Below, one piece after another: positions 1 through 62,169 of a stretch of DNA of 62,169 nucleotides (positions within the stretch are counted from its first letter, which is position 1; each line of letters starts with the position of its first letter). The notes under the pieces are model-generated. The model had not been told where the DNA came from and did no database searches. It saw only the letters and a list, made by a program, of their open reading frames with translations. The stretch comes from Alphaproteobacteria bacterium (GTDB taxonomy: Bacteria > Pseudomonadota > Alphaproteobacteria > Rhodobacterales > Rhodobacteraceae), in the NCBI GenBank assembly GCA_030431935.1, contig JAUIIC010000001.1, positions 1-62,169 on the forward strand, given 5' to 3'. The translations under genes and the position numbers were made by a program.

Positions 1-172
1 CCGCTTCCGTGTCCACCGACAGGATCCGCCCGTGGGCATGGTCGGAATAGACCATCGCCGCGTGGACCATGCCCGGCAGGACGATATCGTCCAGGTAGCG
101 CCCGCGCCCGGTCAGCAGCCGCGGGTCTTCGCGGCGCAGGCCACGCCCCCCGTCATCGTAGGCCATCTTCAT
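1..172 (-). CDS. Molybdopterin-dependent hydroxylase large subunit (xanthine dehydrogenase / CoxL family), N-terminal fragment; the gene runs off the window
   Basis: My own reverse-complement translation from the ATG at 172 gives MKMAYDDGGRGLRREDPRLLTGRGRYLDDIVLPGMVHAAMVYSDHAHGRILSVDTEA. The R-x-ED-x-RLLTG-x-G-x-Y-x-DD and AH(A/G)-x-I string is typical of the N-terminus of this family. It is too short to appear in the ORF track. Confidence 0.6.
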   Translation of the reverse strand, partial: MKMAYDDGGRGLRREDPRLLTGRGRYLDDIVLPGMVHAAMVYSDHAHGRILSVDTEA

Positions 173-251
173 CACCCGTGAGAATTCTTGCCGAAGTGTC
201 GGGCCGGGCGCGCCATGTGACCGGCGCGCCCGGCGTCTTGCATGCCGCCGC

Positions 252-1235
252 TCAGTACTTGGCGGCGACCTCGTTCAGGAAGTCGAAGAACGCCCGGGTC
301 TCGGGGTCGTTCGCCGTGGCATCGGCGCCCACGGTCGACAGGCGCGAGATCATCTCGTCGCGATCCGCGGCGGGCAGTTCGATGAACTTGCCGCCGTTCT
401 CTTCCCAGACCGCCCGCAGCCCCTTGTGGAACTCGAAGCTTTCGGCCTGCCAGCGGGTCTGCGCCGCGTCGCCGGCTTCCAGCACGGTCGCCTGCAGGTC
501 CTCGGGCAGGCTGTCGAACCACTGCTGGCTCAAGAGCGCGGCCGAGACCAGCATCGTGTCGTTGATGACGGTGATGGTGTCGGCATAGTCCCAGTACTTG
601 AAGGCGATGAAGATCGTCACGACAGAGCGCGTGCCGTCGATGACGCCCTGCTGCAACGCCGGCAGCACCTCGCCCAGCGGCATCGGAACGCCGGTCGCGC
701 CGACGCGCGCCATCGCCTCGCGCTCCATGTCGGTGGCGTTGACCCGGATCTTCATGCCCTCGAAATCGGCCAGCGTCTCGATCGGATCCTTGGCGATGTA
801 GTCGTGGTTGCCGTAGGCGAACTGGCCCAGAAGCACCATGCCCTTGGCCCGTGCCATCTCGTCCACCGCGTCCTGCACCGCCGGGTCGGCCATCAGCGCC
901 GCGGCATGTTCCTTGTCACGGTAGAGACCGGGCGCCGAGAACACGCCGAACCGCTTGTCCACGCCGACGAAGAAGTCGACGGGCGAGATGAACGCCTCTT
1001 GCGTGCCGAACTGCAGCCCCTCGATCTGCCGCGGGATCGGGCCAAGCTGGCTTTGCGGGTAGATCTCGACCTCGATCCGGTCGGTCCGCGCCGCAAGCTC
1101 TTCCTTGAAGACTTCGATGAACTTGTGCTGGTCCTCGTTGAAGGTGGCGGTGCCGAACTTCATCGTGAAATCGGCCGCCATGGCCGATCCCGTCATCATG
1201 GCGAATGCAAGCAATGCGCCGAACGTCGCTTTCAT
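252..1235 (-). CDS. TRAP transporter solute-binding protein (DctP family)
   Basis: ORF 252..1280, trimmed to the internal ATG at 1235, which is preceded by GGGAGGAAG. The N-terminus MKATFGALLAFAMMTGSAMA is a signal peptide. The body (YPQSQLG, GxQEAFISP, MKIRV, LQQGVIDG) is DctP-like. Confidence 0.85.
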   Translation of the reverse strand: MKATFGALLAFAMMTGSAMAADFTMKFGTATFNEDQHKFIEVFKEELAARTDRIEVEIYPQSQLGPIPRQIEGLQFGTQEAFISPVDFFVGVDKRFGVFSAPGLYRDKEHAAALMADPAVQDAVDEMARAKGMVLLGQFAYGNHDYIAKDPIETLADFEGMKIRVNATDMEREAMARVGATGVPMPLGEVLPALQQGVIDGTRSVVTIFIAFKYWDYADTITVINDTMLVSAALLSQQWFDSLPEDLQATVLEAGDAAQTRWQAESFEFHKGLRAVWEENGGKFIELPAADRDEMISRLSTVGADATANDPETRAFFDFLNEVAAKY

Positions 1236-1282
1236 GTCTTCCTCCCTTGGTTTGTGTTTGTTTTCGGCAATTTTTTGCAAGG

Positions 1283-1303
1283 AAGTTTGCTATTGTCAAA
1301 CTT
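1283..1303. promoter_or_regulatory. Perfect 7-bp inverted repeat AAGTTTG-N7-CAAACTT in an AT-rich divergent intergenic region; candidate operator
   Basis: Read directly at 1283..1303 (aagtttgctattgtcaaactt). It lies between the TRAP SBP gene (minus strand) and the XRE-cupin regulator gene (plus strand), in the only AT-rich stretch of this region. Confidence 0.4.
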
Positions 1304-1366
1304 ATTCCATCAGATTTAGATCATAGCGAACTTGATATCCGGCTCCGATCCGGACAAACAGGATGC

Positions 1367-1987
1367 ATGGCAAGAGACATTCCAAACGACGACACCCCCG
1401 AGATCGGCGACGTGATCCGCCGCATCCGCAAGGATGCCGGAATGACCATCGACGACCTCGCCGCGGCCACCGGCCTGTCGCGCGCCTATATCTCGCAGGT
1501 CGAGACCTCCAAGGCCGCGCCCTCGCTGCAGACGATCCGCAGGATATGCCGCGCGCTCGACGTGTCGCCCGCGCTTCTGTTCGAAGACCCCGAGGCGGGT
1601 TGCGTCCTGCTGCGCTCGGACCGGCAGAAGGTCATGCACTTCGAAACGGTCATCGACGGCGAGACGTTCCACAAGGCGATCAACGTCCTGTCGGAACAGA
1701 ACAAGAAGCTGGAAATGGTCCTGATAGAGCTGTCGCCGGGCAACATCGCCGGCGATCACGCGCATCCGGGCGAAGAGATCTTCTATGTCCTGCAGGGCGA
1801 GATGACGATCACCCATGGCAGCGCCACCTACCTGCTGCGCGAGGGCGATTCGGTCCATATCGACAGCCAGCTGATGCACCGCATCCACAACCACGGCAGC
1901 GAGCCGGTGAAGATCATCAGCGCGCGCACGCCGCCGGGCTTCATCGACCTGAGGCACGAGGACACGCTGAAACTGATGCGCAACTGA
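1367..1987 (+). CDS. XRE-family transcriptional regulator with C-terminal cupin domain
   Basis: ORF 1205..1987, trimmed to the ATG at 1367 (MARDIPNDD...). It has an HTH_3-like segment (IRRIRKDAGMTIDDLAAATGLSRAYISQVE) followed by a cupin motif (GDHAHPGEEIFYVLQGEM...GDSVHI...H). Confidence 0.85.
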   Translation: MARDIPNDDTPEIGDVIRRIRKDAGMTIDDLAAATGLSRAYISQVETSKAAPSLQTIRRICRALDVSPALLFEDPEAGCVLLRSDRQKVMHFETVIDGETFHKAINVLSEQNKKLEMVLIELSPGNIAGDHAHPGEEIFYVLQGEMTITHGSATYLLREGDSVHIDSQLMHRIHNHGSEPVKIISARTPPGFIDLRHEDTLKLMRN

Positions 1988-2000
1988 CAGGGGGGCGTCC

Positions 2001-2891
2001 ATGATCATCCGCAACGAGGCCGAGGTCACCGATGCCGTTCTGGAGGTGATGCGCCAGACCTCCGATCCGCGCCTGCGCGAAATCATGGTTGCTCTCATCA
2101 AACATCTGCACGGCTTCGTCCGAGAGGTGCGCCTGACAGAGCCCGAGTTCCGGCAGGCGACGAAGCTCATCAACGAGATCGGCCAGGCCACCACCGACAG
2201 CCACAACGAGGCGGTGCTGATGGCCGGATCGCTCGGGGTGTCCACGCTCGTCTGCCTGCTCAACAACGGCGACAACGGCGCGACCGAGACGACGCAGAAC
2301 CTGCTCGGCCCGTTCTGGCGGATGCATTCGCCCCGAACGGAACTTGGCGGCAGCATCATGCGCAGCGAGACGCCCGGAGATCCCATGTTCGTCGACCTGG
2401 TGTTCCGGGACACGGACGGCCGTCCGATCGAGGGGCTGGAGGTGGATATCTGGCACTGCTCGGCCGAAGGGCTCTACGAGAACCAGGAAGAGGACCAGGC
2501 CGAGTACAACCTGCGCGGCAAGTTCACCACCGGCGCGGATGGCCGCGTCTGGTTCCGCTCGATCAAGCAGTCGGGCTACCCGATCCCCACCCATGCCGTG
2601 GTCGGCCGCCTTCTGGAGGCGCAGAACCGCCATCCCTTCCGGCCGGCCCACATCCATGTGCTGGCCCATAAGGAAGGCTACAAGACGCTGATTTCACAGA
2701 TCTATTCCGACGACGATCCCAAGCTGGACAGCGACGTGCAATTCGGCGTGACACGGGCGCTCGTGGGCCGGTTCCAGCGCCATGACGCGCCGCATCCGGA
2801 CGGGCTGGCGCCGGGGGGCTGGTACAGCCTGAGCCACGCGCTGGAGCTGGAGCCGGGCGTGTCGGAACTGCCCATGCCGCCGATCAGGTAG
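2001..2891 (+). CDS. Intradiol ring-cleavage dioxygenase (hydroxyquinol / catechol 1,2-dioxygenase family)
   Basis: 296 aa. The N-terminal helical domain is followed by the catalytic core containing DIWHCSAEGLY, YNLRG, GYPIP and RPAHIHV. These are the characteristic Tyr/His iron-ligand regions of intradiol dioxygenases. Confidence 0.85.
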   Translation: MIIRNEAEVTDAVLEVMRQTSDPRLREIMVALIKHLHGFVREVRLTEPEFRQATKLINEIGQATTDSHNEAVLMAGSLGVSTLVCLLNNGDNGATETTQNLLGPFWRMHSPRTELGGSIMRSETPGDPMFVDLVFRDTDGRPIEGLEVDIWHCSAEGLYENQEEDQAEYNLRGKFTTGADGRVWFRSIKQSGYPIPTHAVVGRLLEAQNRHPFRPAHIHVLAHKEGYKTLISQIYSDDDPKLDSDVQFGVTRALVGRFQRHDAPHPDGLAPGGWYSLSHALELEPGVSELPMPPIR

Positions 2892-2906
2892 CGCCGCGCG
2901 CGCGCC

Positions 2907-3911
2907 TCAGCGCATCCAGAGCTTTTCCTTCTTGATCCGGTTGCGGATCACCTGTTCGCGCGTCGGCAGGCGGTCGCGGTCGAACAGCTCGCGCACCTTC
3001 CGGCCCCGGCCCTGGTAGACCATGCGCTTGATCGGCTCGTACGACTTCAGCACCTTCTTGATCCGGTTCGGCGCCGCGACCTCTTCCAGCACCTCGACCA
3101 CTCGGTCGCGTTCCCGCGCGTAGAGCAGCGGGAACACCCGGTAGTGACAGCTGACCTCGCCATCCAGCAGGCCCTCGGGGATCGTGCGCCGCGCGCCGCC
3201 CAGCCCGTGGATCACCAGCGGCAGCACGATCTGGTCGAGCCAGGGGAACAGCGCCTGGCTGGCCAGCGCCTCGGGCGGGTCGTCGCGCACCGCCAGCGCG
3301 TAGTCGAGGAACCGTTGCCCGAACTCCGCCGGGCAGCGGTAGAAGAACCAGCCCGCGTTGAAGTAGAGATAGCGCGCCCAGTATTCCTCGGGCTCGGAGG
3401 TGTCGATCGAGCTTTCGAACTCCAGCCCGAACTTGTCGTAAAGCGATTTCCAGATCCCGTGATAGCCCGGCCCGTACAACGGCACCTCGGGCCATGTGCC
3501 CTCGCGCTCCAGCGAGGCGCAGGGCCGGTCGAAGTCGAACGGAACCTGCGACAGGGGCCCGGTAATCAGCGTGTCGGTGTCGAAGAAGACGAAGGGTTCG
3601 CCCGGGGGCAGGGCGGCCAGCCCCTCGATCTTGTTCCCGTGCGGATAGTCGGCGCCGAAATGGCGGCTTTCGAACCCCACGATCTCGGCGCCCAGGTCGC
3701 CCAGAAGCGCGCGTGCCGCGTCGTCGCGGATGCGCGGGTCGTCGGGCCAGCGCGGGCCCGGCTGCGGCTCCAGCACGACGAGCCGCCCGGCAAAGCCCGG
3801 GTCCATCGCGCGCAGCGAGGCGGCAAACAGCACCGCCTCGTAGGTCAGCCGCCCCGCCTGTGCGACGATGGCGATGTTGAAGGCGTGGCGTTCGGGGGCG
3901 TTACCGTCCAT
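2907..3911 (-). CDS. Conserved hypothetical protein; possible GT-A fold nucleotide-sugar transferase (GT8-like, DxD motif)
   Basis: ORF 2907..4502, trimmed to the ATG at 3911 (MDGNAPERHAFNIAIVAQ...). The upstream extension is Arg/Pro-rich shadow sequence that overlaps the opposite-strand gene. FVFFDTDTLI resembles a DxD motif. The function is a guess. Confidence 0.5.
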   Translation of the reverse strand: MDGNAPERHAFNIAIVAQAGRLTYEAVLFAASLRAMDPGFAGRLVVLEPQPGPRWPDDPRIRDDAARALLGDLGAEIVGFESRHFGADYPHGNKIEGLAALPPGEPFVFFDTDTLITGPLSQVPFDFDRPCASLEREGTWPEVPLYGPGYHGIWKSLYDKFGLEFESSIDTSEPEEYWARYLYFNAGWFFYRCPAEFGQRFLDYALAVRDDPPEALASQALFPWLDQIVLPLVIHGLGGARRTIPEGLLDGEVSCHYRVFPLLYARERDRVVEVLEEVAAPNRIKKVLKSYEPIKRMVYQGRGRKVRELFDRDRLPTREQVIRNRIKKEKLWMR

Positions 3912-4010
3912 ACTGGTCCTGCTCGTGACGTGTTTTGCGGGCAGTATACAGGCGAAGAGGCGCCGCAAGAAGCGGTAAGCCACCGGAACACGCCAGGGAA
4001 GGAGAGCGCG

Positions 4011-4409
4011 ATGCTGCGGACGACGGGCTTGGTGCTGGCGCTGGGGCTTGCCGCAGGGGCGGCGGCCGCCCAGGACGACCAGGCGCGCATGATCCTGGAC
4101 ATGACCCGCGACAACTGGGTCGCCGTGCGCGACTGGGACGGCCAGGACCTTCTGTATTTCACCCATCTCGAAAGCTACCGCTGCAACATCGCGGCGGTGG
4201 ACATCGCGGTGAACGGCCAGAAGGCCACGCGCTGGGCGCTGGCCCCCTGCGACACGCCCGGCGCGCTCTTCGCCCCCCTGCCGTCCGAGCATCTGCCCTA
4301 TGCCAGCTATCCGCAGGGCAGCATCGCACATGTGGTGGTGCGGCTCACCTGGCCCGACGGCACGGCGGCCTGGGCCGCCTTTTCCCGCGACCAGATCGAG
4401 ATGCCTTGA
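4011..4409 (+). CDS. Small exported hypothetical protein (132 aa)
   Basis: Internal ATG at 4011 of ORF 3144..4409. MLRTTGLVLALGLAAGAAAAQD is a clear Sec signal peptide. There are two Cys residues in the mature part and no recognisable domain. Confidence 0.6.
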   Translation: MLRTTGLVLALGLAAGAAAAQDDQARMILDMTRDNWVAVRDWDGQDLLYFTHLESYRCNIAAVDIAVNGQKATRWALAPCDTPGALFAPLPSEHLPYASYPQGSIAHVVVRLTWPDGTAAWAAFSRDQIEMP

Positions 4410-4531
4410 GCCGCGCGACCTGTCGCGATATTGCAGCACCCGCACGGCAATCTGGGGTCGCGCCCGCCGCCGCGTTGGACAGGGGCGCACCACCCTGTGC
4501 ATAACTTTCCCGTGAAGGGTATGCTGCCACC

Positions 4532-6421
4532 ATGTATTCTTGGCTGATCGACCTGCCCCGCGCAGTGAAGCGCGCGATGTTGATAACGCTGGATACGGCG
4601 CTCATTCCCGCATGCCTGTATCTTGCCTTCGTGCTGCGCCTCGATCCCAGCTGGCTGCCGATCTTCCTCGAACGCTCCTGGGCGCTGTTTCCTCTCCTGA
4701 CGGTCTCCGGGATCGCCGTGCTCGTGGTCTGGCGGCTCGACAGCTTCAAGATCCATGCCTTCGAGGCGCGGGCCTCGATTCGCTTTGCCTTTGCCGCGGC
4801 CACGATGGCGGTGATCGCCATGGGGCTCAGCTATACGTTCCAGCTTGGCGTGCCGCGCTCGGTTCCCATCATCTTCGCGGGCCTCTACACGCTTTGCACC
4901 GTCTGCGTGCGCATCGGGGCGCAGGCCTTCTTCGAATGGCTGGCCAAGCGCAGCTCGCGGATGATCCCGGTGGCCGTCTACGGGGCGGGGGCGGCCGGCA
5001 TCCAGCTTGTCTCGGCGCTGCGCCGCTCGCGCGAGGTGACGCCGGTCGCCTTCGTCGACGACAACCACACCCTGCACGGGCTTGTGGTGGCGAACCTGCC
5101 GGTGCGCTCGCCCGCCACGCTTCAGGGCATGATCGCCTCCGGCCGGATCCAGCGCGTGCTGATCGCCATTCCGTCGCTGTCGCGCATCCGCCGCCGCCAG
5201 CTGATCGCCGAGCTGTCGGGGCTCGGGGCCGAGGTCCAGGTGCTGCCCTCCTTCATCGAACTGATGGACGGCCCCGCGCTGGAGGACCAGCTGCGCACCG
5301 TCGATCCCGACGATCTGCTGGGGCGCGAGGCGGTGAACCTCGACATTCCCGACGTCGCCAAGGCCTATGCCGGGCGCAGCGTGATGGTCACCGGCGCCGG
5401 AGGCTCCATCGGGTCGGAACTGTGCCGCCAGCTGGTGTCCTGCGGTCCCGCGCGCGTCGTGCTGTTCGAACTGAACGAGTTCGCGCTCTATTCCATCGAC
5501 GCCGACATGCGCGCCCTGACCGAGGGCACGGGCATCCAGGTGGTGCCGCGGCTCGGCTCGGTCTGCGACCGCGCCCGCGTAGACCAGGTGATCGCCGACC
5601 AGGGGGTCGAGATCGTCCTGCACGCCGCGGCCTACAAGCACGTTCCCCTCATCGAGGAGAACGAGGCCGAAGGCGCCGCCAACAATGTCATCGGCACCCA
5701 GACCGTGGCCGAGGCGGCGCGCGAGGCCGGGCTCGAGCGCTTCATCCTCGTCTCCACCGACAAGGCGGTGCGTCCCACAAACATCATGGGCGCGACCAAG
5801 CGCATGGCCGAACTGGTGGTGCAGGACCTTCAGACGCGCTCGCCCCGGACCAAGTTCGCCATCGTGCGCTTCGGTAACGTCCTTGGGTCATCGGGCTCCG
5901 TCCTGCCGCTGTTCCAGCGCCAGATCGCATCGGGTGGGCCGGTGACCGTCACCCATCAGGACGTGACCCGCTTCTTCATGACGATCCCCGAGGCGTCGCG
6001 CCTGGTGCTCCTGGCCGGCGCCTACGCCGAAGGCGGGGACCATTTCGTTCTCGACATGGGCGAGCCGCGCAAGGTCATCGACATCGCCCGACGCATGATC
6101 GCGCTGGCGGGTCGCACCGTGCGCGAGGAAGGGTCCGAGGACGGCGAGATCGAGATCAAGGTGATCGGCCTGCGCCCCGGCGAGAAGCTGTACGAGGAAC
6201 TGTTGATCGACAACGACAGCCTTGTGAAGACGCCGCACTCCAAGATCCTGCGCGCCGAGGAAAAGGCGCTGTCCCAGATCGAGGTCGCGGCGATGATGCG
6301 CGAACTGAACGCGGCCATCGCCGAAAACGATGCGCCGCGCGTCCGGGCCGCCGTGCGCAAGTGGGTCGAGGGTTACCATCCTCCGGCGGTTTCCACGGAC
6401 GCCGCAAGGCTTGGAACCTGA
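4532..6421 (+). CDS. Membrane-anchored polysaccharide biosynthesis protein, CapD/PglF/WbpM type (UDP-HexNAc 4,6-dehydratase family)
   Basis: 629 aa. It has four predicted N-terminal TM helices and a central Rossmann segment (VYGAGAAG). An extended SDR domain follows, with VTGAGGSIGSEL, AAYKHVP, TDKAVRPTNIMGATKR and VRFGNVLGSSGSV. All are typical of the CapD/PglF family. Confidence 0.85.
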   Translation: MYSWLIDLPRAVKRAMLITLDTALIPACLYLAFVLRLDPSWLPIFLERSWALFPLLTVSGIAVLVVWRLDSFKIHAFEARASIRFAFAAATMAVIAMGLSYTFQLGVPRSVPIIFAGLYTLCTVCVRIGAQAFFEWLAKRSSRMIPVAVYGAGAAGIQLVSALRRSREVTPVAFVDDNHTLHGLVVANLPVRSPATLQGMIASGRIQRVLIAIPSLSRIRRRQLIAELSGLGAEVQVLPSFIELMDGPALEDQLRTVDPDDLLGREAVNLDIPDVAKAYAGRSVMVTGAGGSIGSELCRQLVSCGPARVVLFELNEFALYSIDADMRALTEGTGIQVVPRLGSVCDRARVDQVIADQGVEIVLHAAAYKHVPLIEENEAEGAANNVIGTQTVAEAAREAGLERFILVSTDKAVRPTNIMGATKRMAELVVQDLQTRSPRTKFAIVRFGNVLGSSGSVLPLFQRQIASGGPVTVTHQDVTRFFMTIPEASRLVLLAGAYAEGGDHFVLDMGEPRKVIDIARRMIALAGRTVREEGSEDGEIEIKVIGLRPGEKLYEELLIDNDSLVKTPHSKILRAEEKALSQIEVAAMMRELNAAIAENDAPRVRAAVRKWVEGYHPPAVSTDAARLGT

Positions 6422-6611
6422 CGCGCCCCGGTGACGCAGGGCCAGATTCGGGTTGCGAAGGCGGGGATGGTCGCTTTATGTGCGCGGACAACACAGATGA
6501 TGACCCGAAACGCGCGCCCGCCGGATCAAGCACCCGCATGACACCCTCCGCCCATGACCTGACCCGCCGCCATGTTGCATGGCGGGCCGCCCATCGTGCA
6601 GAGGGCACCGT

Positions 6612-7424
6612 ATGCCGTTGACCGATCCCGCGCAGACACCCGCCGTGCATCCCACGGCCATCGTCGAGGACGGTGTGCAGCTTGGCGAAGGCGTTCGCAT
6701 CGGCCCGTATTGCGTGGTCGGCGCCGGATCCGTCCTGAAGGACGGGGTCGAGCTGCGCTCGCATGTCGTGGTCGAGGGCCGCACCACCCTTGGCGAAGGC
6801 ACGGTCGTTCATCCCTTCACCACGCTGGGCAGCGCACCCCAGCACCTGCGCTACGAGGGCGAGGATACCGCGCTTGTCGTCGGTGCGAACTGCGTGATCC
6901 GCGAACAGGTCTCGATCCACCGGGGCACCGCGCTGGGCGGCGGCGAAACCGTGATCGGCGCCAACGCGCTGGTGATGGCGGCCAGCCACATCGCCCATGA
7001 CTGCCACATCGGCGAGAACGTCATCGTCGCGTCGAACTGCACGCTCGGCGGGCATGTCGTCGTGGGCGACAACGTCTTTCTCGGCGGCCTGGCCGGGGTG
7101 CACCAGTTCTGCCGCATCGGCGCCCATGCCTTCGTCGGCGGCCTCGCTGCCGTCCACAGCGACGTGATCCCCTTCGGCTCGGCCATCGGCAACCGCGCCA
7201 AGCTGGGCGGGCTGAACCTTGTCGGGCTCAAGCGGGCGGGCTTCAGCCGTTCGACCATCAACGACATCCGTTCGGGCTACCGCGATCTCTTCAACGACGA
7301 CGTCGACAGCTTCAAGGAGCGGGTGGCCCAGGTCGCGCAGCGCTATGCCCATTCGCCCGAAGTCATGATGATCGTCGAGTTCATCGGCGCCGACACCAGC
7401 CGCCCCATACTGGGCGCGCGCTAG
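6612..7424 (+). CDS. lpxA: Acyl-ACP--UDP-N-acetylglucosamine O-acyltransferase (LpxA family)
   Basis: ORF 6579..7424, trimmed to the ATG at 6612. It has left-handed beta-helix hexapeptide repeats and LpxA signatures (IHPTAIV-like start, GSAPQHLRYEGE, IAHDCHIG, GGLNLVGLKRAGFS). The helical C-terminal domain is also LpxA-like. Confidence 0.85.
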   Translation: MPLTDPAQTPAVHPTAIVEDGVQLGEGVRIGPYCVVGAGSVLKDGVELRSHVVVEGRTTLGEGTVVHPFTTLGSAPQHLRYEGEDTALVVGANCVIREQVSIHRGTALGGGETVIGANALVMAASHIAHDCHIGENVIVASNCTLGGHVVVGDNVFLGGLAGVHQFCRIGAHAFVGGLAAVHSDVIPFGSAIGNRAKLGGLNLVGLKRAGFSRSTINDIRSGYRDLFNDDVDSFKERVAQVAQRYAHSPEVMMIVEFIGADTSRPILGAR

Positions 7425-7429
7425 GGCGG

Positions 7430-8467
7430 ATGCCTGACCCCCGGTTCTTTCCCGTCCCCGATCCGGTCACGCTGGAGCAGGCCGCGCGCCTGACCGGCGC
7501 GCGCCTGTCCGACGGCGCCGATCCCGCGCAACGGATCACCTCGGTCGCGCCCGTCGACAGCGCCGGCCCGGGCGACGCCGCCTTCCTCGCCAGCCCGTCC
7601 GACACCGCTCGCCTCGACGCCTCGCGCGCGGGGGCCTGCTTTGTCACGCCTGCGCTGGCCGCGAAGCATCCCGGCGGCCGCGCCCTTCTGATCCACGACG
7701 CGCCGCAACGGGCCTTCGTCGCGCTGGCCCGTCACCTCTTTCCCGAACCGCCCCTGCAGCCCGGCATCAGCCCCGCCGCCCATGTCGCCGACGGCGCGCT
7801 GGTGGGCGCGGGCTGCCGCATCGACCCCGGCGCGGTGATCGAGGACGGGGCCGAGATAGGCGCGGGCAGCTGGATTCGCGCCGGCAGCGTCATCTGCGAG
7901 AACGTCGTCATCGGCGAGGGCGCCCGCATCGGCCCCAACGCCACCATCACCCACGCCATCCTCGGCGCGGGCGTCATCGTCCACGCGGGCGCCGCCATCG
8001 GGCAGGACGGCTTCGGCTATGTCCCAGGTCCGGCGGGGCTGGTGAAGGTGCCGCAACTGGGCCGCGTCCTGATCGGCGACGATGTCGAGATCGGGGCCAA
8101 CACCACCATCGACCGGGGCGCTGGCGGCGATACCGAGATCGGGCAGGGCACCAAGATCGACAACCAGGTGCAGATCGGCCACAACTGCCGCATCGGTCGC
8201 TTCTGCGCGCTGGCCAGCCAGGTGGGGCTGTCGGGCAGCGTCACCGTGGGCGACGGCGTCCAGATGGGGGGCAAGTCCGGCTCTGCCGACCACATCACCA
8301 TCGGCGCGGGCGCGAAACTGGCGGCGGGCACCGGGCTGATGCGCGACGTGCCGCCGGGTGCGGTCATGGCGGGCCGCCCGGCGCTGCCGATCAAGGACTG
8401 GCACCGCGATACCGTGAACCTGAAACGCCTGCGCGACCGCCGCCCGACGAAGGACAAGGACCAGTGA
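7430..8467 (+). CDS. lpxD: UDP-3-O-acylglucosamine N-acyltransferase (LpxD family)
   Basis: 345 aa. It has the typical alphaproteobacterial LpxD N-terminus (MPDPRFF...). A long hexapeptide-repeat beta-helix follows (QDGFGY, GRVLIGDDVEIGANTTIDRG, IDNQVQIGHN). It starts 5 nt after the lpxA stop. Confidence 0.85.
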   Translation: MPDPRFFPVPDPVTLEQAARLTGARLSDGADPAQRITSVAPVDSAGPGDAAFLASPSDTARLDASRAGACFVTPALAAKHPGGRALLIHDAPQRAFVALARHLFPEPPLQPGISPAAHVADGALVGAGCRIDPGAVIEDGAEIGAGSWIRAGSVICENVVIGEGARIGPNATITHAILGAGVIVHAGAAIGQDGFGYVPGPAGLVKVPQLGRVLIGDDVEIGANTTIDRGAGGDTEIGQGTKIDNQVQIGHNCRIGRFCALASQVGLSGSVTVGDGVQMGGKSGSADHITIGAGAKLAAGTGLMRDVPPGAVMAGRPALPIKDWHRDTVNLKRLRDRRPTKDKDQ

Positions 8468-9423
8468 AGATCCTCATCACCGGCGCCTCGGGATGCGTCG
8501 GGCGCTACCTTGTCGAGGCGCTGCTGGCCAACCCCGACCATCGCCTCGTCCTCGGCGTGCGCGAGGCCGCCAAGCTCGACGTGCTGTCCGACGCCGACCG
8601 CGCCCGCGTCGAGATCGTGGAATGCGACCTGACCGAACTCGCCGCGCGGCCAGAGGCGTTCGACGGCGTCGAGGCGGGCGTCCTTGTCGCCACCGCCTGG
8701 GGCGGGGGCGACACCTACGACATCACCGTGGGCGCCAACCTTGCCATCGCCGACGCGCTGATCGCCGCGGGTGCGCGCCATGTCCTCTACTTCGCCACCG
8801 CCAGCGTGCTCGACCAGCAGGGCGACCTGTTGCAGGCCGCGGACACCTTCGGCACCGACTATATCCGCGCCAAGTTCCAGCTTGTGCAGCAGATGGAAAC
8901 CCGCGCCGACCGGGCGCGCATCACCGGGCTTTATCCGACGCTGGTGATGGGCGGGCGCACCGCCGCGCCCGCGATCCGCATGTCGCATTTCGCCAACCTG
9001 ATGCACGAGATCCGCCCCTACGCCTGGGCGCTGCGCTTCATCAGCGCCAATGGCCTGTTCAACATCGTCCATGCCGCCGACATCGCGACCGTCACCCGCC
9101 ACCTGATCGAGACGGTGACGGACACGACCGGCAACGCGCGGCTTGTCCTCGGCAACCCCGCCGGCTCGGTGGACGAGATGATGGCCCAGTTCGCCCGCGC
9201 CAACGGCCGGCGCCAGCGCACGATCCTGCGCCTGCGCACGTCATGGGTGGACACGCTGACCCGGGTGCTGCCGATAAACCTGTCGCCCTGGGACCGCTTC
9301 TGCGTCGACCATCCCGACCAGTCGCACCCGGCCGCGGTGAACCCCGCCACCTACGGCCTGCCCGTGGTCATGCCCGACCTCGTCTCGGGCCTCGCCTCCA
9401 TCGGGATTTCCGGACGCGGCTGA
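8464..9423 (+). CDS. NAD(P)-dependent epimerase/dehydratase-family protein (atypical SDR)
   Basis: The GTG start at 8464 overlaps the lpxD stop by 4 nt. ILITGASGCVGRYL is a GxxGxxG dinucleotide fold, and YIRAK is a YxxxK motif. Confidence 0.7.
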   Translation: MKILITGASGCVGRYLVEALLANPDHRLVLGVREAAKLDVLSDADRARVEIVECDLTELAARPEAFDGVEAGVLVATAWGGGDTYDITVGANLAIADALIAAGARHVLYFATASVLDQQGDLLQAADTFGTDYIRAKFQLVQQMETRADRARITGLYPTLVMGGRTAAPAIRMSHFANLMHEIRPYAWALRFISANGLFNIVHAADIATVTRHLIETVTDTTGNARLVLGNPAGSVDEMMAQFARANGRRQRTILRLRTSWVDTLTRVLPINLSPWDRFCVDHPDQSHPAAVNPATYGLPVVMPDLVSGLASIGISGRG

Positions 9424-9493
9424 CGGATTTTGCGTGCCTGCCCTGTCGCCCGCCGTATGCTCGGGCAACGCAACGCCATGGAAAGCGCGCCCG

Positions 9494-10006
9494 ATGCCGC
9501 AAATCGACATTCACCTCGCCGAAACAGACGACGACCACGCCGCGATCCGCGCCTTGTGCCACGACTGGGTCGACTGGCAGCTGCGCACCTTCCCGGACAA
9601 GCACGACAAGATCCTGACCGTGTTCGAGCCGGTACAATACGCCGCCACCCTTGCCGCCCTGCCGCAGATCCACGCCCGGCCCAAGGGCGCCATCCTGCTG
9701 GCCCGGCTGGACGGGGCGCCGGTGGGCTGCGTGATGTATCACGACTGGGAGCCCGGCGTGGCCGAGGTCAAGCGCCTTTTCGTGGCCGAGGCGGGGCGCG
9801 GCCACGGCCTTGGCCGCGCCCTTCTGACAGCGATGCTGGAGGCGATGAAATCCGACGGCTACGCCATCGCACGCTTCAGTTCCGCGCGCTTCCTCACCCA
9901 TGCCCGCGCGCTTTACGAGGCGATGGGATTTCAGGACATCCCGCAGCCGCCCGACTTCCCCGATGCGCTGCGGGACACCGTCTATTTCATGGAACGTCCG
10001 ATCTGA
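9494..10006 (+). CDS. GNAT-family N-acetyltransferase
   Basis: ORF 9434..10006, trimmed to the ATG at 9494. It carries the acetyl-CoA motif A (RLFVAEAGRGHGLGRALL) and a C-terminal YEAMGF segment typical of GNAT folds. Confidence 0.75.
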   Translation: MPQIDIHLAETDDDHAAIRALCHDWVDWQLRTFPDKHDKILTVFEPVQYAATLAALPQIHARPKGAILLARLDGAPVGCVMYHDWEPGVAEVKRLFVAEAGRGHGLGRALLTAMLEAMKSDGYAIARFSSARFLTHARALYEAMGFQDIPQPPDFPDALRDTVYFMERPI

Positions 10007-10180
10007 TCCGGCCCGTTGTCCGGGCGGATGTCGGCCGACGCGCGGCCCGTTAACCCCGGACTCCGCCGTCACCGGCGCCGACGCGATGCCGACGTTTTGC
10101 CGACGTGATGCCGCACCGCGAAAACCCCGGTTTTCCGGTGGGTTAACCCCGATTCGCCGCGCGGGGCGCCGACACGCGGG

Positions 10181-11077
10181 TCACGCCCCGTTTTCCGGCA
10201 CCTCGCGCCCGCGTCCGCCCTCGATCTCGGCATGGGCCAGAAGCAGCACCGCCATCAGCCCGCCGGGTTCCGGCCCGCCCGCCAGCACCTCCAGCATCCG
10301 CCGGTCGAGCCGCAGCACGGGGTCGAGCAGCCGGTCCAGCGCCCGGTATCCTGCCCAGCGCTTTGTCTGCAAGGCCACCGACAGGGTCGGGTGCTTGGCA
10401 TGGAACCGCGCCCCGTTGCGGCCCCGCGCCAGTTCCCGCCGCAGCCGCGCGGCAAGGCTCCGGTTCGCGGCGGGCGGCTTCCAGTGATAGATCGGCGCGG
10501 CCCTCTCGAACCGGGTTTGCAGGGGCCGCCGCATCAGGCGCGCGCAGAACTCGGGGTCTTCCCAGCCATATTCGCGAAAGCCCTCGTCGAACCCGCCCAC
10601 GGCGGTCACATGCGCCCGCGCGACAGAGGCGTTTCCGGTCGGCAAGGGATTGAAATGACGGTCGAAAATCCCCGCAGGCGGCGGGTTCTCCATGTCCTCG
10701 GGCGGGGCCGTGACATCGAGGATCGGCCCCGTCACCAGCCGGTCGTCATGGCCCGCATGATGCGCCAGGTGGCGCGCCAGGAAATCCGGCTTGATAAGCG
10801 AATCGTCGTCGACAAAGACCAGGATGCGCCCCTTGGCCATCCCGATCGCCCGGTTGCGCGCCGTCGACGGCCCGGCGTTTTCCGGCAGCGCGACATAGTG
10901 AAGGTTTGGCGCGGCCAGCCGCGCCATCACGGCGTCGGTCTCGGGGTCGGGGCCGTCGCTGACCACGATCACCTCGAAGGCCGCGTCGGTCCGTTGCCCC
11001 AGGAACAGCGGCACCGCCACCTCCAGCACCGCCGCGCGGCGGTAGGTCGGGACGATGAAACTCGCCTCGGGCGTCAT
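10181..11077 (-). CDS. Family-2 glycosyltransferase (possible polyprenyl-phosphate sugar transferase, ArnC/DPM1-like)
   Basis: 298 aa. SFIVPTYRR...EVIVVSDGPDP...LPENAGPSTARNRAI...ILVFVDDDS is the classical GT2 N-terminal half with a DxD motif. It starts 19 nt downstream of the aminotransferase gene. Confidence 0.75.
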   Translation of the reverse strand: MTPEASFIVPTYRRAAVLEVAVPLFLGQRTDAAFEVIVVSDGPDPETDAVMARLAAPNLHYVALPENAGPSTARNRAIGMAKGRILVFVDDDSLIKPDFLARHLAHHAGHDDRLVTGPILDVTAPPEDMENPPPAGIFDRHFNPLPTGNASVARAHVTAVGGFDEGFREYGWEDPEFCARLMRRPLQTRFERAAPIYHWKPPAANRSLAARLRRELARGRNGARFHAKHPTLSVALQTKRWAGYRALDRLLDPVLRLDRRMLEVLAGGPEPGGLMAVLLLAHAEIEGGRGREVPENGA

Positions 11078-11096
11078 GGCGCCGCCCCCCGCGCGC

Positions 11097-12197
11097 CTAG
11101 CCGGAAAAGCCCTGCACGGCGTCGATCACCTGCGCGACCTCGTCATCGGTCATGTAGGGATGCGACGGCAGGCACAGCAGGGTGTCGGCATAGACCTCGG
11201 TGTTGGGTAGCCCGCCCGGCGCCGTCCGCGCCCCGGCAAAGGCCGGCTGCCGGTGGATCGGCTCCTTGTAATAGGCCACGGAAGGCACGTCGCGGGCGGC
11301 CAGGTGCTCTGCCAGGGCGTCCCGGGCCTCGCTGCGAACGACATAGTAGGCCCAGCAGGGATCGCTGCCCTCGGGCGGCGCGGGCAGGGTCACCTTGCCC
11401 GCCATTCCGGCGGCATAGCGCGCCGCGATGGATCGGCGGCGCACCAGCTCGTCATCGAAAATCGCCAGCTTTCGCAACAGGATAGCGGCCTGCATCGAGT
11501 CGAGCCGGGAGTTCGTGCCGACCATCGTGTGCCGCCCCTCGGACACCCCGTGGTTGGCGATGATCCGCGCCCGCTCGGCGATGCCGGGGTCGGCGGTGAA
11601 CATCGCGCCGCCGTCGCCATAGCCGCCCAGCGACTTCGAGGGATAAAAGCTCGTGCCCGCCGCATCGGCGAAGCTGCCGGCGCGCTTGCCGTCCAGCGTG
11701 GTACCAAAGCTCTGCGCCGCGTCGATCAGGAAGGGCAGGCCATGCTGCGCGCAGACCGCCCCCAGCGCCGCGTAATCGGCCGGCAGGCTGAAGAGGTCCA
11801 CCGCCATGACCGCGCCCGGCTTGCCGCCCGCCGCCTTCACCATGGCGATGGCTTCGGCCAGGCTGCCCGCGTCCATGTTCGCGGTGGCAAGGTCGACGTC
11901 CACGAAGACCGGTTCTGCCCCGATCAGCGCCACCGCCTCGGCGGTCGCCACGTAGGTCAGCGAGGGCACGAACACCACGTCCCCCGGCCCCACGCCCACC
12001 GCGCGCAGAAGGATCTGCAATGCGTCGGTGCCGTTGGCGCAGGCCACCGTATGTGCCACGCCCGCATAGGCCGAAAGCGCCGCCTCCAGTTCCTGAACCT
12101 CGGGCCCGTTCACGAAACGCCCGTGGTCGAGAACGGCTGTCACTGCAGCCGTCAGCCCGGGTTCCAGCGCATCGCGCTGGCGCCCGATATCCAGCAT
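11097..12197 (-). CDS. DegT/DnrJ/EryC1/StrS-family PLP-dependent sugar-nucleotide aminotransferase (GnnB/ArnB/WbpE-like)
   Basis: ORF 11097..12209 starts with TTG. The ATG at 12197 gives MLDIGRQRDAL..., the usual DegT N-terminus. The motifs GPEVQELE, NGTDAL, the active-site-Lys region SFYPSKSLGGYGDGG and NSRLDSMQAAIL are all present. Confidence 0.85.
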   Translation of the reverse strand: MLDIGRQRDALEPGLTAAVTAVLDHGRFVNGPEVQELEAALSAYAGVAHTVACANGTDALQILLRAVGVGPGDVVFVPSLTYVATAEAVALIGAEPVFVDVDLATANMDAGSLAEAIAMVKAAGGKPGAVMAVDLFSLPADYAALGAVCAQHGLPFLIDAAQSFGTTLDGKRAGSFADAAGTSFYPSKSLGGYGDGGAMFTADPGIAERARIIANHGVSEGRHTMVGTNSRLDSMQAAILLRKLAIFDDELVRRRSIAARYAAGMAGKVTLPAPPEGSDPCWAYYVVRSEARDALAEHLAARDVPSVAYYKEPIHRQPAFAGARTAPGGLPNTEVYADTLLCLPSHPYMTDDEVAQVIDAVQGFSG

Positions 12198-12287
12198 CCT
12201 GATCGTCAAGACGAATGTCCCCGTATGTTTCCGCCGTCTTAGCGGCAGTCGCGGGACGGTTCCAGAGGGCGTGTGCCGGGAAGCGCG

Positions 12288-13313
12288 TTATTCGCCGGCC
12301 CGCGCCATGGCGGCGATGTTGGGCGACAGGCGGCTGCGCTGGGTGTCCACGTCGGCCAGCGCGCGCAGGACGTTCAGACCTTCTGCCACGCTGGCGCGCG
12401 GGGTCTGGCCCGTCGCGGCGCAGTGCAGGAAGTGCTCCAGCTCGGACGTCAGCGGAAGCGTCTGGGGAATGGGCACGTATTCCGGCTCGGCGCTTTCGAA
12501 CTTGATGTCGCCGCCATCGTTCCAGACCTTGTGATTGTAGATCGCCAGCTTGCGTTCCCACGGCTCCAGGTCGTCGAACACGGCCATGGCCTTGTCGCCG
12601 ATCACGGTGAACTTGCGCTCGCGGTTCGGGGCGAGGCGCGAGATGAAGGTGTGCGACCGCGCGCCCGAGGAGAAGACCATGTGCAGATGCGCAAAATCGG
12701 GGGCGTCGGTGATCATCGCCGCGCCTTCCAGGTGCGTCGAGACCGGCATTTCCCCGGTGATCGCGAACAGAAGCGACAGGTCGTGCGGGGCGATGTCCCA
12801 CAGCGCGTCGGTCTGGACAAAGAACTTCCCCAGCCCGATCCGGGTGGAATAGACGTAGCGGATGGTTCCAAGGACGCCATCCTTGACCATCGCCTCCAGC
12901 GCCTCGAAGGCGGGATGAAAGCGCAGGACGTGGCCGGTCATCGCCACGACGCCCTTGCGCCGGGCCGTCTCGACAATCGCGTTGGCGCCCGCCACTTCCA
13001 GCGCCATGGGCTTTTCCACAAGCAGGTGCTTGCCGGTTTCCATGACCGCGAGCGATACCTCCACATGGCGATCTGCGGGCAGAGCCAGCACGACGGCGTC
13101 GATCTCGTCGCTCTGGATCATCTCCTTTGGCGTCATGGCCTTGCAGCCGTTCGCCTCGGCGGTGGCACGCATCCGCTCCGGGTCGTTGTCGGCCACCGCA
13201 GCCAGTGCACCCAACGACTTGAGCGTGCGGACATGGTTCGAACCCCAGTCGCCGCAGCCGATCACGCCCGCCCGCAGGCGGTGCCGGTTTTCAAGTCGTA
13301 TCAGTTCGGCCAT
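12288..13313 (-). CDS. Gfo/Idh/MocA-family NAD-dependent oxidoreductase (GnnA/WbpB-like sugar-nucleotide oxidase candidate)
   Basis: 341 aa. The N-terminal Rossmann segment is GVIGCGDWGSNH and the EKP motif is LLVEKPMA. It is the first gene of the minus-strand oxidoreductase-aminotransferase-GT2 unit. Confidence 0.75.
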   Translation of the reverse strand: MAELIRLENRHRLRAGVIGCGDWGSNHVRTLKSLGALAAVADNDPERMRATAEANGCKAMTPKEMIQSDEIDAVVLALPADRHVEVSLAVMETGKHLLVEKPMALEVAGANAIVETARRKGVVAMTGHVLRFHPAFEALEAMVKDGVLGTIRYVYSTRIGLGKFFVQTDALWDIAPHDLSLLFAITGEMPVSTHLEGAAMITDAPDFAHLHMVFSSGARSHTFISRLAPNRERKFTVIGDKAMAVFDDLEPWERKLAIYNHKVWNDGGDIKFESAEPEYVPIPQTLPLTSELEHFLHCAATGQTPRASVAEGLNVLRALADVDTQRSRLSPNIAAMARAGE

Positions 13314-13580
13314 GAATGACTGCCTTCCGCACCCCAGGCGTTCGGCGGTTCGTCTAGACGACGACGCGCGTTGTGGAAAGCCTATAGGTGGGGATATGTC
13401 CTTGAAAGCGGATTCTCGCTAAATCTTGGGCAGGATGCAGGGCCGCAACACCAGTATTGCCGGACTTCCTGCGCCCCCGGGCCGGTCTTGGCGTCACCTT
13501 GCCGAGATCGCGGCTTCTCTGACGGCGGAAAACGCCCTAGGTGTAGGCGCCAACCCGTTTCAGACAGGCCGGGCGACCCG

Positions 13581-14717
13581 ATGTACCTGATCCAGCGCCG
13601 GATACTGGCGAAAATGCTGTCGCAGACGCTCTTCGTGTTCTGCTTCGTCGGCGTGATCGTGACCACCACGCAGGTGCTGAACCAGGTGTTCCGCCTGATC
13701 GACGCGTCGTCGAACCTGCTTGTCGCGCTGGAAATGTTCGCCTTTCTCATCCCCACGATCACGGTCACCGTCCTGCCGTTGGCCTTCCTGATCGCCTGCA
13801 TCAACGTGCATGACCGCATGGACGAGGACCGCGAGACGGTGATCCTGTCCGGCACCGGCGCGCACCCGGCCTTCATCCTGCTGCCGGCGGGCGTGCTGGC
13901 GGCGGCGCTGTCGGGACTGGTGCTGGCCATCAGCCTCTACGTCGAGCCCTGGGGCAACCGGATGGGCAGCGACATCAAGAACGCCCTGACCTTCGACGCT
14001 CTCAAGATCATCGCCGGCAACGGGGTGCTGCGCGAGGTGCAGCCGGGCCTTTTCATCCGCGGCGGCGGCTATGACGAGAGCGGCCAGATCGACGGGCTCT
14101 TCATCCTCGACCGGCGCGCGGCGGACGAGGAGGTCAGCTATGTCGCCGAGCGCGGCGCCTTCTTCGAGACCGAGGCCGGCGTGATCCTTCGGCTCTATGA
14201 CGGGTCGATCCAGATCCGGGACGCAGACGGGCAGACCGTGCACAAGGTGCGCTTCGGTCGCTACCAGGCCGAGCCGAGGACCCTGTTCGAGGAGCCGTCG
14301 GGCCAGTCATACCGCCCGCGCCAGACCACCACGGCAGAACTTGTCCGGATGGTCGCCGAGGAGGACAACCGGCAATACACCATCAGTTCGATGCGCAAGG
14401 AGTTGATCCGGCGCTGGACCGACTGGCTTTACCCGCTTGTCTATTTCGCCATCGTTGCCTTTCTCGTGCTGCGCACGCGGCCCTCGCGCGAGGGCGCGCG
14501 CTGGCGGCTGCCGGTGGCGGTCCTGACCGGCTTCGTCATAAAGGCGGGGGGGCTGGTTCTGCTGGGCAGCGCCGGCACCAGCGGGGCGGCGGCGACGGCC
14601 AGTTTCGCGATGCCCGCGGGTGTGGTGGCCGGGCTTCTCGCGCTGGCCTTCCTGCAGGCCACGCGCGGGCGCCGGCCCCGGGTCCGCAGCCCTGCCGGCG
14701 GGCCAGCGCCGGCATAG
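13581..14717 (+). CDS. lptF: LptF/LptG-family (YjgP/YjgQ) permease, first of a pair
   Basis: ORF 13371..14717, trimmed to the ATG at 13581 (MYLIQRRILAKML...). The topology is three TM helices, a large periplasmic beta-jellyroll-like insert and three further TM helices, as in LptF/G. Whether it is the housekeeping copy or a paralogue cannot be told from this window. Confidence 0.7.
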   Translation: MYLIQRRILAKMLSQTLFVFCFVGVIVTTTQVLNQVFRLIDASSNLLVALEMFAFLIPTITVTVLPLAFLIACINVHDRMDEDRETVILSGTGAHPAFILLPAGVLAAALSGLVLAISLYVEPWGNRMGSDIKNALTFDALKIIAGNGVLREVQPGLFIRGGGYDESGQIDGLFILDRRAADEEVSYVAERGAFFETEAGVILRLYDGSIQIRDADGQTVHKVRFGRYQAEPRTLFEEPSGQSYRPRQTTTAELVRMVAEEDNRQYTISSMRKELIRRWTDWLYPLVYFAIVAFLVLRTRPSREGARWRLPVAVLTGFVIKAGGLVLLGSAGTSGAAATASFAMPAGVVAGLLALAFLQATRGRRPRVRSPAGGPAPA

Positions 14718-14805
14718 GCGCGCCAGGGCGGGCAGAGTTGCCATTGCGGCCCGCCACCGTTAAGCGAAACCGGGGGGCACTTGCGGCCGCCGGACAGGTC
14801 TGGAC

Positions 14806-15972
14806 ATGGGCTATCGCACGATCTTCTGGTATTTTTTCCGGCAGCATATGGCGCTGACCGGGCTGGTGCTGGCGTGCCTGTTCTTGATCGTGTTCCTCGG
14901 CCAGTTCGCCGAATTGTCACGTCACCAGTCCGAGGCCGCGGGCTGGACGGCGATCGAGACCATGACGCTGTCGCTCTACCGCTCGCCGGTGCTGATGCAG
15001 GCGATCCTGCCGCATGTGATGCTGATCGCGTCGGCGCTGGCGGTGGCGCGGGCCAGCCGCCGGCTGGAGGTGACGATCCTGTTGCAGAACGGGCTTTCGC
15101 ATCTGAGAATCCTTCTGCCGGTCGCGTTGTCGGGCGCGGTGTTCGGGCTTGGGTACACGCTGGTGGCAAGCCCGCTGTCCAGCTACGCCTACAACGCCTC
15201 GGAACGCGCGCTGACCGAGCTTCTGGCGACGGCGCCCGATCCGGACCAGCGCAACCCGCGCGAGATGATGCTGCGCGACGAGACGGGCGCGAACTACCTG
15301 CTGATCGAACATGTGGCCGAGGATGCCCGCACCCTCTACGGCGTTCTGGTCTACCGGGTCGATCCGCGCCACAGCCTGCGCCAGAGCATCGAGGCCGAGC
15401 GCGCGGTCGCCACCGATACGGGCTGGCGGCTGGAGGGCGCGCGCGAACTGTTCCGCGCCCCCGACCTGGCCGACGAGGAATCTGTTCGCGCGACGCTGGT
15501 GTTCTCGCAGCGGGCGCTGGCGCAAAGATACGAGCGTGAAGAGGTCGCCTCGTTCTTCGCGCTGCCCGAAAAGATCGCGCTGGGGCAGATCGTGGGCGCG
15601 CCGGTGCACGAGTTGCAGGTGCAGTACTACTGGCTGGCCGCGCTCCCGGTGTTGCTGGGCGGGATCGCGCTGATGGCCGGGGCGATGGTGATGCGGCCCA
15701 TGCAGAGGGGCGGCTGGAAGGGCGATGCGGCGCTGATCCTCGGCGCGGCGTTCACGATCTACACGGTGTCGACGGTCCTCGACGCCCTGGGCACGCGCGG
15801 CGTGGTCGATCCGCTGGTGTCCACGGGGACGATCCCGGTGCTGTGCATCCTGGCCGGGCTGGGCGCGGTCTGGATAAAGCGCGGTGGGCCGTGGCGGATG
15901 CGGCAGGCAATGAACGCGCGCACCGCGCCGGCCGTGGCGCCGTCAGACGATCCCGCTGGTGCGGCGGGCTAG
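14806..15972 (+). CDS. lptG: LptF/LptG-family (YjgP/YjgQ) permease, second of a pair
   Basis: 388 aa with the same 3TM-insert-3TM layout (MGYRTIFWYFFRQHMALTG...). It is adjacent to and co-directional with the first copy. Confidence 0.7.
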   Translation: MGYRTIFWYFFRQHMALTGLVLACLFLIVFLGQFAELSRHQSEAAGWTAIETMTLSLYRSPVLMQAILPHVMLIASALAVARASRRLEVTILLQNGLSHLRILLPVALSGAVFGLGYTLVASPLSSYAYNASERALTELLATAPDPDQRNPREMMLRDETGANYLLIEHVAEDARTLYGVLVYRVDPRHSLRQSIEAERAVATDTGWRLEGARELFRAPDLADEESVRATLVFSQRALAQRYEREEVASFFALPEKIALGQIVGAPVHELQVQYYWLAALPVLLGGIALMAGAMVMRPMQRGGWKGDAALILGAAFTIYTVSTVLDALGTRGVVDPLVSTGTIPVLCILAGLGAVWIKRGGPWRMRQAMNARTAPAVAPSDDPAGAAG

Positions 15973-17644
15973 GGCGGTGCCCGGGCAGGCACCAACGGCC
16001 GACGCGGCCTCGGCCCTGTCGCGCGGCTGGCAGGCGGCGGTGGCACGCCCCGTTCTTGCAATCCTGACGCTGGTGATCCTGCAGCACGGGCTGACCATCG
16101 GCCTGAAGGACCTGTGGTTTTCCGACGAGGTCCGCCACGGCGACGTTCTGCGCAACCTGCTCGAGGGCGGAGACTGGCTGGCGTTGAAGCTGAACGGTGC
16201 CTTCTATCCCGACAAGCCGCCGCTCTATTTCTGGTATCTTGGCGCGCTGGCGCTGGTTTTCGGCTCGACCGCGCCCTGGGTGCTGTATGTCGGGCTGGCG
16301 GGCACGGTCCTGATGCTGCTGCTGGCCACGCATCACATGGCGCGGCGGATCACCGGCGACGATGAACTGGCGCTGATCGCCGTGCTGATCCTGGCCAGCG
16401 GCTTCTACTGGCTGGGCCTGACCCATTACGCGCGCATGGACATGATGTTCGCCGCCGCCATCGCGCTGGCCTGGACACAGGTCTGGCGGGCGCTGGACGG
16501 GCCGGTGAACCGGCGCGCGATGCTCTGGGCCTTCGGCTGGATGGCGGTGGCCGCGATGATAAAGGGGCCGGTCGGGCCGATGCTGCCGCTTCTGTCGCTG
16601 GCGGGCTGGGCGCTTTGGCAGCGCCGGGCGGCCGATCTGCTGGACCGCTCGGTGCTTGGAGGCGTGCTCTTGCTGGCGGGGGTGATCGGTGTCTGGGCGG
16701 GCGGCGTCGTCCTGGTGGCGGGGCCCGAGTTCTTCGCCCATCTCTTCCAGTCGCAGATCGTCGACAGAGGGCTGAACCGGGGCGGCGGCGGGCTTTGGGG
16801 CTGGCTGCGCTATGGCCTGACACTGCCGCTGGTGTTCTTGCCTTGGACGTTGCTGTTCCTGGTGCCGCGCGGCGCCAGCCCCCTGCCGGAGCAGTGCGGC
16901 ACGGCGTTTCTCTGGCTGACGGCGGGGCTCGGGGCGCTGTCGCTGTCGCTGGTCTCCGAAAAGCACGAATACTACCTCGTGCCCCTTTTCGTGCCGCTCG
17001 CGATCCTTGCGGCGGGACGGTACCGGACGTTGGGCGCGGGCCGGCTGCGGCTGTTCTGGGGCCTGGCGGTCGCGGTGTCGGTGTCGTTGGGGGCGCTCTT
17101 TGTCGTTGCACCGCGCCTTCTGGATCTGCCTGGGGTCGATCTGGGCGACTATGGCCCGCTTCTCGGCACGCTCGCGCTGCCGGGGGTGGTGCTGGCGGCT
17201 GGCGCCATGGCGGTCTGGGTGCTGCGGCGGCACGCGCAGGCGGCCCTTCTGGGCTGGGCGGGCCTTGTCTCGGTCTTCGGCGTGGTGCTGGCGGTCTCGG
17301 TCCTGCCGCCGGTGAACGCGGTCCTGAGCCCGCGCGGCGTGGCCGACGCCATGTCCGCGCATGTCGCGGCGGGGCACGCGCCCGGGGCTTTCCTCGGGGG
17401 CGATGGCACGCTGGCCTATCACATGGGACGCCCCTATGCCGATCCCTGGTCGTCGGCGGGGTTCACCGCATGGCTCGACGCGACGCCGCGCGCGGTCGCG
17501 GTGCTTGGCGCCGACGACTGGGCCCAGCTGGCCAGCGGCTATCCTGGCGTGGGCATCGTCGAGTGCACGCGGCTGGCGGGCCGGGCGCTGGTGATCGTGG
17601 CGCGCCCCGCGCCAGAGGCAATCAGGGAGTGCGCCGCGCACTAG
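15959..17644 (+). CDS. ArnT/PMT-like GT-C family membrane glycosyltransferase (GT83/GT39-like)
   Basis: Multi-TM protein of 561 aa. The N-terminal periplasmic loop motif DEVRHGDV...YPDKPPLYFW, followed by many TM helices (MIKGPVGP), is typical of ArnT-type lipid-linked sugar transferases. There is no ATG near the 5' end, so the start is taken as the GTG at 15959. That start overlaps the lptG stop by 14 nt and is uncertain. Confidence 0.7.
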   Translation: MRRARAVPGQAPTADAASALSRGWQAAVARPVLAILTLVILQHGLTIGLKDLWFSDEVRHGDVLRNLLEGGDWLALKLNGAFYPDKPPLYFWYLGALALVFGSTAPWVLYVGLAGTVLMLLLATHHMARRITGDDELALIAVLILASGFYWLGLTHYARMDMMFAAAIALAWTQVWRALDGPVNRRAMLWAFGWMAVAAMIKGPVGPMLPLLSLAGWALWQRRAADLLDRSVLGGVLLLAGVIGVWAGGVVLVAGPEFFAHLFQSQIVDRGLNRGGGGLWGWLRYGLTLPLVFLPWTLLFLVPRGASPLPEQCGTAFLWLTAGLGALSLSLVSEKHEYYLVPLFVPLAILAAGRYRTLGAGRLRLFWGLAVAVSVSLGALFVVAPRLLDLPGVDLGDYGPLLGTLALPGVVLAAGAMAVWVLRRHAQAALLGWAGLVSVFGVVLAVSVLPPVNAVLSPRGVADAMSAHVAAGHAPGAFLGGDGTLAYHMGRPYADPWSSAGFTAWLDATPRAVAVLGADDWAQLASGYPGVGIVECTRLAGRALVIVARPAPEAIRECAAH

Positions 17645-17662
17645 GCGCGGTGGGCGTGGAAC

Positions 17663-18412
17663 ATGGCGGATGCACGCTGGCACAAGGTCTACCTGGCGGA
17701 GATCCACGATCTCTATCCCGGGATGCAGCCCGGGGCCGAGGCCCTGCGCGCCGTCTTTCCGCAGGCCGCGCGCGACCGCGTGGCCTGGTCCATCGTGCCG
17801 AACTGGCAGGATCGCCTGGCGTTGACCGGCCACCCCCAGGCGGCGGCAGAGCTTGCCGCCCTGCCCGGAACGCCGGTCCTGCATGGCTGGACCCACAGCC
17901 TTGGCCCCGACTGGATCAACTGGCTGTTCTACGGCCACGACAACCGGTCAGAGTTCCTGCGCCTGTCCGAGGCCGAGGCCGGCGACCGGATCGCCCGTGG
18001 GCTGGCCGAGTTCCGCGCCGCACTCGACGTGACGCCGCGCTGGTTCTGCGCGCCGCGCTGGCAGTTGGGTGCGGGTGGCGCGGCGGCCCTGCGCAAGGCC
18101 GGGTTCGCCGGACATCTCTCGGGCGCGGGGATCGAGGTCTACGGCGAAGGCAGGGTGCCCTTGCCGGCGCTGAACTTCGACGAGGGCGAGCGGGGCTGGA
18201 AACAGGCGCTGGCGCGGCTGGCGCGGGCGCCCAGGGCGCGGCGGCTCTTGTCGCGCGGCACGCCCTTCCGGCTGGTCATCCATCCCGACGACCTGCGCTT
18301 TCCGGCGGTGCGGGCGGACCTGGAACGCTGCGTCGCGGCGATGGAGGCCGACGGCTGGCGGCCGCTCGGGCTTGACGAGATGCTGGCGCTGTGGCGACAG
18401 GTGCGTCCATGA
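17663..18412 (+). CDS. DUF2334-like protein (predicted polysaccharide-deacetylase-fold enzyme)
   Basis: 249 aa. The pattern IHDLYP...SIVPNW...LHGWTH...EF...RWFCAPRW...VIHP matches my memory of the DUF2334 / putative deacetylase family. No signal peptide is present. Confidence 0.55.
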   Translation: MADARWHKVYLAEIHDLYPGMQPGAEALRAVFPQAARDRVAWSIVPNWQDRLALTGHPQAAAELAALPGTPVLHGWTHSLGPDWINWLFYGHDNRSEFLRLSEAEAGDRIARGLAEFRAALDVTPRWFCAPRWQLGAGGAAALRKAGFAGHLSGAGIEVYGEGRVPLPALNFDEGERGWKQALARLARAPRARRLLSRGTPFRLVIHPDDLRFPAVRADLERCVAAMEADGWRPLGLDEMLALWRQVRP

Positions 18413-19605
18413 CGGCGCCGCGCATTCTTTTTGCCTCGAACGGGCATGGCGAGGACGACATCTCGTGCAAGGTGCTGGATGCGCTTGCGGCCAGCGGCGT
18501 GCCGTTCGAGCCCGAGGCCTGGGCGATGGTGGGCGAGGGGCGCGCCTATACCGCGCGCGGGGTGCCGCTGGTCGGGCCGCAACAGCGCCTGCCCGGAGAG
18601 GGCTTCGGCACGATCAGCATCGCGGCGCTCTGGCGCGACCTGCGGGCGGGGTATGTCGGCTCGCTCTGGGCGCAGGCGCGGTTCGCCCGAAGCCTTCGCG
18701 GCCGGCATGACCTGATCTTCGGCACCGGCGATATCATGCCGCTGCTGGCGGGGTGGTTCTCGGGCACGCCGATGCTGTTCATTCCAAGCGCCAAGTCCGC
18801 CTATTACGGCGGCGCGGACGGACATACGGGCATCGAGCGCTGGCTGATGCGCCGCGTGGCGCGCGACAGCTTTCCCCGCGATGCGCGCACGGCGGACGGG
18901 CTGGCCGCGCAAGGCGTCCCAGTGCGCTACCTCGGCAACCCGATGATGGACGGGCTGGACCCGGTGTCACCCGAAAGCCTGCGGGGCCGTGGCGTGACGG
19001 TGGCGATGATGGCGGGCTCGCGCCGGGATGCCGTGGAGAACGCGGTGCTGCTTCTCGACGCTGCGGCGACGGCCGCCGCCGCGGACGAAGAGCCGTCCAG
19101 GTTCGCCTTTCTCTTCGCCGCGCACGAGGCGCTGGACTTCCAGCGGGTGGCCGCGACCGCGCCCATCGCCTGGGAGCGCGGCCAATGGGACCGGCCGCTC
19201 GACGACCGGGGCGAGGCGATGTGCCTGCGGCACCGGACCGGGGCGGCGGCGCTGTTCGTCAAGGGCCGGTTCGCCGACGTGCTCCATGCCTCGGACATGG
19301 TGGCCGGAATGGCGGGCACCGCCAACGAGCAGGCGATCGGGCTGGGCCTGCCTCTGGTTGCCGTGCCGGGGCAGGGCAACCAGGGGCCGGCCTACCTGCG
19401 GATGAAGATGCGCTATTACGGCCCGGCCGCGGTCTTTGCCCCGCGCGAGCCCGACGCGGTGGCGCGGGCGATCCGGGATGTGCTGTCGGACCCGGTGCGC
19501 CGCCGCGAGATGGCGGCGGCGGGGCGCGAGCGGATGGGCGCGCCAGGGGCCAGCGCGGCGATCGCGGCGCGCGTGGCGGCGATGCTGGAGGCCGGCGATG
19601 GCTGA
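18409..19605 (+). CDS. Lipid-A-disaccharide synthase-related protein (LpxB superfamily, GT-B; SNGHGED-type)
   Basis: ORF 18391..19605. The ATG at 18409 overlaps the upstream stop (ATGA). ILFASNGHGEDDIS, GNPMMDGL, MAGSRRDA (compare LPGSR in LpxB) and GMAGTANEQAIGLGLPLV are the signatures I associate with the LpxB-related family. Confidence 0.65.
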   Translation: MTAPRILFASNGHGEDDISCKVLDALAASGVPFEPEAWAMVGEGRAYTARGVPLVGPQQRLPGEGFGTISIAALWRDLRAGYVGSLWAQARFARSLRGRHDLIFGTGDIMPLLAGWFSGTPMLFIPSAKSAYYGGADGHTGIERWLMRRVARDSFPRDARTADGLAAQGVPVRYLGNPMMDGLDPVSPESLRGRGVTVAMMAGSRRDAVENAVLLLDAAATAAAADEEPSRFAFLFAAHEALDFQRVAATAPIAWERGQWDRPLDDRGEAMCLRHRTGAAALFVKGRFADVLHASDMVAGMAGTANEQAIGLGLPLVAVPGQGNQGPAYLRMKMRYYGPAAVFAPREPDAVARAIRDVLSDPVRRREMAAAGRERMGAPGASAAIAARVAAMLEAGDG

Positions 19606-20587
19606 TCCTGCGGTCTCCATCGTCATCACCGCCCACAACGAGGCCGCCCATATCGGAGCGACCGTGGCCGCCGCGGCGGCCCAGGCGGGTGTGCCCGGCG
19701 GCTTCGAGATCGTGCTGGTGGACGACCGCAGCACAGACGGCACCGCCGAGGCGGCGCGCGCGGCGGGGGGCGATCTGCTGCGGCTCTACCCCGGCGCGCC
19801 GGACCCCGCGTCGCCGCTGACGACGCGGCAACAGGCGCTGGACCTCGCTTTCCGCAAGGCGCGCGGGCAGGTGATCCTGACGCTCGACGCCGACAGCGCG
19901 ATGGCCCCGGACTGGGCGGCCAGGATGGCCGCCCCGATGCTGGAGGGCCGTGCCGATGCGGTGGCCGGGCGCATCGGCTTTGCCCCGGCGGACCACTGGG
20001 TCGCGCGCTGGCAGACCTGCGATGCGCAGTATTACTTCCTCGTCTCCGCGCTGCTGGTCAGGGCTGGGTTCGGCGGCGGCGTCTTCTTCGGGAACTTCGG
20101 GTTTCGCCGGGCGCTCTACGACCAGGTCGGCGGGTTCGAGGCGATCGGCTTTGCCCTGACCGAGGATCTTGCCTTCGCCCAGGCGATCCAGGCGGCTGGG
20201 GCGCGGCTCGACTTCGCGGGGCAGGACGCGCGCGTCGACGTCAGGCCTTGCGCCGATTTCCCGGCGCTGGTCACCCGCACGCTGCGGATCTCTGCCGGGC
20301 GGGTCTCGGCCCTGGCGCTGGTGCTGACGGTCTGGCCGCTGAGCTTGCCAGCGCTGATCCTGCTGGCGCTGCTGACCGGCGCGGGCGGGGCATGGGTTGC
20401 GGTGGGGCTGCGCTATGGGCTAGGCGTGGCGCTTGTCCGGGCGGCGCTGGCCGGGCACCCCGACCGGCGCGTGCGCGGCTTCGCGCCGTTCTACGAGCCG
20501 GTGGTCTACCGGCTGTCGGCGGCGGTGCTGGCGCGCGTGTTGCGCCGTGAAAGGGTAGGATGGGGAGGCGGGCAGTATGGCCGCTGA
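19598..20587 (+). CDS. Family-2 glycosyltransferase with C-terminal transmembrane segments
   Basis: ORF 19436..20587, trimmed to the ATG at 19598, which overlaps the upstream stop by 8 nt. VSIVITAHNEAAHI...EIVLVDDRSTDGT...ILTLDADS is a GT2 core. The hydrophobic C-terminal third (ALALVLTVWPLSLPALILLALL) suggests membrane integration. Confidence 0.75.
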   Translation: MADPAVSIVITAHNEAAHIGATVAAAAAQAGVPGGFEIVLVDDRSTDGTAEAARAAGGDLLRLYPGAPDPASPLTTRQQALDLAFRKARGQVILTLDADSAMAPDWAARMAAPMLEGRADAVAGRIGFAPADHWVARWQTCDAQYYFLVSALLVRAGFGGGVFFGNFGFRRALYDQVGGFEAIGFALTEDLAFAQAIQAAGARLDFAGQDARVDVRPCADFPALVTRTLRISAGRVSALALVLTVWPLSLPALILLALLTGAGGAWVAVGLRYGLGVALVRAALAGHPDRRVRGFAPFYEPVVYRLSAAVLARVLRRERVGWGGGQYGR

Positions 20588-21317
20588 GCGCAGGCAACGG
20601 GCCGCGGGGACAGTGCGTCCCTATGAACCGCGCGACCGCGCGGCGGTGCGCGACATCTGCTGCCGCACCGCCTTTCGCAACATGGGCTCGGATGCCCTGT
20701 TCGAGGATCGCGAGATCCATGCCGATTACTGGACGCTCTACAACACCGATCACCGGCCCGACCTGACCACGGTGATCGAGCAGGACGGAGAGGTGGTGGG
20801 CTATTTCTTCGCCCAGCCCGACCACAAGGAATTCGTGCGCATCATGGGGCGGCGGATCGTGCCGTCCTGTATCCTGCGCGCGCTTTGGCGCTGGGCGCTG
20901 GGGCGCTACAGGAAGCCCGAGACCAAGCGCTACATCCGCCACACGCTATTCCGGGCCTGGAAAGAGGCGCCGCAGGTCGATTACGACAAGTACCCGGCCA
21001 CCTATCACTGCAACATGCTGCGGCAGGCCTATGGACGGGGCTACTATACACAGCTTCTGCTGGACTATCTCGACCAGCTGGAGGCGCAGGGCATCCACGG
21101 CATCCACGGCCATGTGACCGAGGCACCGGGCAAGGGCATCTGGAAGCGCTTCGAAGAGACCTCGGGCTTTCTGTCGGACGAACAGTCCGAGGTGCCCGCA
21201 ACGATGTTTGCCTATGTCACCGGCGACGACAGGCCGATGGCGAACAAGGCCATCGGCGCCCCGGTGGAGCGTTTTCGCAAGTGGGTGCTGTGGCTGCGAG
21301 AGGAAAAGCGGCTGTGA
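20577..21317 (+). CDS. Hypothetical acyl-CoA N-acyltransferase-like (GNAT-like) protein
   Basis: 246 aa. The start overlaps the upstream gene by 11 nt. VRPYEPRDRAAVRDICCRTAF...GEVVGYFFA resembles the N-terminal half of GNAT enzymes. The assignment is tentative. Confidence 0.45.
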   Translation: MAAERRQRAAGTVRPYEPRDRAAVRDICCRTAFRNMGSDALFEDREIHADYWTLYNTDHRPDLTTVIEQDGEVVGYFFAQPDHKEFVRIMGRRIVPSCILRALWRWALGRYRKPETKRYIRHTLFRAWKEAPQVDYDKYPATYHCNMLRQAYGRGYYTQLLLDYLDQLEAQGIHGIHGHVTEAPGKGIWKRFEETSGFLSDEQSEVPATMFAYVTGDDRPMANKAIGAPVERFRKWVLWLREEKRL

Positions 21318-22579
21318 CCGGCCCCGGCACCGAGGCCGCGGCGCGGCCCCAGCTTGTCATCACCGTGAACGGCCCCGGCGAGATCGCGGCCTGGCTTTAC
21401 CCCCTGAGCGTCGCCGTCAGGCGTGCGCGCCCCGACATCCGCATCTGCGTGTGCCTTCTGCCTTGCGTCTTTTCGTCGGGCGCCGAGCGCGGGGTTCTGG
21501 ACGGGATGGAGACCGTGGACGCCGTGGCGGATGTCGGCCAGTCCTTCGGCCTGATCCTGAAGGACCGGCTGCCCGATGGCTTCCGGCGCGACGTGCCGAC
21601 GCTTCTGTTCCATCTGGGCGGAGAGACCGCGCTGACCGTGCTGATCGCCCGCAGGCTGGGCTGCAGGATGTTCGGCTATGCCGAGGCGCCCCCGGGCTGG
21701 CAGGGCCGGTTCGAGCGCCTGTTCTTCAGCGGGTTGAACAAGCTGCCGCCGGCCATCCCGCCCGAGGACATCGTGGGCGACATGATGGTGGACGCGGCCG
21801 ACCTGCGCCGCGCCGCCGCGCGCCGCGACGCGGACGGCACCACGACGATCGGGCTGTTTCCCGGCAGCCGAGACTACATGGTCGGGCCGCTTCTGCCCTT
21901 CATGGCGGCGGCGGCCGACGAATTGGCCCGGCGCCGCCCGGCGCTACGCTTTGTCATGGCAAAGTCCGATTTCCTCGACTGGGATTTCCTCGCCAACCTG
22001 CCGCGCAGCGATCCCGGCGCCGAGTGGGCGGTCAGCGAGGTGACGCTTCACCGCGAGGACGGGCGGGCCTGGCTGATGACGGGGGCGGGCACAAGGATCG
22101 ACGTCCTGACCAATGCACAGGTGCTTGCCGGGGCAGATCTGGCCGTGTCCCTGCCGGGCACCAATACAGGCGAGATGGGGGCGGCCGGCCTGCCCAGCGT
22201 GGTGATCGTGCCGCTGCACATGGCCAACCGCAACGCGCATCAGACCCCGCTGCCGGGCTTGCCGGGGCACGTGGGGCGCATCCCGCTGATCGGCCCGCCG
22301 CTGCAGCGCCTCTTCGCGCACCAGGCGCTCAAGCGCACGCCGCTCCTGTCGCTGCCGAACCGGCGCGCGGGGCGGATGATCGTGCCGGAACTGGTGGGCG
22401 ACCTGACGCCCGGCGATATTGCCGACACGCTGGAGACCCTTCTCGACGGCGATCGCGCCGCCCTGTCGGCAGAGTTGAGAGCGGCAATGGGGGCAGGCGG
22501 GGCGGCGGCCCGGCTGGCCGACGAGATCGACGGCTATTTCCGCGCGCTGGTCCCGGCGGCGGCCCCCTCGAACGCCTGA
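21314..22579 (+). CDS. Lipid-A-disaccharide synthase-like glycosyltransferase (LpxB/GT19-like)
   Basis: Same frame as ORF 20885..22579. The start is taken as the GTG at 21314, in a GTGA overlap with the upstream stop. It lies just before LVITVNGPGEIAAW, the equivalent of the GETSGD loop region. LFPGSRDY (LpxB LLPGSR) and LLSLPNRRAGRMIVPELVG (LpxB VSLPNLLAGRELVKELL) support LpxB homology. Confidence 0.65.
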   Translation: MTGPGTEAAARPQLVITVNGPGEIAAWLYPLSVAVRRARPDIRICVCLLPCVFSSGAERGVLDGMETVDAVADVGQSFGLILKDRLPDGFRRDVPTLLFHLGGETALTVLIARRLGCRMFGYAEAPPGWQGRFERLFFSGLNKLPPAIPPEDIVGDMMVDAADLRRAAARRDADGTTTIGLFPGSRDYMVGPLLPFMAAAADELARRRPALRFVMAKSDFLDWDFLANLPRSDPGAEWAVSEVTLHREDGRAWLMTGAGTRIDVLTNAQVLAGADLAVSLPGTNTGEMGAAGLPSVVIVPLHMANRNAHQTPLPGLPGHVGRIPLIGPPLQRLFAHQALKRTPLLSLPNRRAGRMIVPELVGDLTPGDIADTLETLLDGDRAALSAELRAAMGAGGAAARLADEIDGYFRALVPAAAPSNA

Positions 22580-23376
22580 TCGAGCCAGGCCTCGGCGGCC
22601 GGGCGGAGGGCCGCGTGCAGGTCGAGCACCAGCGCCCGGCAGTCTTCGCCGCGCCATCCCTCTGGCAGGAACACCCTTGGCAGGTCCGCGTGGCGCAACA
22701 GGAGCCGCCGCCAGCGGTGCACGATCAGGGTGCGCAGCGCGATCGCGTCCAGCGGGCCCGGGTCCGTGCCCTGAAGCGCCGCGCGCGTCGTCTCGAGCGC
22801 CGCGAAGAGATCGGCATAGTCGCGGGCAAGGTCCGGCGGGGTGAGGGCCCCTGCCAGCCATCCCGGCACGCGGCCCGGCGTGCCCTCGATCGTGAAGACC
22901 TCCCCGGGCGCCGGACCGCAGCCGCCGGGCCCCAGCCAGAGCGAGGCGCCGGCGGGCAGATAGCCCGCCTTCTTCAGCGCCGTCTCGGCGGCTTCGCGTT
23001 CCGGATGCGACAACCCCGGATCTGTCACGGCCAGCGTCCACGGCCCCGACAGCGCGGGCGCGGGCGCGTAGATACGCCGCGTGGCCGGGCCGAACTCGTC
23101 CGTGCCGCGCGACGACAGGGCGTAATAGCTGCGCCGGCCGCGTCGGTCGCGCGACAGCCAGCCGTCGCGCGTCAGGCGGTGCAGGGCCACGCGAAGCGCG
23201 GCATGGCCGATCCCGATCCGCCCGCCGATCTCGGCCAGCGCGCTGGCCGGAACGGTGCCGCCGCGCGGCCCCACACTGTCTCCGAAGATGGTGATGATGA
23301 CCGACCAGACGCGCAGCGGCCCCAGCGCGAGAAACGGCGCGAACAGGGCGTCATCGTCTGGCGGCGAACTCTTCAT
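22534..23376 (-). CDS. paaX: Phenylacetic acid degradation operon negative regulator PaaX
   Basis: ORF 22534..23559, trimmed to the ATG at 23376. WSVIITIFGD...ALRVALHRLTRDGWL...GRRSYYALS is the PaaX winged-helix N-terminal domain. The PaaX C-terminal domain follows. Confidence 0.8.
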   Translation of the reverse strand: MKSSPPDDDALFAPFLALGPLRVWSVIITIFGDSVGPRGGTVPASALAEIGGRIGIGHAALRVALHRLTRDGWLSRDRRGRRSYYALSSRGTDEFGPATRRIYAPAPALSGPWTLAVTDPGLSHPEREAAETALKKAGYLPAGASLWLGPGGCGPAPGEVFTIEGTPGRVPGWLAGALTPPDLARDYADLFAALETTRAALQGTDPGPLDAIALRTLIVHRWRRLLLRHADLPRVFLPEGWRGEDCRALVLDLHAALRPAAEAWLDQAFEGAAAGTSARK

Positions 23377-23444
23377 GCCCCGCCTATAGACCGCGCTGCG
23401 GGGTTTCGCCAGAAAGGAGGAACGGGCAAGGAGGAGGACCTGCG

Positions 23445-23882
23445 ATGAGCGACACGGGATTCGGACCGGCGGAGGCGAGGGCGCTTCTGGCGTCGGAGTT
23501 CGCCCCCTGGGTGCAGGAGATGGGGCTGGAGCCGTTGGAACTGGGCCCGCGCGGGGCACTTTTTCGGCTGCCGGTGAACCCGCGCCTGCAACTGACCGGC
23601 GGGCCCGGCGCCGGCGCGCTGTGCGGGCAGGCGATCGCGGCGGTGGCGGATACCGCGACCGTGCTTGCGCTGGCCGGTGCCAACGGCAGGTTCCGCATCT
23701 GCACGACGGTGGACATGCAGGTGAATTTCGTGCGCCCGCTCGGGCCCGTGCCCGCCGAGGTGGCCGTCGAGATCGAATCGAACGGGCGCAAGCTGGCGGT
23801 GGTGCGTGTCAGGGTCTCTGCCGAGGACAGCCCGAAGGCCGCCGCGCTGGCGACGCTGACGTTCATGTACCTCGAAGACTAG
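23445..23882 (+). CDS. Hotdog-fold thioesterase (PaaI/4HBT family)
   Basis: 145 aa. The G-x-x-x-G...A-D motif region (GALCGQAIAAVADTA) and overall pattern resemble PaaI-family thioesterases. It is divergent from paaX. Confidence 0.65.
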   Translation: MSDTGFGPAEARALLASEFAPWVQEMGLEPLELGPRGALFRLPVNPRLQLTGGPGAGALCGQAIAAVADTATVLALAGANGRFRICTTVDMQVNFVRPLGPVPAEVAVEIESNGRKLAVVRVRVSAEDSPKAAALATLTFMYLED

Positions 23883-23931
23883 CCGTGGCGCGCCCGGCGG
23901 CCCCCGAAAGGCGCGCCGGCGGATGGGGCGA

Positions 23932-25962
23932 TCAGTGCGCCACCATGGTCAGAAGTTCGTAGCCCGCGACCTGGTCGCCGTCCTGGTTGGTGAGCGTCAC
24001 CTGCCAGCGCACCTCGCCGTACTGGTCGTTGCGGCTGGTCTTGTCCATCACCGTCAGCGCCACGCGGATCGTGTCGCCGGGCGAGACGGGTTTCTGGAAG
24101 CGCAGCCCGTCGAGCCCGGTGTTGGCCAGCACCGGGCCGGGCGCGGGATCGACGAAAAGCCCCGCGGCGAAAGACAGAAGAAGGTAGCCATGCGCCACGC
24201 GCCCCGGAAAGAACGGGTTCGCGGCCGCCGCTTCCTCGTCCATGTGGGCGTAGAAGGTGTCGCCGGTGAACCGGGCGAAATGCTCGATATCCTCCAGCGT
24301 GATCCGGCGGGCTTCGGTGTGCAGCGTCTCGCCCGGCGTCAGCTCTCCGAACGTGCGCCGGAAGGGGTGCGCGGGGCCTTCGTGCGTCGCCGCGCCCGCC
24401 ACGTGGCGGCCGGTCACGGCGGCCAGCATGTCGGGGCTGCCCTGCACCGCCGTCCGCTGCATGTAGTGCATCACGCCACGGATGCCGCCCATCTCCTCGC
24501 CGCCGCCCGCGCGTCCGGGGCCGCCGTGGACGAGATGGGGCAGGGGCGCGCCATGCCCGGTGGATGCCTTCATCGAGGTGCGGTCATTGATATACAGCCG
24601 CCCGTGGAAGGCGCCGATCTCCATGGCGAGACGTGCCGCGACGCCGGGGTCATGGGTGATGACCGAGGCCACGAGGCTGCCCTGTCCGCGCCGGGCCAGT
24701 TCGGCGGCATGGTCGAGATCGCGGTAGGGCAGGACTGTCGAGACCGGGCCGAAGGCCTCGACCGCGTGCACGGCCTCTGCCGCGTCGGGGTTCGCGCAAT
24801 GGAATAGCAGGGGCGCCAGGAAGGCGCCCTTGTCCGGGTCGATGCCGGGCGCGTCCAGCCTGTCGGGATCGCCGAAGACGCGCTCTGCCTCCGTGCCGAT
24901 GCGGGCGGCCGTGTCCAGCACGTCGGCGCGCTGCTCGCGCGAGACGAGGGCCCCCATGCGGGTGGCGGGATCGCGCGGGTCGCCGATCACCGTGGCGGCC
25001 AGCCGGTCGGACAGGGCCGCCACCAGCGCCTCCTCGCGCCCGGCGGGCACCAGGATACGGCGGATGGCGGTGCATTTCTGCCCCGCCTTGGCGGTCATCT
25101 CGCGGTGGACTTCCTTGACGAAGAGGTCGAACTCGGGCGTTCCGGGTTCGGCGTCGGGTCCGAGGATCGAGGCGTTCAGGCTGTCCTGCTCGGCCACGAA
25201 GCGCACCGAGTTGTCGAGGATGGCGGGGGTGGCGCGCAAGGCCCGTGCAGTGGCCGCCGAGCCGGTGAAGCTGACCACGTCCTGGCAGGTCAGCCGGTCC
25301 AGCAGGTTGCCCGTGCCGCCCGAGATCAGCTGCAGCGCCCCCGCCGGCAACAGGCCGCTGTCCAGCATCATCCGCACGCAGGCCTCGGTCACGTAGCCCG
25401 AAGCGGTGGCGGGTTTCACGATGGCCGGCACGCCCGCCAGCAGGGTCGGCGCCAGTTTCTCCAGCATCCCCCATACGGGGAAGTTGAAGGCGTTGATGTG
25501 GACCGCAACGCCCTGCAGCGGCGTGCAGATGTGCTGCGCGACAAAGCTGCCGTCCTTGGACAGCTGTTCCACGCTTCCGTCGACATAGACGCGCGCATCC
25601 GGCAGGTCGCGGCGCCCTTTCGAGGCGAAGACGAACATGGTGCCGATACCACCGTCGATGTCGATCAGGTGGTCGCGCTGGGTGGCGCCGGTGTCGAAGG
25701 AGATGTCGTAGAGCGCCTGCTTGCGCTCGTTCAGGTATCCGGCCAGCGCCTTGAGCATCCGCGCGCGGTCATGGAACGTCATGGCCCGCAGCGCGGGCCC
25801 GCCGGTGCCGCGGGCGTGGTCCAGCATCTCCTGCATGTCCAGCGCGCCGCCGCCACTGCGGGCGATGACCTCGCCGGTGATCGCCGACAGGACCGGGCGC
25901 GCATCGGCACCGGGGCCGATCCATTGGCCGGCGGCGAAACTCTGGACGTCCTGAATGCTCAT
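23932..25962 (-). CDS. paaZ: Bifunctional PaaZ (oxepin-CoA hydrolase / 3-oxo-5,6-dehydrosuberyl-CoA semialdehyde dehydrogenase)
   Basis: ORF 23932..26241, trimmed to the ATG at 25962 (MSIQDVQSFAAGQW...). The N-terminal ALDH domain carries FTGSAATA and EQDSLNA...GQKCTAIRR. The C-terminal MaoC hotdog domain carries GDTFYAHMDEE...GRVAHGY. Length is 676 aa. Confidence 0.9.
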   Translation of the reverse strand: MSIQDVQSFAAGQWIGPGADARPVLSAITGEVIARSGGGALDMQEMLDHARGTGGPALRAMTFHDRARMLKALAGYLNERKQALYDISFDTGATQRDHLIDIDGGIGTMFVFASKGRRDLPDARVYVDGSVEQLSKDGSFVAQHICTPLQGVAVHINAFNFPVWGMLEKLAPTLLAGVPAIVKPATASGYVTEACVRMMLDSGLLPAGALQLISGGTGNLLDRLTCQDVVSFTGSAATARALRATPAILDNSVRFVAEQDSLNASILGPDAEPGTPEFDLFVKEVHREMTAKAGQKCTAIRRILVPAGREEALVAALSDRLAATVIGDPRDPATRMGALVSREQRADVLDTAARIGTEAERVFGDPDRLDAPGIDPDKGAFLAPLLFHCANPDAAEAVHAVEAFGPVSTVLPYRDLDHAAELARRGQGSLVASVITHDPGVAARLAMEIGAFHGRLYINDRTSMKASTGHGAPLPHLVHGGPGRAGGGEEMGGIRGVMHYMQRTAVQGSPDMLAAVTGRHVAGAATHEGPAHPFRRTFGELTPGETLHTEARRITLEDIEHFARFTGDTFYAHMDEEAAAANPFFPGRVAHGYLLLSFAAGLFVDPAPGPVLANTGLDGLRFQKPVSPGDTIRVALTVMDKTSRNDQYGEVRWQVTLTNQDGDQVAGYELLTMVAH

Positions 25963-25982
25963 CTTGGGGCCTCGTTGTCGGG

Positions 25983-27194
25983 TCAGGAAAGGCGGGCGGG
26001 CAGGTCGAGCCAGCCCCGGAAGCGGATGCGGGGACTGCGGGTGCCGCCGGCGATGGCGTAGTCGGGAAAGCGTTGCAGGAAGCGCCCGATGGCGATGCGC
26101 CCCTCCATGCGGGCCAACGACAGGCCGACGCAGGTGTGTGCGCCGCCGCCGAAGGCGAGGTGCTTGTTGGGCCGGCGGTCGAGCTGAAGCCGGTCGGGAT
26201 CGGGAAAGCGGCGCGGGTCGCGGTTGGCCGCCGCGATGCACAGGTGAATGTCTGTGCCCGCCGGTATGGTCGTGCCATGCAGCACCACGTCTTCCGTGGT
26301 CAGGCGGTTGCCGAACTGGTTGGGGCTTTCCATCCGCAGGAACTCGTCCACCGCCGTGGTGATAAGGTCGGGCCGGTCGAGAAGCGCGCGCCGCGCGTCG
26401 CGATGCGCGTCAAGCAGCCAGAGCGAATTGCCGATCAGGTTCGTCGTGGTCTCGTGCCCGGCGTTCAGGATGAAGATGCAGTTCTGGTAGAGCTCCGTTT
26501 CGGTCAGCCCGCCGCCCTCGTCCGACTGCATCAGCCGGGTCAGAACGTCCGTGTCCGGGTCGCCGGGGCGCGCGCGGCGGCGCGCCACAAGGTCCTTGAG
26601 ATAGGCCTTGAAATCGACGACGGACCGGTTGCCGAAATCGAGTTGTGCCTGGGTCAGTGCCGGTTCCAGCGCGCCCAGGATCGCCAGGGACCAGTCGCGC
26701 AGCGGCTCGCGCTCGGAATGGGGGATGTCGAAGAGGTTGCCGATGACCTCGATCGGGATGGCGCTTGCGAAATCCTCGATCAGATCGACGGTTTCGCTAC
26801 GCCGGTCCTCCAATGAGTCCAGCAGCCGCTCGATGAGCGCGACAAGCCCCGGCTCCATCCGGGCCAGCGCGCGCGGGCTCATCGCGCCGACCATGATGTT
26901 GCGCACGCGGGTATGCAGCGGCGGGTCCGAGAACACGAGCGATGTCGTGTGATGCTCGTAAAGCGGGGCGTCGCGGCCGTATTTCGGGGCGAAGACCTCT
27001 GTCTTGCCCGAGATGAAACGGCTGGTGTCGCGGTAGACCGAGTCGAGATCTGCGTGGCGCGAGAGGATCACGCTGCCATCGGGTTGGGGATGGACGGGCG
27101 AGGCCTCGAGCAGCATGCGGTAGGTCGGATAGGGGTCGTCGGTGAAGCCCGGCGGCAGAGCCGTCAGCGTGAAGCCGTTGCGCGTGTTGGCCAT
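25983..27194 (-). CDS. Cytochrome P450
   Basis: ORF 25983..27308, trimmed to the ATG at 27194. It has the I-helix motif LNAGHETTTN, the ExxR motif (EFLR) and the heme-thiolate loop FGGGAHTCVGLSLAR. It ends 20 nt upstream of the paaZ start. Confidence 0.9.
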   Translation of the reverse strand: MANTRNGFTLTALPPGFTDDPYPTYRMLLEASPVHPQPDGSVILSRHADLDSVYRDTSRFISGKTEVFAPKYGRDAPLYEHHTTSLVFSDPPLHTRVRNIMVGAMSPRALARMEPGLVALIERLLDSLEDRRSETVDLIEDFASAIPIEVIGNLFDIPHSEREPLRDWSLAILGALEPALTQAQLDFGNRSVVDFKAYLKDLVARRRARPGDPDTDVLTRLMQSDEGGGLTETELYQNCIFILNAGHETTTNLIGNSLWLLDAHRDARRALLDRPDLITTAVDEFLRMESPNQFGNRLTTEDVVLHGTTIPAGTDIHLCIAAANRDPRRFPDPDRLQLDRRPNKHLAFGGGAHTCVGLSLARMEGRIAIGRFLQRFPDYAIAGGTRSPRIRFRGWLDLPARLS

Positions 27195-27265
27195 GTGATC
27201 CTCCCCGGCGCCGCGCCGCTGGCCCGTTTCGACCGTCTTGCAGCGCCCTTCGAGTATTATTGACC

Positions 27266-27277
27266 AACCGTTCGGTT
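27266..27277. promoter_or_regulatory. Inverted repeat AACCG-TT-CGGTT in the P450 / paaI divergent promoter region; candidate TetR(PaaR)-type operator
   Basis: Read directly (ttgaccAACCGTTCGGTTtatgc). The same ACCG-NN-CGGT core recurs upstream of paaJ at 35716..35727. Confidence 0.4.
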
Positions 27278-27313
27278 TATGCAAACTCGAACGCGACAGG
27301 GAGGACACCGAAG

Positions 27314-27784
27314 ATGTCAGATTCCGCCGGGCTGGACCCCCAGGCGCGGGCCGAGCGCAGTGCCGCCGCGATGTGGGCCGCCGACGACGCGTCGAAGTGG
27401 ATGGGCTTTGCGCTGGACAGCGTCGGCCCTGGCGTGGCGGTGATGTCCATGACTGTGGAGCGACACCACACCAACGGCCACGACATCTGCCACGGCGGGG
27501 TGATCTTCAGCCTCGCCGACAGCGCCTTCGCCTTTGCCTGCAACAGCTACAACCGGGTGACGGTGGCGCAGATGAACACGATCAGCTTCATCGCGCCGGG
27601 CCTCCTGGGCGACCGGCTGACCGCCCATGCGCGCGAGGTCAGCCTGCGCGGGCGGTCGGGCATCTACGACGTGACGGTGACGAATGGCGACGGGGCGGTG
27701 ATCGCCGAGTTCCGCGGCTGCTCGCGCACCATCAAGGGACAGAATTTCCCCGAGGACGGGCCAGAGAAGGAGGGGGCGCAATGA
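27314..27784 (+). CDS. paaI: Hydroxyphenylacetyl-CoA thioesterase PaaI
   Basis: ORF 27260..27784, trimmed to the ATG at 27314, which is preceded by GGGAGGA. NGHDICHGGVIFSLADSAFAFACNS is the PaaI catalytic motif region. It is coupled to paaK through an ATGA overlap. Confidence 0.85.
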   Translation: MSDSAGLDPQARAERSAAAMWAADDASKWMGFALDSVGPGVAVMSMTVERHHTNGHDICHGGVIFSLADSAFAFACNSYNRVTVAQMNTISFIAPGLLGDRLTAHAREVSLRGRSGIYDVTVTNGDGAVIAEFRGCSRTIKGQNFPEDGPEKEGAQ

Positions 27785-29091
27785 AGGACCTGACGCCGGG
27801 ACGGGACACGCTGGACCCGATCGAGATCGCCTCGCGCGACGAGATCGAGGCCTTGCAGTTGTCGCGCCTGAAATGGTCGCTGCGGCACGCCTATGACAAC
27901 GTGCCCATGTACCGCGCGCGGTTCGATGCGGCGGGCGTGCATCCCGACGACCTCCACAGCCTCGCCGATCTGCGCAAGTTCCCCTTCACGGTCAAGCAGG
28001 ACCTGCGCGACCAATATCCCTTCGGGCTGTTCGCCGTCCCGCGCGAGCGGATCGTGCGGGTGCACGCGTCCTCGGGCACGACGGGCAAGCCGACAGTCGT
28101 TGGCTACACGGAACGGGATATCTCCAACTGGGCCGATCTGGTGGCGCGCTCGATGCGGGCCAGCGGCACGCGGCCCGGAGACGTGGTGCATATCGCCTAT
28201 GGCTATGGCCTTTTCACTGGCGGGCTGGGCGCGCATTACGGGGCGGAACGGCTGGGCTGCACCACGGTGCCGGTCTCGGGCGGGATGACCCCCCGGCAGG
28301 TGCTGCTGATCCAGGATTTCAAGCCTTCCACCATCATGGTGACGCCGTCCTACATGCTGAACATCCTAGACGAGTTCCGCCGCCAGGGCATCGACCCGCG
28401 CGACTGCTCTCTCGACGTTGGCATCTTCGGGGCAGAGCCCTGGACCAACGCCATGCGCCGCGAGGTGGAAGAGGCCTTCGACATGCACGCCGTCGATATC
28501 TACGGCCTGTCCGAGGTGATGGGCCCGGGCGTCGCCAACGAATGCGTGGAGACCAAGGACGGCCTGCACATCTGGGAGGACCATTTCCTGCCAGAAATCA
28601 TCGACCCGGAAACCGGCGAGCCGGTGCCCGAGGGCGAGATGGGCGAACTGGTCTTCACCACGCTGACCAAGGAAGGCCTGCCGATGATCCGCTACCGCAC
28701 GCGCGACCTGACCCGGCTTCTGCCCGGCACGGCGCGCAGCATGCGGCGGATGGAAAAGATCACCGGGCGCTCGGACGACATGATCATCCTGCGGGGCGTC
28801 AACGTCTTCCCCACCCAGGTCGAAGAGCTGTTGCTGGCCACCGGCGGGCTGGCGCCGCATTTCCAGATCGAGCTTTACCGCGACGGGCGCATGGACGCGA
28901 TGCGGGTTCATGTGGAATGCCTGCCGCACACCGCCGACGAGAGTGGGCGCAGCACCTCGGCCCGCGCGCTGGGCAAGCGGATCAAGGATACGGTCGGCAT
29001 CTCTGTCGAGATCGTCGTTGCCGATCCGGGGGGCGTTGCCCGGTCCGAGGGCAAGGCGGTCCGGGTGGTCGACAACCGCCCGAAGGCGTAG
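27781..29091 (+). CDS. paaK: Phenylacetate--CoA ligase PaaK
   Basis: The in-frame ATG at 27781 gives MKDLTPGRDTLDPIE.... The motifs SSGTTGKPTVVGYT, YGYGLFTGGLG, IYGLSEVMGPGV and GRSDDMIILRGVNVFP are PaaK hallmarks. Confidence 0.92.
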   Translation: MKDLTPGRDTLDPIEIASRDEIEALQLSRLKWSLRHAYDNVPMYRARFDAAGVHPDDLHSLADLRKFPFTVKQDLRDQYPFGLFAVPRERIVRVHASSGTTGKPTVVGYTERDISNWADLVARSMRASGTRPGDVVHIAYGYGLFTGGLGAHYGAERLGCTTVPVSGGMTPRQVLLIQDFKPSTIMVTPSYMLNILDEFRRQGIDPRDCSLDVGIFGAEPWTNAMRREVEEAFDMHAVDIYGLSEVMGPGVANECVETKDGLHIWEDHFLPEIIDPETGEPVPEGEMGELVFTTLTKEGLPMIRYRTRDLTRLLPGTARSMRRMEKITGRSDDMIILRGVNVFPTQVEELLLATGGLAPHFQIELYRDGRMDAMRVHVECLPHTADESGRSTSARALGKRIKDTVGISVEIVVADPGGVARSEGKAVRVVDNRPKA

Positions 29092-29096
29092 GCGCG

Positions 29097-29693
29097 ATGC
29101 CCCGCAGCATCGCGCGCGACCACGACGAAAAGCGGGGGCAGATCCTGGCGACTGCGGCCCGCGTGTTCGCGCGGGAAGGGTTCGACCGCGCCTCGATGAG
29201 CCGGCTTGCCGCGGCCTGCGGGATCTCGAAGGCCAACATCTACCATTACTACGACAGCAAGGACGCGCTGCTGTTCGACATCCTCGACGCGCATCTCTCG
29301 GCCCTGCGCGACCGGGTGGCGGCGGTGGATGGGGCGGGCTTCTCGCCCGAAGAGCACCTGCGCGAGGCGGTGGCAGAGATCCTGCTGGCCTATCGCGGGG
29401 CCGACGATGCACACCGCGTCCAGATCGACGCCATCGGGCTTCTGCCCGAGGCCGAGCAGGAGGTGTTGCGCGGCTACCAGCGGGATCTCGTCACACAGGT
29501 GGCGGGCATCCTGTCGCGGATCGCGCCCGAGGCCTTCGCCGGCCAGCCGCGCAAGCTGCGGGCGGCCACCATGTCGCTTTTCGGGATGCTGAACTGGTTC
29601 TACATGTGGAACCGCGACGATAGCGATGCGGCGCGGCTCGACTACGCGCGGCTGGCCACGGACCTGGTGCTGGGCGGGATCAAGGGCGTCTGA
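29097..29693 (+). CDS. TetR-family transcriptional regulator (PaaR-like by context)
   Basis: ATG at 29097, within ORF 28542..29693. The TetR HTH is ILATAARVFAREGFDRASMSRLAAACGISKANIYHYYDSKDAL. It lies immediately downstream of paaK. Confidence 0.8.
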   Translation: MPRSIARDHDEKRGQILATAARVFAREGFDRASMSRLAAACGISKANIYHYYDSKDALLFDILDAHLSALRDRVAAVDGAGFSPEEHLREAVAEILLAYRGADDAHRVQIDAIGLLPEAEQEVLRGYQRDLVTQVAGILSRIAPEAFAGQPRKLRAATMSLFGMLNWFYMWNRDDSDAARLDYARLATDLVLGGIKGV

Positions 29694-29724
29694 CCCGCGC
29701 ATCGTTGCAGGCGGCGCGGCGCGT

Positions 29725-30486
29725 TCAGGGGATAGCCAGGCCAAGCGCTGAAAGACGGCTGGACATGTCGCCCTGCCAGTCCGCGAGCAGTGCGGCATTC
29801 GGCCTGTGGCGCAGGCCCCAGCGCTGCAGCTGGCCGAACCGCCCGCTGTCCGCCGTGCCGAAGCTTTCGGCCACCCTTGGATACCAGTAGGCCACGGCGG
29901 CGTTTGCCTCCGGGCGTCCGGTCTCGGCCAGTTTGCGCAGGCCCTCCTCGCCCAGTTCGGCGTGGCGCCGTTCGACCGGCAGGATGGCGCGGAAGGCTTC
30001 GGCCAGCGGCTGGTAGGAGACGCGCGCCAGCTCTTCCAGCTGGATCGTCACGGCCCGGCCCATCAGCATGTTCATCGCCACGGCGTCGGTCCAGCCCTTC
30101 AGCGGGTAGTGGAACACCGACAGCCGCATGTCCCCGCCATGGCGCACCGGACCCAGCGCCGCATCGCGGTCGAGGCGCGCGGCCCAGGGCTGGTGGGTGG
30201 CATAGCGGCCGGTGTCTGCGCCGAACTCGGCCATGACGGACAGCACCTTGCGCGCGTGATCGGTCTTTTCCAGCACGATGCGGCAGGCCGCGATACGCTC
30301 TGTCAGGCCGGGTGCCGCGTTGATGGTCTCGGCAAAGCCTGCCGCGCCGGCCAGGGAACTGTCGATGAAGCTGGCCATCAGCCGCAGAAGTTCTGCCCGG
30401 TAGCGCGGCGGCGCGTTCCCGGGCGCGGTCAGCACCCCGCCTTCCGCCAGGTAGTCCTCGATCGGCATGGTTTCAGGGTCGGTCAT
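29725..30486 (-). CDS. PaaA/PaaC-family ferritin-like protein (extra paralogue downstream of paaE)
   Basis: 253 aa. The start overlaps the paaE stop (ATGA). The helical-bundle pattern with VERRHAELGEEG (ExxH) resembles phenylacetic acid catabolic (PaaA/PaaC) family proteins. The exact role is unknown. Confidence 0.55.
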   Translation of the reverse strand: MTDPETMPIEDYLAEGGVLTAPGNAPPRYRAELLRLMASFIDSSLAGAAGFAETINAAPGLTERIAACRIVLEKTDHARKVLSVMAEFGADTGRYATHQPWAARLDRDAALGPVRHGGDMRLSVFHYPLKGWTDAVAMNMLMGRAVTIQLEELARVSYQPLAEAFRAILPVERRHAELGEEGLRKLAETGRPEANAAVAYWYPRVAESFGTADSGRFGQLQRWGLRHRPNAALLADWQGDMSSRLSALGLAIP

Positions 30487-31550
30487 TGGTCATAATCCAC
30501 CACGATGCGGTCGCTGAGCGGCAGGCACTGGCAGGTCAGCACGTAGCCGCGCTGCACCTCGTAGTCTTCAAGCGCGTGGTTGGCGGCCATCTCGACCTCG
30601 CCCTCCAGAACCTTGGCGCGGCAGGTCGAGCAGACCCCGGCCTTGCACGCATAGGGCGCGTCGAGATCGGCGGCGAGCGCGGCGTCAAGGACGGATTGCC
30701 CGGACTTGGACATGGTGATCGTGCGCACCGAGCCATCGAGCGTGATCGTCGCCGTGCAGCTTTCGGCGCCCCGCGCGGCATCGGCGCTGCGGGCGGGACG
30801 TGCCAGGCGGCCGGGCTGGGCCGAGGCGAACAGCTCGAACTTGATCTGCGCGTCTTCGAGGCCGTGCGCGCGCAGCGCCTTGGCGATCCCCAGCATCATC
30901 GGTTCGGGCCCGCAGATGAACGCGGTGTCCACGCTGCCGATGTCGATCCAGAGCCGGAACAGCTCGGCGCATTTCGCCTCGGTGACCCGGCCCGAGAACA
31001 GCTCTATCTCCTGGCCTTCCTCGAGCACGTGGATGACGTTGAGCCGCCCGAGGAAGCGGTTCTTCAGGTCCTCCAACTCCTCGCGGAACATGATCGTGGT
31101 GACAGCGCGGTTGGCATAGACCAGCGTGAAGCGGCTGTCCGGTTCGCGCGCCAGCACCGTGCGCAGGATCGACAGCACCGGCGTGATGCCCGACCCGCCG
31201 GCAAAGCCCAGGTAGTGGCGCGCCGCGTCCGGGGCGAGCGGGGTGTGGAAGTTGCCCATCGGCGGCATGGCGTGCAGCACCATGCCGGGTTCCAGCGCCT
31301 CGTTCGCCCAGGTGGAAAAGGCGCCGCCCTCGACCCGCTTGATGCCCACCTGCAAGAGCCCGTCGTCGAGGCCCGCGCAGATCGAGTAGCTGCGCCGGAT
31401 CTCCTCGCCGTCGAAGGCGCGGCGGAAGGTCAGGTACTGGCCCTGGGTAAAGCGGAACGCCTCGGCGTCTTCCGGGGCCAGCGTCACGACCACCGCATCG
31501 CGGATGGTCTTCTGGACGTCGGTGACGGTCAGGGGAAGAAAGCGGCTCAT
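30483..31550 (-). CDS. paaE: 1,2-phenylacetyl-CoA epoxidase reductase subunit PaaE
   Basis: ORF 30483..31655, trimmed to the ATG at 31550. It has FAD-binding RSYSI, NAD-binding GGSGITP and a C-terminal plant-type 2Fe-2S motif, CKAGVCSTCRAKV...C. Confidence 0.9.
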   Translation of the reverse strand: MSRFLPLTVTDVQKTIRDAVVVTLAPEDAEAFRFTQGQYLTFRRAFDGEEIRRSYSICAGLDDGLLQVGIKRVEGGAFSTWANEALEPGMVLHAMPPMGNFHTPLAPDAARHYLGFAGGSGITPVLSILRTVLAREPDSRFTLVYANRAVTTIMFREELEDLKNRFLGRLNVIHVLEEGQEIELFSGRVTEAKCAELFRLWIDIGSVDTAFICGPEPMMLGIAKALRAHGLEDAQIKFELFASAQPGRLARPARSADAARGAESCTATITLDGSVRTITMSKSGQSVLDAALAADLDAPYACKAGVCSTCRAKVLEGEVEMAANHALEDYEVQRGYVLTCQCLPLSDRIVVDYDQ

Positions 31551-31557
31551 GGGCGTC

Positions 31558-32058
31558 TCAGATGCATTTGAAGTAGTCGAAGGGTTCAAGGCAGTCGGTG
31601 CAGCGCCATTGCGCCTTGCAGGGGGTAGAGCCGAACTGGCTGACCTTCTGCACATGTGCCGATCCGCAGCGCGGGCAGCGGTCGGGCCCGCCCGCCGGTT
31701 GCGGCGGCGCGATGCCGTAGGCCTCCAGCCGGGCGCGGCCCTTCTCGCTCAGCCAGTCGGTGGTCCAGGGCGGCGACAGCTGGCGCTTCAGCGCGATCCG
31801 CTCGACCCCGTGGGCGCGCAGGCAGGCCTCGATCTCCATGTTGATGACCGCCGTTGCGGGACAGCCCGAATAGGTCGGCGTCACGGTGACGGCCAGCGTG
31901 TCGCCCTGCCAGGCGATGTCGCGGATGATGCCGAGGTCCACGAGACTGATCGCGGGGATCTCGGGGTCCGGCACCTGGTCCAGCCATTCCCGAACCTCGG
32001 CCGGGCTGGGGGCGGGATCGCTCACCACGTGGCCCCGGGATAGGCGCGCTGCAGCCAT
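31558..32058 (-). CDS. paaD: 1,2-phenylacetyl-CoA epoxidase subunit PaaD
   Basis: It has a DUF59-like segment (DPEIPAISLVDLGIIRDI...TPTYSGCPA) and a C-terminal Cys cluster (CPRCGS...CTDC). The start is uncertain: ATG at 32058, or a GTG at 32025/32028 in a GTGA overlap with the paaC stop. Confidence 0.85.
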   Translation of the reverse strand: MAAARLSRGHVVSDPAPSPAEVREWLDQVPDPEIPAISLVDLGIIRDIAWQGDTLAVTVTPTYSGCPATAVINMEIEACLRAHGVERIALKRQLSPPWTTDWLSEKGRARLEAYGIAPPQPAGGPDRCPRCGSAHVQKVSQFGSTPCKAQWRCTDCLEPFDYFKCI

Positions 32059-32783
32059 TGCATGGTGGACAGGATATGGCCCAGGTCCTCGGTGTGGCGC
32101 CCCGTCCTGCCTCCGGTATGGGCGAAGTCGCTGTCGGGAATGGTCAGCGTCGCCTCGGCCATCACGCGCCGGATCGTTTCGGTCCAGGGCGCGCGAAGCT
32201 CTTCGGGGTGCGGCGCGATACCGGCCTGCGCCAGTACCTCGTCGGCGTCGTCGGCCACGAACACCTCGCCCGCGTAGGGCCAGAGCCGGTCGAGCGCGTC
32301 CTGCATCCGGGCATGGCTTTCATCGGTGCCGTCGCCGAGGCCCACGACGATGTCGGCGGAGCGTTCCAGGTGATAGGCGGTTTCCTTGACGGCCTTCGCG
32401 GCAATCTCTGCCACGCGCGGCTCGGACGAGGCGGCAAGGCGGGTCAGCATCGGATGCGCCCAGGCGTCGTACAGGAATTGGCGCATCATGGTGTGGCCGA
32501 AATCGCGGTTCGGGCGTTCGGCCATCAGGAGGTTGCGAAAGTCCCAGGCGTCGCGCAGGTAGGCCAGGTCGTCGGCGGAGCGGCCCTTGCCCTCGACCTC
32601 TCCGGCCAGCCCAAGCCAGAGCTGGGTCTGGCCGATCAGGTCGAGCGCGGTGTTGGCAAGCGCGATGTCCTCTTCCAGCACCGGGGCATGGCCGCACCAT
32701 TCGCCGATGCGCTGGGCGAGGATCAGCGTGGTGTCGCCCTGGCGCAGCAGGAACTCGAAAAGCGCCGCGTCACGGTCCATCAC
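32022..32783 (-). CDS. paaC: 1,2-phenylacetyl-CoA epoxidase subunit PaaC
   Basis: 253 aa. LLRQGDTTLILAQRIGEWCGHAPVLEEDIALANTALDLIGQ is the characteristic PaaC N-terminus. It has an ATGA overlap with paaB. Confidence 0.9.
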   Translation of the reverse strand: MMDRDAALFEFLLRQGDTTLILAQRIGEWCGHAPVLEEDIALANTALDLIGQTQLWLGLAGEVEGKGRSADDLAYLRDAWDFRNLLMAERPNRDFGHTMMRQFLYDAWAHPMLTRLAASSEPRVAEIAAKAVKETAYHLERSADIVVGLGDGTDESHARMQDALDRLWPYAGEVFVADDADEVLAQAGIAPHPEELRAPWTETIRRVMAEATLTIPDSDFAHTGGRTGRHTEDLGHILSTMQWLQRAYPGATW

Positions 32784-33064
32784 ATCGCCCCCACGTCGTC
32801 GGGAATGTCGAAGAAGGTGGGATGGCGGTAGACCTTGGATTGCGACGGTTCGTAAAGCGGCCCCTTGTCCGAGGGCGAAGAGGCGGCGATGTCGGCCGCG
32901 CGCACCACCCAGATCGACACGCCTTCGTTGCGGCGGGTGTAGACGTCGCGGGCGTTCCTGATCGCCATCTCGGCGTCAGGCGCGTGCAGGCTGCCCACGT
33001 GCCGGTGACTCATGCCGTGGCTGCCGCGAATAAAGACTTCCCATAGCGGCCATTCCTTGCCCAT
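32780..33064 (-). CDS. paaB: 1,2-phenylacetyl-CoA epoxidase subunit PaaB
   Basis: 94 aa. WPLWEVFIR...HVGSLHAPD...AIRNARDVYTRR is highly typical of PaaB. Confidence 0.9.
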   Translation of the reverse strand: MGKEWPLWEVFIRGSHGMSHRHVGSLHAPDAEMAIRNARDVYTRRNEGVSIWVVRAADIAASSPSDKGPLYEPSQSKVYRHPTFFDIPDDVGAM

Positions 33065-33076
33065 GTCCTTCTCCTC

Positions 33077-33448
33077 CTAAAGCCCGAAACTGCCGCCCCG
33101 GTCCTGCCCGAAGGCAATCCGGTGGCCGTCCGGGTCGATCACGTCGAAATCGTCGCAGCCGTAGCCGGTGGGACGGTGCATCTCGGTCGACGCCACACCG
33201 GCGGCGGCGAACTCGGCGCGCAGCGCCTCGACGTCGTCGGTGTAGACATAGGCCGCCCACCACTGGTTAACCGGCACCGTGCCGTCGCGCGCCCGGTCCA
33301 GGGCTAGCGTGACGCCGCCGCGCGTCAGGATCGCGAAGTCCGGCCCGTCGCCCCAGAGCGACGCGCCGAAGCCCAGGCGTTCGTAGAACGCCGCCGAGAC
33401 GGCGACATCGCGGACCTGCAGGACGGGCATGGCGCGTTCCAGCCGCAT
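33077..33448 (-). CDS. Glyoxalase/bleomycin-resistance/VOC-family protein inserted between paaA and paaB
   Basis: ORF 33077..33496. The start is the ATG at 33448, 7 nt after the paaA stop, or the ATG at 33430. PVLQVRDVAVSAAFYERLGF...DPDGHRIAFG is a VOC beta-alpha-beta-beta-beta module. Confidence 0.75.
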   Translation of the reverse strand: MRLERAMPVLQVRDVAVSAAFYERLGFGASLWGDGPDFAILTRGGVTLALDRARDGTVPVNQWWAAYVYTDDVEALRAEFAAAGVASTEMHRPTGYGCDDFDVIDPDGHRIAFGQDRGGSFGL

Positions 33449-33455
33449 GGCAGGC

Positions 33456-34448
33456 TCACTCGGCCGCCACGCGGCGGGCGCGTTTCTTCTCGGCATGGGC
33501 CAGGAGCCCGTCGCGCACCCAGGCCCCGTCTTCCCAGGCCTTCACGCGCGCTTCCATCCGGTCGCGGTTGCAGGGGCCGTTGCCGCGCAGGACCTGAAAG
33601 AACTCGTCCCAGTCGGGTTCCGAGAAATCGTAGTGCCCGCGCTCGTCGTTCCATTTCAGGTGCTCGTCCGGCACCGTCAGGCCGAGGTATTCCGCCTGCG
33701 GCACGGTCTGGTCCACGAACTTCTGGCGCAGCTCGTCATTGGTGTTGATCTTGATCTTCCAGGCCATCGACTGGGCGGAATGCACGCTTTCGGCGTCCGA
33801 GGGGCCGAACATCATCAGCGAGGGATACCAGTAGCGGTTCAGCGCGTCCTGGGCCATGCGCCGCTGTTCCGGCGTGCCGCGCGCCATCTTCATCATGATG
33901 TCGTAGCCCTGCCGCTGGTGGAACGACTCTTCCTTGCAAATGCGGATCATCGCGCGCGAATAGGGGCCGTAGCTGGTGCGCTGCAAAGGCACCTGGTTCA
34001 TGATCGCCGCACCGTCCACCAGCCAGCCCACGGCGCCGATGTCGGCCCAGGTCAGCGTGGGGTAGTTGAAGATCGAGGAATACTTCATCCGGCCCTCGTG
34101 CAGGGCCTCGATCATCTCGTCCCGGCTGATCCCCAGGGTTTCCGCAGCGCAGTAGAGGTAAAGCCCGTGCCCCGCCTCGTCCTGCACCTTGGCCAGCAGG
34201 ATCGCCTTGCGCTCCAGCGTGGGAGCGCGGGTGATCCAGTTGCCCTCGGGCAGCTGGCCCACGATCTCGGAATGGGCATGCTGGCCGATCTGGCGGATCA
34301 GCGTCTTGCGGTAGCCCTCGGGCATCCAGTCCTTGGGCTCGATCTTTTCGCCTGCGTCCACCCGGTCCTGGAAATGGCGTTCCTCGGGGCTCATGTCCTC
34401 GCGCGCCCTGACACCTTCGCCGGTGGACTTGACCATCTGTGCATACAT
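33456..34448 (-). CDS. paaA: 1,2-phenylacetyl-CoA epoxidase catalytic subunit PaaA
   Basis: 330 aa. The di-iron ligand motifs QDEAGHG and KEESFHQ and the overall sequence are typical of PaaA. Confidence 0.92.
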
Positions 34449-34463
34449 CTTCGCGCCCTCCTG

Positions 34464-35672
<1,209 letters not shown>

Positions 35673-35707
35673 CGAGTCCTCCCGGTTCGGATTGTCTTCC
35701 GTCGAAG

Positions 35708-35736
35708 TATTACCCGACCGCTCGGTCAGGGAAATA
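35708..35736. promoter_or_regulatory. Imperfect 29-bp palindrome TATTACCCGACCG-CT-CGGTCAGGGAAATA upstream of paaJ; candidate PaaR-type operator
   Basis: Read directly, 36-64 nt upstream of the paaJ start. It shares the ACCG-NN-CGGT core with the site at 27266..27277. Confidence 0.4.
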
Positions 35737-35827
35737 CCAGCGGCACCCGGTTCGGGCAAGAAAAAACGTTACCGATTACCCGGAATGACGGCCTTCTTGT
35801 AACGAAATGGCCGAATCGTGCGCGCGG

Positions 35828-36310
35828 TCACGCGCGCGCACGCAGTTCGGGGCAGGGCAGGTGGGGGCGTGCGGTCTCGGACAGGCGCAGCAATCCTTCA
35901 AGCTGGCAGTTCCCGGCGGTCAGGTCGTCCAGTGTCAACTTGTCCAGCGAGGCATAGAAGGCACCCAGCGCCGCCTGAAGCGCCTCGCGCAGCCGGCAGC
36001 AGGGCGTGATCGGGCACTGGTTGCCCTCGGCGTCGAAGCATTCGGCAAAGGGCACATCCGCCTCGAAGTAGCGAAAGACCGGGCCGACGGCGATGTCCGC
36101 GGGCGCGTGGCGCAGCCGGATGCCGCCATGCCGGCCGCGCGTGGTCTCGATGAACCCGCCCTGCGCCAGCATGTGGATCACCAGGGCCAGGTGATTTTCC
36201 GACGCGTTGCAAGCCTGCGCGACATCGGTCTTGCGCACCAGCTTGTCGGCGTTCACTGCGCAGAACATCAGCGTGCGCATTGCAAGGTTGGTGCGAGTGG
36301 TGAGACGCAT
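35828..36310 (-). CDS. nsrR: Rrf2-family transcriptional regulator, NsrR-like
   Basis: ORF 35828..36460, trimmed to the ATG at 36310, which is preceded by GGAGGA. MRLTTRTNLAMRTLMFCA is an Rrf2 N-terminus. The Cys cluster C-x8-C-x5-CC followed by RLREAL parallels the NsrR Fe-S ligands. Confidence 0.7.
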   Translation of the reverse strand: MRLTTRTNLAMRTLMFCAVNADKLVRKTDVAQACNASENHLALVIHMLAQGGFIETTRGRHGGIRLRHAPADIAVGPVFRYFEADVPFAECFDAEGNQCPITPCCRLREALQAALGAFYASLDKLTLDDLTAGNCQLEGLLRLSETARPHLPCPELRARA

Positions 36311-36444
36311 GGCGTCCTCCTTCCGCCGTGGAAAGCTGTCTTGCTGATATGCCTTTTGACGGAACGCCACCTTGATCGAGATCAGATTCGAAGCCCCCAT
36401 TGCCGACCGTTGCCGCAGGACAGGGCCGCGGATAGGCTGACGGC

Positions 36445-37749
36445 ATGGATGACCCCGCATCGCTTTCCGGCAGGCTCATGGCCGAGATCGAAGCGCGGCG
36501 CGACGATCTTGTCGCGCTGACGCAGGACCTGTTGCGCATTCCCACGCTGAACCCGCCGGGGCCGCGCTATCACGAGATCTGCGCCTACCTGGATGCGCGG
36601 TTGTCCGCGTCGGGCTTCTCGACCGAGCTTCTGCGCGCCACTGGGGCGCCCGGCGACAGCGACCGCTACCCGCGTTGGAACATCGTCGCGCGGCGCGAGG
36701 GGGCCGCACCCGGCGCCTGCGTGCATTTCAACAGCCACACCGACGTGGTCGAGGTCGGCCACGGCTGGACGACGGACCCCTTCGGAGGAGAACTGCGCGA
36801 CGGGCGGGTCTATGGAAGGGGAGCCTGCGACATGAAGGGCGGGCTGGCTGCGTCCATCGTGGCGGCCGAGGCCTTCCTTTCGGTCTGTCCCGAGTTCGCC
36901 GGCGCCGTCGAGATCAGCGGCACCGCGGACGAGGAATCGGGCGGCTACGGCGGCGTGGCCTGGCTGGCCGAGCGCGGCTATTTCAGCCCCGAGCGGGTGC
37001 AGCACGTCATCATCCCCGAGCCCCTGAACAAGGACCGCATCTGCCTTGGCCACCGCGGCGTCTGGTGGGCCGAGATCGAGACCAAGGGCCGGATTGCCCA
37101 CGGCTCCATGCCGTTCCTGGGCGACAGCGCGATCCGGCACATGTCGGCGGTCCTTTCCGAGATGGAGGACACGCTCTATCCGCTTCTGGCCAGCAAGCGC
37201 ACGGCCATGCCCGTGGTGCCCGAGGGCGCGCGCCAATCGACGCTGAACGTGAACTCGATCCACGGCGGAGAGCCAGAGCCCGAGCCGGGCTTCACCGGCT
37301 TTCCCGCGCCCTGCGTGGCCGACCGCTGCCGGATCGTGATCGACCGGCGCTTCCTGATCGAGGAGGACCTGGGCGAGGTGAAGGCGGAGATCACCGGCAT
37401 GCTGGAACGGATCGCCGCCCGCCGTCCCGGCTTTGCCTTCGAGGTGCGCGACCTGCACGAGGTCATCCCGACGATGACCGAGCGCGACGCGCCCGTGGTG
37501 CGCAGCGTCGAGCGGGCGATTTCGCGGGTAATGGGGCGCGAGCCGGCCTTCGTGGTGTCGCCGGGCACCTATGACCAGAAGCACATCGACCGCATCGGGC
37601 GGCTGAAGAACTGCATCGCCTACGGGCCGGGGATCCTCGACCTGGCGCACCAGCCCGACGAATGGGTCGGTGTCGACGACATGGTCGAATCGGCGCAGGT
37701 CATGGCGCTGGCCCTTCTGGACTTGCTGGCGGGGTCCGATTCCTCTTGA
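36445..37749 (+). CDS. M20-family metallo-deacylase (ArgE/DapE / acetylornithine deacetylase family)
   Basis: 434 aa. HFNSHTDVV, GRGACDMKGG, ADEESGG and HG...D metal-ligand motifs are present. The start could also be the ATG at 36478. Confidence 0.85.
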   Translation: MDDPASLSGRLMAEIEARRDDLVALTQDLLRIPTLNPPGPRYHEICAYLDARLSASGFSTELLRATGAPGDSDRYPRWNIVARREGAAPGACVHFNSHTDVVEVGHGWTTDPFGGELRDGRVYGRGACDMKGGLAASIVAAEAFLSVCPEFAGAVEISGTADEESGGYGGVAWLAERGYFSPERVQHVIIPEPLNKDRICLGHRGVWWAEIETKGRIAHGSMPFLGDSAIRHMSAVLSEMEDTLYPLLASKRTAMPVVPEGARQSTLNVNSIHGGEPEPEPGFTGFPAPCVADRCRIVIDRRFLIEEDLGEVKAEITGMLERIAARRPGFAFEVRDLHEVIPTMTERDAPVVRSVERAISRVMGREPAFVVSPGTYDQKHIDRIGRLKNCIAYGPGILDLAHQPDEWVGVDDMVESAQVMALALLDLLAGSDSS

Positions 37750-37804
37750 GATTCGGGGGGCTTCGGCGTCATGCTTCGGTCAAACAGAAGGAAGGGAGGT
37801 TTCC

Positions 37805-39280
37805 ATGTTCGCCCGACTCAGGCTCTCCGCCGCCGTCCTGGCCCTGACCGCCGCCTCGGCGATGGCCCAGCAGACCGACATCACCATCGGGATGCAACTG
37901 GAGCCGCCGAACCTCGATCCGACGGGCGGTGCGGCCGCCGCGATCGACGAGGTGGTTTATGCCAACCTCTTCGAGGGACTGACCCGCTACAACGCCGACG
38001 GCTCGATCTCGCCCGGTCTCGCCCATGACTGGGAGGTGAGCGAGGACGGCACGGTCTATACCTTCCACCTGCGAGAGGGCGTCCGCTTTCACGATGGCAC
38101 CGACATGACCGGGGCGGATGTGAAATTCTCTCTCGACCGCGCGCGGGCCGAGGATTCGACCAACGCGCAGAAGGCGCTCTTTGCCGGCATCGCCGATGTG
38201 ACGGTGATCGATCCGCTGACGGTTCAGGTCACGCTTTCGGCGCCCAACAGCGCCTTCCCGGTCAACATGGCCTGGGGTGACGCGGTGATCGTGGCGCCCG
38301 AATCCGCCGACAAGGCGGCCACCGCCCCGGTCGGCACCGGCCCCTTCAAGTTCAGCCGCTGGGTGCAGGGCGACCGGGTGGAACTGGTGCGCAATCCCGA
38401 TTACTGGGGCGAGGCCCCGGCGCTGGAAAGCGCGACCTTCAAGTTCATCTCGGACCCCACCGCCGCCTTCGCGGCGATGATGGCCGGGGACATCGACGCC
38501 TTCCCGGGCTACCCGGCGCCGGAAACGCTGATCCAGTTCGAGGCCGATCCGCGCTTTCAGCTGCTGATCGGCTCGACCGAGGGCGAGACGATCCTGTCCA
38601 CCAACAACAAGGACGAGGTTCTGTCGGACATCCGCGTGCGGCAGGCGCTGGCCCATGCGATCGACCGGCAGGCGATCATCGACGGCGCCATGTTCGGCTA
38701 TGGCACGCCCATCGGCACCCATTTCGCGCCGCACCATCCCGATTACGTCGACCTGACCGGGCAATCGGCCTACGATCCCGACAAGGCGCGCGCGCTGCTG
38801 GCCGAGGCGGGGTATGCCGATGGCCTGACCCTGTCGCTGAAGCTGCCGCCGCCCAGCTATGCCCGCCGTGGAGGAGAGATCATCGCGGCCCAGCTGCGCG
38901 AGGTGGGCATTACCGCCCAGATCGAGAACCTGGAATGGGCGCAGTGGCTGGAACAGGTGTTCCGCGGCAAGGACTATGACCTGACGATCGTCAGCCATAC
39001 CGAGCCCATGGACATCAACATCTATGCCCGGCCGGATTACTACTTCCAGTACGACAACCCGGCGTTCCAGCAGCTGATGACCGATCTGAACCTGGCGACC
39101 GACCCGGCCGAGCGCAGCCGCATCCTGAAGGAAGCCCAGCAGACGATCGCCGACGACTACGTGAACGGCTACCTGTTCCAGCTGGCGCGCACCGGTGTCG
39201 CGAACGCCAAGATCGAGGGGCTGTGGGCCAATGCGCCGACGCAGGCCAACGACCTGACCGGCGTGCGCTGGACCCAGTAG
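37805..39280 (+). CDS. ABC transporter substrate-binding protein, family 5 (peptide/nickel type)
   Basis: ORF 37670..39280, trimmed to the ATG at 37805, which is preceded by GGGAGG. The signal peptide is MFARLRLSAAVLALTAASAMA. The body is typical of DppA/OppA-like SBPs (NLFEGLTR, HDGT, NPDYWG). Confidence 0.88.
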   Translation: MFARLRLSAAVLALTAASAMAQQTDITIGMQLEPPNLDPTGGAAAAIDEVVYANLFEGLTRYNADGSISPGLAHDWEVSEDGTVYTFHLREGVRFHDGTDMTGADVKFSLDRARAEDSTNAQKALFAGIADVTVIDPLTVQVTLSAPNSAFPVNMAWGDAVIVAPESADKAATAPVGTGPFKFSRWVQGDRVELVRNPDYWGEAPALESATFKFISDPTAAFAAMMAGDIDAFPGYPAPETLIQFEADPRFQLLIGSTEGETILSTNNKDEVLSDIRVRQALAHAIDRQAIIDGAMFGYGTPIGTHFAPHHPDYVDLTGQSAYDPDKARALLAEAGYADGLTLSLKLPPPSYARRGGEIIAAQLREVGITAQIENLEWAQWLEQVFRGKDYDLTIVSHTEPMDINIYARPDYYFQYDNPAFQQLMTDLNLATDPAERSRILKEAQQTIADDYVNGYLFQLARTGVANAKIEGLWANAPTQANDLTGVRWTQ

Positions 39281-39299
39281 AGGAAAGACCGCGTGCGGC

Positions 39300-40754
39300 T
39301 CAGGCCGCGCGCGATCCACGGACGCCAAAGGCCATCAGCGAGGCGGCGCAGGCCGCCTCCCACGTCTTCAGAAGCGGGCGCGCCGGGGCTTCGTGCATGC
39401 CTTCGCCGGCCAGTTGGGGACAGGTCGCGGCGAGTTCCAGGGCCGCGTCCTCGTCAAGGCGCCGGACGTCCGGCAGGTACAGGCTTTCGACAGCAAGGCC
39501 ATTGGCGAACAGCACTTCATGCCGGTCGAAAAGCAGATGGAAATAGTCGACCTCGACCAGCGGGGCCCGCCTGATCCCGATGTGACCGACAAAGCCCTTG
39601 GCTGGGGCAAGCACTTCGGACGCGTCGAAATGCGGGGCCAGCCGGGGGTCCGACAGCAGGATCCGGTGCTGGGGAGACAAGAGCAGGGGACGCCGGTTGC
39701 CAAGCGGCCCCACCGGCACGAAGACCGGCGCATGGCGCCCCCGCGCGGGCACCCGCTGGCGCCCGATCCAGCGCAGCGGCTGCGGGCCGTGGTCGGCCGT
39801 CACGACCGCGTCCCCGATGCCGAGCGTTTCGACGGGGCGCGGTCCCTCCGGTGTCTCGATCAGCGTGCCGGGCGTGAAGCAGACAACGCGGATGTTCTCC
39901 CAGTCGTTGATCTCCACGTTGTTGACATGGACATGGTAGTCCGCGCCGGGACCCGCGCTCCAGACCTTGCCGGTCTGCACGTATCCATTGGCGAGAAGCT
40001 CGGCCTCCAGAAGCGCCATGTCGGCGTCGGACAGGGCCAGGCTGACCGTATCGTCGTCGAGGGGATCCCCGTCGGCGCCGTCATGTGCGACACCGTCGAT
40101 GACTTGCGATTGGGTTGTGTCCAGCAGTCCGACCGTGGCGGTATCGGCTTCGTTCCCGGTCCACAACAGGTTGATGTAGTTGTTGTCGCCGAACGTTGCT
40201 GTGTCCGTGCCGTCGCCAAGGTCGATCGCGTTCGTGAAGGTGTTCCCGTCGCCGGCGGTGAAGCTGTCTGTGCCGTTGCCAGTGGTGATCGAGCCGAGGA
40301 AGGTGTTGTTGTCGCCGATGGTGATGACGTTGTCGCCATTGCCGAGGGTGATCGGGTCGCTCGCCGTGACGCCGTTTCCGATGGTCAGGACGTCCGCGCC
40401 CGTGCCCGATCCGGTGAACTCGCCGAGTGTCGCGCCATCCTGAACCACGGTGGTCGTGCCGTCCGAGCCGGAGGCATTGATCTTGACGCTGCTCAGGTCG
40501 ACCCCTGCACCAACGCCGATGGCAGCCGTCAGGTCGGACTTTATCTCGACGTCGTAGCCGCTTAGCGGGGTATCGGTGAAGTAGACCTCGAAGTCCGTTG
40601 GCGTTCCGTCAGCGGATTCGAACTTGGTGTTCGCGTTTGCCGCGTCGGTGAAGATGAAGACGTCGCCTTCGTTCACCTGAATGGTGGACTCTGCCGCGAT
40701 CTCATCGGGGCCGAGGGGGTCGGTGTCCTTGTCCACGATATAATAGGTCGCCAC
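39300..40754 (-). CDS. Hint-domain (bacterial intein-like, BIL/Hint_2) protein with an N-terminal Gly/Asp/Asn/Thr-rich repeat region
   Basis: 484 aa. The GTG start at 40754 is preceded by AAGGAGG. Residues from about 110-200 form short repeats (TIGNGVT, LGNGDNVITIGDNN, TTGNGTDSFTAGDGNTF, LGDGTDTATFGDNN). At residue 292 CFTPGTLIETPEGPRPVETLGIGDAVVTADHG begins a Hint module. Confidence 0.8.
   Translation of the reverse strand: MATYYIVDKDTDPLGPDEIAAESTIQVNEGDVFIFTDAANANTKFESADGTPTDFEVYFTDTPLSGYDVEIKSDLTAAIGVGAGVDLSSVKINASGSDGTTTVVQDGATLGEFTGSGTGADVLTIGNGVTASDPITLGNGDNVITIGDNNTFLGSITTGNGTDSFTAGDGNTFTNAIDLGDGTDTATFGDNNYINLLWTGNEADTATVGLLDTTQSQVIDGVAHDGADGDPLDDDTVSLALSDADMALLEAELLANGYVQTGKVWSAGPGADYHVHVNNVEINDWENIRVVCFTPGTLIETPEGPRPVETLGIGDAVVTADHGPQPLRWIGRQRVPARGRHAPVFVPVGPLGNRRPLLLSPQHRILLSDPRLAPHFDASEVLAPAKGFVGHIGIRRAPLVEVDYFHLLFDRHEVLFANGLAVESLYLPDVRRLDEDAALELAATCPQLAGEGMHEAPARPLLKTWEAACAASLMAFGVRGSRAA
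39477..39881 (-). other. Hint (Hedgehog/intein-like) autoprocessing module inside the 39300..40754 CDS
   Basis: It runs from Cys292 (CFTPGT) to about LFANGLAVESLY (residue 426). No terminal His-Asn plus Cys/Ser/Thr splice junction is visible, so it is not a canonical intein. Confidence 0.65.
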
Positions 40755-41155
40755 GAGTGCCTCCTTTGCCGAATGGCGTTAGTACTCGTGACGGATCTGG
40801 AACAATTGCGAAGACATGACTGCACAGTTTCTTTGGCGACAGCATGGAACCGCCATGGCGGATCGGTGGCCGGTTCGTGGCGACCGCCCCTCGATCTGTC
40901 GCGAGTGGTTGGCAAACTGGGGCAGCGCGCGGGCGCGTCGCGCCTTGGCGCCGGGGCGGGCGGTGCGAAACGGCCTTGAAACGGGCGCAACGGGGCGTCT
41001 GGCGCGTGTTTCTGTTGCGATCCCGCACGAAAGGGCGGAAATGGGGCAGGATCGCCACAGCATTGCCTCTCGGTCGCCAAGGGCTTCTGCATTATCCTGC
41101 AAACGGAAACGAATCGCCCCGAGCAGGCATGTTTGAACCAAGGCAGGAGAGAGTG

Positions 41156-42145
41156 ATGGCGCATTTTACCGCACGAGCCGAGAGAATCCCGGGGCTGATT
41201 ACCGTGGGTTGGATCTTCAAGGGCACGACGATGGACGAAAAGACCATCTCGCTGGCCTGGCTCGAGGACGGCGAGGCGACGGCGATGGTCGACGTCACGC
41301 GCGGCCTTGCCGATGCCGCCCAGACCGAGGGCCTGACGGTCCGGATGCGCTCTTTCCTCAGCGGGCTGGCCGAGATCGGCGGCTATTTCCGCCGCCGCAA
41401 GACCGTCGATGAACCCGATGTGACAGAAGACGACATCGAGAACGCGGCGATCGTCTTTGCCTTTCCGCGCGTCGCGATGAACCCCGAGGCGCGGGCGCTG
41501 CTGAAAAAGCACCTCGATCTCCTGCAGGACAAGGGGGTTCTGGATCGCCTGACCTTCCGGCCCAACCTCGTCGAGGACGCGGCGGCCCCGGAGGCCGCGG
41601 CGGAAAGCCCCGATGCGGGCGCTGGCGCCGAGCCGTTCGAGCCCTCCGAGCCCGAGGCGGTGGCCGCAGCGGCCATGGCCGCCGAGACGGACATGGCCGA
41701 GGATACTGTTGAAGGCGCGGCGGACGCGTCCGCCGGGGCCGAGATGGCCGAAGCCGCCGATGACAGCGCCACGGAGGATGCGACCCGGGCCGGGGAGGCC
41801 GGGTCCGACGATGCCGGGTTTCCCGAAGCCTCTGCCGACGCGCCGGCGGAAGACGCCGCGCCCGAACCGGCCACGACAGAGGCCGAAGCGGCACAAGACG
41901 CGGCTTCGGGCGATGCAGGCGCGCAGCCCGAAACCGACAGCCCGGCGGGGGACGAAACCGCAGAGACCGTCCAGGCCCAAGGCGCCGCGCCGTCCGGGGA
42001 CGGTGACGCGGACGCGGATGGCGAGACCAAGGCCGAGACCCCGGCCGAGGACACGCTGATCCTGACGGAAACGTCCAAGATCGCCACGGCCCCGGTCCAG
42101 CCCGAGCCCGAGAAAAAGCGCCGCAGTTTCTTCGAACGCCTCTGA
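41156..42145 (+). CDS. Hypothetical acidic Ala/Glu/Asp/Pro-rich protein with a basic-amphipathic C-terminal tail
   Basis: The ATG at 41156, within ORF 40844..42145, is preceded by AGGAGAGAG. It has a 139-aa N-terminal region with no domain I recognise and about 160 aa of acidic low-complexity sequence. It ends in ...PEPEKKRRSFFERL. Confidence 0.55.
   Translation: MAHFTARAERIPGLITVGWIFKGTTMDEKTISLAWLEDGEATAMVDVTRGLADAAQTEGLTVRMRSFLSGLAEIGGYFRRRKTVDEPDVTEDDIENAAIVFAFPRVAMNPEARALLKKHLDLLQDKGVLDRLTFRPNLVEDAAAPEAAAESPDAGAGAEPFEPSEPEAVAAAAMAAETDMAEDTVEGAADASAGAEMAEAADDSATEDATRAGEAGSDDAGFPEASADAPAEDAAPEPATTEAEAAQDAASGDAGAQPETDSPAGDETAETVQAQGAAPSGDGDADADGETKAETPAEDTLILTETSKIATAPVQPEPEKKRRSFFERL
41573..42052 (+). 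other. Low-complexity acidic (A/E/D/P/G/T) coding tract
   Basis: Residues from about 140-299 of the 41156..42145 CDS. There is a compositional bias but no exact tandem repeat unit. Confidence 0.7.
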
Positions 42146-42170
42146 GCGTCACGGCCACCACAACCGCACA

Positions 42171-42201
42171 AAGGCCGCGTGTCCGCAGGGCGCGCGGCCT
42201 T
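42171..42201 (+). terminator. Stem-loop AAGGCCGCG-N13-CGCGGCCTT downstream of the acidic-protein gene; probable intrinsic terminator
   Basis: Perfect 9-bp GC-rich stem read directly, 26 nt after the stop codon, followed by cttcat. The T-tract is weak. Confidence 0.5.
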
Positions 42202-42271
42202 CTTCATCGAGACGAACGGCCCCCCGTCTTGGCGCTTCAAGGCGGGCGGTAAAGCGGCTAACGTCGCCCGC

Positions 42272-43216
42272 ATGGGCCGATACCTGCTGTCCCGCGTGCT
42301 TTCCCTGATCCTCAGCCTCGCGGTGGCGAGCCTGGTGATTTTCGTCGTGATCGAGCTTGTGCCCGGCGACCCGGCGGCCTTCATGCTGGGGCTGAACGCC
42401 GCGCCCGACACGGTGGCGGCCCTGCGAGAGGAGCTTGGCCTGGGCGGAAGCCCGGTGGCCCGCTATCTCGGTTGGATCGGCGGGATGCTGACCGGCGATT
42501 TCGGCACCTCCTACACCTACCGCGTGCCGGTGTCGGAACTGGTGGCGGCGCGGATGTGGGTGTCGCTGCCGCTGACGCTTTACGCGCTGGTCCTGTCGAC
42601 GGTGATCGCGATCCCCGTGGGGCTGCTGGCGGCGGCACGGCGCGGCCGGGCGGCGGATTACGCGGTCATGGGCACCACCCAGCTTGGCATCGCGGTGCCG
42701 AACTTCTGGTTCGCCATGCTGCTGGTGCTGGTCTTCGCGATCAACCTGCGCTGGTTCTCCGCCGGGGGCTTTCCGGGCTGGGAAGAGGGCTTCTGGCCCA
42801 ACATCAAGGCGCTGACCCTGCCGGCGGTGGCGCTGGCGCTGCCGCAGGCCTCGATCCTGGCGCGCGTAATGCGGTCGAGCCTGCTGGAGACGCTGGGCCA
42901 GGACTATATCCGCACCGCCCGCGCCAAGGGCCTGACCGAGGGGCAGGCGATCCGCCGGCACGCGTTCCGCAACGCGTTGATCCCGGTCATGACGATCCTC
43001 GGGCTGCAGTTCTCGTTCCTGCTGGCCGGCGCGATCATCATCGAGAACGTCTTCTTCCTGCCGGGGCTGGGGCGGCTGATCTTCCAGGGCATCACCCAGC
43101 GCGACCTGATCGTGGTGGAATCGGTCGTCATGCTGCTGGTCTTCGCGGTGATCCTCGTGACCTTCCTCGTCGACCTGGCCTATGCCGTGATCGACCCGAG
43201 GCTGAGGCGGCGATGA
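42272..43216 (+). CDS. ABC transporter permease (DppB/OppB-like)
   Basis: ORF 42179..43216, trimmed to the ATG at 42272 (MGRYLLSRVLSLIL...). It has the EAA-type loop YIRTARAKGL and typical binding-protein-dependent transport system TM segments. Confidence 0.88.
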   Translation: MGRYLLSRVLSLILSLAVASLVIFVVIELVPGDPAAFMLGLNAAPDTVAALREELGLGGSPVARYLGWIGGMLTGDFGTSYTYRVPVSELVAARMWVSLPLTLYALVLSTVIAIPVGLLAAARRGRAADYAVMGTTQLGIAVPNFWFAMLLVLVFAINLRWFSAGGFPGWEEGFWPNIKALTLPAVALALPQASILARVMRSSLLETLGQDYIRTARAKGLTEGQAIRRHAFRNALIPVMTILGLQFSFLLAGAIIIENVFFLPGLGRLIFQGITQRDLIVVESVVMLLVFAVILVTFLVDLAYAVIDPRLRRR

Positions 43217-44034
43217 AACGGGTTCCGGTGCAGCTTTGGCTCGGCGCGGCGCTGTCGGCGGTCTTCCTGGCGGCGGCGCTGGTCTCGCTGGCCTGGACGC
43301 CCTATCCGGTCGAGGGGATGAACATCGCGGCGCGGCTGCAGACGCCCTCGGCGGCGCACTGGCTGGGCACGGATCATTTCGGCCGGGACATCCTGTCGAT
43401 GCTGATGGTGGGGGCGCGGACCTCGATCGCGGTCGCGGTGGTCGCGGTGGGGATCGGGATCGTCGCGGGCGTGCCTCTGGGGCTTCTGGCGGCGGCGCGG
43501 CGCGGTTCGGTGCTGGACGACATCGTGATGCGCGGCAACGACATCATCTTCGCCTTTCCCGCGCTCATCATCGCGATCCTGATTACCGCGATCCTCGGCC
43601 CCTCGGCCTTCAACGCGATCCTGGCCATCGGCATCTTCAACATTCCCGTCTTCGCGCGGGTGGCGCGCGGCGGGGCGCTGAGCCTCTGGACGCTGGACTA
43701 CGTGCTGGCCGCGCGGGTGGCCGGCAAGGGCAGGTTCCGCATCTCGGCAGAGCATATCCTGCCCAACATCGCCAACCTCCTGATCGTGCAGGGCACGATC
43801 AACTTCTCGCTCGGCATCCTGGCCGAGGCGGGGCTGAGCTATGTCGGTCTTGGCGCGCAGCCGCCGACGCCCAGCTGGGGGCGTATGCTGGCTGACAGCC
43901 AGACGATGATCTCGCTCGCGCCGCACATGGCGCTGTTTCCGGGGATGGCCATAGTGCTGACCGTGCTGGGGCTGAACCTGATGGGCGACGGGCTACGCGA
44001 CGTTCTCGACCCCCGGCTGAGGCGCGTCAGGTGA
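43213..44034 (+). CDS. ABC transporter permease (DppC/OppC-like)
   Basis: The ATG at 43213 is in an ATGA overlap with the upstream stop. HWLGTDHFGRDILS and YVLAARVAGK are DppC-type motifs. Confidence 0.88.
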   Translation: MKRVPVQLWLGAALSAVFLAAALVSLAWTPYPVEGMNIAARLQTPSAAHWLGTDHFGRDILSMLMVGARTSIAVAVVAVGIGIVAGVPLGLLAAARRGSVLDDIVMRGNDIIFAFPALIIAILITAILGPSAFNAILAIGIFNIPVFARVARGGALSLWTLDYVLAARVAGKGRFRISAEHILPNIANLLIVQGTINFSLGILAEAGLSYVGLGAQPPTPSWGRMLADSQTMISLAPHMALFPGMAIVLTVLGLNLMGDGLRDVLDPRLRRVR

Positions 44035-44101
44035 GGCGCGCGCGCGGCATGGGGCCCGGTGCGTCCGGCGCCCGCCGGGCCGTCCTCATGGCGGTGCCGC
44101 C

Positions 44102-45715
44102 ATGCTGACGGTCGAGAACCTGAGCCTGTCGATCCACGGCGCCCCGGTCCTGCGCGACGTGGGCTTCGACATGCGGGAAGGAGAGGTCTTCGGGCTGGTC
44201 GGGGAAAGCGGGTCCGGCAAGTCGATGACTGCCCTTGCGCTGATGGGGCTTGCGCCGCACGGGGCGGTGGCGACAGGGCGCGCCGTCTTCGCGGGGCGCG
44301 ACCTGCTGGCGATGTCCGAGGCCGGGCTTTGCGCCTTGCGTGGCCGCGAGGTGGGCATGATCTTCCAGGAGCCTATGTCGGCGCTGAACCCGGTCCAGAC
44401 CATCGGCGACCAGGTGGCCGAGACGCTGGTGATCCACGGCGCGGCGGACCGGGCGGCGGCCCGTGCCGAGGCGCGCAAGCGGCTCGACCGGGTGGGGCTT
44501 CCGGCCGAACGCTTTCCGCTCGACCGCTATCCGCATGAACTGTCCGGGGGGCAGCGCCAGCGGGTGGCGATCGCGATGGCGATCGCGCTCCGCCCCAGGC
44601 TGCTCATTGCCGACGAACCCACCACCGCACTCGACGTCACGACCCAGTCGCAGATCCTGTCGCTGCTGCGGGGGCTGGTGCGCGACGAGGGCATGGCGCT
44701 GATGCTTATCACCCATGACCTTGCCGTGGTGGCCGACATGGCCGACCAGGTCGCAGTGATGCAATCGGGCGCGCTTGTCGAACGCGACCGGACCGAGCCG
44801 CTGTTCCGCCGCCGCCGCCACCCCTACACGCGCGCGCTCTTCGCGGCCTCCTCGCATGTGCCCCGGCGTGCGCCGCACAGGGGAGGTGCCCCGGTGCTGG
44901 AGGTGGCGGAGGCGGTGCGCGACTATGCCCTGCCGCGGCGCACGCTGTTCGGGCCGCGTCCCGCGCTGCGCGCGGTTGATCATGTCAGCCTGACGGTGGG
45001 CGAGGGCGAAAGCGTCGGGCTGGTGGGGGAATCGGGTTGCGGAAAGTCCACGCTGACCCGCGCGATCCTGGGGCTGGAGCCGCTGCAGGGCGGGCGGGTG
45101 CGCCTGATGGGCGATACGGTGGACGCCGCGTCCGGCGTGTCGGGTGCCGTGCGCCGCAACATGCAGGTGGTGTTCCAGGACCCCTATGGCAGCTTCAATC
45201 CCCGGCACCGGGTGGACCGGCTGGTGGCCGAACCCTTTCACCTGACCGGCCTGCCCGAGGACTGGCGCGACCGCGTGACAGAGGCGCTGGAGGCGGTGGG
45301 GCTGTCCGCCGGGGACATGCAGAAATACATCCATGAATTCTCGGGCGGGCAGCGTCAGCGCATCGCCATCGCGCGGGCCATCGCGATCCGGCCCAAGCTC
45401 GTGATCCTCGACGAGGCAGTCAGCGCGCTCGACGTGCGCGTTCGGGCGCAGACGCTCGACCTGCTGGCCGACCTGCAGGACCGCTTCGGCCTGTCCTACC
45501 TGTTCATCAGCCATGACCTGTCGGTCGTGCGGGCCATCACCGACCGGGTGCTGGTGATGCGCGCGGGACAGATCGTGGAAGAGGGGCCCACGGCGCGGGT
45601 CTTTCACGCGCCCGAGCACCCCTATACCAAGGACCTCATCGCGGCGACGCCGCGCATTCCGCAAGACTGGGAGGAGGCCGGCGATGAGCCTGCAAAACCT
45701 GTGGTTCGATCCTGA
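44102..45715 (+). CDS. ABC transporter ATP-binding protein with two fused ATPase domains (DppD/DppF-like)
   Basis: 537 aa. It has two Walker A motifs ([16 protein letters not shown]), two signature motifs ([16 protein letters not shown]) and two Walker B motifs ([16 protein letters not shown]). Confidence 0.9.
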
Positions 45716-47132
45716 CGCATACCTGGTGGGCGGCGCCTGGTCGCGCGCGGCCCGGACGCTGCCGCTGGAGGATCCCTCGACCGGGCAGGCCATCGGCGCC
45801 ATCGCGCGGGGCGGGCCAGAGGAGGTGGACGCCGCCGTGACCGCCGCGCGCGCGGCACTTGACGGCGCCTGGGGCCGCGCCACGGCGACCGAACGCGGGC
45901 GGCTTCTGTCGCGTCTGGGCCGCCTTGTGGAAGAGCGTGTCGAGGATCTCGCGGCGCTCGAGGCCGCCGACGTGGGCAAGCCGCTGACCCAGGCGCGCGC
46001 CGACGCTCGGGCGCTGGCCCGCTACATGGAGTTCTACGGCGGTGCCGCCGACAAGCTGATGGGCGAGACGATCCCCTATCTCGACGGCTACACCGTCTAC
46101 ACCCTGCGCGAGCCGCATGGCGTCACCGGTCATATCGTGCCCTGGAACTATCCCATGCAGATCATCGGCCGGTCGGTGGGCGCCGCACTGGCCGCGGGCA
46201 ACGCCTGCGTGCTGAAGCCCGCCGAAGAGGCCTGCCTGACCGCGCTGGCCTTCGCGCGCCTGGCCGAGGAGGCCGGGTTTCCGCCCGGCGCGCTCAACGT
46301 CGTGCCGGGGCTGGGCGAGGAGGCGGGCGCGGCGCTGGCCGGGCATCCGGGGATCGACCACATCTCGTTCACCGGGTCCTTCGAGGTCGGCGGGCTGGTG
46401 CAGGCCGCGGCGGCGCGCAACGTCGTCCCTGTGACGCTGGAGCTTGGCGGCAAGTCCCCGCAGCTTGTCTTCGGGGATGCGGACCTCGACCGGGCGCTGC
46501 CCTTCCTGGTGAATGCCGGCATCCAGAACGCGGGCCAGACCTGTTCGGCCTCGTCCCGCATCCTGGTGGAACGGTCGCGGCATGACGAACTGGTCGAGAG
46601 GATGGCCGCGCGCTATGCCACGCTTCGGGTCGGCCCGGCGCAGGCCGACCTGGACGTGGGCCCGCTGATCTCGGCGCGCCAGCGCGAGATCGTGCTGGGC
46701 TATATCGGGCAGGGCGTGGACCTGGAGACCGCAGGGCGGGGCGAGATCGTCGGCAATGCCCCCGGGGGCGGGCATTACGTGGCGCCGCACCTGCTGACGG
46801 GCGCGACCGCCGGGCACCGGCTGGCCCAGGACGAGATCTTCGGGCCGGTGCAGGTCGTCATCCCCTTCGACGACGAGGACGAGGCCGCCGCGATCGCCAA
46901 TGGCACGGGCTACGGGCTGGTGGCCTCTGTCTGGTCCGCCGATGGCGGCCGCCAGATGCGCCTTGCCCGGCGCCTGCGCGCGGGCCAGGTGTTCCTGAAC
47001 AACTACGGCGCGGGCGGCGGGGTGGAGCTTCCGTTCGGCGGCGTCGGAAAGTCGGGCCACGGGCGCGAGAAGGGGTTCGAGGCGCTCTATGGCTTCACCA
47101 CGTTGAAGACCGTTGCGGCCTGGCACGGATAG
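45684..47132 (+). CDS. NAD(P)-dependent aldehyde dehydrogenase family protein
   Basis: 482 aa. The ATG is preceded by GGGAGGAGG and overlaps the ATPase 3' end by 32 nt. The motifs are VPWNYP, FTGS, ELGGKSP and GQTCSASSR (catalytic Cys). Confidence 0.88.
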   Translation: MSLQNLWFDPDAYLVGGAWSRAARTLPLEDPSTGQAIGAIARGGPEEVDAAVTAARAALDGAWGRATATERGRLLSRLGRLVEERVEDLAALEAADVGKPLTQARADARALARYMEFYGGAADKLMGETIPYLDGYTVYTLREPHGVTGHIVPWNYPMQIIGRSVGAALAAGNACVLKPAEEACLTALAFARLAEEAGFPPGALNVVPGLGEEAGAALAGHPGIDHISFTGSFEVGGLVQAAAARNVVPVTLELGGKSPQLVFGDADLDRALPFLVNAGIQNAGQTCSASSRILVERSRHDELVERMAARYATLRVGPAQADLDVGPLISARQREIVLGYIGQGVDLETAGRGEIVGNAPGGGHYVAPHLLTGATAGHRLAQDEIFGPVQVVIPFDDEDEAAAIANGTGYGLVASVWSADGGRQMRLARRLRAGQVFLNNYGAGGGVELPFGGVGKSGHGREKGFEALYGFTTLKTVAAWHG

Positions 47133-47152
47133 GCCGAGCGGCGTTCACGTCG

Positions 47153-47180
47153 GAAGAACGCGGCTGCGCCGCGTGCCTTC
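47153..47180. terminator. GC-rich hairpin (GAAG-A-ACGCGGC-TGC-GCCGCGT-GC-CTTC) between convergent genes; possible bidirectional terminator
   Basis: Read directly in the 81-nt convergent spacer. A T-run (tattttt) follows a few nt downstream on the plus strand. Confidence 0.45.
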
Positions 47181-47213
47181 GGCGAGAGTATTTTTGAACA
47201 GAAGAAGCCGGGG

Positions 47214-48128
47214 TCAGCCCAGGGCGGCCAGCCGCGCCTCTTGCCGGGCGATGAGGGCCTCGACCTCGGCGATGGTTGCGGCGTCGGGGGCGGGGCCGGG
47301 TTTGCGCAGGGTGGGATGCGCGATCGCGCCGCGCCGCGCCAGCGTGTGCTTGCGGATGGCAAGCCCGATCCCCGGCTGGCTTTCGTAGCGCACGAGCGGC
47401 AGGTAGGCGTCGAAGATGTCGCGGGCACGGTCCTGGTCGCCCGCGTTCCAGTGGTCGATCACCTGCCGCATCATCTCGGGATAGGCAAAGCCCGTCATCG
47501 CCCCGTCCGCGCCGCGGTTCATCTCTTCGGGCAGGAACTGCCCGCCGTTGCCGGTCAGGATCGAGATGCGCCGCGCGCCCGCCCCGGAGGCCGCGCGCAG
47601 CGCGCTGATCTTGGCCAGCCCCGGCCAGTCCTCGTGCTTGAGCATGACGCAGGTCGGGCAGTCCGCCACGATCCGCAGGATCACTCCGGTCGCGATCTGC
47701 ACCCCGGTGGAGAGCGGGAAGTCCTGGAGCACGAAGGGGATCTCGCCCAGCGTCTCGGCGACCCCGTGATAGTAGCCGGTGATCTGGTCGTCGGTCCTGA
47801 GGCCGCCCGAGGGGGCCACCATGACCCCCGCTGCCCCGGCCGCCATCGCCTCCTGCGCAAGCGCCTTCATCGGTGCAAAGCCCGGCGCGCTCACCCCCAC
47901 GACCACCGGAAGCATCGTGCGCGAGGTGACGCGCCGCACCACGGCGATGGATTCGTCCGCCGCCAGCTTGCCTGCCTCGCCCATCATGCCGAGCACCGTC
48001 AGGCCGGTCGCGCCCTTCTCGGCGTAGAAATCCGTCATCCGGTCCACGCTGTCGAGGTCGAGCGCGCCGTCCGGCAGGAACGGGGTGACGGCGATGGTGA
48101 AGACGCCGCGCGCGGTTTCGGTCAGCAT
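47214..48128 (-). CDS. Dihydrodipicolinate synthase (DapA/NAL) family lyase
   Basis: 304 aa. GLTVLGMMGE and the Schiff-base Lys region (CVMLKHEDW) are typical of the family. By context it is probably not DapA itself. Confidence 0.8.
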   Translation of the reverse strand: MLTETARGVFTIAVTPFLPDGALDLDSVDRMTDFYAEKGATGLTVLGMMGEAGKLAADESIAVVRRVTSRTMLPVVVGVSAPGFAPMKALAQEAMAAGAAGVMVAPSGGLRTDDQITGYYHGVAETLGEIPFVLQDFPLSTGVQIATGVILRIVADCPTCVMLKHEDWPGLAKISALRAASGAGARRISILTGNGGQFLPEEMNRGADGAMTGFAYPEMMRQVIDHWNAGDQDRARDIFDAYLPLVRYESQPGIGLAIRKHTLARRGAIAHPTLRKPGPAPDAATIAEVEALIARQEARLAALG

Positions 48129-48131
48129 GGG

Positions 48132-48812
48132 TCAGCCTCCTGTGATGCGGTGGGATTGGCCAAGGGCGATGCGCCCGACCGCCATGGCCCCGGCGGCCTG
48201 GCAGGGGTCGATCACCGGCAGGCCCGCGTGATCTTCGAGCCAGGCGCGGTGATCGGCCATGCCTGCACAGCCGAGGATCAGCACCTCTGCGCCGTCCTCG
48301 TCGCGCAGGCGCGCGGCGGTGCGGGCCAGCCCCGCGCGGGTGGCCCCGGCATCGGCGAGGTCCGCCACGCCGAGCCCGAGCGCCCGGTCGCCCGCCAGCC
48401 GGTCCAGAACGCCCATTGCCCCGAAGGCGCGCAGGTGCCGGGGGATCGACGCGGGCAGGATCGCGATGACCCCGAAGCGCTGGCCCAGCGTCAGCGCAGT
48501 GCTGACGGCGGCCTCCTGGATGCCCAGGACGGGCAGGGCCGTCTGGTGGCGCAGCGCGTGCACGCCGGGATCGCCGAAGCAGGCGACAACAAAGCCGAGC
48601 GCGTCGGGTTCCAGCCGGGCGGCCAGCGCCAGCATCGGCGCGATGACAAGGTCGGCGTCGTGCTGGTTCTCGATGCCCGGCGGGCCCTCGGCCAGGGTGA
48701 CGCAGCGGATCGGCATCCCGAGGGGGCGCAAGGGCTGCATCGCCCGGTCGATACCCTCGGTGACCGTCTCGGAGGAGTTGGGGTTGATGACGATCAGCGC
48801 GCGGCGGGTCAT
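48132..48812 (-). CDS. Asp/Glu/hydantoin racemase family protein
   Basis: ATG at 48812, within ORF 48132..49304. LIVINPNSS...VVACFGDPG...LILGCAGM contains the two catalytic-Cys regions of hydantoin racemase-type enzymes. Confidence 0.8.
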   Translation of the reverse strand: MTRRALIVINPNSSETVTEGIDRAMQPLRPLGMPIRCVTLAEGPPGIENQHDADLVIAPMLALAARLEPDALGFVVACFGDPGVHALRHQTALPVLGIQEAAVSTALTLGQRFGVIAILPASIPRHLRAFGAMGVLDRLAGDRALGLGVADLADAGATRAGLARTAARLRDEDGAEVLILGCAGMADHRAWLEDHAGLPVIDPCQAAGAMAVGRIALGQSHRITGG

Positions 48813-49195
48813 GCGCCCTCTCTGGTGGGGGTCTGGATCTCGATCTGGTAGCCCTCGGGATCGCGGAAGACGAAGGCGCGGATGCCGAGGGCCTCGTTCT
48901 CGAACATCTCGGACACGTCGGGAACGCCCTGCGCGAAGATCCACGCGCGCCAGGTGACCACGTCCGGAACCCGCAGGCAGACCTGCACGGGCTTCGTCTC
49001 GGCCCAGCGGTTCATGCCGCGGGTTTCGTCGACAAGCCCGACATGGGCGCCCGCCGCGATGCGGTAGATCTTCGACCAGCCCTGGTCGATGGCGAGGCGC
49101 AGGCCCAGCACGTCCTCGTAGAACCGGCAGGCCGTGGGCAGGTCGCGCACGTAAAGGAAGGTGATCCCCAACTCCGGCGGGGCGGGCGGCGTCAC
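48809..49195 (-). CDS. Glyoxalase/VOC-family protein
   Basis: 128 aa. The GTG start is in a GTGA overlap with the hydantoinase stop. ITFLYVRDLPTACRFYEDVLGL...DPEGYQIEI is a VOC module. Confidence 0.7.
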   Translation of the reverse strand: MTPPAPPELGITFLYVRDLPTACRFYEDVLGLRLAIDQGWSKIYRIAAGAHVGLVDETRGMNRWAETKPVQVCLRVPDVVTWRAWIFAQGVPDVSEMFENEALGIRAFVFRDPEGYQIEIQTPTREGA

Positions 49196-50631
49196 GGCGT
49201 GGCCTCCAGCAGGGCGATCTCTGCCGATGGCGGTGCGGTGGCGATCCCGATGGCGTCACGGGGCAGCCAGCGCCCTTCGCCCGGGCCGCTCCGAAGGGTG
49301 CCATCCTCGACCACGACCTTGCCCCGGCGCAGCACGGTCACCGGCCAGCCGCGCAACCTGCGCCCGGCCCAGGGGTTGTAGCCCACGTTGTCGTGCAGGT
49401 CGTCGTCGGCCCAGGTGGTCTGGCGGTCGGGGTCCCAGAGCACCAGGTCGGCGTCCATCCCGGCCGCGATCCGCCCTTTCGTCGGCAGGCCGTAGATGCG
49501 GGCCGGCACGTCCGCGGTCAGCCGCGCCAGGTCGAGCAGCCCCGCGTCGCCCGTTGGGGCCAGCGCGTCGAACATCAGCGGCATGCGGGTCTCGAGCCCC
49601 GGCAAGCCGTTGGCGATGGCCGGAAAAGGCGCGGCCGGCCCGTCCGACAGCTTGCCCGAGGCGTCGAAGCGATAGGGCGCGTGATCCGAGGACACGAGGT
49701 CCAGCGTGCCGTCCCCGAGCGCCGCCCAGAGCGCGGCCTGGTCCGCCTCGGTCCGCTGCGGGGGCGAGCACATCCACTTGGCCCCCTCGATCCCGGGCCG
49801 GTCCAGCACGTCGGAGGTCATGAACAGGTAATGCGGGCAGGTCTCGGCCCGGATCGGCACGCCGCGCGCCCGCGCCGCGCGGATCGCCTCGGCGGCCTCG
49901 GAGGTCGAGATGTGGAACAGCATCACCGGGGTGCCCAGGAACTCGGCGAAGCGGATCATCCGCTCCACCGCCTCGATCTCGGCGAGGCGCGGATGCGACA
50001 CGGCATGGTGGACGGGCCGCGTCAGCCCGCGCGACAGCAGCGCATCCCGCGTCCAGCCGATCAGCGCGTCGTTCTCGGCATGGACGCAGACCAGCGCCCC
50101 GGCGGCCCGCGCCACCGCCATCACGTCGAGGATCTGCCGGTCAGCGAGGGCGATGTTGTAGGTGGTGAAGAGCTTGATCGAGCGGTGCCCCGCCGCGATC
50201 AGCCCGTTCAGGTCATCGGCGAAGCCCGGAACGGACGGGTCCGAGACGGTCAGGTGAAAGGCATGGTCCGTCATCGCGCCCGCGCGGGCGCGGGCCGCGT
50301 AATCCGCCACGCGATCGGACAGGCGTTCACCCTTTTCCTGCGCGGCGAAGCTGATGGTCGTGGTGGTGCCGCCGATCAGCGCGGACCGGGTGGCGGTCTC
50401 GAAGGTGTCGGCGTTCATCCGCCCCATGCCCGAGCGCTGCTCGATATGGCAATGCACGTCGACGCCCCCGGGCAGCACGATGCGCCCCGCCGCGTCCAAC
50501 TCGCGCGCCGCGTCTCCGGCCAGCGTGCCGACCTCGGCGATCCGTCCTGCGCGCACGCCGATATCTGCCGCCAGCACCCCTTGGGGTGTCACGACCCTGC
50601 CGCCACGGACGATCAAATCGAAGCCTGTCAT
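49192..50631 (-). CDS. Dihydropyrimidinase / D-hydantoinase (cyclic amidohydrolase)
   Basis: 479 aa. The motifs are GGVDVHCHIEQ (HxH metal site), SIKLF (carboxylated Lys region), HAEN and SDHAP. Confidence 0.88.
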   Translation of the reverse strand: MTGFDLIVRGGRVVTPQGVLAADIGVRAGRIAEVGTLAGDAARELDAAGRIVLPGGVDVHCHIEQRSGMGRMNADTFETATRSALIGGTTTTISFAAQEKGERLSDRVADYAARARAGAMTDHAFHLTVSDPSVPGFADDLNGLIAAGHRSIKLFTTYNIALADRQILDVMAVARAAGALVCVHAENDALIGWTRDALLSRGLTRPVHHAVSHPRLAEIEAVERMIRFAEFLGTPVMLFHISTSEAAEAIRAARARGVPIRAETCPHYLFMTSDVLDRPGIEGAKWMCSPPQRTEADQAALWAALGDGTLDLVSSDHAPYRFDASGKLSDGPAAPFPAIANGLPGLETRMPLMFDALAPTGDAGLLDLARLTADVPARIYGLPTKGRIAAGMDADLVLWDPDRQTTWADDDLHDNVGYNPWAGRRLRGWPVTVLRRGKVVVEDGTLRSGPGEGRWLPRDAIGIATAPPSAEIALLEATP

Positions 50632-50719
50632 CGCCGCAGATCATGACCGCATCGCGGCGAAAGGCAACGCCCCGCGCGCCTTTCCTTTCGGCAAGATCCG
50701 GCCCGAGCCGGAGGCCGGG

Positions 50720-50947
50720 CTAGATGCGCGCGCTTTCGGGTCGGCGAATTTCGGGGCCCGCCCGCATCACAAGGGGGTCGAGCCCCGCGCCGCCCGCCTC
50801 GATCAGCGCCAGAAGCTGCGCCCGCATGCGCGGTTCCCAGAAGTCGTTGATATGGCCCGCCACGCCTCTGGCTGCCTCGTCCGCGGGCTTCAGGCGAAAG
50901 AAGGTGGCGATCTGGTTTGCCATATGGGCCAGCTTTTCAGGCGACAT
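50720..50947 (-). CDS. fdsD: Formate dehydrogenase delta subunit FdsD
   Basis: ATG at 50947, within ORF 50720..51004. MSPEKLAHMANQIATFF is the family hallmark. It is 75 aa and the last gene of the fds operon. Confidence 0.8.
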   Translation of the reverse strand: MSPEKLAHMANQIATFFRLKPADEAARGVAGHINDFWEPRMRAQLLALIEAGGAGLDPLVMRAGPEIRRPESARI

Positions 50948-51767
50948 CGCTGTTCTCCTTGGGGGCGAGCCGGTCGGCATGGGCATAGCTTTCGAACCCG
51001 TCATCGCGGGCCGAGGCGATCAGGGTCAGGCCGGCGGTCTCGGCCAGACGGACGGCATGGGCGGTCGGCGCCGACACCGCGATGAGCACGGGCGCGCCCA
51101 GCCGCGCGGTCTTTTGCACCATCTCGACGGACACCCGGCTGGTCAGGACGACCGCGCCGGTTCCCGGATCGATGCCCTCGCGCAGAAGGGCGCCCGCCAG
51201 CTTGTCGAGCGCGTTGTGCCGGCCCACGTCCTCGCGCACCGCCAGCATGCCTCGCCCCGGGACGAAGAAACCGGCCGCATGGACCGACCGCGTGCTGTCG
51301 TGCAGGTCCTGCCGGGCGCGCAGGGCCGACAGGGCCGCCGCGACCCCAGAGGCCGGGAAGACAAGGCCCGACGCCGGGATGCGTGCCACGGGGCGCACGG
51401 CCTCCTCGATGCTGTCGATGCCGCACAGGCCGCAGCCGACGGGCCCGGCCATCGCGCGGCGGCGCGCGGCCAGCCGCTCGGCCCTGGGCGCGGACAGCCA
51501 GAGCCGCGCCTCGATGCCCTGGTCATGCCCCGCGATCTCGATGCTCTCGATCCCGGACAGGTCGTCGACGATAAGCTCGGTCAGCGCGAAGCCCGCCGCG
51601 AAATCCTCCAGCGCGTCGGGGGTGGCCATCATCACCGCCTGGGTGGTGCCGTTGCAGACGATCGCCACTGGCACTTCCTCGGCCAGGGTGCGCGGCGCGC
51701 AGACGCGCCGCCCGCCCCGGTGGACGGTGCGCGGCACCGCGCGCGTGGTGTCGTGGCCTCCAATCAT
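50937..51767 (-). CDS. fdsC: Formate dehydrogenase accessory sulfurtransferase FdhD (FdsC)
   Basis: ORF 50937..51827, trimmed to the ATG at 51767, in an ATGA overlap with the fdsA stop. GCGLCG, EDVGRHNALDKL and SRVSVEMVQK are FdhD motifs. Confidence 0.88.
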   Translation of the reverse strand: MIGGHDTTRAVPRTVHRGGRRVCAPRTLAEEVPVAIVCNGTTQAVMMATPDALEDFAAGFALTELIVDDLSGIESIEIAGHDQGIEARLWLSAPRAERLAARRRAMAGPVGCGLCGIDSIEEAVRPVARIPASGLVFPASGVAAALSALRARQDLHDSTRSVHAAGFFVPGRGMLAVREDVGRHNALDKLAGALLREGIDPGTGAVVLTSRVSVEMVQKTARLGAPVLIAVSAPTAHAVRLAETAGLTLIASARDDGFESYAHADRLAPKENSDVA

Positions 51768-54646
51768 TCCGCCGCCGGCAGGATGCGCCGGGCCAGTTCG
51801 GCTTCGCGCGCGTAGTCCTCCTGCCATTCGGTGGGCCCGTTCGAGGGCGCCACCTGCACCGCCGTCACCTTGTATTCCGGGCAGTTCGTCGCCCAGTCGG
51901 AATAGTCGGTGGTGACCACGTTGGCCTGGGTGTCGGGGTGGTGGAAGGTGGTATAGACCACGCCCGGCGCGACGCGGTCGGTCAGCGTGGCGCGCAGCGA
52001 CGTCTCGCCTCGGCGGCTGGCCAGCTTGACCCAGGCGCCCTCTGTGATGCCGCGCTGCTCGGCGTCATGGGGGTGGATCTCCAGCCGGTCCTCGTCATGC
52101 CAGATGGTGTTGGCGGTGCGCCGGGTCTGGGCGCCCACGTTGTATTGCGACAGGATGCGCCCTGTGGTCAGCAGGAGCGGAAAGCGCGGGCCGGTGCGCT
52201 CGTCCGTGGGCACGTATTCGGTCAGCACGAAATTGCCCTTGCCGCGCACGAAGCCGTCCATGTGCATGATCGGCGTGCCCTCGGGGGCCGCCGCGTTGCA
52301 GGGCCACTGGACCGAGCCCTTTTCCTCCAGCATCTCGTAGGAGACGCCGGCGAAGCTGGGAGTGGTGGCGGCGATCTCGTCCATGATCTGCGCGGGGTGC
52401 GTATAGTGCCAGTCGGCCCCCATCGCCTGCGCCAGCTTCAACGTCACCTCCCAGTCGGCCAGCCCGTTCCTGGGTGCCATCACCTGGCGGACGCGGTTGA
52501 TGCGCCGCTCGGCGTTGGTGAAGGTGCCGTCCTTTTCCAGGAAGGTCGAGCCGGGCAGGAAGACATGGGCGTAATTCGCCGTCTCGTTCAGGAAGAGGTC
52601 ATGGACGATCACGCAGTCCATCGCCTTGAGCCCCGCCGCCACGTGATGCGTGTCGGGGTCCGATTGCAGGATGTCCTCGCCCTGGATGTAGATGCCCTTG
52701 AACGTGCCCTCCACGGCGGCGTCCAGCATGTTCGGGATGCGCAGGCCCGGCTCGTCCTGGATCTCGGTGCCCCAGAGACGTTCGAACACCTCGCGCGCGG
52801 CGGGGTCCGAGACGTGGCGGTATCCCGGCAGTTCATGCGGGAAGGACCCCATGTCGCAAGAGCCCTGCACGTTGTTCTGGCCGCGCAGCGGGTTCACGCC
52901 GACCCCGCGCCGGCCGATGTTGCCGGTGGCCATGGCGAGATTGGCGATCGCCATGACGGTGGTCGAGCCCTGGCTGTGTTCCGTCACGCCGAGGCCATAA
53001 TAGATCGCCGCATTGCCGCCGGTGGCGTAAAGCCGGGCGGCGGCGCGCAGGTCCGCCGCGGGCACGCCCGTCAGCATCTGCGTGGCCTCGGGGCTGCGGC
53101 TCTCGTCCGCGACGAAGGCGGCCCAGTCCTGGAACGTGTCCATGTCGCCGCGCTCGGCCACGAAGGCCTCGTTCACCAGACCCTCGGTCACGATCACGTG
53201 GGCCATCGCGGTCAGGACCGCGACGTTGGTGCCGGGCGTCAGCGGCAGGTGATGCGCGGCCTCGACGTGCGGGGTGCGCACCAGGTCTATGCGGCGCGGG
53301 TCCACCACGATCAGCCGCGCGCCCTGACGCAACCGCTTCTTCAGGCGCGAGGCGAAGACGGGGTGGCCGTCGGTGGGGTTGGCGCCGATCACCATGACCA
53401 CGTCCGCGTCCTCGACCGAGTCGAAATCCTGCGTGCCCGCAGAGGTGCCGAAGGTCGTCTTCAGCCCGTAGCCGGTGGGCGAATGGCAGACGCGCGCGCA
53501 GGTGTCTGTGTTGTTGTTGCCGAAGACGGCGCGGATCAGCTTCTGGACCAGGAAGGTCTCTTCGTTCGAGCAGCGCGACGAGGTGATGCCGCCGATGGCG
53601 TTCCGCCCGTGCCGGGCCTGGATGTCGCGCAGGCGCGCGGCGGTATGGGCAAAGGCCTCGCCCCAGCTGACCTCGCGCCAGGGCTCGTCGATGGTGTCGC
53701 GGATCATCGGGTTCAGGACGCGGTCGCGGTGGTTGGCATAGCCCCAGGCGAAGCGGCCCTTGACGCAGGAATGCCCGCGGTTGGCCTTGCCGTTCTTGTA
53801 GGGGACCATGCGCACCAGTTCATCGCCGCGCATCTCGGCCTTGAACGAACAGCCCACCCCGCAATAGGCGCAGGTGGTCACGACCGAGCGGTCCGGCGTG
53901 CCGATCTCGATGACCGATTTCTCCTGCAGCGTCGCGGTGGGGCAAGCCTGCACGCAGGCGCCGCAGCTGACGCAATCGGAGGACAGGAAATCGTCGCCCG
54001 CCATGCCCGGCGACACCCGGCTGTCGAAGCCGCGCCCCTCGATCGTCAGGGCGAAGGTGCCCTGCACCTCTTCGCAGGCGCGCACGCAGCGCGAGCAGAC
54101 GATGCACTTGGCCGGGTCGTAGGTGAAATAGGGGTTCGAGTCGTCCTTGGGGATGTAATTAGGGTTCGCCTCTGCACCTGACGCGGCGCGGGTCTGGAAA
54201 TGGTTCTCGCCCGCCTCGTAACGCACGTCGCGCAGGCCGACGACGCCCGCCATGTCCTGCAGCTCGCAATCGCCGTTGGCCGCGCAGGTCAGGCAATCCA
54301 GCGGGTGGTCCGAGATGTAGAGCTCCATCACCCCCTTGCGCAGCTTCTTGACCTGCGAGGTCTGGGTGTGGACGACCATGCCCTCTGCCACGGGCGTGGT
54401 GCAGGAGGCGGGCGTGCCGCGCCGCCCCTCGATCTCCACCAGGCACAGCCGGCAGGAGCCGAAGGCGTCCACCATGTCGGTGGCGCAGAGCTTGGGGATC
54501 GCGATGCCGTTCTCCATCGCCGCGCGCATGACGCTGGTGCCCTCGGGCACGCTCACGCGCTTGCCGTCGATGGTCAGCGACACCCGCACCGCCGATTTCG
54601 ACGCGGGCGTTCCGTAGTCGGGATCGGGAATGATGAAGTCCTTCAT
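51764..54646 (-). CDS. fdsA: NAD-dependent formate dehydrogenase alpha subunit FdsA (Mo-bisPGD, Fe-S)
   Basis: ORF 51764..54859, trimmed to the ATG at 54646 (MKDFIIPDPDYG...). An N-terminal 2Fe-2S domain and several 4Fe-4S Cys clusters are followed by a molybdopterin oxidoreductase domain. The active-site region is CARVCHSPT, and there is no in-frame TGA. Length is 960 aa. Confidence 0.92.
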   Translation of the reverse strand: MKDFIIPDPDYGTPASKSAVRVSLTIDGKRVSVPEGTSVMRAAMENGIAIPKLCATDMVDAFGSCRLCLVEIEGRRGTPASCTTPVAEGMVVHTQTSQVKKLRKGVMELYISDHPLDCLTCAANGDCELQDMAGVVGLRDVRYEAGENHFQTRAASGAEANPNYIPKDDSNPYFTYDPAKCIVCSRCVRACEEVQGTFALTIEGRGFDSRVSPGMAGDDFLSSDCVSCGACVQACPTATLQEKSVIEIGTPDRSVVTTCAYCGVGCSFKAEMRGDELVRMVPYKNGKANRGHSCVKGRFAWGYANHRDRVLNPMIRDTIDEPWREVSWGEAFAHTAARLRDIQARHGRNAIGGITSSRCSNEETFLVQKLIRAVFGNNNTDTCARVCHSPTGYGLKTTFGTSAGTQDFDSVEDADVVMVIGANPTDGHPVFASRLKKRLRQGARLIVVDPRRIDLVRTPHVEAAHHLPLTPGTNVAVLTAMAHVIVTEGLVNEAFVAERGDMDTFQDWAAFVADESRSPEATQMLTGVPAADLRAAARLYATGGNAAIYYGLGVTEHSQGSTTVMAIANLAMATGNIGRRGVGVNPLRGQNNVQGSCDMGSFPHELPGYRHVSDPAAREVFERLWGTEIQDEPGLRIPNMLDAAVEGTFKGIYIQGEDILQSDPDTHHVAAGLKAMDCVIVHDLFLNETANYAHVFLPGSTFLEKDGTFTNAERRINRVRQVMAPRNGLADWEVTLKLAQAMGADWHYTHPAQIMDEIAATTPSFAGVSYEMLEEKGSVQWPCNAAAPEGTPIMHMDGFVRGKGNFVLTEYVPTDERTGPRFPLLLTTGRILSQYNVGAQTRRTANTIWHDEDRLEIHPHDAEQRGITEGAWVKLASRRGETSLRATLTDRVAPGVVYTTFHHPDTQANVVTTDYSDWATNCPEYKVTAVQVAPSNGPTEWQEDYAREAELARRILPAAE

Positions 54647-56175
54647 TCGGCGGCCTCCTTGCGGGTCGCGAAGTCGTCGGGGAAATGGGTCAGGGCGGAC
54701 AGGACGGGGTAGGGCGTGAAGCCCCCCAGCGCGCAGAGAGAGCCCGCTTTCATCGTCTCGCACAGGTCGGTCAGAAGCGGGATCGCGCCCGCGTCGCCCG
54801 CCGCGATCCGGTCCACCGTTTCCACGCCGCGCACCGCGCCGATCCGGCAGGGCGTGCACTTGCCGCAGCTCTCGATGGCGCAGAACTCCATCGCGAAGCG
54901 GGCCATGCGCAGCATGTCGGCGCTGTCGTCGAACACGACGAGGCCCGCGTGCCCGATCAGCCCGCCCGCGCCGTCGAACTCTTCATAGCCGAAGGGCGTG
55001 TCGAACTCGGACACCGGGAAATAGGCGCCCAGAGGCCCGCCCACCTGCACCGCCTTGACCGGGCGCCCGCTGGCGGTGCCGCCCGCGATGTCGTTGACGA
55101 TCTCGCCCAGCGGCAGGCCGAAGGCGGTCTCGAAGAGCCCGCCGAACCGCACGTTGCCCGCGATCTGCAGGGGGATCGTGCCGCGCGACCGGCCCAGCCC
55201 GAACTCGGCATAGTGCCGTGCGCCCTTCTCGAAGATCACCGGCACGGTGGCCAGCGAGATCACGTTGTTCACCACGGTCGGCCGGCCCAGGAAGCCCTCG
55301 AGCGCGGGCAGCGGCGGCTTGGCGCGCACCACGCCGCGCTTGCCTTCCAGCGAGTTCAGCAGCGAGGTTTCCTCGCCGCAGACATAGGCCCCGGCGCCCA
55401 CCCGGATCTCCATGTCGAAGGCGCGGCCCGAGCCCAGCACATCGGCGCCCAGAACGCCCGAGGCGCGCGCGATGTCGACCGCGCGCGTCATCACCTCGAT
55501 CGCGTCGGGGTACTCGCTGCGCAGGTAGACATAGCCGCGCGTCGCACCCACCCCGAGGCCCGCGATGGCCATGCCCTCGATCAGGCAGAAGGGGTCGCCC
55601 TCCATGATCATGCGGTCGGCGAAGGTGCCGCTGTCGCCCTCGTCGGCGTTGCAGACGATGTATTTCTGCGGCGCCTCGGCCCCCAGCACGGTCTTCCACT
55701 TGATGCCGGTGGGAAAGCCCGCGCCGCCGCGCCCGCGCAGGCCGCTGTCGGTGACCTCCTGCACGATCTCGGCGCCGGTCATCCCAAGCGCCCGGCGCAG
55801 GCCGGCCAGCCCGCCATGCGCCGCGTAGTCCTCCAGCGACAGCGGGTCGATCACGCCGCAGCGCTGGAACGTCAGGCGGGTCTGGCGCGCGAGGAAGGGG
55901 ATGTCATCGACGGGGCCAAGCGCCTTGGGATGCGCGCCCGCGTCGTCCAGAAGCGCCGGAACGTCGGCGGGCGTCATCGGGCCGACGCCGTGGCGCACCC
56001 CGTCGATCATCACCTCGGCCAGCGGTTCCAGCCAGATCATCCCGCGCGTGCCGGTGCGCACCAGGCGCAGGTCGAGGCCGCGCCGGGCGGCTTCGTCCAG
56101 AAGTGCGGCGGCCACGGCTTCGGACCCCAGCGCCTTGGCGGCGGCGTCGCGGGGCAGGTAGACGGTCAAGGTCAT
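54643..56175 (-). CDS. fdsB: NAD-dependent formate dehydrogenase beta subunit FdsB (NuoF-like, FMN/NAD, 4Fe-4S)
   Basis: 510 aa. GRGGAGFPTGIKW, CNADEGDSGTF and ESCGKCTPCR are NuoF-type motifs. Confidence 0.92.
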   Translation of the reverse strand: MTLTVYLPRDAAAKALGSEAVAAALLDEAARRGLDLRLVRTGTRGMIWLEPLAEVMIDGVRHGVGPMTPADVPALLDDAGAHPKALGPVDDIPFLARQTRLTFQRCGVIDPLSLEDYAAHGGLAGLRRALGMTGAEIVQEVTDSGLRGRGGAGFPTGIKWKTVLGAEAPQKYIVCNADEGDSGTFADRMIMEGDPFCLIEGMAIAGLGVGATRGYVYLRSEYPDAIEVMTRAVDIARASGVLGADVLGSGRAFDMEIRVGAGAYVCGEETSLLNSLEGKRGVVRAKPPLPALEGFLGRPTVVNNVISLATVPVIFEKGARHYAEFGLGRSRGTIPLQIAGNVRFGGLFETAFGLPLGEIVNDIAGGTASGRPVKAVQVGGPLGAYFPVSEFDTPFGYEEFDGAGGLIGHAGLVVFDDSADMLRMARFAMEFCAIESCGKCTPCRIGAVRGVETVDRIAAGDAGAIPLLTDLCETMKAGSLCALGGFTPYPVLSALTHFPDDFATRKEAAE

Positions 56176-56642
56176 GCGCGCAGTCCCTTCACGATCGCCT
56201 CTGCGCGGGCGGCATCGACGCGGCCCACGACCTCGCCATCAACCAGCGCGGCGGGGCCGCAGGCGCAGAGCCCGAGGCAATAGACGGGCTCCAGCGTGAC
56301 CGCGCCATCGGCGGTGGTGCCGCCCATGGGGACACCAAGCGCCGCCTCGGCGGCGGCGATGCTGGCATCGGCGCCCACGGCCTGGCAGGCCTCGGACCGG
56401 CATATCTTGACCACGTGGCGCCCGGCGGGGGCGTCGCGGAAATCGTGGTAGAAGCTCATCACCCCGTGCACCTCGGCCCTCGTCAGGTTCAGCGCCTCGG
56501 CGATCACCGGCACGGCGCCCGCCGGCACATGCCCGAAGGACGCCTGGACATCGTGCAGGATCGGCAGAAGCGGGCCCTCGCGCCCGGCATGGGCGGCGCA
56601 GATCCGGGCCACCTGGTCGGGCAGGGTGTCGGGATGGGTCAC
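56172..56642 (-). CDS. fdsG: NAD-dependent formate dehydrogenase gamma subunit FdsG (NuoE-like 2Fe-2S)
   Basis: 156 aa with a GTG start. The pattern C-x4-C...C-x3-C (CRSEACQA...CLGLCACGP) is the NuoE-type 2Fe-2S pattern. Confidence 0.88.
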   Translation of the reverse strand: MTHPDTLPDQVARICAAHAGREGPLLPILHDVQASFGHVPAGAVPVIAEALNLTRAEVHGVMSFYHDFRDAPAGRHVVKICRSEACQAVGADASIAAAEAALGVPMGGTTADGAVTLEPVYCLGLCACGPAALVDGEVVGRVDAARAEAIVKGLRA

Positions 56643-56719
56643 GGGTGCGGTCCTCCGGGTCGTCGCCCGGTCGGTGTCGGACGAAGCGCAGGTCCGTTCA
56701 ATCCCTTGGTTTCGTGGTG

Positions 56720-56738
56720 CGATAGAAGAATTCTATCG
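56720..56738. promoter_or_regulatory. Inverted repeat CGATAGAA-GAA-TTCTATCG (contains a T-N11-A, ATAG-N7-CTAT LysR-type box) upstream of fdsG
   Basis: Read directly, 78-96 nt upstream of the fdsG start and 10 nt downstream of the LysR gene stop. Confidence 0.45.
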
Positions 56739-56748
56739 TTCCGCCCGC

Positions 56749-57633
56749 TCAATCCTCGGCGATGGCGTGCGCGCCCCGCAGCAGGGCGTCCAGGACGGGC
56801 GTGTGTGGTTCGCGATAGGGCGCGACCAGGCCGACCTGGTGGCTGACATCGGGCTCGACCAGGGGCACCGCGGCCAGCGCGCCGCCGGTCAGGAACACCT
56901 CCGTTGTCTTGCGCGGCAGGATCGCGCCCAGCCCGGCCTCGATCACGTGCGAGATCAGCACGAGGACCGAGTTCGCCTCGATCACCGGCTGGACCGAGAC
57001 GCCGACGGCCGAGAAGGTCTGGTTCAGGATGCGCCGGTTCTGCATGTCGGGCGTCAGGAGCACCAGCGGCAGGGCGGCGGCCTCGGCCCATGTCAACGCA
57101 TCACGCTCGGCCTCGGGGGTGCCGGACCGGCAGACGTAGACATAGCGTTCGCGGTAAAGCGGAACGGTGGCGACGCGGCCGAGGGGTTCGTTGTCGAGAT
57201 AGGTGATGCCCGCGTCGATCTCGAGATTTTCAAGAAGCGCGAGGATTTCCTGGCTGGTGCGCGAAGTGACGCTGAACCGCACGTTCGGGTGCTGGGCGCG
57301 GAACGGCGTGGTCAGCCGGGCGATCATCGCCAGCGCCGTCGGGATCGCGGCGATCCGCAGGTCGCCCGACAGCCCGCGCCGGGCCGCGCGCATCTCCTCG
57401 CGCATGGTGCGCGCGTCGCCGACGATCTGGCGGGCCCATTCCAGGACGCGCTGGCCTTCGGGCGTCAGCCCCTGGAACCGCGAGCCGCGCCAGACAAGCT
57501 GGACGCCCAGCTGGTCCTCCAGCTGCTTGATGCCCGCCGACAGGGTCGGCTGCGTCACGCCCCGGTCCTCGGCGGCGCGGCCGAAGTGCTTTTCCTGCGC
57601 GAGCGCGATGAACATTTCGAGCTTGTCGATCAT
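56749..57633 (-). CDS. LysR-family transcriptional regulator
   Basis: ORF 56749..57789, trimmed to the ATG at 57633. MIDKLEMFIALAQEKHFGRAAEDRGVTQPTLSAGIKQLE is a LysR HTH. It is followed by a substrate-binding domain. Confidence 0.88.
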   Translation of the reverse strand: MIDKLEMFIALAQEKHFGRAAEDRGVTQPTLSAGIKQLEDQLGVQLVWRGSRFQGLTPEGQRVLEWARQIVGDARTMREEMRAARRGLSGDLRIAAIPTALAMIARLTTPFRAQHPNVRFSVTSRTSQEILALLENLEIDAGITYLDNEPLGRVATVPLYRERYVYVCRSGTPEAERDALTWAEAAALPLVLLTPDMQNRRILNQTFSAVGVSVQPVIEANSVLVLISHVIEAGLGAILPRKTTEVFLTGGALAAVPLVEPDVSHQVGLVAPYREPHTPVLDALLRGAHAIAED

Positions 57634-57713
57634 GCGGCCCAAAGTGGCCCGGATCGCGCCGCTGGAAAAGGGGGCACGGTGAGTGCCGCGTTCCAGCCTG
57701 CCGGCGCATTTGG

Positions 57714-58937
57714 TCAGGCGGCGTGCCGGGACAGGAGCGTGGGGATCTTCTCTCGGAACCGGAAGAAACCGTGCGTGGCATGGGGCCATGCCGCCGCGTC
57801 GTGGTCGCGCAGGACCCGTACAAGGGGAATGCCGGCTGCGTCGAGGCGCCGGGCGAGGGCGTCCACGCGGTCCCGGGCGGGGCCCGTCGGGGCCCAGGGC
57901 ATCACGATCTGGCGAAACCCGCTGGCCCAGTCAAAGGCCGCATCGACCGCGTCGTCGCCGCGCCACGGGCCGGCCAACGCGCCGTGTTTATCGGTCTGCC
58001 GGGCCGCCATGTCCGCGATCGCGGCGGAGGTGAAGGCCCGCACCGGGGCGGCGGTCTCCAGCGGGCTGCGCGCGTCGTCGCCCGCCAGAAGGCCGATTCC
58101 CGAGGGCAGAAGGCCCCGCGCTGTCAAAAAGCCCGGCGACAGATCGTCCTCGGTCAGCAGGAGGCCGGTGCGCAGGTCGGGGTCCCAGGCGCCGCCACAG
58201 GGCATCGGCCCGGCGGGCGGGTTCGGCGGCCCCTCGACCGGCAGGGCCTCCGTGGCAAGCCCCCTGGGCGAGAACCGCCCCTCTGTATAGCGGGCGATGT
58301 TGTCGGCGCGGGCGAGGTAGGTTTTTCCGGGCGTCTGCAGCCCTGCCACCCAGCGCCAGCCCAGCGTGTTCGAGGCCGGGTCGCCATCGGCCAGGTGGCG
58401 CAGGAAAAGGTCCGCCCCAAGCTCCCACGGCAGGCGCAGCGTGAAGATCCAGATCGAGGCGAACCACATGCGCGCGTGATTGTGAAGATACCCGGTCTGC
58501 ACAAGCTCCCGCGCCCAGTGGTCGAAAGCGTCGATGCCGGTTTCGCCGGTGCAGGCCGCCTGCCACCTGTCACGCAGCCCGGTCTCAGCCGCCACGCGGT
58601 CAAGCCCGCGCAGGACACCGGCGCGGTACCCCGTCCAGACCGATGGGCGGCGCTCCAGCCAGCCTTTCCAGTAGGTCCGCCAGTAGACCTCCTGCACGAA
58701 TTTCTCCGCCGCGGCCCGGGAATGGCGGCCAAGGACGGTTGCCAGCACCTCCTCCTCGGTGACGAGCCTGTGGCGGACATGGGCCGACAGCCGCGACACG
58801 TGCGGGTGGCCGGGCAGGTCGTGGTTGCGAAGCGACGCGTAGGCGCGGCCGGCGTCTTCGACGAAGTGGCGCAGGCGGGCAAGACCGGCGGTGCGGGTCG
58901 GGGAGGGCAGGGGCGAGCGGAAGGGGTCTGATGTCAT
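57714..58937 (-). CDS. Photolyase/cryptochrome-like FAD-binding protein with atypical (apparently permuted) domain order
   Basis: 407 aa. Residues from about 15-225 match the C-terminal helical FAD-binding domain of photolyases (TGIDAFDHWARELVQTGYLHNHARMWFASIW...LADGDPASNTLGWRWVAG). Residues from about 255-400 resemble the normally N-terminal alpha/beta domain. Confidence 0.7.
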   Translation of the reverse strand: MTSDPFRSPLPSPTRTAGLARLRHFVEDAGRAYASLRNHDLPGHPHVSRLSAHVRHRLVTEEEVLATVLGRHSRAAAEKFVQEVYWRTYWKGWLERRPSVWTGYRAGVLRGLDRVAAETGLRDRWQAACTGETGIDAFDHWARELVQTGYLHNHARMWFASIWIFTLRLPWELGADLFLRHLADGDPASNTLGWRWVAGLQTPGKTYLARADNIARYTEGRFSPRGLATEALPVEGPPNPPAGPMPCGGAWDPDLRTGLLLTEDDLSPGFLTARGLLPSGIGLLAGDDARSPLETAAPVRAFTSAAIADMAARQTDKHGALAGPWRGDDAVDAAFDWASGFRQIVMPWAPTGPARDRVDALARRLDAAGIPLVRVLRDHDAAAWPHATHGFFRFREKIPTLLSRHAA

Positions 58938-59064
58938 TCGAGGCGAACTATTCCGGCCCGCGCGTCATTCAACTGGCTGCCGTCCCTTGCAGGGGGGTGG
59001 GTGGGTGACTAAGACTCCGTCAGCACATACGGACTAACCCTTCAAGAAATCTGAGGCAGGCGCG

Positions 59065-59694
59065 ATGCAGGACCCCCGAGACTTCTACATGAACACGCTT
59101 GTGCCGATGGTCGTCGAACAGACCAGCCGGGGCGAGCGGGCCTATGACATCTTTTCGCGCCTCCTGAAGGAGCGGATCATCTTCGTGTCGGGCCCGGTGC
59201 ACGACGGCATGTCCAGCCTGATCGTGGCACAGCTTCTGCACCTCGAGGCGGAAAACCCGTCCAAGGAAATCTCGATGTACATCAACAGCCCCGGCGGCGT
59301 GGTGACCTCGGGCCTGTCGATCTACGACACCATGCAGTACATCAAGCCCAAGGTCTCGACGCTCTGCGTGGGTCAGGCGGCGTCGATGGGCTCGCTGCTG
59401 CTGACTGCGGGCGAGAAGGGGATGCGCTTTTCGCTGCCCAACAGCCGGATCATGGTGCACCAGCCCTCGGGCGGCTACCAGGGCCAGGCGACGGACATCA
59501 TGATCCACGCCCAGGAGACCCAGAAACTGAAGGATCGGCTTAACGCGATCTATGTGGCGCATACCGGGCAGGACATGGACACGGTCGTGGCGGCGCTGGA
59601 GCGGGACAACTTCATGTCGCCCGAAGAGGCCAAGGCCTGGGGCCTGATCGACGAGATCGTCGATCGCCGCGAGAAGACCGACGACAAGGGCTGA
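59065..59694 (+). CDS. clpP: ATP-dependent Clp protease proteolytic subunit ClpP
   Basis: 209 aa. [28 protein letters not shown] and GQAASMGS (catalytic Ser) together with MVHQP make this unambiguous. Confidence 0.97.
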
Positions 59695-59819
59695 GGCCGG
59701 CACGGGGGGCATTTTGGCGTTGTGCCCGGGAATCTCCTGCCATAGCATTCCGCAGACTGCCCCCTCGCCGGGGGCGGGATGCGCGCGACAAGACCACACT
59801 GGCGCCAAGAGGTAGACTG

Positions 59820-61079
59820 ATGGCGAACAACTCGGGCGACAGCAAGAACACTCTCTACTGCTCTTTCTGCGGCAAGAGCCAGCACGAGGTGCGCAAGCTG
59901 ATTGCGGGCCCGACCGTGTTCATTTGCGATGAATGCGTCGAATTGTGCATGGACATCATCCGCGAAGAGACGAAAAGCGCAGGGCTGAAATCTTCGGACG
60001 GCGTTCCCACGCCGCGCGAGATCTGCGATGTCCTGGACGACTACGTCATCGGTCAAAGTCATGCCAAGCGCGTGCTCGCCGTGGCCGTTCACAACCACTA
60101 CAAGCGCCTCAATCACGCCGGCAAGTCGGACATCGAACTGTCCAAGTCCAACATCCTGCTGATCGGCCCGACCGGCTGCGGCAAGACGCTTCTGGCGCAG
60201 ACGCTGGCGCGTATCCTCGACGTGCCCTTCACCATGGCCGACGCCACGACGCTGACGGAAGCGGGCTATGTGGGCGAGGATGTGGAGAACATCATCCTCA
60301 AGCTCCTGCAGTCGAGCGAATACAACGTCGAGCGCGCCCAGCGCGGCATCGTCTACATCGACGAGGTCGACAAGATCACGCGCAAGTCCGACAACCCCTC
60401 GATCACCCGCGACGTGTCGGGCGAGGGGGTGCAGCAGGCGCTTCTGAAGCTGATGGAAGGCACGGTCGCCAGCGTTCCGCCGCAGGGCGGCCGCAAGCAC
60501 CCGCAGCAGGAATTCCTGCAGGTGGACACGACGAACATCCTGTTCATCTGCGGCGGCGCCTTCGCGGGGCTGGAAAAGATCATCGCGCAGCGCGGCAAGG
60601 GCTCTGCCATCGGGTTCGGCGCCGACGTCAAGGACGAGGACAGCCGTGGCATCGGCGAGATGTTCACCCAGCTCGAACCCGAGGATCTGCTGAAGTTCGG
60701 CCTGATCCCCGAATTCGTCGGGCGTCTGCCGGTGATCGCCACCCTGGGCGACCTGGACGAGGATGCGCTTGTCACCATCCTGACAGAGCCCAAGAACGCC
60801 CTGGTCAAGCAGTATCAGCGCCTGTTCGAGCTTGAAGACGCGCAGCTGACCTTCACCGACGACGCGCTGCGGGCCATCGCCAAGCGCGCCATAGCCCGCA
60901 AGACGGGCGCACGCGGTCTGCGCTCGATCATGGAAGACATCCTGCTGGACACCATGTTCGACCTGCCCGGCATGGACGGGGTGGATGAGGTCGTCGTCAA
61001 TGAAGAGGTCGTGACCTCTGACGCCTCGCCTCTCATGATCTACGCCGACAGCAAGAAGGGTGGCGCCAGCGCCGGTTAA
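59820..61079 (+). CDS. clpX: ATP-dependent Clp protease ATP-binding subunit ClpX
   Basis: 419 aa. It has the zinc-binding N-terminus [27 protein letters not shown] and Walker A GPTGCGKT. The Walker B is IVYIDEVDK and the pore loop is GYVGEDV. Confidence 0.97.
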
Positions 61080-61096
61080 GCAGGCGGAGGGCCGCG

Positions 61097-61396
61097 ATGC
61101 GGTTCGAGCTTTCGGGATATGCCATCGACTGGGAAGCCGTGGAAAGCACCGGCGGCCTTGTCAGCGGCGCTGCCGTCGTGCTGGCGGGGCGCCGGGACGA
61201 AAAGGTCGTGCTGGTCTTCGGGCCCGGCCCCGAGACGATGGACCTGTCCGCCGATCCGCCGCGCGTCACCATCGACAGGGCCCGGTACCGCGATTTCCTC
61301 GACACCCTTCACCATGCCCGCGTCGAGGGCGCGGATATCGAGGTGCGCGTGAGTCCCGGGCCTCCGGCCCATGTGACGCTCGCCGCGGTGTTCTGA
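61097..61396 (+). CDS. Hypothetical protein (99 aa)
   Basis: The ATG is preceded by GGCGGAGGG, 18 nt after the clpX stop. Third codon positions are GC-rich like the neighbouring genes. No recognisable domain. Confidence 0.45.
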   Translation: MRFELSGYAIDWEAVESTGGLVSGAAVVLAGRRDEKVVLVFGPGPETMDLSADPPRVTIDRARYRDFLDTLHHARVEGADIEVRVSPGPPAHVTLAAVF

Positions 61397-61419
61397 CGGG
61401 CGGGCGGGAAAGTCGCCTC

Positions 61420-61800
61420 ATGGTCGCAAGGCATATCACCTCCGGATCGCCCTTCGAGCGGGACATCGGCTATTCCCGCGCCGTCGTGCAGGACGGTTGG
61501 ATCTTCGTCGCCGGAACCACCGGCTATGACTACGCGACCATGACGATGCCCGACGCCATCGAGGACCAGTGCCGCAACGCGCTGGACACCATCGCGGCGG
61601 CATTGGCGCAGGCGGGCGCGACGCTCGATGACGTGGTGCGGGTGCGCTACATCGTGCCGGACCCCGCGGAATGGCCCAGGTGCTGGCCGATCACCTCCGC
61701 GGCCTTCGCGCGGGCGCGGCCGGCCGCCACCATGTTCTCGGCGGCCCTGCAGGACCCCGAGATGAAGATCGAGATCGAGGTCACGGCGCGCCAGCCCTAG
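61420..61800 (+). CDS. RidA/YjgF/UK114-family protein
   Basis: ATG at 61420, within ORF 61060..61800. FERDIGYSRAVVQDGWIFVAGTTG...VRVRYIV...IEIEVTA is the typical RidA-family pattern. Length is 126 aa. Confidence 0.75.
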   Translation: MVARHITSGSPFERDIGYSRAVVQDGWIFVAGTTGYDYATMTMPDAIEDQCRNALDTIAAALAQAGATLDDVVRVRYIVPDPAEWPRCWPITSAAFARARPAATMFSAALQDPEMKIEIEVTARQP

Positions 61801-61872
61801 GCCGCGCCGTTCTGGCACTGGACGCGGGACGCGCCTTGCGCCATACCCGTGGGCGACGGATCGGAGGCAGCA

Positions 61873-62169
61873 ATGGGCATTTTCAACACGCTTTTGCGCG
61901 CGGTGACGTGGTGGAACGGCGGCACGGTCGGAACCATGCTCTACACCTGGCGGCGCGGCCGCCCGGTTGGTGAGGACGACCAGGGCAACCGCTTCTATGA
62001 AACCGCCGACGGCAAGCGCCGTTGGGTGGTCTACAACGGCGAGGCCGAGGCCAGCCGCGTGTCGCCCGACTGGCACGGCTGGCTGCACCACACCTGGAAG
62101 GAACCGCCGTCCAAGGCCGCGCTTCCGCGCAAGGCCTGGGAAAAGCCTCACCAGGAGAACCTGACGGGC
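61873..62169 (+). CDS. NADH:ubiquinone oxidoreductase subunit NDUFA12-family protein, 5' fragment running off the window
   Basis: My own translation from the ATG at 61873 gives [79 protein letters not shown].... The motif W...G.D..GN.YYE...RRWV.Y......S.V...WH.WLHH is the alphaproteobacterial NDUFA12-like protein. There is no stop before the window end. Confidence 0.75.

What the first reader, a model, noticed from the sequence alone, without database searches (positions are those of the whole stretch)
4532..22579. An 18-kb block combining Lpx, Lpt and Arn-like parts: candidate pathway for a second, lipid-A-like glycolipid with its own LptFG-type pair
Sixteen consecutive genes form this block.
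- Plus strand: a membrane-anchored CapD/PglF-type dehydratase, lpxA, lpxD, an atypical SDR and a GNAT.
- Divergent minus-strand unit: Gfo/Idh/MocA oxidoreductase, DegT aminotransferase and a GT2.
- One tightly coupled plus-strand operon: lptF, lptG, an ArnT-like GT-C, DUF2334, an LpxB-related gene, a GT2, a GNAT-like gene and an LpxB-like gene. Several junctions overlap by 4-14 nt.

In proteobacteria the usual layout is bamA-lpxD-fabZ-lpxA-(lpxI)-lpxB, with lptFG next to pepA. None of that context is present here: there is no fabZ, lpxC, lpxH/I, lpxK, waaA, bamA or pepA.

The content suggests one of two things. It may be a paralogous route that builds, decorates and extracts a distinct acylated amino-sugar glycolipid. 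Alternatively it may be an unusual consolidation of the core LPS genes. I do not know of a characterised system with this composition.
Basis: partly seen in the sequence, partly recalled or inferred. Interest (0 to 1): 0.85.

Follow-up and report, generated by a model that had tools for sequence, protein, structure and literature searches.

The report
Variant LPS locus replacing canonical LptFG
A gene cluster conserved in a few Paracoccaceae and uncultured relatives joins diamino-sugar lipid A enzymes, an uncharacterised deacetylase and LpxB-like glycosyltransferases to a divergent LptF/LptG pair, and that pair seems to have replaced the normal lipopolysaccharide extractor genes rather than been added to them.

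Summary
The 16-gene block is real, and every gene is under purifying selection. A core of about 12 genes recurs in at least 9 lineages: lpxA-lpxD, an SDR, a gnnA/gnnB-like pair, lptF-lptG, DUF2334, TIGR03492, a GT2/GT21, a GNAT-like gene and a GT19-like gene.

Ordinary Rhodobacterales have holC-pepA<>lptF-lptG-lptD-surA-pdxA. Two carriers of the block (a Meinhardsimonia xiamenensis-type genome and Anianabacter salinae) have pepA<>lptD, with lptF-lptG cleanly absent. The block's pair therefore looks like the only LPS extractor.

LpxA, LpxD, LptF and LptG resemble housekeeping genes of other alphaproteobacterial orders more than those of Paracoccaceae. This points to displacement by foreign copies.

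My best reading is that this is the carriers' working LPS locus, a variant with a 2,3-diaminoglucose-type lipid A. In that reading the DUF2334 deacetylase and two LpxB-like GT-B enzymes perform uncharacterised steps, possibly those normally done by LpxC and LpxB.

I could not test whether carriers keep canonical lpxA/C/D/B/K. It is a new variant of a known kind, moderately to highly interesting, and testable in two cultured strains.

The parts
4532..6421 (+). Membrane-anchored CapD/PglF-type UDP-sugar 4,6-dehydratase. Accessory: found only in the window and its close MAG relative L001.
   Evidence: Pfam Polysacc_synt_2 385 bits. Four N-terminal TM segments. Present in L001 only.
6612..7424 (+). 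LpxA-type acyl-ACP:UDP-sugar acyltransferase (LpxA').
   Evidence: NCBIfam equivalog NF003657 329 bits against cutoff 226. The catalytic His (E. coli H125) is kept. Identity is 60% to a Parvularculaceae housekeeping LpxA, 46% to P. denitrificans and 43% to E. coli.
7430..8467 (+). LpxD-type N-acyltransferase (LpxD').
   Evidence: TIGR01853 335 bits against cutoff 242. The His matching E. coli H239 is invariant. Identity is 48-59% among carriers, 47% to Methylobacterium and 35% to E. coli and Parvularculaceae LpxD.
8464..9423 (+). Extended SDR (epimerase/NmrA-like), always next to lpxA'-lpxD'. Its substrate is unknown.
   Evidence: Pfam Epimerase and NAD_binding_10. TGxxGxxG, YxxxK and a C-terminal WD..HPDQ motif are invariant in 7 orthologues. 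Conserved in all loci that include this region.
9494..10006 (+). GNAT acetyltransferase. Accessory: window and L001 only.
   Evidence: Pfam Acetyltransf_1 57.7 bits; distribution.
10181..11077 (-). GT2 glycosyltransferase (EpsD-like). Semi-conserved.
   Evidence: Pfam Glycos_transf_2. NCBIfam EpsD 144 bits, below cutoff. Present in A. salinae at the same position. A 34%-identical GT2 follows the operon in L025.
11097..12209 (-). DegT-family sugar aminotransferase (GnnB-like).
   Evidence: Pfam DegT_DnrJ_EryC1 331 bits. Conserved next to the Gfo gene in most carriers.
12288..13313 (-). Gfo/Idh/MocA UDP-GlcNAc 3-dehydrogenase-like enzyme (GnnA-like).
   Evidence: The best solved relative is 7BVJ, E 5e-30; 7BVJ is GnnA according to the preprint read. 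NCBIfam UDP-GlcNAc 3-dehydrogenase 159 bits, below cutoff.
13314..13580 (.). Divergent intergenic region between the gnnA-like gene and lptF'. Presumably holds promoters.
   Evidence: A spacer of about 220-350 nt is present in all carriers, but its sequence is conserved only between the window and L001. No Rfam family matches.
13581..14717 (+). LptF-type permease (LptF').
   Evidence: Pfam LptF_LptG 148 bits. TIGR04407 155 bits against cutoff 230. It has 3+3 TM segments and a central periplasmic domain, and the coupling-helix Glu is invariant. Identity is 17-18% to Rhodobacterales LptF and 25% to S. meliloti LptF.
14806..15972 (+). LptG-type permease (LptG').
   Evidence: Pfam 140 bits. TIGR04408 133 bits against cutoff 240. 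Coupling-helix Glu kept.
15959..17644 (+). ArnT/PMT-like GT-C glycosyltransferase. A recurrent optional member of the operon.
   Evidence: Pfam PMT 25.9 bits against cutoff 22.7. NCBIfam ArnT 86 bits against cutoff 567. About 10 TM segments. A 41%-identical gene sits at the same position in metagenome locus L025. Absent in the M. xiamenensis, A. salinae, L005, L020, L021, L023 and L024 versions.
17663..18412 (+). DUF2334/COG3233 metal-dependent N-deacetylase-like protein.
   Evidence: Pfam DUF2334 42.9 bits against cutoff 26. Full-length but sub-threshold match to the GlcNAc-PG deacetylase GpgD model, 53 bits against cutoff 280. E13, H15, D16, HGxTH, D173/E174 and H207/D210 are invariant. Present in every carrier and in the Gemmobacter module.
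18409..19605 (+). TIGR03492 'lipid-A-disaccharide synthase-related' GT-B protein.
   Evidence: NCBIfam TIGR03492 274 bits against cutoff 219. The GSRR and GTANEQ motifs align with LpxB PGSR and SGT..E. hhalign against the last gene's family gives 94%.
19598..20587 (+). GT2/GT21-type glycosyltransferase; a crude hydropathy scan finds hydrophobic segments at residues 146-165 and 236-263.
   Evidence: Pfam Glycos_transf_2 80 bits and Glyco_transf_21 56 bits. Hydrophobic segments. Conserved in all complete versions.
20577..21317 (+). GNAT-fold acetyltransferase-like protein with no family model.
   Evidence: PDB 4BMH 'acetyltransferase' E 4e-12 and 3ZJ0 E 4e-5. Identity to the window protein is 47-57% in the other carriers.
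21314..22579 (+). Uncharacterised GT-B glycosyltransferase, distantly related to LpxB (GT19-like).
   Evidence: A 60-sequence family profile against an LpxB profile gives hhalign 99.4%, E 1e-21. The PGSR and PGT..GE motifs are kept. AF2 pLDDT is 94 with a GT-B fold. The family has 729 clusters at 50% identity, and every sampled member that carries a name is annotated 'hypothetical'.

Best explanation
The block is the carriers' working lipopolysaccharide (lipid A) assembly and extraction locus. It was acquired from outside the Paracoccaceae and has displaced at least the canonical lptF-lptG genes. It is not an extra system running beside the normal one.

Proposed mechanism:
1. The GnnA-like dehydrogenase and the DegT aminotransferase convert UDP-GlcNAc to UDP-GlcNAc3N (inferred from homology).
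2. LpxA' N-acylates position 3. The DUF2334 deacetylase removes the 2-N-acetyl group, which is the LpxC step. LpxD' then N-acylates position 2. The LpxA' and LpxD' assignments meet family thresholds and keep the catalytic His. The DUF2334 role is inferred from co-occurrence and from the GpgD/HexD precedent.
3. The two LpxB-related GT-B enzymes, TIGR03492 and the GT19-like protein, use the acylated UDP-sugar to build the glycolipid backbone (inferred).
4. The GT2/GT21, the GNAT-like protein, the SDR and, where present, the ArnT-like GT-C, the second GT2, CapD and the GNAT decorate the lipid or its sugars (inferred).
5. LptF'G' extract the product from the inner membrane, powered by the housekeeping LptB and coupled through the conserved Glu. 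They pass it to the retained canonical LptC/A/D-E route. Carriers are shown to keep lptD-surA and to lack lptFG at the canonical site.
For: - The core is conserved in at least 9 lineages, with LptF' identity to the window's protein falling to 36%.
- All 16 genes have dN/dS of 0.03-0.18.
- The canonical lptF-lptG genes are absent between pepA and lptD in two carriers. No LptF/G-like sequence is found in 22 kb and 14.6 kb around that site, and positive controls work in non-carriers. The genes are present at that site in Rhodovulum, Albidovulum aquaemixtae and S. meliloti.
- LptF'G' keep the 3+3 TM architecture and the coupling-helix Glu, and the block encodes no ATPase.
- LpxA' and LpxD' pass equivalog cutoffs and keep the catalytic His.
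- LpxA' groups with the housekeeping LpxA of a Parvularculaceae MAG, which sits in a fully canonical bamA-lpxD-fabZ-lpxA-lpxI-lpxB context. It does not group with Paracoccus LpxA.
- The best solved relative of the Gfo gene is GnnA.
- DUF2334 has invariant His/Asp motifs. Its family includes GpgD, which deacetylates a GlcNAc-lipid.
- Neighbouring genes in different lineages are LPS or polysaccharide genes: rmlCBDA, GT-C, CapD.
- In M. xiamenensis, lpxA'-lpxD'-SDR lie about 6 kb from the lptD locus.
- The block sits at a homologous chromosomal site in three Paracoccaceae genera.
Against: - I could not read the rest of any carrier genome. A relocated canonical lptFG, or an intact canonical lpxA/C/D/I/B set, is therefore not excluded.
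- Only two carriers and three non-carriers were compared at the pepA-lptD site.
- The block has no LpxH/I/G-type pyrophosphatase, no LpxK and no WaaA, so it cannot make a classical Kdo2-lipid A alone.
- LptF' and LptG' score below the NCBIfam equivalog cutoffs.
- The fold search places the GT19-like protein among GT-B enzymes in general, with LpxB only at rank 19.
- A related lpxA'-lpxD'-SDR-gnnAB-DUF2334 module occurs in a Gemmobacter MAG without any lptFG nearby. That looks more like an accessory cassette.
Confidence: 0.55

Rival explanations
1. This is the first reader's preferred reading: a genuinely second, parallel pathway. Carriers keep the full canonical Raetz pathway. The block makes a distinct acylated diamino-sugar glycolipid, and LptF'G' are dedicated to it or shared with LPS.
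For: - The block brings its own deacetylase and LpxB-like enzymes, as if it were independent of LpxC and LpxB.
- LpxA' and LpxD' are not the Paracoccaceae orthologues: 46% identity to P. denitrificans LpxA.
- The Gemmobacter MAG carries the Lpx' module with a GT4 and an UshA-like phosphoesterase but no lptFG nearby, like a self-contained accessory cassette.
- The fabZ-lpxA-lpxI-lpxB cluster includes fabZ, which I take from general knowledge to be essential, so that region is likely to persist.
Against: - The canonical lptFG genes are missing from their near-universal site in both carriers examined. An LPS-producing cell that keeps lptD would then have no extractor other than LptF'G'.
- No second lptFG or lpxA copy was seen in any fetched sequence, although coverage of those genomes is small.
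Confidence: 0.22
2. In this reading only part of the block is unusual. The canonical LpxC/LpxI/LpxB/LpxK/WaaA enzymes are retained and build a normal GlcN3N lipid A together with LpxA' and LpxD'. The GT2/GT21, DUF2334 and ArnT-like genes form an Arn/Lgm/Rgt-style unit that adds a deacetylated amino sugar to lipid A. The two GT-B enzymes act on the core oligosaccharide.
For: - GT2 plus GT-C pairs that decorate GlcN3N lipid A are known in alphaproteobacteria: RgtE with RgtD/RgtF (PMC5644692).
- A glycosyltransferase plus a COG3233 deacetylase that makes an amino-sugar lipid is known: GpgS/GpgD.
- The GT-C gene sits directly before DUF2334 in the window and in L025.
- The block lacks LpxH/I, LpxK and WaaA, so other loci must contribute if the product is a classical lipid A.
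Against: - The GT-C is absent from most versions of the operon, while DUF2334 and the GT2/GT21 are always present.
- DUF2334 also accompanies gnnAB-lpxA'D' in the Gemmobacter module, which has no GT2/GT21 and no GT-C.
- The GT2/GT21 scores poorly against the ArnC-type polyprenyl-phosphate transferase model, at 20 bits.
Confidence: 0.18
3. In this reading the product is not a lipid A-type molecule. The hexapeptide acyltransferases N-acylate a diamino sugar destined for an O-antigen or capsule (WbpB/E/D-like chemistry), and the LptFG-like pair exports something else.
For: - A Gfo oxidoreductase, a DegT aminotransferase and a left-handed beta-helix acyltransferase together also make the UDP-2,3-diacetamido sugars of O-antigens. 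This is from my own knowledge of the Wbp pathway and was not tested here.
- The block neighbours rml genes and other polysaccharide genes.
Against: - Both acyltransferases exceed the LpxA and LpxD equivalog cutoffs. They also carry the family-specific LpxA C-terminal domain and LpxD N-terminal domain.
- LptF' and LptG' match LptF and LptG respectively.
- The carriers have lost the canonical LptFG.
Confidence: 0.05

Closest known systems
GlcN3N-type Raetz pathway: GnnA/GnnB plus LpxA, LpxC, LpxD, LpxH/I, LpxB, LpxK and WaaA, as in Acidithiobacillus ferrooxidans, Mesorhizobium and Phyllobacterium
   Same: It shares a Gfo-family 3-dehydrogenase and a DegT aminotransferase next to true LpxA- and LpxD-family acyltransferases. 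It also shares the alphaproteobacterial setting and nearby GT2 and GT-C decoration genes.
   Different: - The locus has no LpxC, LpxH/I, LpxB, LpxK, WaaA or fabZ.
- Instead it has a DUF2334 deacetylase, two distant LpxB relatives, a GT2/GT21, a GNAT-like protein and an SDR.
- lpxA and lpxD are adjacent without fabZ.
- The locus is co-located with lptFG.
LptB2FG(C), the LPS extractor of the inner membrane
   Same: There are two paralogous permeases, each best matching LptF or LptG respectively. Both have 6 TM segments, a periplasmic domain between TM3 and TM4 and the conserved coupling-helix Glu. Carriers keep the canonical lptD-surA locus.
   Different: - Identity to the LptF/G of other Rhodobacterales is only 17-24%, and both proteins fall below the equivalog cutoffs.
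- The genes are not next to pepA/lptD but head an operon of glycolipid enzymes.
- In carriers the canonical pair is missing.
GpgSDF (Pseudomonas aeruginosa GlcN-phosphatidylglycerol) and HexSDF (Clostridioides difficile): aminoglycolipid operons
   Same: A cytoplasmic DUF2334/COG3233 deacetylase is encoded next to a lipid-directed glycosyltransferase and a membrane export component.
   Different: - The deacetylase here is far below the GpgD equivalog cutoff (53 against 280 bits).
- The partner glycosyltransferases are GT19-like and GT2/GT21 rather than GT4, except in the Gemmobacter module.
- Export uses LptFG rather than a UPF0104 flippase.
- LpxA- and LpxD-type acyltransferases are present.
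Paralogous lipid A gene sets: Legionella lpxA/lpxD/lpxB duplicates and Francisella LpxD1/LpxD2 (recalled from memory, not checked here)
   Same: These are extra or alternative copies of Lpx genes outside the bamA-lpxD-fabZ-lpxA cluster.
   Different: Those are additional copies that tune the acyl chains of one lipid A, and they bring no LptFG pair. Here the transporter pair appears to be a replacement, and the cluster carries enzymes from outside the Raetz pathway.
ArnC/ArnT, RgtE/RgtD/RgtF and (from memory) Bordetella LgmABC: lipid A decoration units
   Same: A GT2 and an ArnT-like GT-C lie in an LPS locus. A deacetylase lies beside them, as I recall for Lgm.
   Different: The GT-C is optional in this cluster. 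The GT2/GT21 resembles HpnI- and EpsD-type enzymes more than ArnC.

Membership tests
LpxA (acyl-ACP:UDP-GlcNAc/GlcNAc3N acyltransferase) | Score above the NCBIfam equivalog cutoff, with the LpxA-specific C-terminal domain | tested here: met
   NF003657 329 bits against 226; TIGR01852 326 against 231; Pfam Acetyltransf_11 75 bits.
LpxA (acyl-ACP:UDP-GlcNAc/GlcNAc3N acyltransferase) | Catalytic His (E. coli H125) | tested here: met
   'SHIAHDC' aligns with E. coli 'AHIAHDC' in all block copies.
LpxA (acyl-ACP:UDP-GlcNAc/GlcNAc3N acyltransferase) | Orthology to the host family's housekeeping copy, in the fabZ-lpxA-lpxI-lpxB context | tested here: not met
   Identity is 46% to P. denitrificans LpxA against 60% to a Parvularculaceae housekeeping LpxA. 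No fabZ, lpxI or lpxB lies nearby.
LpxD | Score above the equivalog cutoff, the LpxD N-terminal domain and the catalytic His (E. coli H239) | tested here: met
   TIGR01853 335 bits against 242.5; Pfam LpxD 57.8 bits; His invariant.
LptF / LptG | Pfam LptF_LptG domain over the full length, 6 TM segments and a periplasmic domain | tested here: met
   148 and 140 bits against 27.9; 3+3 TM segments.
LptF / LptG | NCBIfam equivalog score | tested here: not met
   155 against 230 (LptF) and 133 against 240 (LptG).
LptF / LptG | Coupling-helix Glu that contacts LptB | tested here: met
   Glu is invariant in 14 aligned canonical and block sequences. The role of this residue is from my own knowledge.
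LptF / LptG | Transports LPS; works with LptB and LptC | not testable with these tools
   There is only indirect support: the canonical pair is absent while lptD is kept in two carriers.
LpxB (GT19 lipid-A-disaccharide synthase) | Pfam or NCBIfam LpxB score above cutoff | tested here: not met
   The last gene scores 15.9 bits against 22.6 in Pfam and 16 against 190 in TIGR00215. The TIGR03492 gene has no LpxB hit.
LpxB (GT19 lipid-A-disaccharide synthase) | Remote homology, with the UDP-binding PGSR and T..E motifs | tested here: met
   hhalign 99.4%, E 1e-21 for the last gene's family. The TIGR03492 gene gives 44%, E 2e-4. The motifs align in both.
LpxB (GT19 lipid-A-disaccharide synthase) | Fold closest to LpxB rather than to other GT-B enzymes | tested here: inconclusive
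   The top Foldseek hits are UDP-GlcNAc 2-epimerases and MurG. LpxB ranks 19th with a low TM-score, perhaps because the crystal is a domain-swapped dimer.
TIGR03492 (lipid-A-disaccharide synthase-related protein) | Score above cutoff | tested here: met
   274 bits against 219 over the full length. The family's function is unknown.
GnnA/GnnB (UDP-GlcNAc to UDP-GlcNAc3N) | A Gfo-family enzyme closest to characterised GnnA, with an adjacent DegT aminotransferase | tested here: met
   7BVJ (GnnA) is the best PDB match, E 5e-30 over the full length. DegT lies adjacent in most carriers.
GnnA/GnnB (UDP-GlcNAc to UDP-GlcNAc3N) | Demonstrated 3-oxidation and transamination of UDP-GlcNAc | not testable with these tools
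   No equivalog model passed. The archaeal UDP-GlcNAc 3-dehydrogenase model gives 159 bits against 450.
GpgD / DUF2334 lipid-linked GlcNAc deacetylase | DUF2334 domain with conserved metal-binding His/Asp residues | tested here: met
   Pfam 42.9 bits against 26. HD and HGxTH are invariant.
GpgD / DUF2334 lipid-linked GlcNAc deacetylase | GpgD equivalog score | tested here: not met
   53 bits against 280.
ArnT (GT-C lipid A glycosyltransferase) | Equivalog score | tested here: not met
   86 bits against 567. Pfam PMT is only just above cutoff, 25.9 against 22.7.

The most novel reading that the evidence does not exclude
Carriers may have abandoned the classical Raetz pathway after LpxA and LpxD. 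They would then make their outer-membrane glycolipid by an undescribed route. In that route a DUF2334 deacetylase replaces LpxC, and two GT19-like GT-B enzymes replace LpxH/LpxB-type backbone assembly (a GT4 plus an UshA-like phosphoesterase do this in the Gemmobacter variant). The product would be a GlcN3N-based lipid, probably without phosphate or Kdo, and would need its own co-evolved LptFG pair for extraction.
Probability: 0.3. Interest if true: 0.85.

Novelty: new variant of a known kind. Interest (0 to 1): 0.62.

Why it matters
LptFG and the early Lpx enzymes are usually treated as near-invariant, essential housekeeping genes and as antibiotic targets. Here a whole cassette appears to have displaced the resident lptFG in a free-living alphaproteobacterial lineage. 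The cassette holds foreign LpxA and LpxD, GnnAB, a DUF2334 deacetylase, two LpxB-like enzymes and a divergent LptFG.

If this holds, it gives three things:
- A natural case of transporter and substrate being exchanged together.
- Candidate functions for three families that currently have none: TIGR03492, the GT19-like family of about 700 clusters, and this DUF2334 branch.
- A possible non-LpxC deacetylation route in lipid A synthesis.

Two carriers, Meinhardsimonia xiamenensis and Anianabacter salinae, are named cultured species. Lipid A chemistry and genetics can therefore be done directly.

Tried and rejected
- **Exact look-up of the window's LpxD** found nothing on record.
- **The single genome-collection scan**, run with LptF', returned only one close MAG. 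It could not be used to look for second copies.
- **Plasmid or chromid location.** tblastn of the TIGR03492 gene and the GT19-like gene against 72,556 plasmid records found nothing. LpxA, LpxD and LptF' hit only canonical genes on mislabelled chromosomes. The window also carries clpP-clpX. I rejected a plasmid origin.
- **Retrieving a canonical LpxA from carrier genomes.** The LpxA homologue search lists only the best 120 hits, all at 55% identity or more, so a 45% paralogue would not show.
- **A 'PQH versus QD' motif in LpxA as a marker of GlcNAc3N specificity.** I dropped this because I could not verify it.
- **Sequence searches of PDB** with the TIGR03492 gene, the GT19-like gene and DUF2334 gave nothing useful.
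- **Rfam** found no RNA family in 2.5-24 kb.
- **The divergent intergenic region** is not conserved beyond the closest relative.
- **Literature searches** for this gene combination, for TIGR03492 or LpxB-like proteins, and for LgmC found no description of such a cluster.

Full report
**Observation.** The window has about 69% G+C, so raw ORF lists are noisy. I selected ORFs by third-codon-position GC and assigned families with Pfam and NCBIfam.
- LpxA and LpxD exceed the NCBIfam equivalog cutoffs (329 against 226 bits; 335 against 242.5 bits). Both keep their catalytic histidines.
- The Gfo/Idh/MocA gene is most similar among solved structures to 7BVJ, which is GnnA, the UDP-GlcNAc 3-dehydrogenase (E 5e-30). 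It is followed by a DegT aminotransferase.
- The plus-strand operon begins with LptF- and LptG-type permeases. Both pass Pfam at 148 and 140 bits but fall below the NCBIfam equivalog cutoffs.
- It continues with an ArnT/PMT-like GT-C, a DUF2334 protein and a TIGR03492 'lipid-A-disaccharide synthase-related' protein (274 against 219 bits).
- It ends with a GT2/GT21, a GNAT-fold protein (PDB 4BMH, E 4e-12) and a protein with only a faint LpxB signal.
- The rest of the window holds phenylacetate catabolism genes, a P450, peptide transport genes, formate dehydrogenase and clpP-clpX. It contains no other LPS gene.
- Against a related MAG with 85-97% protein identity across the genes (L001), all 16 genes have dN/dS of 0.03-0.18.

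**The block is a conserved unit.** LptF' has only 13 relatives at E<=1e-10 among 5.8 billion proteins. Their contigs, plus six metagenome loci, show the same core in at least nine lineages, with LptF' identity to the window's protein falling to 36%. The core is lpxA'-lpxD', an SDR, DegT and Gfo, placed divergently from lptF'-lptG'-DUF2334-TIGR03492-GT2/GT21-GNAT-like-GT19-like.
- The ArnT-like gene recurs at the same position in one distant locus (L025, 41% identity).
- CapD and the small GNAT occur only in the window and L001.
- Named carriers are Meinhardsimonia xiamenensis and Anianabacter salinae, both Paracoccaceae.
- The downstream flank is syntenic among the window, M. xiamenensis (PaaX, PaaI) and A. 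salinae (Rrf2, M20 peptidase). This indicates inheritance at one chromosomal site within this subclade.
- In M. xiamenensis, lpxA'-lpxD'-SDR have moved to a site about 6 kb from lptD.

**Relation to housekeeping genes.**
- LpxA' is 60% identical to the LpxA of a Parvularculaceae MAG. That gene lies in a textbook pyrH-frr-uppS-cdsA-dxr-rseP-bamA-skp-lpxD-fabZ-lpxA-lpxI-lpxB array.
- LpxA' is only 46% identical to P. denitrificans LpxA, which sits in fabZ-lpxA-lpxI-lpxB, and 43% to E. coli LpxA.
- In a neighbour-joining tree the block copies form one clade beside the Parvularculaceae-type sequences, with Paracoccus outside.
- LpxD' is closest to Hyphomicrobiales LpxD, at 47% to Methylobacterium.
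- LptF'/G' match S. meliloti LptF/G better (26-28% identity, E about 1e-28 to 1e-30) than Rhodobacterales LptF/G (20-24% identity, E 1e-6 to 1e-13).
- These are therefore bona fide Lpx and Lpt family members, but they are not the Paracoccaceae orthologues.

**The decisive synteny test.** In S. meliloti, Rhodovulum sp. ES.010 and Albidovulum aquaemixtae the arrangement is holC-pepA<>lptF-lptG-lptD-surA-pdxA-rsmA. I used a fragment of the M. xiamenensis LptD as bait and retrieved this locus from two carriers.
- In both carriers pepA faces lptD directly, across 143 and 160 bp, and lptF-lptG are absent.
- tblastn with canonical and block LptF/G finds nothing better than E 0.8 in the 22-kb and 14.6-kb regions. 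The same queries find the genes in the non-carriers.
- The simplest reading is that the block's pair is the only LptFG in these cells. Because lptD-surA are retained, that pair must serve LPS export.

**The uncharacterised enzymes.**
- DUF2334 orthologues share invariant E-x-H-D, H-G-x-T-H, D-E and H-P-x-D motifs. The family (COG3233) includes GpgD, shown to deacetylate GlcNAc-phosphatidylglycerol, and HexD (PMC12713373). The match to the GpgD model is full-length but far below its cutoff.
- The last gene belongs to a family of 729 clusters at 50% identity. Every sampled member that carries a name is annotated 'hypothetical'.
- A 60-sequence profile of that family matches an LpxB profile at 99.4% probability (E 1e-21). 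The LpxB PGSR and T..E nucleotide-binding motifs are aligned.
- Its AlphaFold model (pLDDT 94) has a GT-B fold, but Foldseek does not single out LpxB.
- TIGR03492 is related to this family (94%) and weakly to LpxB.
- A Gemmobacter MAG carries gnnAB, SDR, lpxA'-lpxD' and DUF2334 together with a GT4 and an UshA-like metallophosphoesterase, and has no lptFG nearby. DUF2334 therefore follows the LpxA'/LpxD' pair in two different architectures.

**Model.**
- Shown:
  - family membership of LpxA' and LpxD';
  - the LptF/G architecture with the coupling Glu;
  - conservation of the cluster;
  - loss of canonical lptFG in two carriers.
- Inferred:
  1. GnnA/B-like enzymes make UDP-GlcNAc3N.
  2. LpxA', DUF2334 and LpxD' produce a doubly N-acylated UDP-diamino sugar, with DUF2334 doing the LpxC step.
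  3. The two LpxB-like enzymes assemble the backbone.
  4. The GT2/GT21, the GNAT-like protein, the SDR and the optional GT-C, GT2, CapD and GNAT decorate the product.
  5. LptF'G', with the housekeeping LptB, extract it towards LptD.

**Rivals.**
- A true second pathway beside an intact canonical one.
- A normal GlcN3N Raetz pathway in which the GT2, DUF2334 and GT-C genes are only an Arn/Rgt/Lgm-like decoration unit. Known alphaproteobacterial GlcN3N lipid A genetics (PMC5644692) makes this plausible.
- A polysaccharide-sugar pathway, which is unlikely given the LpxA and LpxD equivalog scores.

**Limits.** I could read only about 20 kb around chosen genes in carrier genomes. I therefore could not establish whether canonical lpxA, lpxC, lpxD, lpxI, lpxB, lpxK, waaA or a relocated lptFG are present in carriers. 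The pepA-lptD comparison rests on two carriers and three non-carriers.

**Verdict.** The 'second system with its own extra LptFG' interpretation is not supported for the transporter. 'The organism's only, rearranged LPS locus' is nearer the truth, but it understates that the genes are foreign replacements bundled with enzymes of unknown function. I rate it a new variant of a known kind, with interest about 0.6.

Noticed in passing
L014:8346-10001 and L016:8374-10001, compared with L017:4178-8001 and L018:4176-8001: In both block carriers examined, lptF-lptG are cleanly missing between pepA and lptD, leaving spacers of 143 and 160 bp. The flanking genes holC, pepA, lptD, surA and pdxA are kept.
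   Followed up: yes
L010:5601-14360 (Gemmobacter sp. MAG, GCA_046292445.1): A variant module holds DUF2334, gnnA-like, DegT, SDR, lpxA' and lpxD', followed by a GT4 and an UshA-like metallophosphoesterase/5'-nucleotidase. There is no lptFG and no GT19-like gene. It could be a self-contained Raetz-like route with different enzymes at the LpxH and LpxB steps.
   Followed up: partly
L008:10001-12835 / L014:18747-21581 and L002:8736-17415 (M. xiamenensis): In this species the cluster is split. lpxA'-lpxD'-SDR lie beside prfA-prmC, about 6 kb from lptD. The gnnA-like gene and the operon are on another contig, with no DegT gene next to gnnA.
   Followed up: partly
L025:2953-4743 and L025:12226-13884: This metagenome version (177-kb contig) has the in-operon ArnT-like GT-C and a second PMT-family GT-C upstream of lpxD'. 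It also has extra GT2 genes on both sides.
   Followed up: partly
L020:17991-21104 and L023:7988-10200: dTDP-rhamnose genes (rmlC, rmlB/D, rmlA) follow the operon in two distant versions. This fits an LPS or polysaccharide neighbourhood.
   Followed up: partly
window 22534-23882 and 35828-37749; L002:17391-18741; L004:18629-20506: The downstream flank is syntenic across genera. PaaX and PaaI follow the block in the window, L001 and M. xiamenensis. Rrf2 and an M20 peptidase follow it in A. salinae, and they lie 13 kb further on in the window, beyond the paa cluster. The paaX ORF as listed (its start is uncertain) converges on the last block gene with a 46-nt overlap.
   Followed up: yes
window 2907-4502 (-): This 531-codon ORF has an Arg-rich first 197 codons, probably not coding. 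The remaining 334 residues contain an FFDTDT motif and match no Pfam or NCBIfam family. Among the fetched loci it is found only in the close MAG L001.
   Followed up: partly
window 23445-35759: A phenylacetate catabolic cluster (paaI, paaZ-type aldehyde dehydrogenase-MaoC fusion, paaABCDE-like genes, thiolase, TetR) has a cytochrome P450 gene (25983-27308, -) inserted next to paaZ.
   Followed up: no
window 39300-40754 (-): A Hint_2-domain protein (PF13403, 156 bits) of 484 residues.
   Followed up: no
window 50937-56642 (-): A NAD-linked formate dehydrogenase-type operon: a NuoE-like 2Fe-2S subunit, a NuoF-like subunit, a molybdopterin subunit and fdhD. A divergent LysR regulator lies beside it.
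   Followed up: no
whole window: The window equals an entire 62,169-bp contig: the longest contig recorded for its own LpxA is 62,169 bp. Gene content beyond it cannot be known for this organism. clpP-clpX at 59065-61079 indicate a chromosomal origin.
   Followed up: partly

Follow-up and report, generated by a model that had tools for sequence, protein, structure and literature searches.

GnnA/GnnB chemistry, which supplies UDP-GlcNAc3N for lipid A containing 2,3-diamino-2,3-dideoxyglucose (GlcN3N), has been known since 2004, and GlcN3N-containing lipid A is chemically more stable and usually a weaker TLR4 activator. In A. ferrooxidans a Gfo/Idh/MocA oxidoreductase (GnnA, structures 7bvj and 7bvk) is followed by a DegT aminotransferase (GnnB) and genes for lipid A acyltransferases are linked to the pair. 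According to published work, GlcN3N lipid A occurs in Brucella, Bartonella, Mesorhizobium and Phyllobacterium, and gnnA/gnnB homologues from Mesorhizobium and Phyllobacterium have already been named (PMC5644692, PMC7663294, PMC8036547). WbpB/WbpE from P. aeruginosa and WlbA/WlbC from Bordetella also oxidise and then transaminate C3'', but they act on a uronic acid and use an oxidoreductase of another subfamily. Further systems for comparison are the Arn (ArnA/B/C/D/T), Lgm (Bordetella) and Flm/NaxD (Francisella) pathways, with deacetylases of the CE4 or YdjC type, as well as GpgS/GpgD/GpgF from P. aeruginosa, where GlcNAc is transferred onto a lipid and then deacetylated, leading to GlcN-phosphatidylglycerol (PMC12713373).

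The locus described here lies in a window of 62,169 nucleotides, the whole stretch of DNA that was analysed (Table 1). As originally predicted, it contains three co-directional genes encoding a Gfo/Idh/MocA oxidoreductase, a DegT aminotransferase and a glycosyltransferase (GT2a), all divergent from lptF; the ORF list and a GC3 screen confirmed exactly the limits that had been given, with a third-position GC of 0.86–0.87 against 0.44–0.50 at position 2 in the three ORFs. The genes are separated by 78 bp and 19 bp and no terminator-like site was found between them (the single one, compared to 2.0 expected, sits within the oxidoreductase ORF), so that an operon is likely as judged from the DNA sequence. 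For lptF the ATG at 13581 (378 aa) is the probable start and agrees with the gene call in close relatives; the TTG at 13371 is unlikely, and the shared control region would therefore comprise about 267 bp. No sigma-70 consensus was found in this intergenic region.

Table 1: Features of the locus with coordinates in the window.
Feature	Position	Strand	Remarks
lpxA	6579/6612-7424	+	NCBIfam equivalog, 329 bits (cut-off 226)
lpxD	7430-8467	+	NCBIfam equivalog, 374 bits (cut-off 207)
Extended-SDR/NmrA-like protein	8464-9423	+	Pfam Epimerase/NAD_binding_10
GNAT	9434-10006		
Soluble GT2 (GT-A), GT2a	10181-11077	-	298 aa; Pfam Glycos_transf_2 (E 1e-22) and Glyco_transf_7C
DegT aminotransferase	11097-12209	-	370 aa (366 aa from ATG 12197); Pfam DegT_DnrJ_EryC1 (E 1e-98)
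Gfo/Idh/MocA oxidoreductase	12288-13313	-	341 aa; Pfam GFO_IDH_MocA (E 4e-24) and C-terminal domains
Divergent intergenic region, oxidoreductase gene/lptF	13314-13580	.	Read from sequence; putative control function
Packed divergent operon	13581-22579	+	lptF, lptG, ArnT-like GT-C, DUF2334, LpxB-related (TIGR03492), membrane GT2/GT21, 246-aa protein, second LpxB-like
ArnT-like GT-C	15977-17644	+	NCBIfam ArnT, E 2e-24, 86 bits (cut-off 567)
DUF2334 protein	17663-18412	+	Weak match to GpgD model, 53 bits (cut-off 280)
Membrane-bound GT2 (GT2/GT21)	19598-20587	+	Weak matches to PpgS and ArnC models

The SDR encoded after lpxD shows weak PDB matches to sugar-nucleotide epimerase-like proteins and its gene is conserved beside lpxD or, in other genomes, beside GT2a. 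A WbpM-like dehydratase is also encoded within the block. The last five genes of the divergent operon overlap at start and stop by 4–11 nt. Its two LpxB-like proteins are homologous to each other (hhalign 96%, E 3.5e-9), whereas their similarity to LpxB itself is very faint (E 0.003–0.03), and the 246-aa protein shows a faint GNAT similarity. The gene order of this operon is kept in eight other loci (L007, L066, L087, L088, L090 and L096–L098).

The assignment of the oxidoreductase as GnnA, one of two readings that had been proposed, is supported by sequence, profile and fold. Using the single sequence as query (phmmer), GnnA from A. ferrooxidans (7bvj) was the top PDB match over the full length with 108 bits, and a profile of 12 sequences again placed it first (134.6 bits), followed by the next unrelated family with 105 bits and by WlbA with 83 and 63 bits. 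A Foldseek search with the AF2 model (pLDDT 84.8) gave GnnA structures 7bvj/7bvk on ranks 1–5 (E 9e-27 to 7e-26, TM 0.79/0.86–0.89, rmsd 2.3–3.5 Å) and the first other match at E 1.7e-23. The enzyme shows the two-domain Gfo/Idh/MocA fold with the Rossmann motif GxGxxG (19–24), the lysine-containing EKP (100–102) and D173...H177 (D-x3-H), all of them invariant in 12 orthologues. Among characterised Gfo/Idh/MocA enzymes it is nearest to GnnA from A. ferrooxidans, the only GnnA with biochemical characterisation, but as the identity is only 28–30% the margin over other families is moderate; the copy described here has 341 aa with short terminal extensions. Judged by profile score, the nearest curated NCBIfam function is UDP-GlcNAc 3-dehydrogenase, represented by an archaeal model (NF040723) matching over the full length with 159 bits, which is below its cut-off of 450; the equivalog threshold was reached by none of the models for the pair. 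Orthologues with 40–57% identity are found in Brucella, Bartonella, Mesorhizobium and Phyllobacterium. In a genome scan the best 80 of 595 relatives came mainly from Mesorhizobium, Nitratireductor, Hoeflea, Bartonella, Brucella/Ochrobactrum, Phyllobacterium and Aureimonas, while the others of these 80 belonged to two MAGs of Rhodobacterales or to a few distant phyla. A non-systematic literature search found no direct assay of any GnnA from the alphaproteobacterial clade.

The aminotransferase likewise fits the GnnB role that had been suggested for it. It is a DegT-family PLP enzyme according to its Pfam match and the motif SFYPSK (187–192), which aligns with the lysine motif of WbpE and of the Brucella enzyme 4qgr and whose lysine we take to be the Schiff-base lysine. 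Among PDB entries 4qgr scored highest (345 bits), followed by 8e75 (285), WbpE (283), DesV/QdtB with lower scores and ArnB (126–131), and 4qgr is 94.6% identical to the product of the gene adjoining the gnnA orthologue in a Brucella locus (L059). The phylogenetic placement proposed as a check in the original prediction was performed as a neighbour-joining tree calculated without bootstrap support: the DegT protein is sister to the GnnB-like Brucella clade, with WbpE and 8e75 outside and ArnB far away, and thus groups with 3''-aminotransferases encoded beside gnnA and neither with WbpE nor with 4''-aminotransferases. On the ArnB equivalog model it reached 149 bits compared to a cut-off of 631.

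The nearest counterparts of the pair are alphaproteobacterial homologues (MAFF_RS12135/MAFF_RS30880 from M. loti and the Brucella pair including 4qgr), with 45–50% identity over the full length for DegT and congruent trees for both genes, although their hosts are Rhizobiales and the host here belongs to the Rhodobacterales. The DegT orthologue lies directly downstream of the oxidoreductase gene in Brucella, Bartonella, Phyllobacterium and Hoeflea; the oxidoreductase is thus paired with a 3''-aminotransferase gene and occurs in taxa with GlcN3N lipid A. The original prediction had also stated that gnnA/gnnB are located beside lpx genes. This holds for five related genomes, in four of which the pair adjoins lpxA-lpxD (L066, L087, L007 and L090), while in the fifth (L098) it is found beside lpxD with an oxidoreductase identity of only 51%. 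It does not hold for the Rhizobiales loci examined, where no lpx genes were found beside gnnA/gnnB: the Phyllobacterium genes lie apart from the lpx cluster, and so do those of Brucella and Bradyrhizobium according to a passage in PMC5644692 citing Sweet et al. 2004. Compared to the A. ferrooxidans pair, the genes described here differ in their predicted co-transcription with a GT2 gene and in being divergent from lptFG.

The third gene of the unit does not seem to belong to this chemistry. In GT2a no hydrophobic or membrane segment and no match to the ArnC model (PRK10714) was found, and its AF2 model (pLDDT 93) resembles K4CP, WrtF, AvpGT, RmlT, TarP/S and ppGalNAcT; its 50 best fold matches include no structure of the GtrB, DPMS or ArnC type. 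By its modelled fold GT2a is an ordinary soluble GT-A glycosyltransferase. The family is narrow, comprising about 45 full-length homologues at an identity of at least 39% before a sharp fall. Its genes are found within or beside the DUF2334/LpxB-like module in L095–L098, with an MsbA-like ABC gene immediately before them in L096–L098, and have neither an oxidoreductase nor a DegT gene nearby in L095–L097. As the pair also occurs without GT2a in L007, L090 and every Rhizobiales locus, GT2a is not an obligate partner.

Taken together, the oxidoreductase and the aminotransferase probably represent a GnnA/GnnB-type pair supplying UDP-GlcNAc3N for GlcN3N lipid A, with GT2a outside that chemistry. 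The analysis shows how the genes are arranged, the families to which they belong, their closest relatives of solved structure, the predicted folds and the conserved linkage; from these we infer the substrates and products as well as where the sugar ends up, as follows. The candidate GnnA would oxidise C3'' of UDP-GlcNAc with NAD+ and the resulting 3-keto compound would be converted to UDP-GlcNAc3N by the candidate GnnB, a transamination that depends on PLP and an amino donor. LpxA and LpxD, encoded 1.7–5 kb away, are likely users of this product; N-acylation by both would lead to a lipid A backbone with 2,3-diamino-2,3-dideoxyglucose and amide-linked acyl chains in this Paracoccaceae-related host. 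LpxA is nearer to the E. coli enzyme than to the GlcNAc3N-selective one from Leptospira and looks generic, and its sequence therefore gives no sign of an amino-sugar preference. GT2a, a putative metal-dependent enzyme, probably transfers a sugar onto lipid A-core or another lipid-linked acceptor at the cytoplasmic face and may belong functionally with the neighbouring lptFG-DUF2334-LpxB-like module.

The pair might instead make UDP-GlcNAc3N mainly for a surface glycan such as core, O-chain or capsule, perhaps acylated by the GNAT and transferred by GT2a, with lipid A keeping GlcN. DegT and GT2a are tightly coupled in three lineages, with a spacing of 19 bp here, a 1-nt overlap in Anianabacter and 15 bp in Meinhardsimonia, where the adjacent oxidoreductase gene is absent, and this coupling leaves room for a glycan destination. 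Moreover, archaeal and Pseudomonas routes to 2,3-diacetamido sugars share the first two steps, as reflected by the NF040723 match and the WbpE similarity, and both the GNAT and the WbpM-like dehydratase are encoded in the same block. We nevertheless regard this destination as unlikely, because GT2a and the pair occur without each other, the GNAT is confined to the source species and the linkage that recurs is that to lpxA/lpxD. A WbpB/WbpE-type route from UDP-GlcNAcA to UDP-GlcNAc3NA for an O-antigen of the mannosaminuronic-acid type could be suspected from the similarity of DegT to WbpE (43% identity, 283 bits), but we give it hardly any credence: the match of the oxidoreductase to the WlbA/WbpB type covers only the N-terminal Rossmann part (50–83 bits) compared to the full length of GnnA, WbpE and 8e75 fall outside the clade formed by DegT and the Brucella enzyme, and the block contains neither a UDP-GlcNAc 6-dehydrogenase nor a 2-epimerase nor a WbpD-type acetyltransferase, that is, no equivalents of WbpA, WbpI and WbpD.

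The second reading of the original prediction was an Arn-like carrier-lipid route, in which the GNAT acylates the sugar, GT2a transfers it to polyprenyl phosphate, the DUF2334 protein deacylates it and, after flipping, the GT-C delivers it to lipid A. All Arn parts had been thought to be present. This is true for the GNAT, the ArnT-like GT-C and the DUF2334 protein, and a deacylase function of the latter is plausible since GpgD, for which deacetylation of lipid-GlcNAc has been proven, belongs to the same family (PMC12713373), but not for the GT2 of the operon or for DegT, which are not ArnC-like and not ArnB-like, respectively. DegT is of the 3'' type, the oxidoreductase belongs to Gfo/Idh/MocA and no ArnA-type SDR or formyltransferase domain is encoded in the block, so that none of the three gene products matches its Arn counterpart; unlike in the Arn, Lgm and Flm systems, the candidate deacetylase is a DUF2334 protein. 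The GT-C gene is not conserved with the rest, as among the other loci it is seen again in only two, L066 and the distant L097, the latter without the pair, and is absent from L007, L087, L088, L090 and L098, and the GNAT gene is missing from all other loci except L066. The Arn reading thus fails on these points and we consider it highly improbable, even if the weak PpgS/ArnC match of the membrane-bound GT2 makes an Lgm/Flm-like sub-route via that enzyme conceivable. With the Gpg system the block shares the weak GpgD match, but the partner transferase is of GT2/GT21 type instead of GT4 and there is no UPF0104 flippase. A non-canonical lipid A line, in which LpxC, LpxB, late acyltransferases or WaaA are replaced or supplemented by the DUF2334 protein together with both LpxB-like proteins, the membrane-bound GT2 and the 246-aa protein, is suggested by the order deacetylase, LpxB-like, GT2, possible acyltransferase, LpxB-like, MsbA and GT2 beside lptFG, divergent from gnnA-gnnB-lpxD and conserved as far as L098. 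It appears very unlikely given the faint LpxB similarity and the occurrence of the module without lpxA/D or gnnA/B nearby.

This module, consisting of lptFG, DUF2334, LpxB-like, GT2, the faintly GNAT-like protein, LpxB-like and MsbA and ended by GT2a in other genomes, is the only novel element of the locus, and in the sources consulted we found no explanation for the combination of DUF2334, two LpxB-like proteins, GT2, MsbA and GT2a. It is a tentative idea, and a rather doubtful one, that gnnA-gnnB(-GT2), lpxA-lpxD-SDR and the divergent operon(-MsbA-GT2a) form one conserved supercluster for an undescribed lipid A or inner-core branch. In such a branch, a further hexosamine, which could be GlcNAc3N itself, might for instance be attached to a precursor of lipid A at the cytoplasmic face, followed by deacetylation by the DUF2334 protein, re-acylation and extension by the two LpxB-like enzymes before export via MsbA/Lpt.

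With a GnnA/GnnB pair of known type next to an ordinary soluble GT2, our findings on the oxidoreductase and DegT most likely represent a re-annotation and not new chemistry, and as this chemistry has long been described the gain lies in annotation and taxonomic range. To our knowledge, the lipid A structures described so far from Rhodobacterales (Rhodobacter, Paracoccus) have a GlcN backbone and we know of no report of GlcN3N lipid A in this order. As had been anticipated, the amino-sugar function is not evident from standard annotation, which provides generic gene names only. If the assignment is correct, genes labelled only as ‘Gfo/Idh/MocA oxidoreductase’ and ‘DegT aminotransferase’ would obtain a specific function, and the Paracoccaceae-related lineage and its relatives (Anianabacter and others) would make GlcN3N lipid A.

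The three co-directional genes of the original prediction, an oxidoreductase of the Gfo/Idh/MocA type, a DegT aminotransferase and a GT2 reading divergently from lptF, were borne out at exactly the predicted limits by an ORF listing combined with a third-position GC screen and by Pfam. The intergenic gaps are 78 bp (oxidoreductase/DegT) and 19 bp (DegT/GT2). No terminator-like site was seen between the genes in a scan of 9900–13700, and the promoter and terminator scan of this interval gave nothing above shuffle expectation. The window has a GC content of 69%, and as mechanical ORFs overrun true starts in such high-GC sequence, coordinates from a raw ORF list are unreliable. For lptF, whose likely start is ATG 13581 with TTG 13371 being disfavoured, the overrun amounts to 70 codons (13371–13580), and for the GT2/GT21 gene to 54 arginine-rich codons (19436–19597). 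Three long N-terminal extensions, on lptF, on the GT21 gene and on a '531-aa' ORF, were rejected as artefacts, and a set of minus-strand ORFs on the left flank proved to be spurious high-GC ORFs, since the third-position GC screen places the real genes there on the plus strand.

Features of the lipopolysaccharide-related block, ordered by window position
Feature	Position	Strand	Location	Family evidence and remarks
WbpM-like dehydratase	4532-6421		left of the three genes	
lpxA	6579-7424	plus	left of the three genes	above NCBIfam equivalog cut-off
lpxD	7430-8467	plus	left of the three genes	above NCBIfam equivalog cut-off
extended SDR	8464-9423	plus	left of the three genes	
GNAT	9434-10006		left of the three genes	
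GT2, 298 aa	10181-11077	minus		Pfam E 1e-22
DegT aminotransferase, 370 aa	11097-12209	minus		Pfam E 1e-98; 366 aa with ATG at 12197
Gfo/Idh/MocA oxidoreductase, 341 aa	12288-13313	minus		Pfam E 4e-24
lptF, lptG			right, start of operon	
ArnT-like GT-C	15977-17644		right-hand operon, between lptG and DUF2334	NCBIfam ArnT E 2e-24, far under cut-off
DUF2334	17663-18412		right-hand operon	
LpxB-related protein	18409-19605		right-hand operon	passes TIGR03492
membrane GT2/GT21	19598-20587		right-hand operon	
246-aa protein	20577-21317		right-hand operon	faint GNAT similarity
421-aa protein	21314-22579		operon end	second LpxB-like protein

The best solved relative of the oxidoreductase is 7bvj/7bvk, according to its PDB title the 'UDP-N-acetylglucosamine 3-dehydrogenase GnnA from Acidithiobacillus ferrooxidans', and this was the result of a single-sequence search (108 bits over residues 13–318), of a profile of 12 orthologues (134.6 bits, with the next unrelated family at 105) and of Foldseek. 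WlbA reached 83 and 63 bits in the profile search, in the N-terminal half only. Using the AlphaFold model (pLDDT 84.8), Foldseek ranks 1–5 were all GnnA chains (E 9e-27 to 7e-26, TM 0.79/0.86–0.89, rmsd 2.3–3.5 Å) and the next match followed at E 1.7e-23. As the identity to the A. ferrooxidans enzyme is only 28–30%, the link to GnnA is moderate rather than close. Among curated NCBIfam functions an archaeal UDP-GlcNAc 3-dehydrogenase comes nearest, matched over the full length with 159 bits and under the cut-off of 450. The protein carries the Rossmann motif, the EKP lysine and D173-x3-H177, all of which are invariant among the orthologues.

For the DegT protein the PDB ranking is led by 4qgr from Brucella abortus (345 bits), followed by 8e75 (285), WbpE (283), the other 3-aminotransferases DesV (266) and QdtB (223), and ArnB (126–131). 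Since 4qgr shares 94.6% identity with the gene adjoining the gnnA orthologue in a Brucella locus (L059), it represents the Brucella enzyme in the gnnB position; a literature search for TIGR03492, 4QGR and 8E75 gave nothing usable. In an NJ tree the DegT protein of the window and its Rhodobacterales orthologues are sister to a Rhizobiales clade with the Brucella enzyme while WbpE and 8e75 are located outside both clades, and the oxidoreductase tree has the same shape, both being distance trees without support values that include partial PDB sequences. The proposed placement relative to GnnA/GnnB, WbpB/WbpE and ArnB falls on the GnnA/GnnB-type side, with ArnB far by bit score and WbpE outside in the distance tree. 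The lysine motif SFYPSK (187–192) aligns with that of WbpE.

The identical oxidoreductase is encoded in GCA_046290315.1 and several read-archive assemblies, and a 97% identical copy in a Paracoccaceae MAG (L066). From the 595 relatives found in a scan of one genome per species, the best 80 belong mainly to Mesorhizobium, Nitratireductor, Hoeflea, Bartonella, Brucella/Ochrobactrum, Phyllobacterium and Aureimonas (identity 40–57%), the remainder of these 80 coming from two MAGs of Rhodobacterales and from a few distant phyla. A GlcN3N lipid A backbone is reported for Brucella, Bartonella, Mesorhizobium and Phyllobacterium, among other genera, and the Mesorhizobium and Phyllobacterium relatives have already been named gnnA, with M. 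loti gnnA being MAFF_RS12135 (319 aa) and gnnB MAFF_RS30880 (PMC8036547, PMC7663294, PMC5644692). By tblastn the oxidoreductase orthologues of Brucella, Bartonella, Phyllobacterium and Hoeflea have a DegT orthologue directly downstream; the two genes lie apart in Mesorhizobium, in agreement with the literature. Our literature search, which was not systematic, found no assayed enzyme from the alphaproteobacterial GnnA/GnnB-like clade.

The main support for a GnnA/GnnB pair comes from its linkage to lpxA and lpxD together with the known biochemistry of LpxA, whose substrate in GlcN3N organisms is UDP-GlcNAc3N (Sweet et al. 2004, as cited in later papers, PMC5644692 among them). The pair adjoins SDR-lpxD-lpxA or lpxA-lpxD in four related genomes, namely L066, Anianabacter salinae (L087), a JGI contig (L090) and a Rhodobacteraceae MAG (L007, 63% identity), and in a Pseudomonadota MAG with an oxidoreductase identity of only 51% (L098) gnnA-gnnB-lpxD is transcribed divergently to lptF-lptG-DUF2334 and the other genes of the right-hand module. 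A WbpB/WbpE-type uronic-acid route is argued against by the missing WbpA/WbpI/WbpD-type partners, as neither a UDP-GlcNAc 6-dehydrogenase nor a 2-epimerase or a WbpD-type acetyltransferase is found in the block. The LpxA of the window carries no signature of GlcNAc3N preference; its sequence is that of a generic LpxA, nearer to the E. coli enzyme than to the one of Leptospira, which is GlcNAc3N-selective, and it is 59% identical to LpxA from canonical bamA-skp-lpxD-fabZ-lpxA-lpxI-lpxB clusters in alphaproteobacteria of other orders. In the window lpxA and lpxD adjoin each other with no fabZ, lpxI or lpxB beside them and are followed by the conserved extended-SDR gene (6579–9423), and the same lpxA-lpxD-SDR group stands alone in Meinhardsimonia xiamenensis (L091). 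With GnnA as top match, the DegT clade including the Brucella enzyme and the lpxA/lpxD linkage, the suggested GnnA/GnnB identity is supported for the oxidoreductase and the DegT protein, and the best reading of these two genes is as GnnA/GnnB orthologues that would supply UDP-GlcNAc3N for GlcN3N-type lipid A.

The alternative was a pathway following Arn logic, with an ArnB-like transamination, N-acylation by the GNAT, an ArnC-like GT2, deacylation by DUF2334 and transfer by the ArnT-like GT-C. This reading is not supported for the operon, as no gene of the three resembles the Arn component assigned to it: the DegT protein scores 149 bits on the ArnB equivalog with its cut-off of 631, and an ArnC-like identity of the GT2 is argued against by its predicted soluble GT-A fold, by the lack of a match to the ArnC model and by the lack of any hydrophobic segment. 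Its best NCBIfam match is EpsD (144 bits, cut-off 370), and its predicted model (pLDDT 93) resembles soluble GT-A enzymes whose acceptors are glycans or polymers (K4CP chondroitin polymerase, WrtF, AvpGT, which the sequence file lists as PglI, RmlT, TarP/TarS and ppGalNAc-transferases). Among the compared loci the GNAT is confined to this species and L066 and the GT-C to the window species, L066 and L097; the GT-C suggests an optional periplasmic modification of lipid A or core. The deacylation of a lipid-linked amino sugar by DUF2334 does receive real support, as GpgD, by which P. aeruginosa deacetylates GlcNAc-phosphatidylglycerol (PMC12713373), is a member of this family. With the adjacent membrane GT2/GT21 weakly resembling HpnB/HpnI, PpgS and ArnC, a step in which GlcNAc is put onto a lipid and then deacetylated is plausible for the right-hand operon, and it would not require the three genes.

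The GT2 family is narrow, with about 45 full-length proteins at at least 39% identity followed by a sharp drop in score. A member follows DegT in Anianabacter and Meinhardsimonia. In a 'Deltaproteobacteria' MAG (L096), L097 and L098 an MsbA-like ABC exporter gene immediately precedes it at the module end, with no Gfo or DegT gene nearby in L096 and L097, and the copy in an alphaproteobacterial MAG (L095) is some 5 kb past the MsbA-like ABC gene, beside the SDR. As its company in L095–L098 is the DUF2334/LpxB-like module, the GT2 belongs with this module and has just come to lie behind gnnB in this lineage. Judged by its model it is a predicted soluble glycosyltransferase, linked to an LPS-associated module that is conserved, and the simplest inference from the msbA and lptFG company is a cytoplasmic-face GT2 step on lipid A-core.

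The right-hand operon is tightly packed, with overlaps of 4–11 nt among its last five genes. This five-gene module (17663–22579) is conserved also in L007, L087, L088, L090 and L095–L098, where it mostly adjoins lptFG and, in distant genomes, then an MsbA-like ABC exporter and the GT2 family. The 421-aa and LpxB-related proteins are homologous (hhalign 96%, E 3.5e-9), LpxB is the weak best PDB match of both, and the two are paralogues. No characterised orthologue of any module member was found. The near-identical NCBI assembly L001 (GCA_046290315.1, JBKAGI010000025.1) has missing or fragmented gene calls for three of these operon genes, those of the GT-C, the LpxB-related protein and the GT2/GT21, which points to assembly frameshifts or recent pseudogenes; the window and read-archive contigs have all three in intact form.

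The WbpM/PglF-like membrane UDP-GlcNAc 4,6-dehydratase lies beside a 334-aa protein with a DTD motif and no family match, whose real gene is at about 2907–3911 on the minus strand, the '531-aa' ORF being extended artefactually at its N-terminus. As only this species and L066 have the dehydratase and the 334-aa protein, these are probably O-antigen genes. In the rest of the window, with its genes for phenylacetate catabolism and peptide transport, a formate-dehydrogenase-like complex and clpPX, no further LPS genes were found. Rrf2 and peptidase M20 genes directly flank the LPS block in Anianabacter and are located at 35.8–37.7 kb in the window; paaX, a thioesterase, an aldehyde dehydrogenase-MaoC dehydratase fusion, a P450, a ligase, paaABCDE and a thiolase lie between (22534–35759), which suggests that the phenylacetate cluster is an insertion relative to Anianabacter. 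Among the peptide-transport genes (39300–40754, minus strand) a protein of 484 aa is encoded whose C-terminal part is a Hint domain (Pfam Hint_2, E 9e-46).

The chemistry assigned here to the oxidoreductase and the DegT aminotransferase is already known and it is the lineage that would be new for it, as to our knowledge a GlcN3N lipid A supply of this kind is unreported in this lineage.

Follow-up and report, generated by a model that had tools for sequence, protein, structure and literature searches.

What do two divergent relatives of the lipid A disaccharide synthase LpxB do in the same operon? In the window, i.e. the whole 62,169-nt stretch of DNA analyzed here, from an alphaproteobacterium of marine type, they are the outer members of a core of four co-oriented genes, which we call genes 1 to 4. 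Taken together, our data lead us to favor, by a modest degree, the view that these four genes form the core of a conserved block for biosynthesis and export of a lipid A-based, lipopolysaccharide (LPS)-type glycolipid. The first-pass annotation covered only the four-gene core. A wider unit contains LptF- and LptG-like permeases, a DUF2334 deacetylase, an ArnT-like GT-C and a second GT2; lpxA, lpxD, gnnA- and gnnB-like genes lie at most 15 kb upstream of the core. The genes are as follows.

6579-7424, + strand: LpxA, UDP-GlcNAc acyltransferase (NF003657, 329 bits, cutoff 226)
7430-8467, + strand: LpxD, UDP-3-O-acylglucosamine N-acyltransferase (NF002060, 374.5 bits, cutoff 207)
8464-9423, + strand: NmrA/epimerase-type SDR following lpxD (PF01370, PF05368)
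10181-11077, - strand: second GT2, soluble (PF00535, 81 bits)
11097-12209, - strand: DegT/GnnB-like sugar aminotransferase (PF01041, 331 bits)
12288-13313, - strand: GnnA-like Gfo/Idh/MocA oxidoreductase, UDP-GlcNAc 3-dehydrogenase-like (NF040723, 159 bits, below cutoff; PF01408)
13581-14717, + strand: LptF-like permease (PF03739, 147.5 bits; TIGR04407, 154 bits, below the equivalog cutoff of 230)
14806-15972, + strand: LptG-like permease, 388 residues (PF03739, 140 bits; TIGR04408, 133.5 bits, below the cutoff of 240)
15959-17644, + strand: ArnT/PMT-like GT-C membrane glycosyltransferase, 561 residues (NF009784 (ArnT), 85.9 bits, below cutoff; PF02366, 25.9 bits)
17663-18412, + strand: DUF2334-family deacetylase-like protein, 249 residues, cytoplasmic (PF10096, 42.9 bits, cutoff 26)
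18409-19605, + strand: gene 1 (P1), TIGR03492-family GT-B glycosyltransferase, 398 residues, soluble or peripheral
19598-20587, + strand: gene 2 (G2), membrane-anchored GT2, 329 residues, GT21/HpnI-like, with C-terminal transmembrane helices
20577-21317, + strand: gene 3 (G3), GNAT-fold acyl/acetyl-transferase, 246 residues, from a family related to the O-GlcNAcase C-terminal domain
21314-22579, + strand: gene 4 (P4), LpxB-like GT-B protein of a third, uncurated family, 421 residues, GTG start

The reading frames of genes 1 to 4 are all backed by the GC3 frame plot. As the first-pass annotation reported, successive genes overlap by 8 nt (19598-19605), 11 nt (20577-20587) and 4 nt (GTGA, 21314-21317), forming one tightly packed operon. 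The DUF2334 gene overlaps gene 1 by 4 nt (ATGA). Its product and those of genes 1, 3 and 4 have neither transmembrane segment nor signal peptide. The GT-C has at least 9 transmembrane-like segments. The LptF-like ORF opens at 13371; in view of the offset of the alignment and of an N-terminus reading MYLIQRR, the ATG at 13581 is its probable start. No MsbA is encoded in the 62,169-nt window.

The motifs initially quoted for gene 1 (SNGHGED, MAGSR, GTANEQ) and gene 4 (VNGPGE, LFPGSR, SLPNRRAGRMIVPEL) were all found. Gene 1 is a full-length member of TIGR03492 ("lipid-A-disaccharide synthase-related"), an NCBIfam hypothetical equivalog, with 274.4 bits (E 1.2e-81) for a trusted cutoff of 219.2. 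Its AlphaFold2 model (pLDDT 95.5) has a GT-B fold, and the motifs AGSR205 and GT304ANE307Q are invariant across the family. At the profile level, the family shows marginal likeness to LpxB (E 0.017). A Limnochordales neighbor of MsbA also passes TIGR03492 (221 bits), whereas gene 4, with 15.8 bits, does not belong to it. Searching the literature for TIGR03492 and its family name, we found no biochemical or genetic work.

Gene 4 scores 16 bits against TIGR00215, for a cutoff of 190. A 44-sequence profile of its family nevertheless matches E. coli LpxB (5w8s) with an E-value of 1.7e-12. The family comprises 507 clusters at E<=1e-30, with conserved FPGSR186, PGT283NTGE287 and SLPN349RRAG..VPEL motifs; the AlphaFold2 model of gene 4 has a pLDDT of 92.6. 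A BLAST matrix resolves three families, gene 4 subgroups scoring 150-170 bits mutually, 37-69 bits against LpxB and 21-28 bits against gene 1. On these scores, gene 4 is assigned to a third LpxB-like family without curated model and is the closer LpxB relative of the two. Foldseek retrieved a generic GT-B fold only; UDP-GlcNAc 2-epimerases were the top matches, and LpxB ranked 18th. Superfamily membership, as first proposed, holds in the broad sense, but neither protein passes the LpxB models: against PF02684 (cutoff 22.6), gene 1 scores 13.5 bits and gene 4 15.9 bits.

When the two family profiles were compared with hhalign, the probability was 98.9% (E 1.3e-17), although they are no more than 22% identical over the C-terminal domain. 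Chance cannot account for similarity of this order, nor for that of gene 1 to TIGR03492 or of the gene 4 family to LpxB. Thus, genes 1 and 4 are not a recent duplication, in agreement with the first-pass annotation, and an ancient divergence is supported. Both share with LpxB (CAZy GT19) the GT-B fold, a peripheral location at the cytoplasmic face without transmembrane segment, and a neighborhood of lpxA, lpxD and msbA. They also share the PGSR loop with its essential arginine, and the threonine and glutamate that bind the UDP phosphate and ribose. The equivalents of R201 and T277/E281, described as functional residues in LpxB (PMC5785501), show little or no variation in either family. Because the catalytic motifs are invariant, the case of an inactive remnant is unlikely. 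Only gene 4 has the C-terminal (S/L)PN..AG..VPEL motif of LpxB. The N-terminal motif is NGPGE in gene 4 or NGHGED in gene 1, instead of GE-x-SGD in LpxB, and about 40 residues are inserted in the gene 4 family at the site of the LpxB crossover helix.

Between the two genes there are indeed a membrane GT2 and a true GNAT. Gene 2 matches PF00535 (80.5 bits) and PF13506 (GT21; 55.8 bits), with transmembrane-like segments in residues 236-272. The best solved relative of its family profile is the membrane GT2 6yv7 (2.6e-20), and ceramide glucosyltransferase is matched at 1.6e-4. Gene 3 is below the Pfam GNAT cutoff (16.4 bits), but its 13-sequence family profile matches the acetyltransferases 4bmh (E 3.5e-20) and 3zj0 (7.5e-10). 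The DUF2334 protein is distantly related to GpgD, which deacetylates GlcNAc-phosphatidylglycerol (53 bits against NF053788, below cutoff; PMC12713373).

The block as a whole consists of LptF-LptG, the ArnT-like GT-C, the DUF2334 deacetylase and genes 1 to 4. The order of genes 1 to 4 is kept in 15 of 16 informative loci, from Alpha- and "Delta"-proteobacteria, Gemmatimonadota and Armatimonadota. The DUF2334 gene accompanies the block in 12 related loci, LptF/LptG genes are frequently upstream, and an MsbA-like transporter and a second GT2 are often found directly downstream. Orthologues of the window's second GT2 follow P4-MsbA in five loci (L010, L011, L013, L015, L016), and a relative adjoins the TIGR03492 gene in Limnochordales (L003). 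The GT-C is a variable member, present in L002, L005, L007 and L010 and absent from L001 and L004. The GnnA-like gene, divergent from lptF, keeps its position in L001, L005, L007, L012 and L086. In Anianabacter, as in the window, lpxA-lpxD and gnnA/gnnB-like genes are neighbors of the block, and the order lpxA-lpxD-SDR is kept in Anianabacter and Meinhardsimonia.

In other lineages, the gene 4 family sits inside LPS clusters. Diderm Firmicute-like MAGs have the order LptC-LptA-LptB-LpxC-FabZ-LpxA-LpxI-LpxB(canonical)-P4-MsbA-P1-(GT2)-LptB-LptF/G, in a cluster where lpxK and waaA are absent; canonical LpxB and a gene-4-like gene are side by side in four such loci. Two fusions, P0392 (789 residues) and P0447 (814 residues), carry a canonical LpxB at the N-terminus (332 and 244 bits against TIGR00215, respectively) and a gene-4-family domain at the C-terminus. 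The cluster of P0447 counts 92 members, which come from many independent contigs, the longest reaching 628 kb. Because the family adjoins canonical lpxB in LPS clusters and is naturally fused to it, we infer that it works with LpxB and does not duplicate it. For the same reasons, and because the two coexist, its reaction probably differs from that of LpxB. The earlier idea of a head group larger than the lipid A disaccharide fits the lpxB/msbA context and the fusions.

The position between lpxB and msbA is the slot expected for an enzyme acting after LpxB and before flipping, as does WaaA/KdtA (GT30). Both would be inverting GT-B enzymes with a lipid A intermediate as substrate, an analogy of function without detectable sequence relationship; the donor of WaaA is CMP-Kdo and that of gene 4 is presumably a UDP-sugar. 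By homology, the GnnA/GnnB-like enzymes, LpxA and LpxD of the locus provide an acylated (di)amino-sugar nucleotide, and four glycosyltransferases, the products of genes 1, 2 and 4 and the second GT2, belong to the cytoplasmic face. The route that we propose from there is as follows. The acceptor site of LpxB is the 6-OH of an acylated glucosamine lipid, and the gene 4 enzyme most likely has the same acceptor geometry. With a UDP-sugar as donor, it would glycosylate the lipid A disaccharide; in classical LPS, this is the stage of Kdo addition by WaaA. That it is specifically a 6'-OH transferase replacing WaaA is a tentative proposal. Gene 1 and the GT2 enzymes would add further sugars. The DUF2334 protein would remove the N-acetyl group of one added HexNAc and the GNAT would re-acylate that sugar, in an LpxC/LpxD-like logic. 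An MsbA-type transporter, adjacent in other lineages, would flip the product and LptFG would extract it, with possible periplasmic decoration by the GT-C.

Could gene 4 simply be a divergent, isofunctional housekeeping LpxB replacing the canonical one, with genes 1 to 3 devoted to ordinary core glycosylation or modification? Gene 4 retains the PGSR loop, GT..E and PN..AG..VPEL of LpxB, and its Meinhardsimonia orthologue is labeled "lipid-A-disaccharide synthase" by JGI and NCBI. In module-bearing Paracoccaceae, lpxA-lpxD is not followed by the usual lpxI-lpxB, which leaves gene 4 as perhaps the sole enzyme of LpxB type there; a Parvularculaceae LpxA 60% identical to that of the window belongs to a canonical lpxD-fabZ-lpxA-lpxI-lpxB cluster. 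In Trueperaceae and Deinococcales MAGs, a gene-4-like gene comes immediately after lpxA and before msbA, and no canonical lpxB is nearby. In Trueperaceae (LpxD-LpxC-GnnA-FabZ-LpxA-P4-MsbA), where it stands at the place usual for lpxB, the nearest 10 kb contain no canonical lpxB. However, the Firmicute-like loci with both genes, the reproducible fusions and the very low TIGR00215 score argue against replacement. The family is also common in Cyanobacteria, which have only LpxA/C/D/B and make LPS without Kdo and phosphate (PMC3087551); there, a canonical lpxB lies in the lpx cluster and the gene-4-like gene is separate. We consider replacement rather improbable, and lean towards genes 1 and 4 encoding active, non-redundant head-group or inner-core glycosyltransferases that are not LpxB isoenzymes.

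The middle of the operon raises other possibilities. The GT2 with its C-terminal helices could load HexNAc onto undecaprenyl phosphate, for deacetylation by the DUF2334 protein and transfer by the GT-C of a cationic amino sugar to lipid A, as in Arn/Lgm-type periplasmic modification, the two GT-B enzymes acting independently. GT2, deacetylase and GT-C do occur together in the window and in L002, L005, L007 and L010, an architecture parallel to ArnC/ArnD/ArnT. Yet many copies of the block have no GT-C (L001, L004, L011, Gemmatimonadota, L090), the GT2 gene invariably lies between genes 1 and 3 and overlaps both, and its product matches ArnC weakly (20 bits), HpnB/HpnI/GT21-type models being better. 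This route is therefore unlikely. The same GT21, ceramide glucosyltransferase and HpnI likeness is consistent with a separate membrane glycolipid, in which HexNAc placed on a glycerolipid, ceramide or other lipid alcohol would be deacetylated, re-acylated, extended by the two GT-B enzymes and exported by dedicated LptFG/MsbA paralogues. In GpgS/GpgD (GlcN-phosphatidylglycerol, P. aeruginosa), HexSDF (C. difficile) and ArnC/ArnD/ArnT, as proposed here, a glycosyltransferase places N-acetyl-hexosamine on a lipid and a DUF2334/COG3233 deacetylase then strips the acetyl group on the cytoplasmic side. The relationship to GpgD, the sub-equivalog LptF and LptG scores and the MsbA-like gene carried by the block in many loci point the same way. 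So does its rarity in Proteobacteria (in a scan of 185,579 species, the best 80 loci include about 8 proteobacterial species), as for an accessory system. There is also a precedent for LptFG paralogues dedicated to another lipid (bioRxiv 10.64898/2026.04.12.717747), and such export has been reported for Caulobacter sphingolipids. The Caulobacter sphingolipid locus, in an alphaproteobacterium too, encodes LptF/LptG-family permeases (LptF2/LptG2). However, no sphingolipid or glycerolipid synthesis genes are found in our locus. In GpgS/GpgD and HexSDF the glycosyltransferase is a GT4 and a UPF0104 flippase is used, whereas the block has a GT2, a GNAT, two LpxB-like enzymes, a deacetylase far below the GpgD equivalog cutoff, and ties to lpx and lpt genes. 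Three observations make a lipid other than lipid A quite unlikely: the block of the window and of its relatives is in physical linkage with lpxA, lpxD and gnnA/gnnB-like genes, other phyla have both GT-B families within complete LPS clusters of the canonical type, and LpxB fusions exist.

Synthesis and export of an LPS-type glycolipid by the block is, in our view, likely. The enzymes of genes 1 and 4 most likely act before export, elongating a lipid A-type anchor at the cytoplasmic face. With its two divergent LpxB relatives, the block would be an apparent route to an unusual lipopolysaccharide-like lipid of the outer membrane.

The window has a G+C content of about 69%, and its gene calls are clear in GC3 frame plots. 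Four co-oriented reading frames, already proposed in the first-pass annotation, are real by this measure:

18409-19605, gene 1 (P1), member of TIGR03492
19598-20587, gene 2 (G2), GT2 glycosyltransferase with C-terminal transmembrane helices
20577-21317, gene 3 (G3), GNAT protein
21314-22579, gene 4 (P4), GTG start, member of a third, uncurated LpxB-like GT-B family (the gene-4 family)

The junctions overlap by 8, 11 and 4 nt, as had been claimed, and an upstream gene encoding a DUF2334 protein overlaps gene 1 by 4 nt. All the motifs previously quoted for genes 1 and 4 are found in their translations. The functional statements below are based on homology, gene order and gene fusions.

Both gene 1 and gene 4 had been placed in the LpxB superfamily. 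HMM searches bear this out in part: neither protein exceeds the cutoff of an LpxB model, but gene 1 belongs to TIGR03492, the lipid-A-disaccharide synthase-related family (274.4 bits, trusted cutoff 219.2; residues 7-392 on model positions 1-395). With PF02684 (cutoff 22.6 bits), gene 1 scores 13.5 bits and gene 4 scores 15.9. Gene 4 is above threshold with none of the curated families PF02684, TIGR00215 and TIGR03492; it reaches 16.3 bits with TIGR00215 (cutoff 190), for which a true LpxB from a Limnochordales genome (L003) scores 294.8, and 15.8 bits with TIGR03492 (cutoff 219.2). The profile of the gene-4 family, built from 44 homologues, matched E. coli LpxB and nothing else (E = 1.7e-12), and the gene 1 family profile reaches LpxB marginally (E = 0.017). 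The profiles of the two families are homologous (hhalign, 98.9%, E = 1.3e-17), with 22% identity and only the C-terminal domain alignable. This identity and the restricted alignment rule out a recent duplication, in agreement with the first-pass annotation.

In a BLAST matrix of representatives, the three families separate. Among themselves, gene-4-type proteins of four phyla reach 150-170 bits, compared with 37-69 bits against canonical LpxB and 21-28 bits against TIGR03492 proteins. An exhaustive profile search gives the gene-4 family a size of 507 clusters (50% identity) at E <= 1e-30. Gene 4 carries the NGPGE..W, (F/L)PGSR, PGTNT.E and PN..AG..VPE motifs of the family and has its length of about 400-430 residues. 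Literature searches on LpxB paralogues, TIGR03492, Truepera/Deinococcus lipid A genes and Limnochordia LPS returned no characterisation of either family. TIGR03492 already exists as an uncharacterised model; for the gene-4 family we found neither a model nor a publication.

AlphaFold2 models of both proteins are confident (pLDDT 92.6 for gene 4, 95.5 for gene 1) and show GT-B folds. Foldseek searches of the PDB with these models returned generic GT-B matches, with UDP-GlcNAc 2-epimerases at the top, and are not discriminating; TM-scores to LpxB are low because the LpxB crystal is a domain-swapped dimer. Ranks 3, 4 and 6 for the gene 4 model are chains of Tetrahymena respiratory complex I or supercomplex (8b6f_A0, 8gym_T1 and 7tgh_T1, E about 1e-8). 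This suggests that the Tetrahymena respiratory complex may harbour an accessory subunit of GT-B fold.

The relationship to LpxB is clearer at the residue level. In E. coli LpxB, the donor site comprises the PGSR loop with the essential R201, together with T277 and E281, which bind UDP (PMC5785501). The corresponding residues are FPGSR186 and T283/E287 in gene 4 and AGSR205 and T304/E307 in gene 1; they are invariant or nearly so across 44 and 39 homologues, respectively. Gene 4 also keeps the PN..AG..VPEL motif. At the N-terminus, the GE(15)-x-S(17)-GD motif of LpxB corresponds to NGPGE in gene 4 and NGHGED in gene 1, so that the glutamate is retained but the serine is not. Within one to two columns of the predicted catalytic base D98 of LpxB, where the alignment is uncertain, gene 4 has the acidic residue E104 and gene 1 has D108. 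As judged from these comparisons, LpxB is the closest characterised enzyme: its donor-site features are shared, but both proteins score below the HMM thresholds of LpxB proper and keep its N-terminal motif only in part. The idea that either gene is an inactive remnant was rejected because the catalytic motifs are invariant or nearly so in both families. Both LpxB-like families are apparently active.

Gene fusions connect the gene-4 family to LpxB itself. Two cluster representatives, P0392 (789 residues) and P0447 (814 residues), consist of an N-terminal canonical LpxB (332 and 244 bits with TIGR00215) joined to a domain of the gene-4 family at the C-terminus. The cluster of P0447 comprises 92 near-identical members, found on many independent contigs of up to 628 kb, and is therefore not an assembly artefact. 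The two genes are also found close together. In Limnochordales and "Clostridia" MAGs, both LpxB-like families lie within a complete LPS/outer-membrane cluster. The order in these diderm Firmicute-like genomes is LptC-LptA-LptB-LpxC-FabZ-LpxA-LpxI-LpxB (canonical, 295 bits)-P4-like-MsbA-TIGR03492-like-(GT2)-LptB-LptF/G-porin/SLH, and lpxK and waaA are absent from the cluster. Adjacency and fusion thus indicate that the gene-4 family shares a pathway with LpxB rather than being a second copy.

Elsewhere the gene-4 family occurs in other settings. Trueperaceae (L030, L042, L045, L060, L069 and L079) and Deinococcales MAGs (L020-L022 and L027) have the order LpxD-LpxC-GnnA-FabZ-LpxA-P4-like-MsbA, and no canonical lpxB was found within 10 kb. 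This lipid A-type cluster deserves notice, since LPS is considered absent from Deinococcus itself. In Cyanobacteria the P4-like gene is present on its own; these bacteria have only LpxA/C/D/B and an LPS devoid of Kdo, heptose and phosphate (PMC3087551).

The complete P1-G2-G3-P4 order is found in Anianabacter salinae, Meinhardsimonia xiamenensis, Nitratireductor arenosus and a Gemmobacter MAG, as well as in other alpha- and "delta"-proteobacterial MAGs, Gemmatimonadota and an Armatimonadetes MAG. This block is accompanied by an adjacent DUF2334 gene and often by LptF-LptG upstream; directly downstream, nine loci have an MsbA-like ABC transporter and a second GT2. It is rare in Proteobacteria: when 185,579 species genomes were scanned, only about eight proteobacterial species were among the top matches. 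A tblastn search of 72,556 plasmids with genes 1 and 4 gave no match, and hence no evidence for a plasmid-borne block.

In the window, the operon reads, from upstream, LptF-like, LptG-like, an ArnT/PMT-like GT-C, the DUF2334 deacetylase-like gene and genes 1-4. Divergent from it are a GnnA-like oxidoreductase, a DegT aminotransferase and a second, soluble GT2. Past these lie a small GNAT, an NmrA-type SDR, LpxD (375 bits) and LpxA (329 bits), each of which exceeds its equivalog cutoff, and then a PglF/CapD-like dehydratase. About 18 kb (4532-22579) are therefore given to lipid A-type chemistry and Lpt export. MsbA is not encoded in the window. The lpxA-lpxD-SDR genes (6579-9423) form a compact unit without fabZ, lpxI or lpxB, also seen in Anianabacter (L085) and in Meinhardsimonia (L087, near prfA and lptD-surA). 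Compared with locus L091, this unit is non-canonical for Alphaproteobacteria.

Gene 2 is a GT2 enzyme (PF00535, 80.5 bits, cutoff 23.3) with invariant DxD and ED motifs (D97/D99 and E189/D190), GT21/HpnI-like features and C-terminal transmembrane helices. Gene 3 is below the PF00583 cutoff (16.4 bits versus 20.7); its family profile matches acetyltransferases 4bmh (E = 3.5e-20) and 3zj0 (E = 7.5e-10), making it a GNAT by sequence profile. The DUF2334 protein scores 42.9 bits with PF10096 (cutoff 26) and 53.3 bits with the GpgD equivalog NF053788 (cutoff 280). By homology it falls in the same superfamily as the GpgD-type GlcNAc-lipid deacetylase, and GpgD is an experimental precedent for a DUF2334 enzyme that deacetylates a GlcNAc-lipid (PMC12713373). 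The LptF-like and LptG-like proteins exceed the PF03739 cutoff (147 and 140 bits) and are below those of TIGR04407 (154 bits, cutoff 230) and TIGR04408 (133 bits, cutoff 240), respectively. The LptF reading frame runs about 70 codons upstream (13371-13580) of the probable start at ATG 13581 (MYLIQRR...). This Arg/Pro/Cys-rich extension is matched neither by the LptF models nor by the 371-residue Anianabacter orthologue and is probably not translated. The products of genes 1, 3 and 4, like the deacetylase and the second GT2, lack both transmembrane segments and a signal peptide and should act on the cytoplasmic face; the GT-C should act on the periplasmic face.

The flanks of the locus carry other functions:

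252-1280, minus strand, TRAP-type DctP solute-binding protein
2001-2891, intradiol (chloro)catechol 1,2-dioxygenase-like gene, below the equivalog cutoff
22534-35759, mostly minus strand, unrelated phenylacetate catabolism (paa) cluster, downstream of the block
22534-23559, paaX, convergent with gene 4, the two 3' ends overlapping by 46 nt
23445-23882, plus strand, hotdog thioesterase
23932-26241, paaZ
25983-27308, cytochrome P450, between paaZ and paaK
27238-29091, paaK reading frame, match beginning at residue 196
within 22534-35759, paaE, paaA and 3-oxoadipyl-CoA thiolase

The genes in 252-2891 are aromatic-catabolism genes unrelated to the block. A link between the block and the adjacent paa genes was ruled out: these are on the opposite strand, and the block is found in other neighbourhoods elsewhere. 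Only the lineage of the window and Meinhardsimonia have the paa insertion. Further downstream, an M20 deacylase and a peptide/nickel-type ABC transporter (substrate-binding protein, permeases and a fused double ATPase) are common to the window (36445-47132) and to Anianabacter (L001, 13229-20885), so this flank is partly syntenic. Region 2907-4409 has a clear coding-type GC3 signal, on the minus strand to about 3970 and on the plus strand from about 3960 to 4409; its two products matched no Pfam or NCBIfam family.

By homology, the locus reads as a cytoplasmic-face assembly line. Its parts are enzymes for acylated (di)amino-sugar nucleotides, four glycosyltransferases, one de-N-acetylase and one N-acyltransferase, together with Lpt permeases and a periplasmic GT-C. 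The positions in LPS clusters and the LpxB fusion suggest a step that comes after the disaccharide is formed and before it is flipped, an interval that belongs to LpxK and WaaA in classical LPS. On the reading we prefer, the gene 4 enzyme would reuse the acceptor recognition of LpxB, that is, the 6-OH of an acylated glucosamine lipid, and transfer a sugar from a UDP donor to the lipid A disaccharide, at the position of WaaA in the classical pathway. Its product would be extended by gene 1 and the two GT2 enzymes. The DUF2334 protein would remove the acetyl group of one HexNAc and the GNAT would re-acylate this sugar, in an LpxC/LpxD logic; flipping by MsbA and extraction by LptFG would follow. 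A more novel reading, to which we give a rather low probability, is that TIGR03492 and the gene-4 family supply the missing glycosyltransferases that start the core in "four-enzyme" bacteria, linking its first sugars to the lipid A disaccharide independently of Kdo. Such bacteria, in which LpxK, WaaA and Kdo are missing, would be Cyanobacteria, Limnochordia-like diderm Firmicutes and some Deinococcota. The alphaproteobacterial locus would then be a horizontally acquired, self-contained LPS pathway of Terrabacteria type, with its own LptFG (and elsewhere MsbA), acting beside the classical Kdo-lipid A route or replacing it.

Gene 4 might instead be the only disaccharide synthase of its lineage, isofunctional with LpxB. 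In Trueperaceae the gene-4-like gene occupies the lpxB slot. A search for homologues of the window's LpxA and inspection of contigs also showed that lpxA-lpxD of the module carriers (Meinhardsimonia, Anianabacter and the Gemmobacter MAG) lie outside the canonical lpxD-fabZ-lpxA-lpxI-lpxB arrangement, which a Parvularculaceae MAG retains. Coexistence and fusion with canonical LpxB argue against formation of the same beta-1',6 disaccharide from UDP-2,3-diacyl-GlcN and lipid X, and we consider such an isofunctional role unlikely. It is less probable still, in our estimate, that the block makes a separate, non-lipid-A glycolipid with its own LptFG/MsbA paralogues, as the Caulobacter sphingolipid locus does; this would fit the GT21-like GT2, the LptF/G scores below threshold and the block's patchy distribution, but not the linkage to lpx genes. 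An Arn/Lgm-like route may explain part of the operon through the GT2, the deacetylase and the GT-C, but the GT-C is dispensable to the block.

One locus of the Gemmobacter MAG (GCA_046292445.1, contig 7, about 3600-12400; L089) groups a DUF2334 deacetylase with gnnA-like, DegT, SDR, lpxA and lpxD genes. Next come genes for a GT4 glycosyltransferase and for a Metallophos/5'-nucleotidase-C protein, which may act as an LpxH-like hydrolase of UDP-diacylglucosamine. A role in an early step resembling that of LpxC is possible for the deacetylase. This MAG has its P1-G2-G3-P4 operon on a separate contig (L090).

We therefore describe the locus, from homology and gene order, as a predicted LPS-type pathway in which a conserved block, coupled to export, contains two LpxB-like glycosyltransferases of uncharacterised families. 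To our knowledge, no activity other than that of LpxB has been characterised in its glycosyltransferase family; here, two further LpxB-like families are conserved and tied to lipid A synthesis and Lpt/MsbA export in at least six phyla. The block may also be another example of LptFG-type permeases whose genes accompany the pathway for their cargo, the first being that of Caulobacter sphingolipids. Genes 1 and 4 are concrete, testable candidates for core attachment in Kdo-free LPS such as that of cyanobacteria, with cultured carriers in Anianabacter salinae, Meinhardsimonia xiamenensis, Nitratireductor arenosus and many cyanobacteria.
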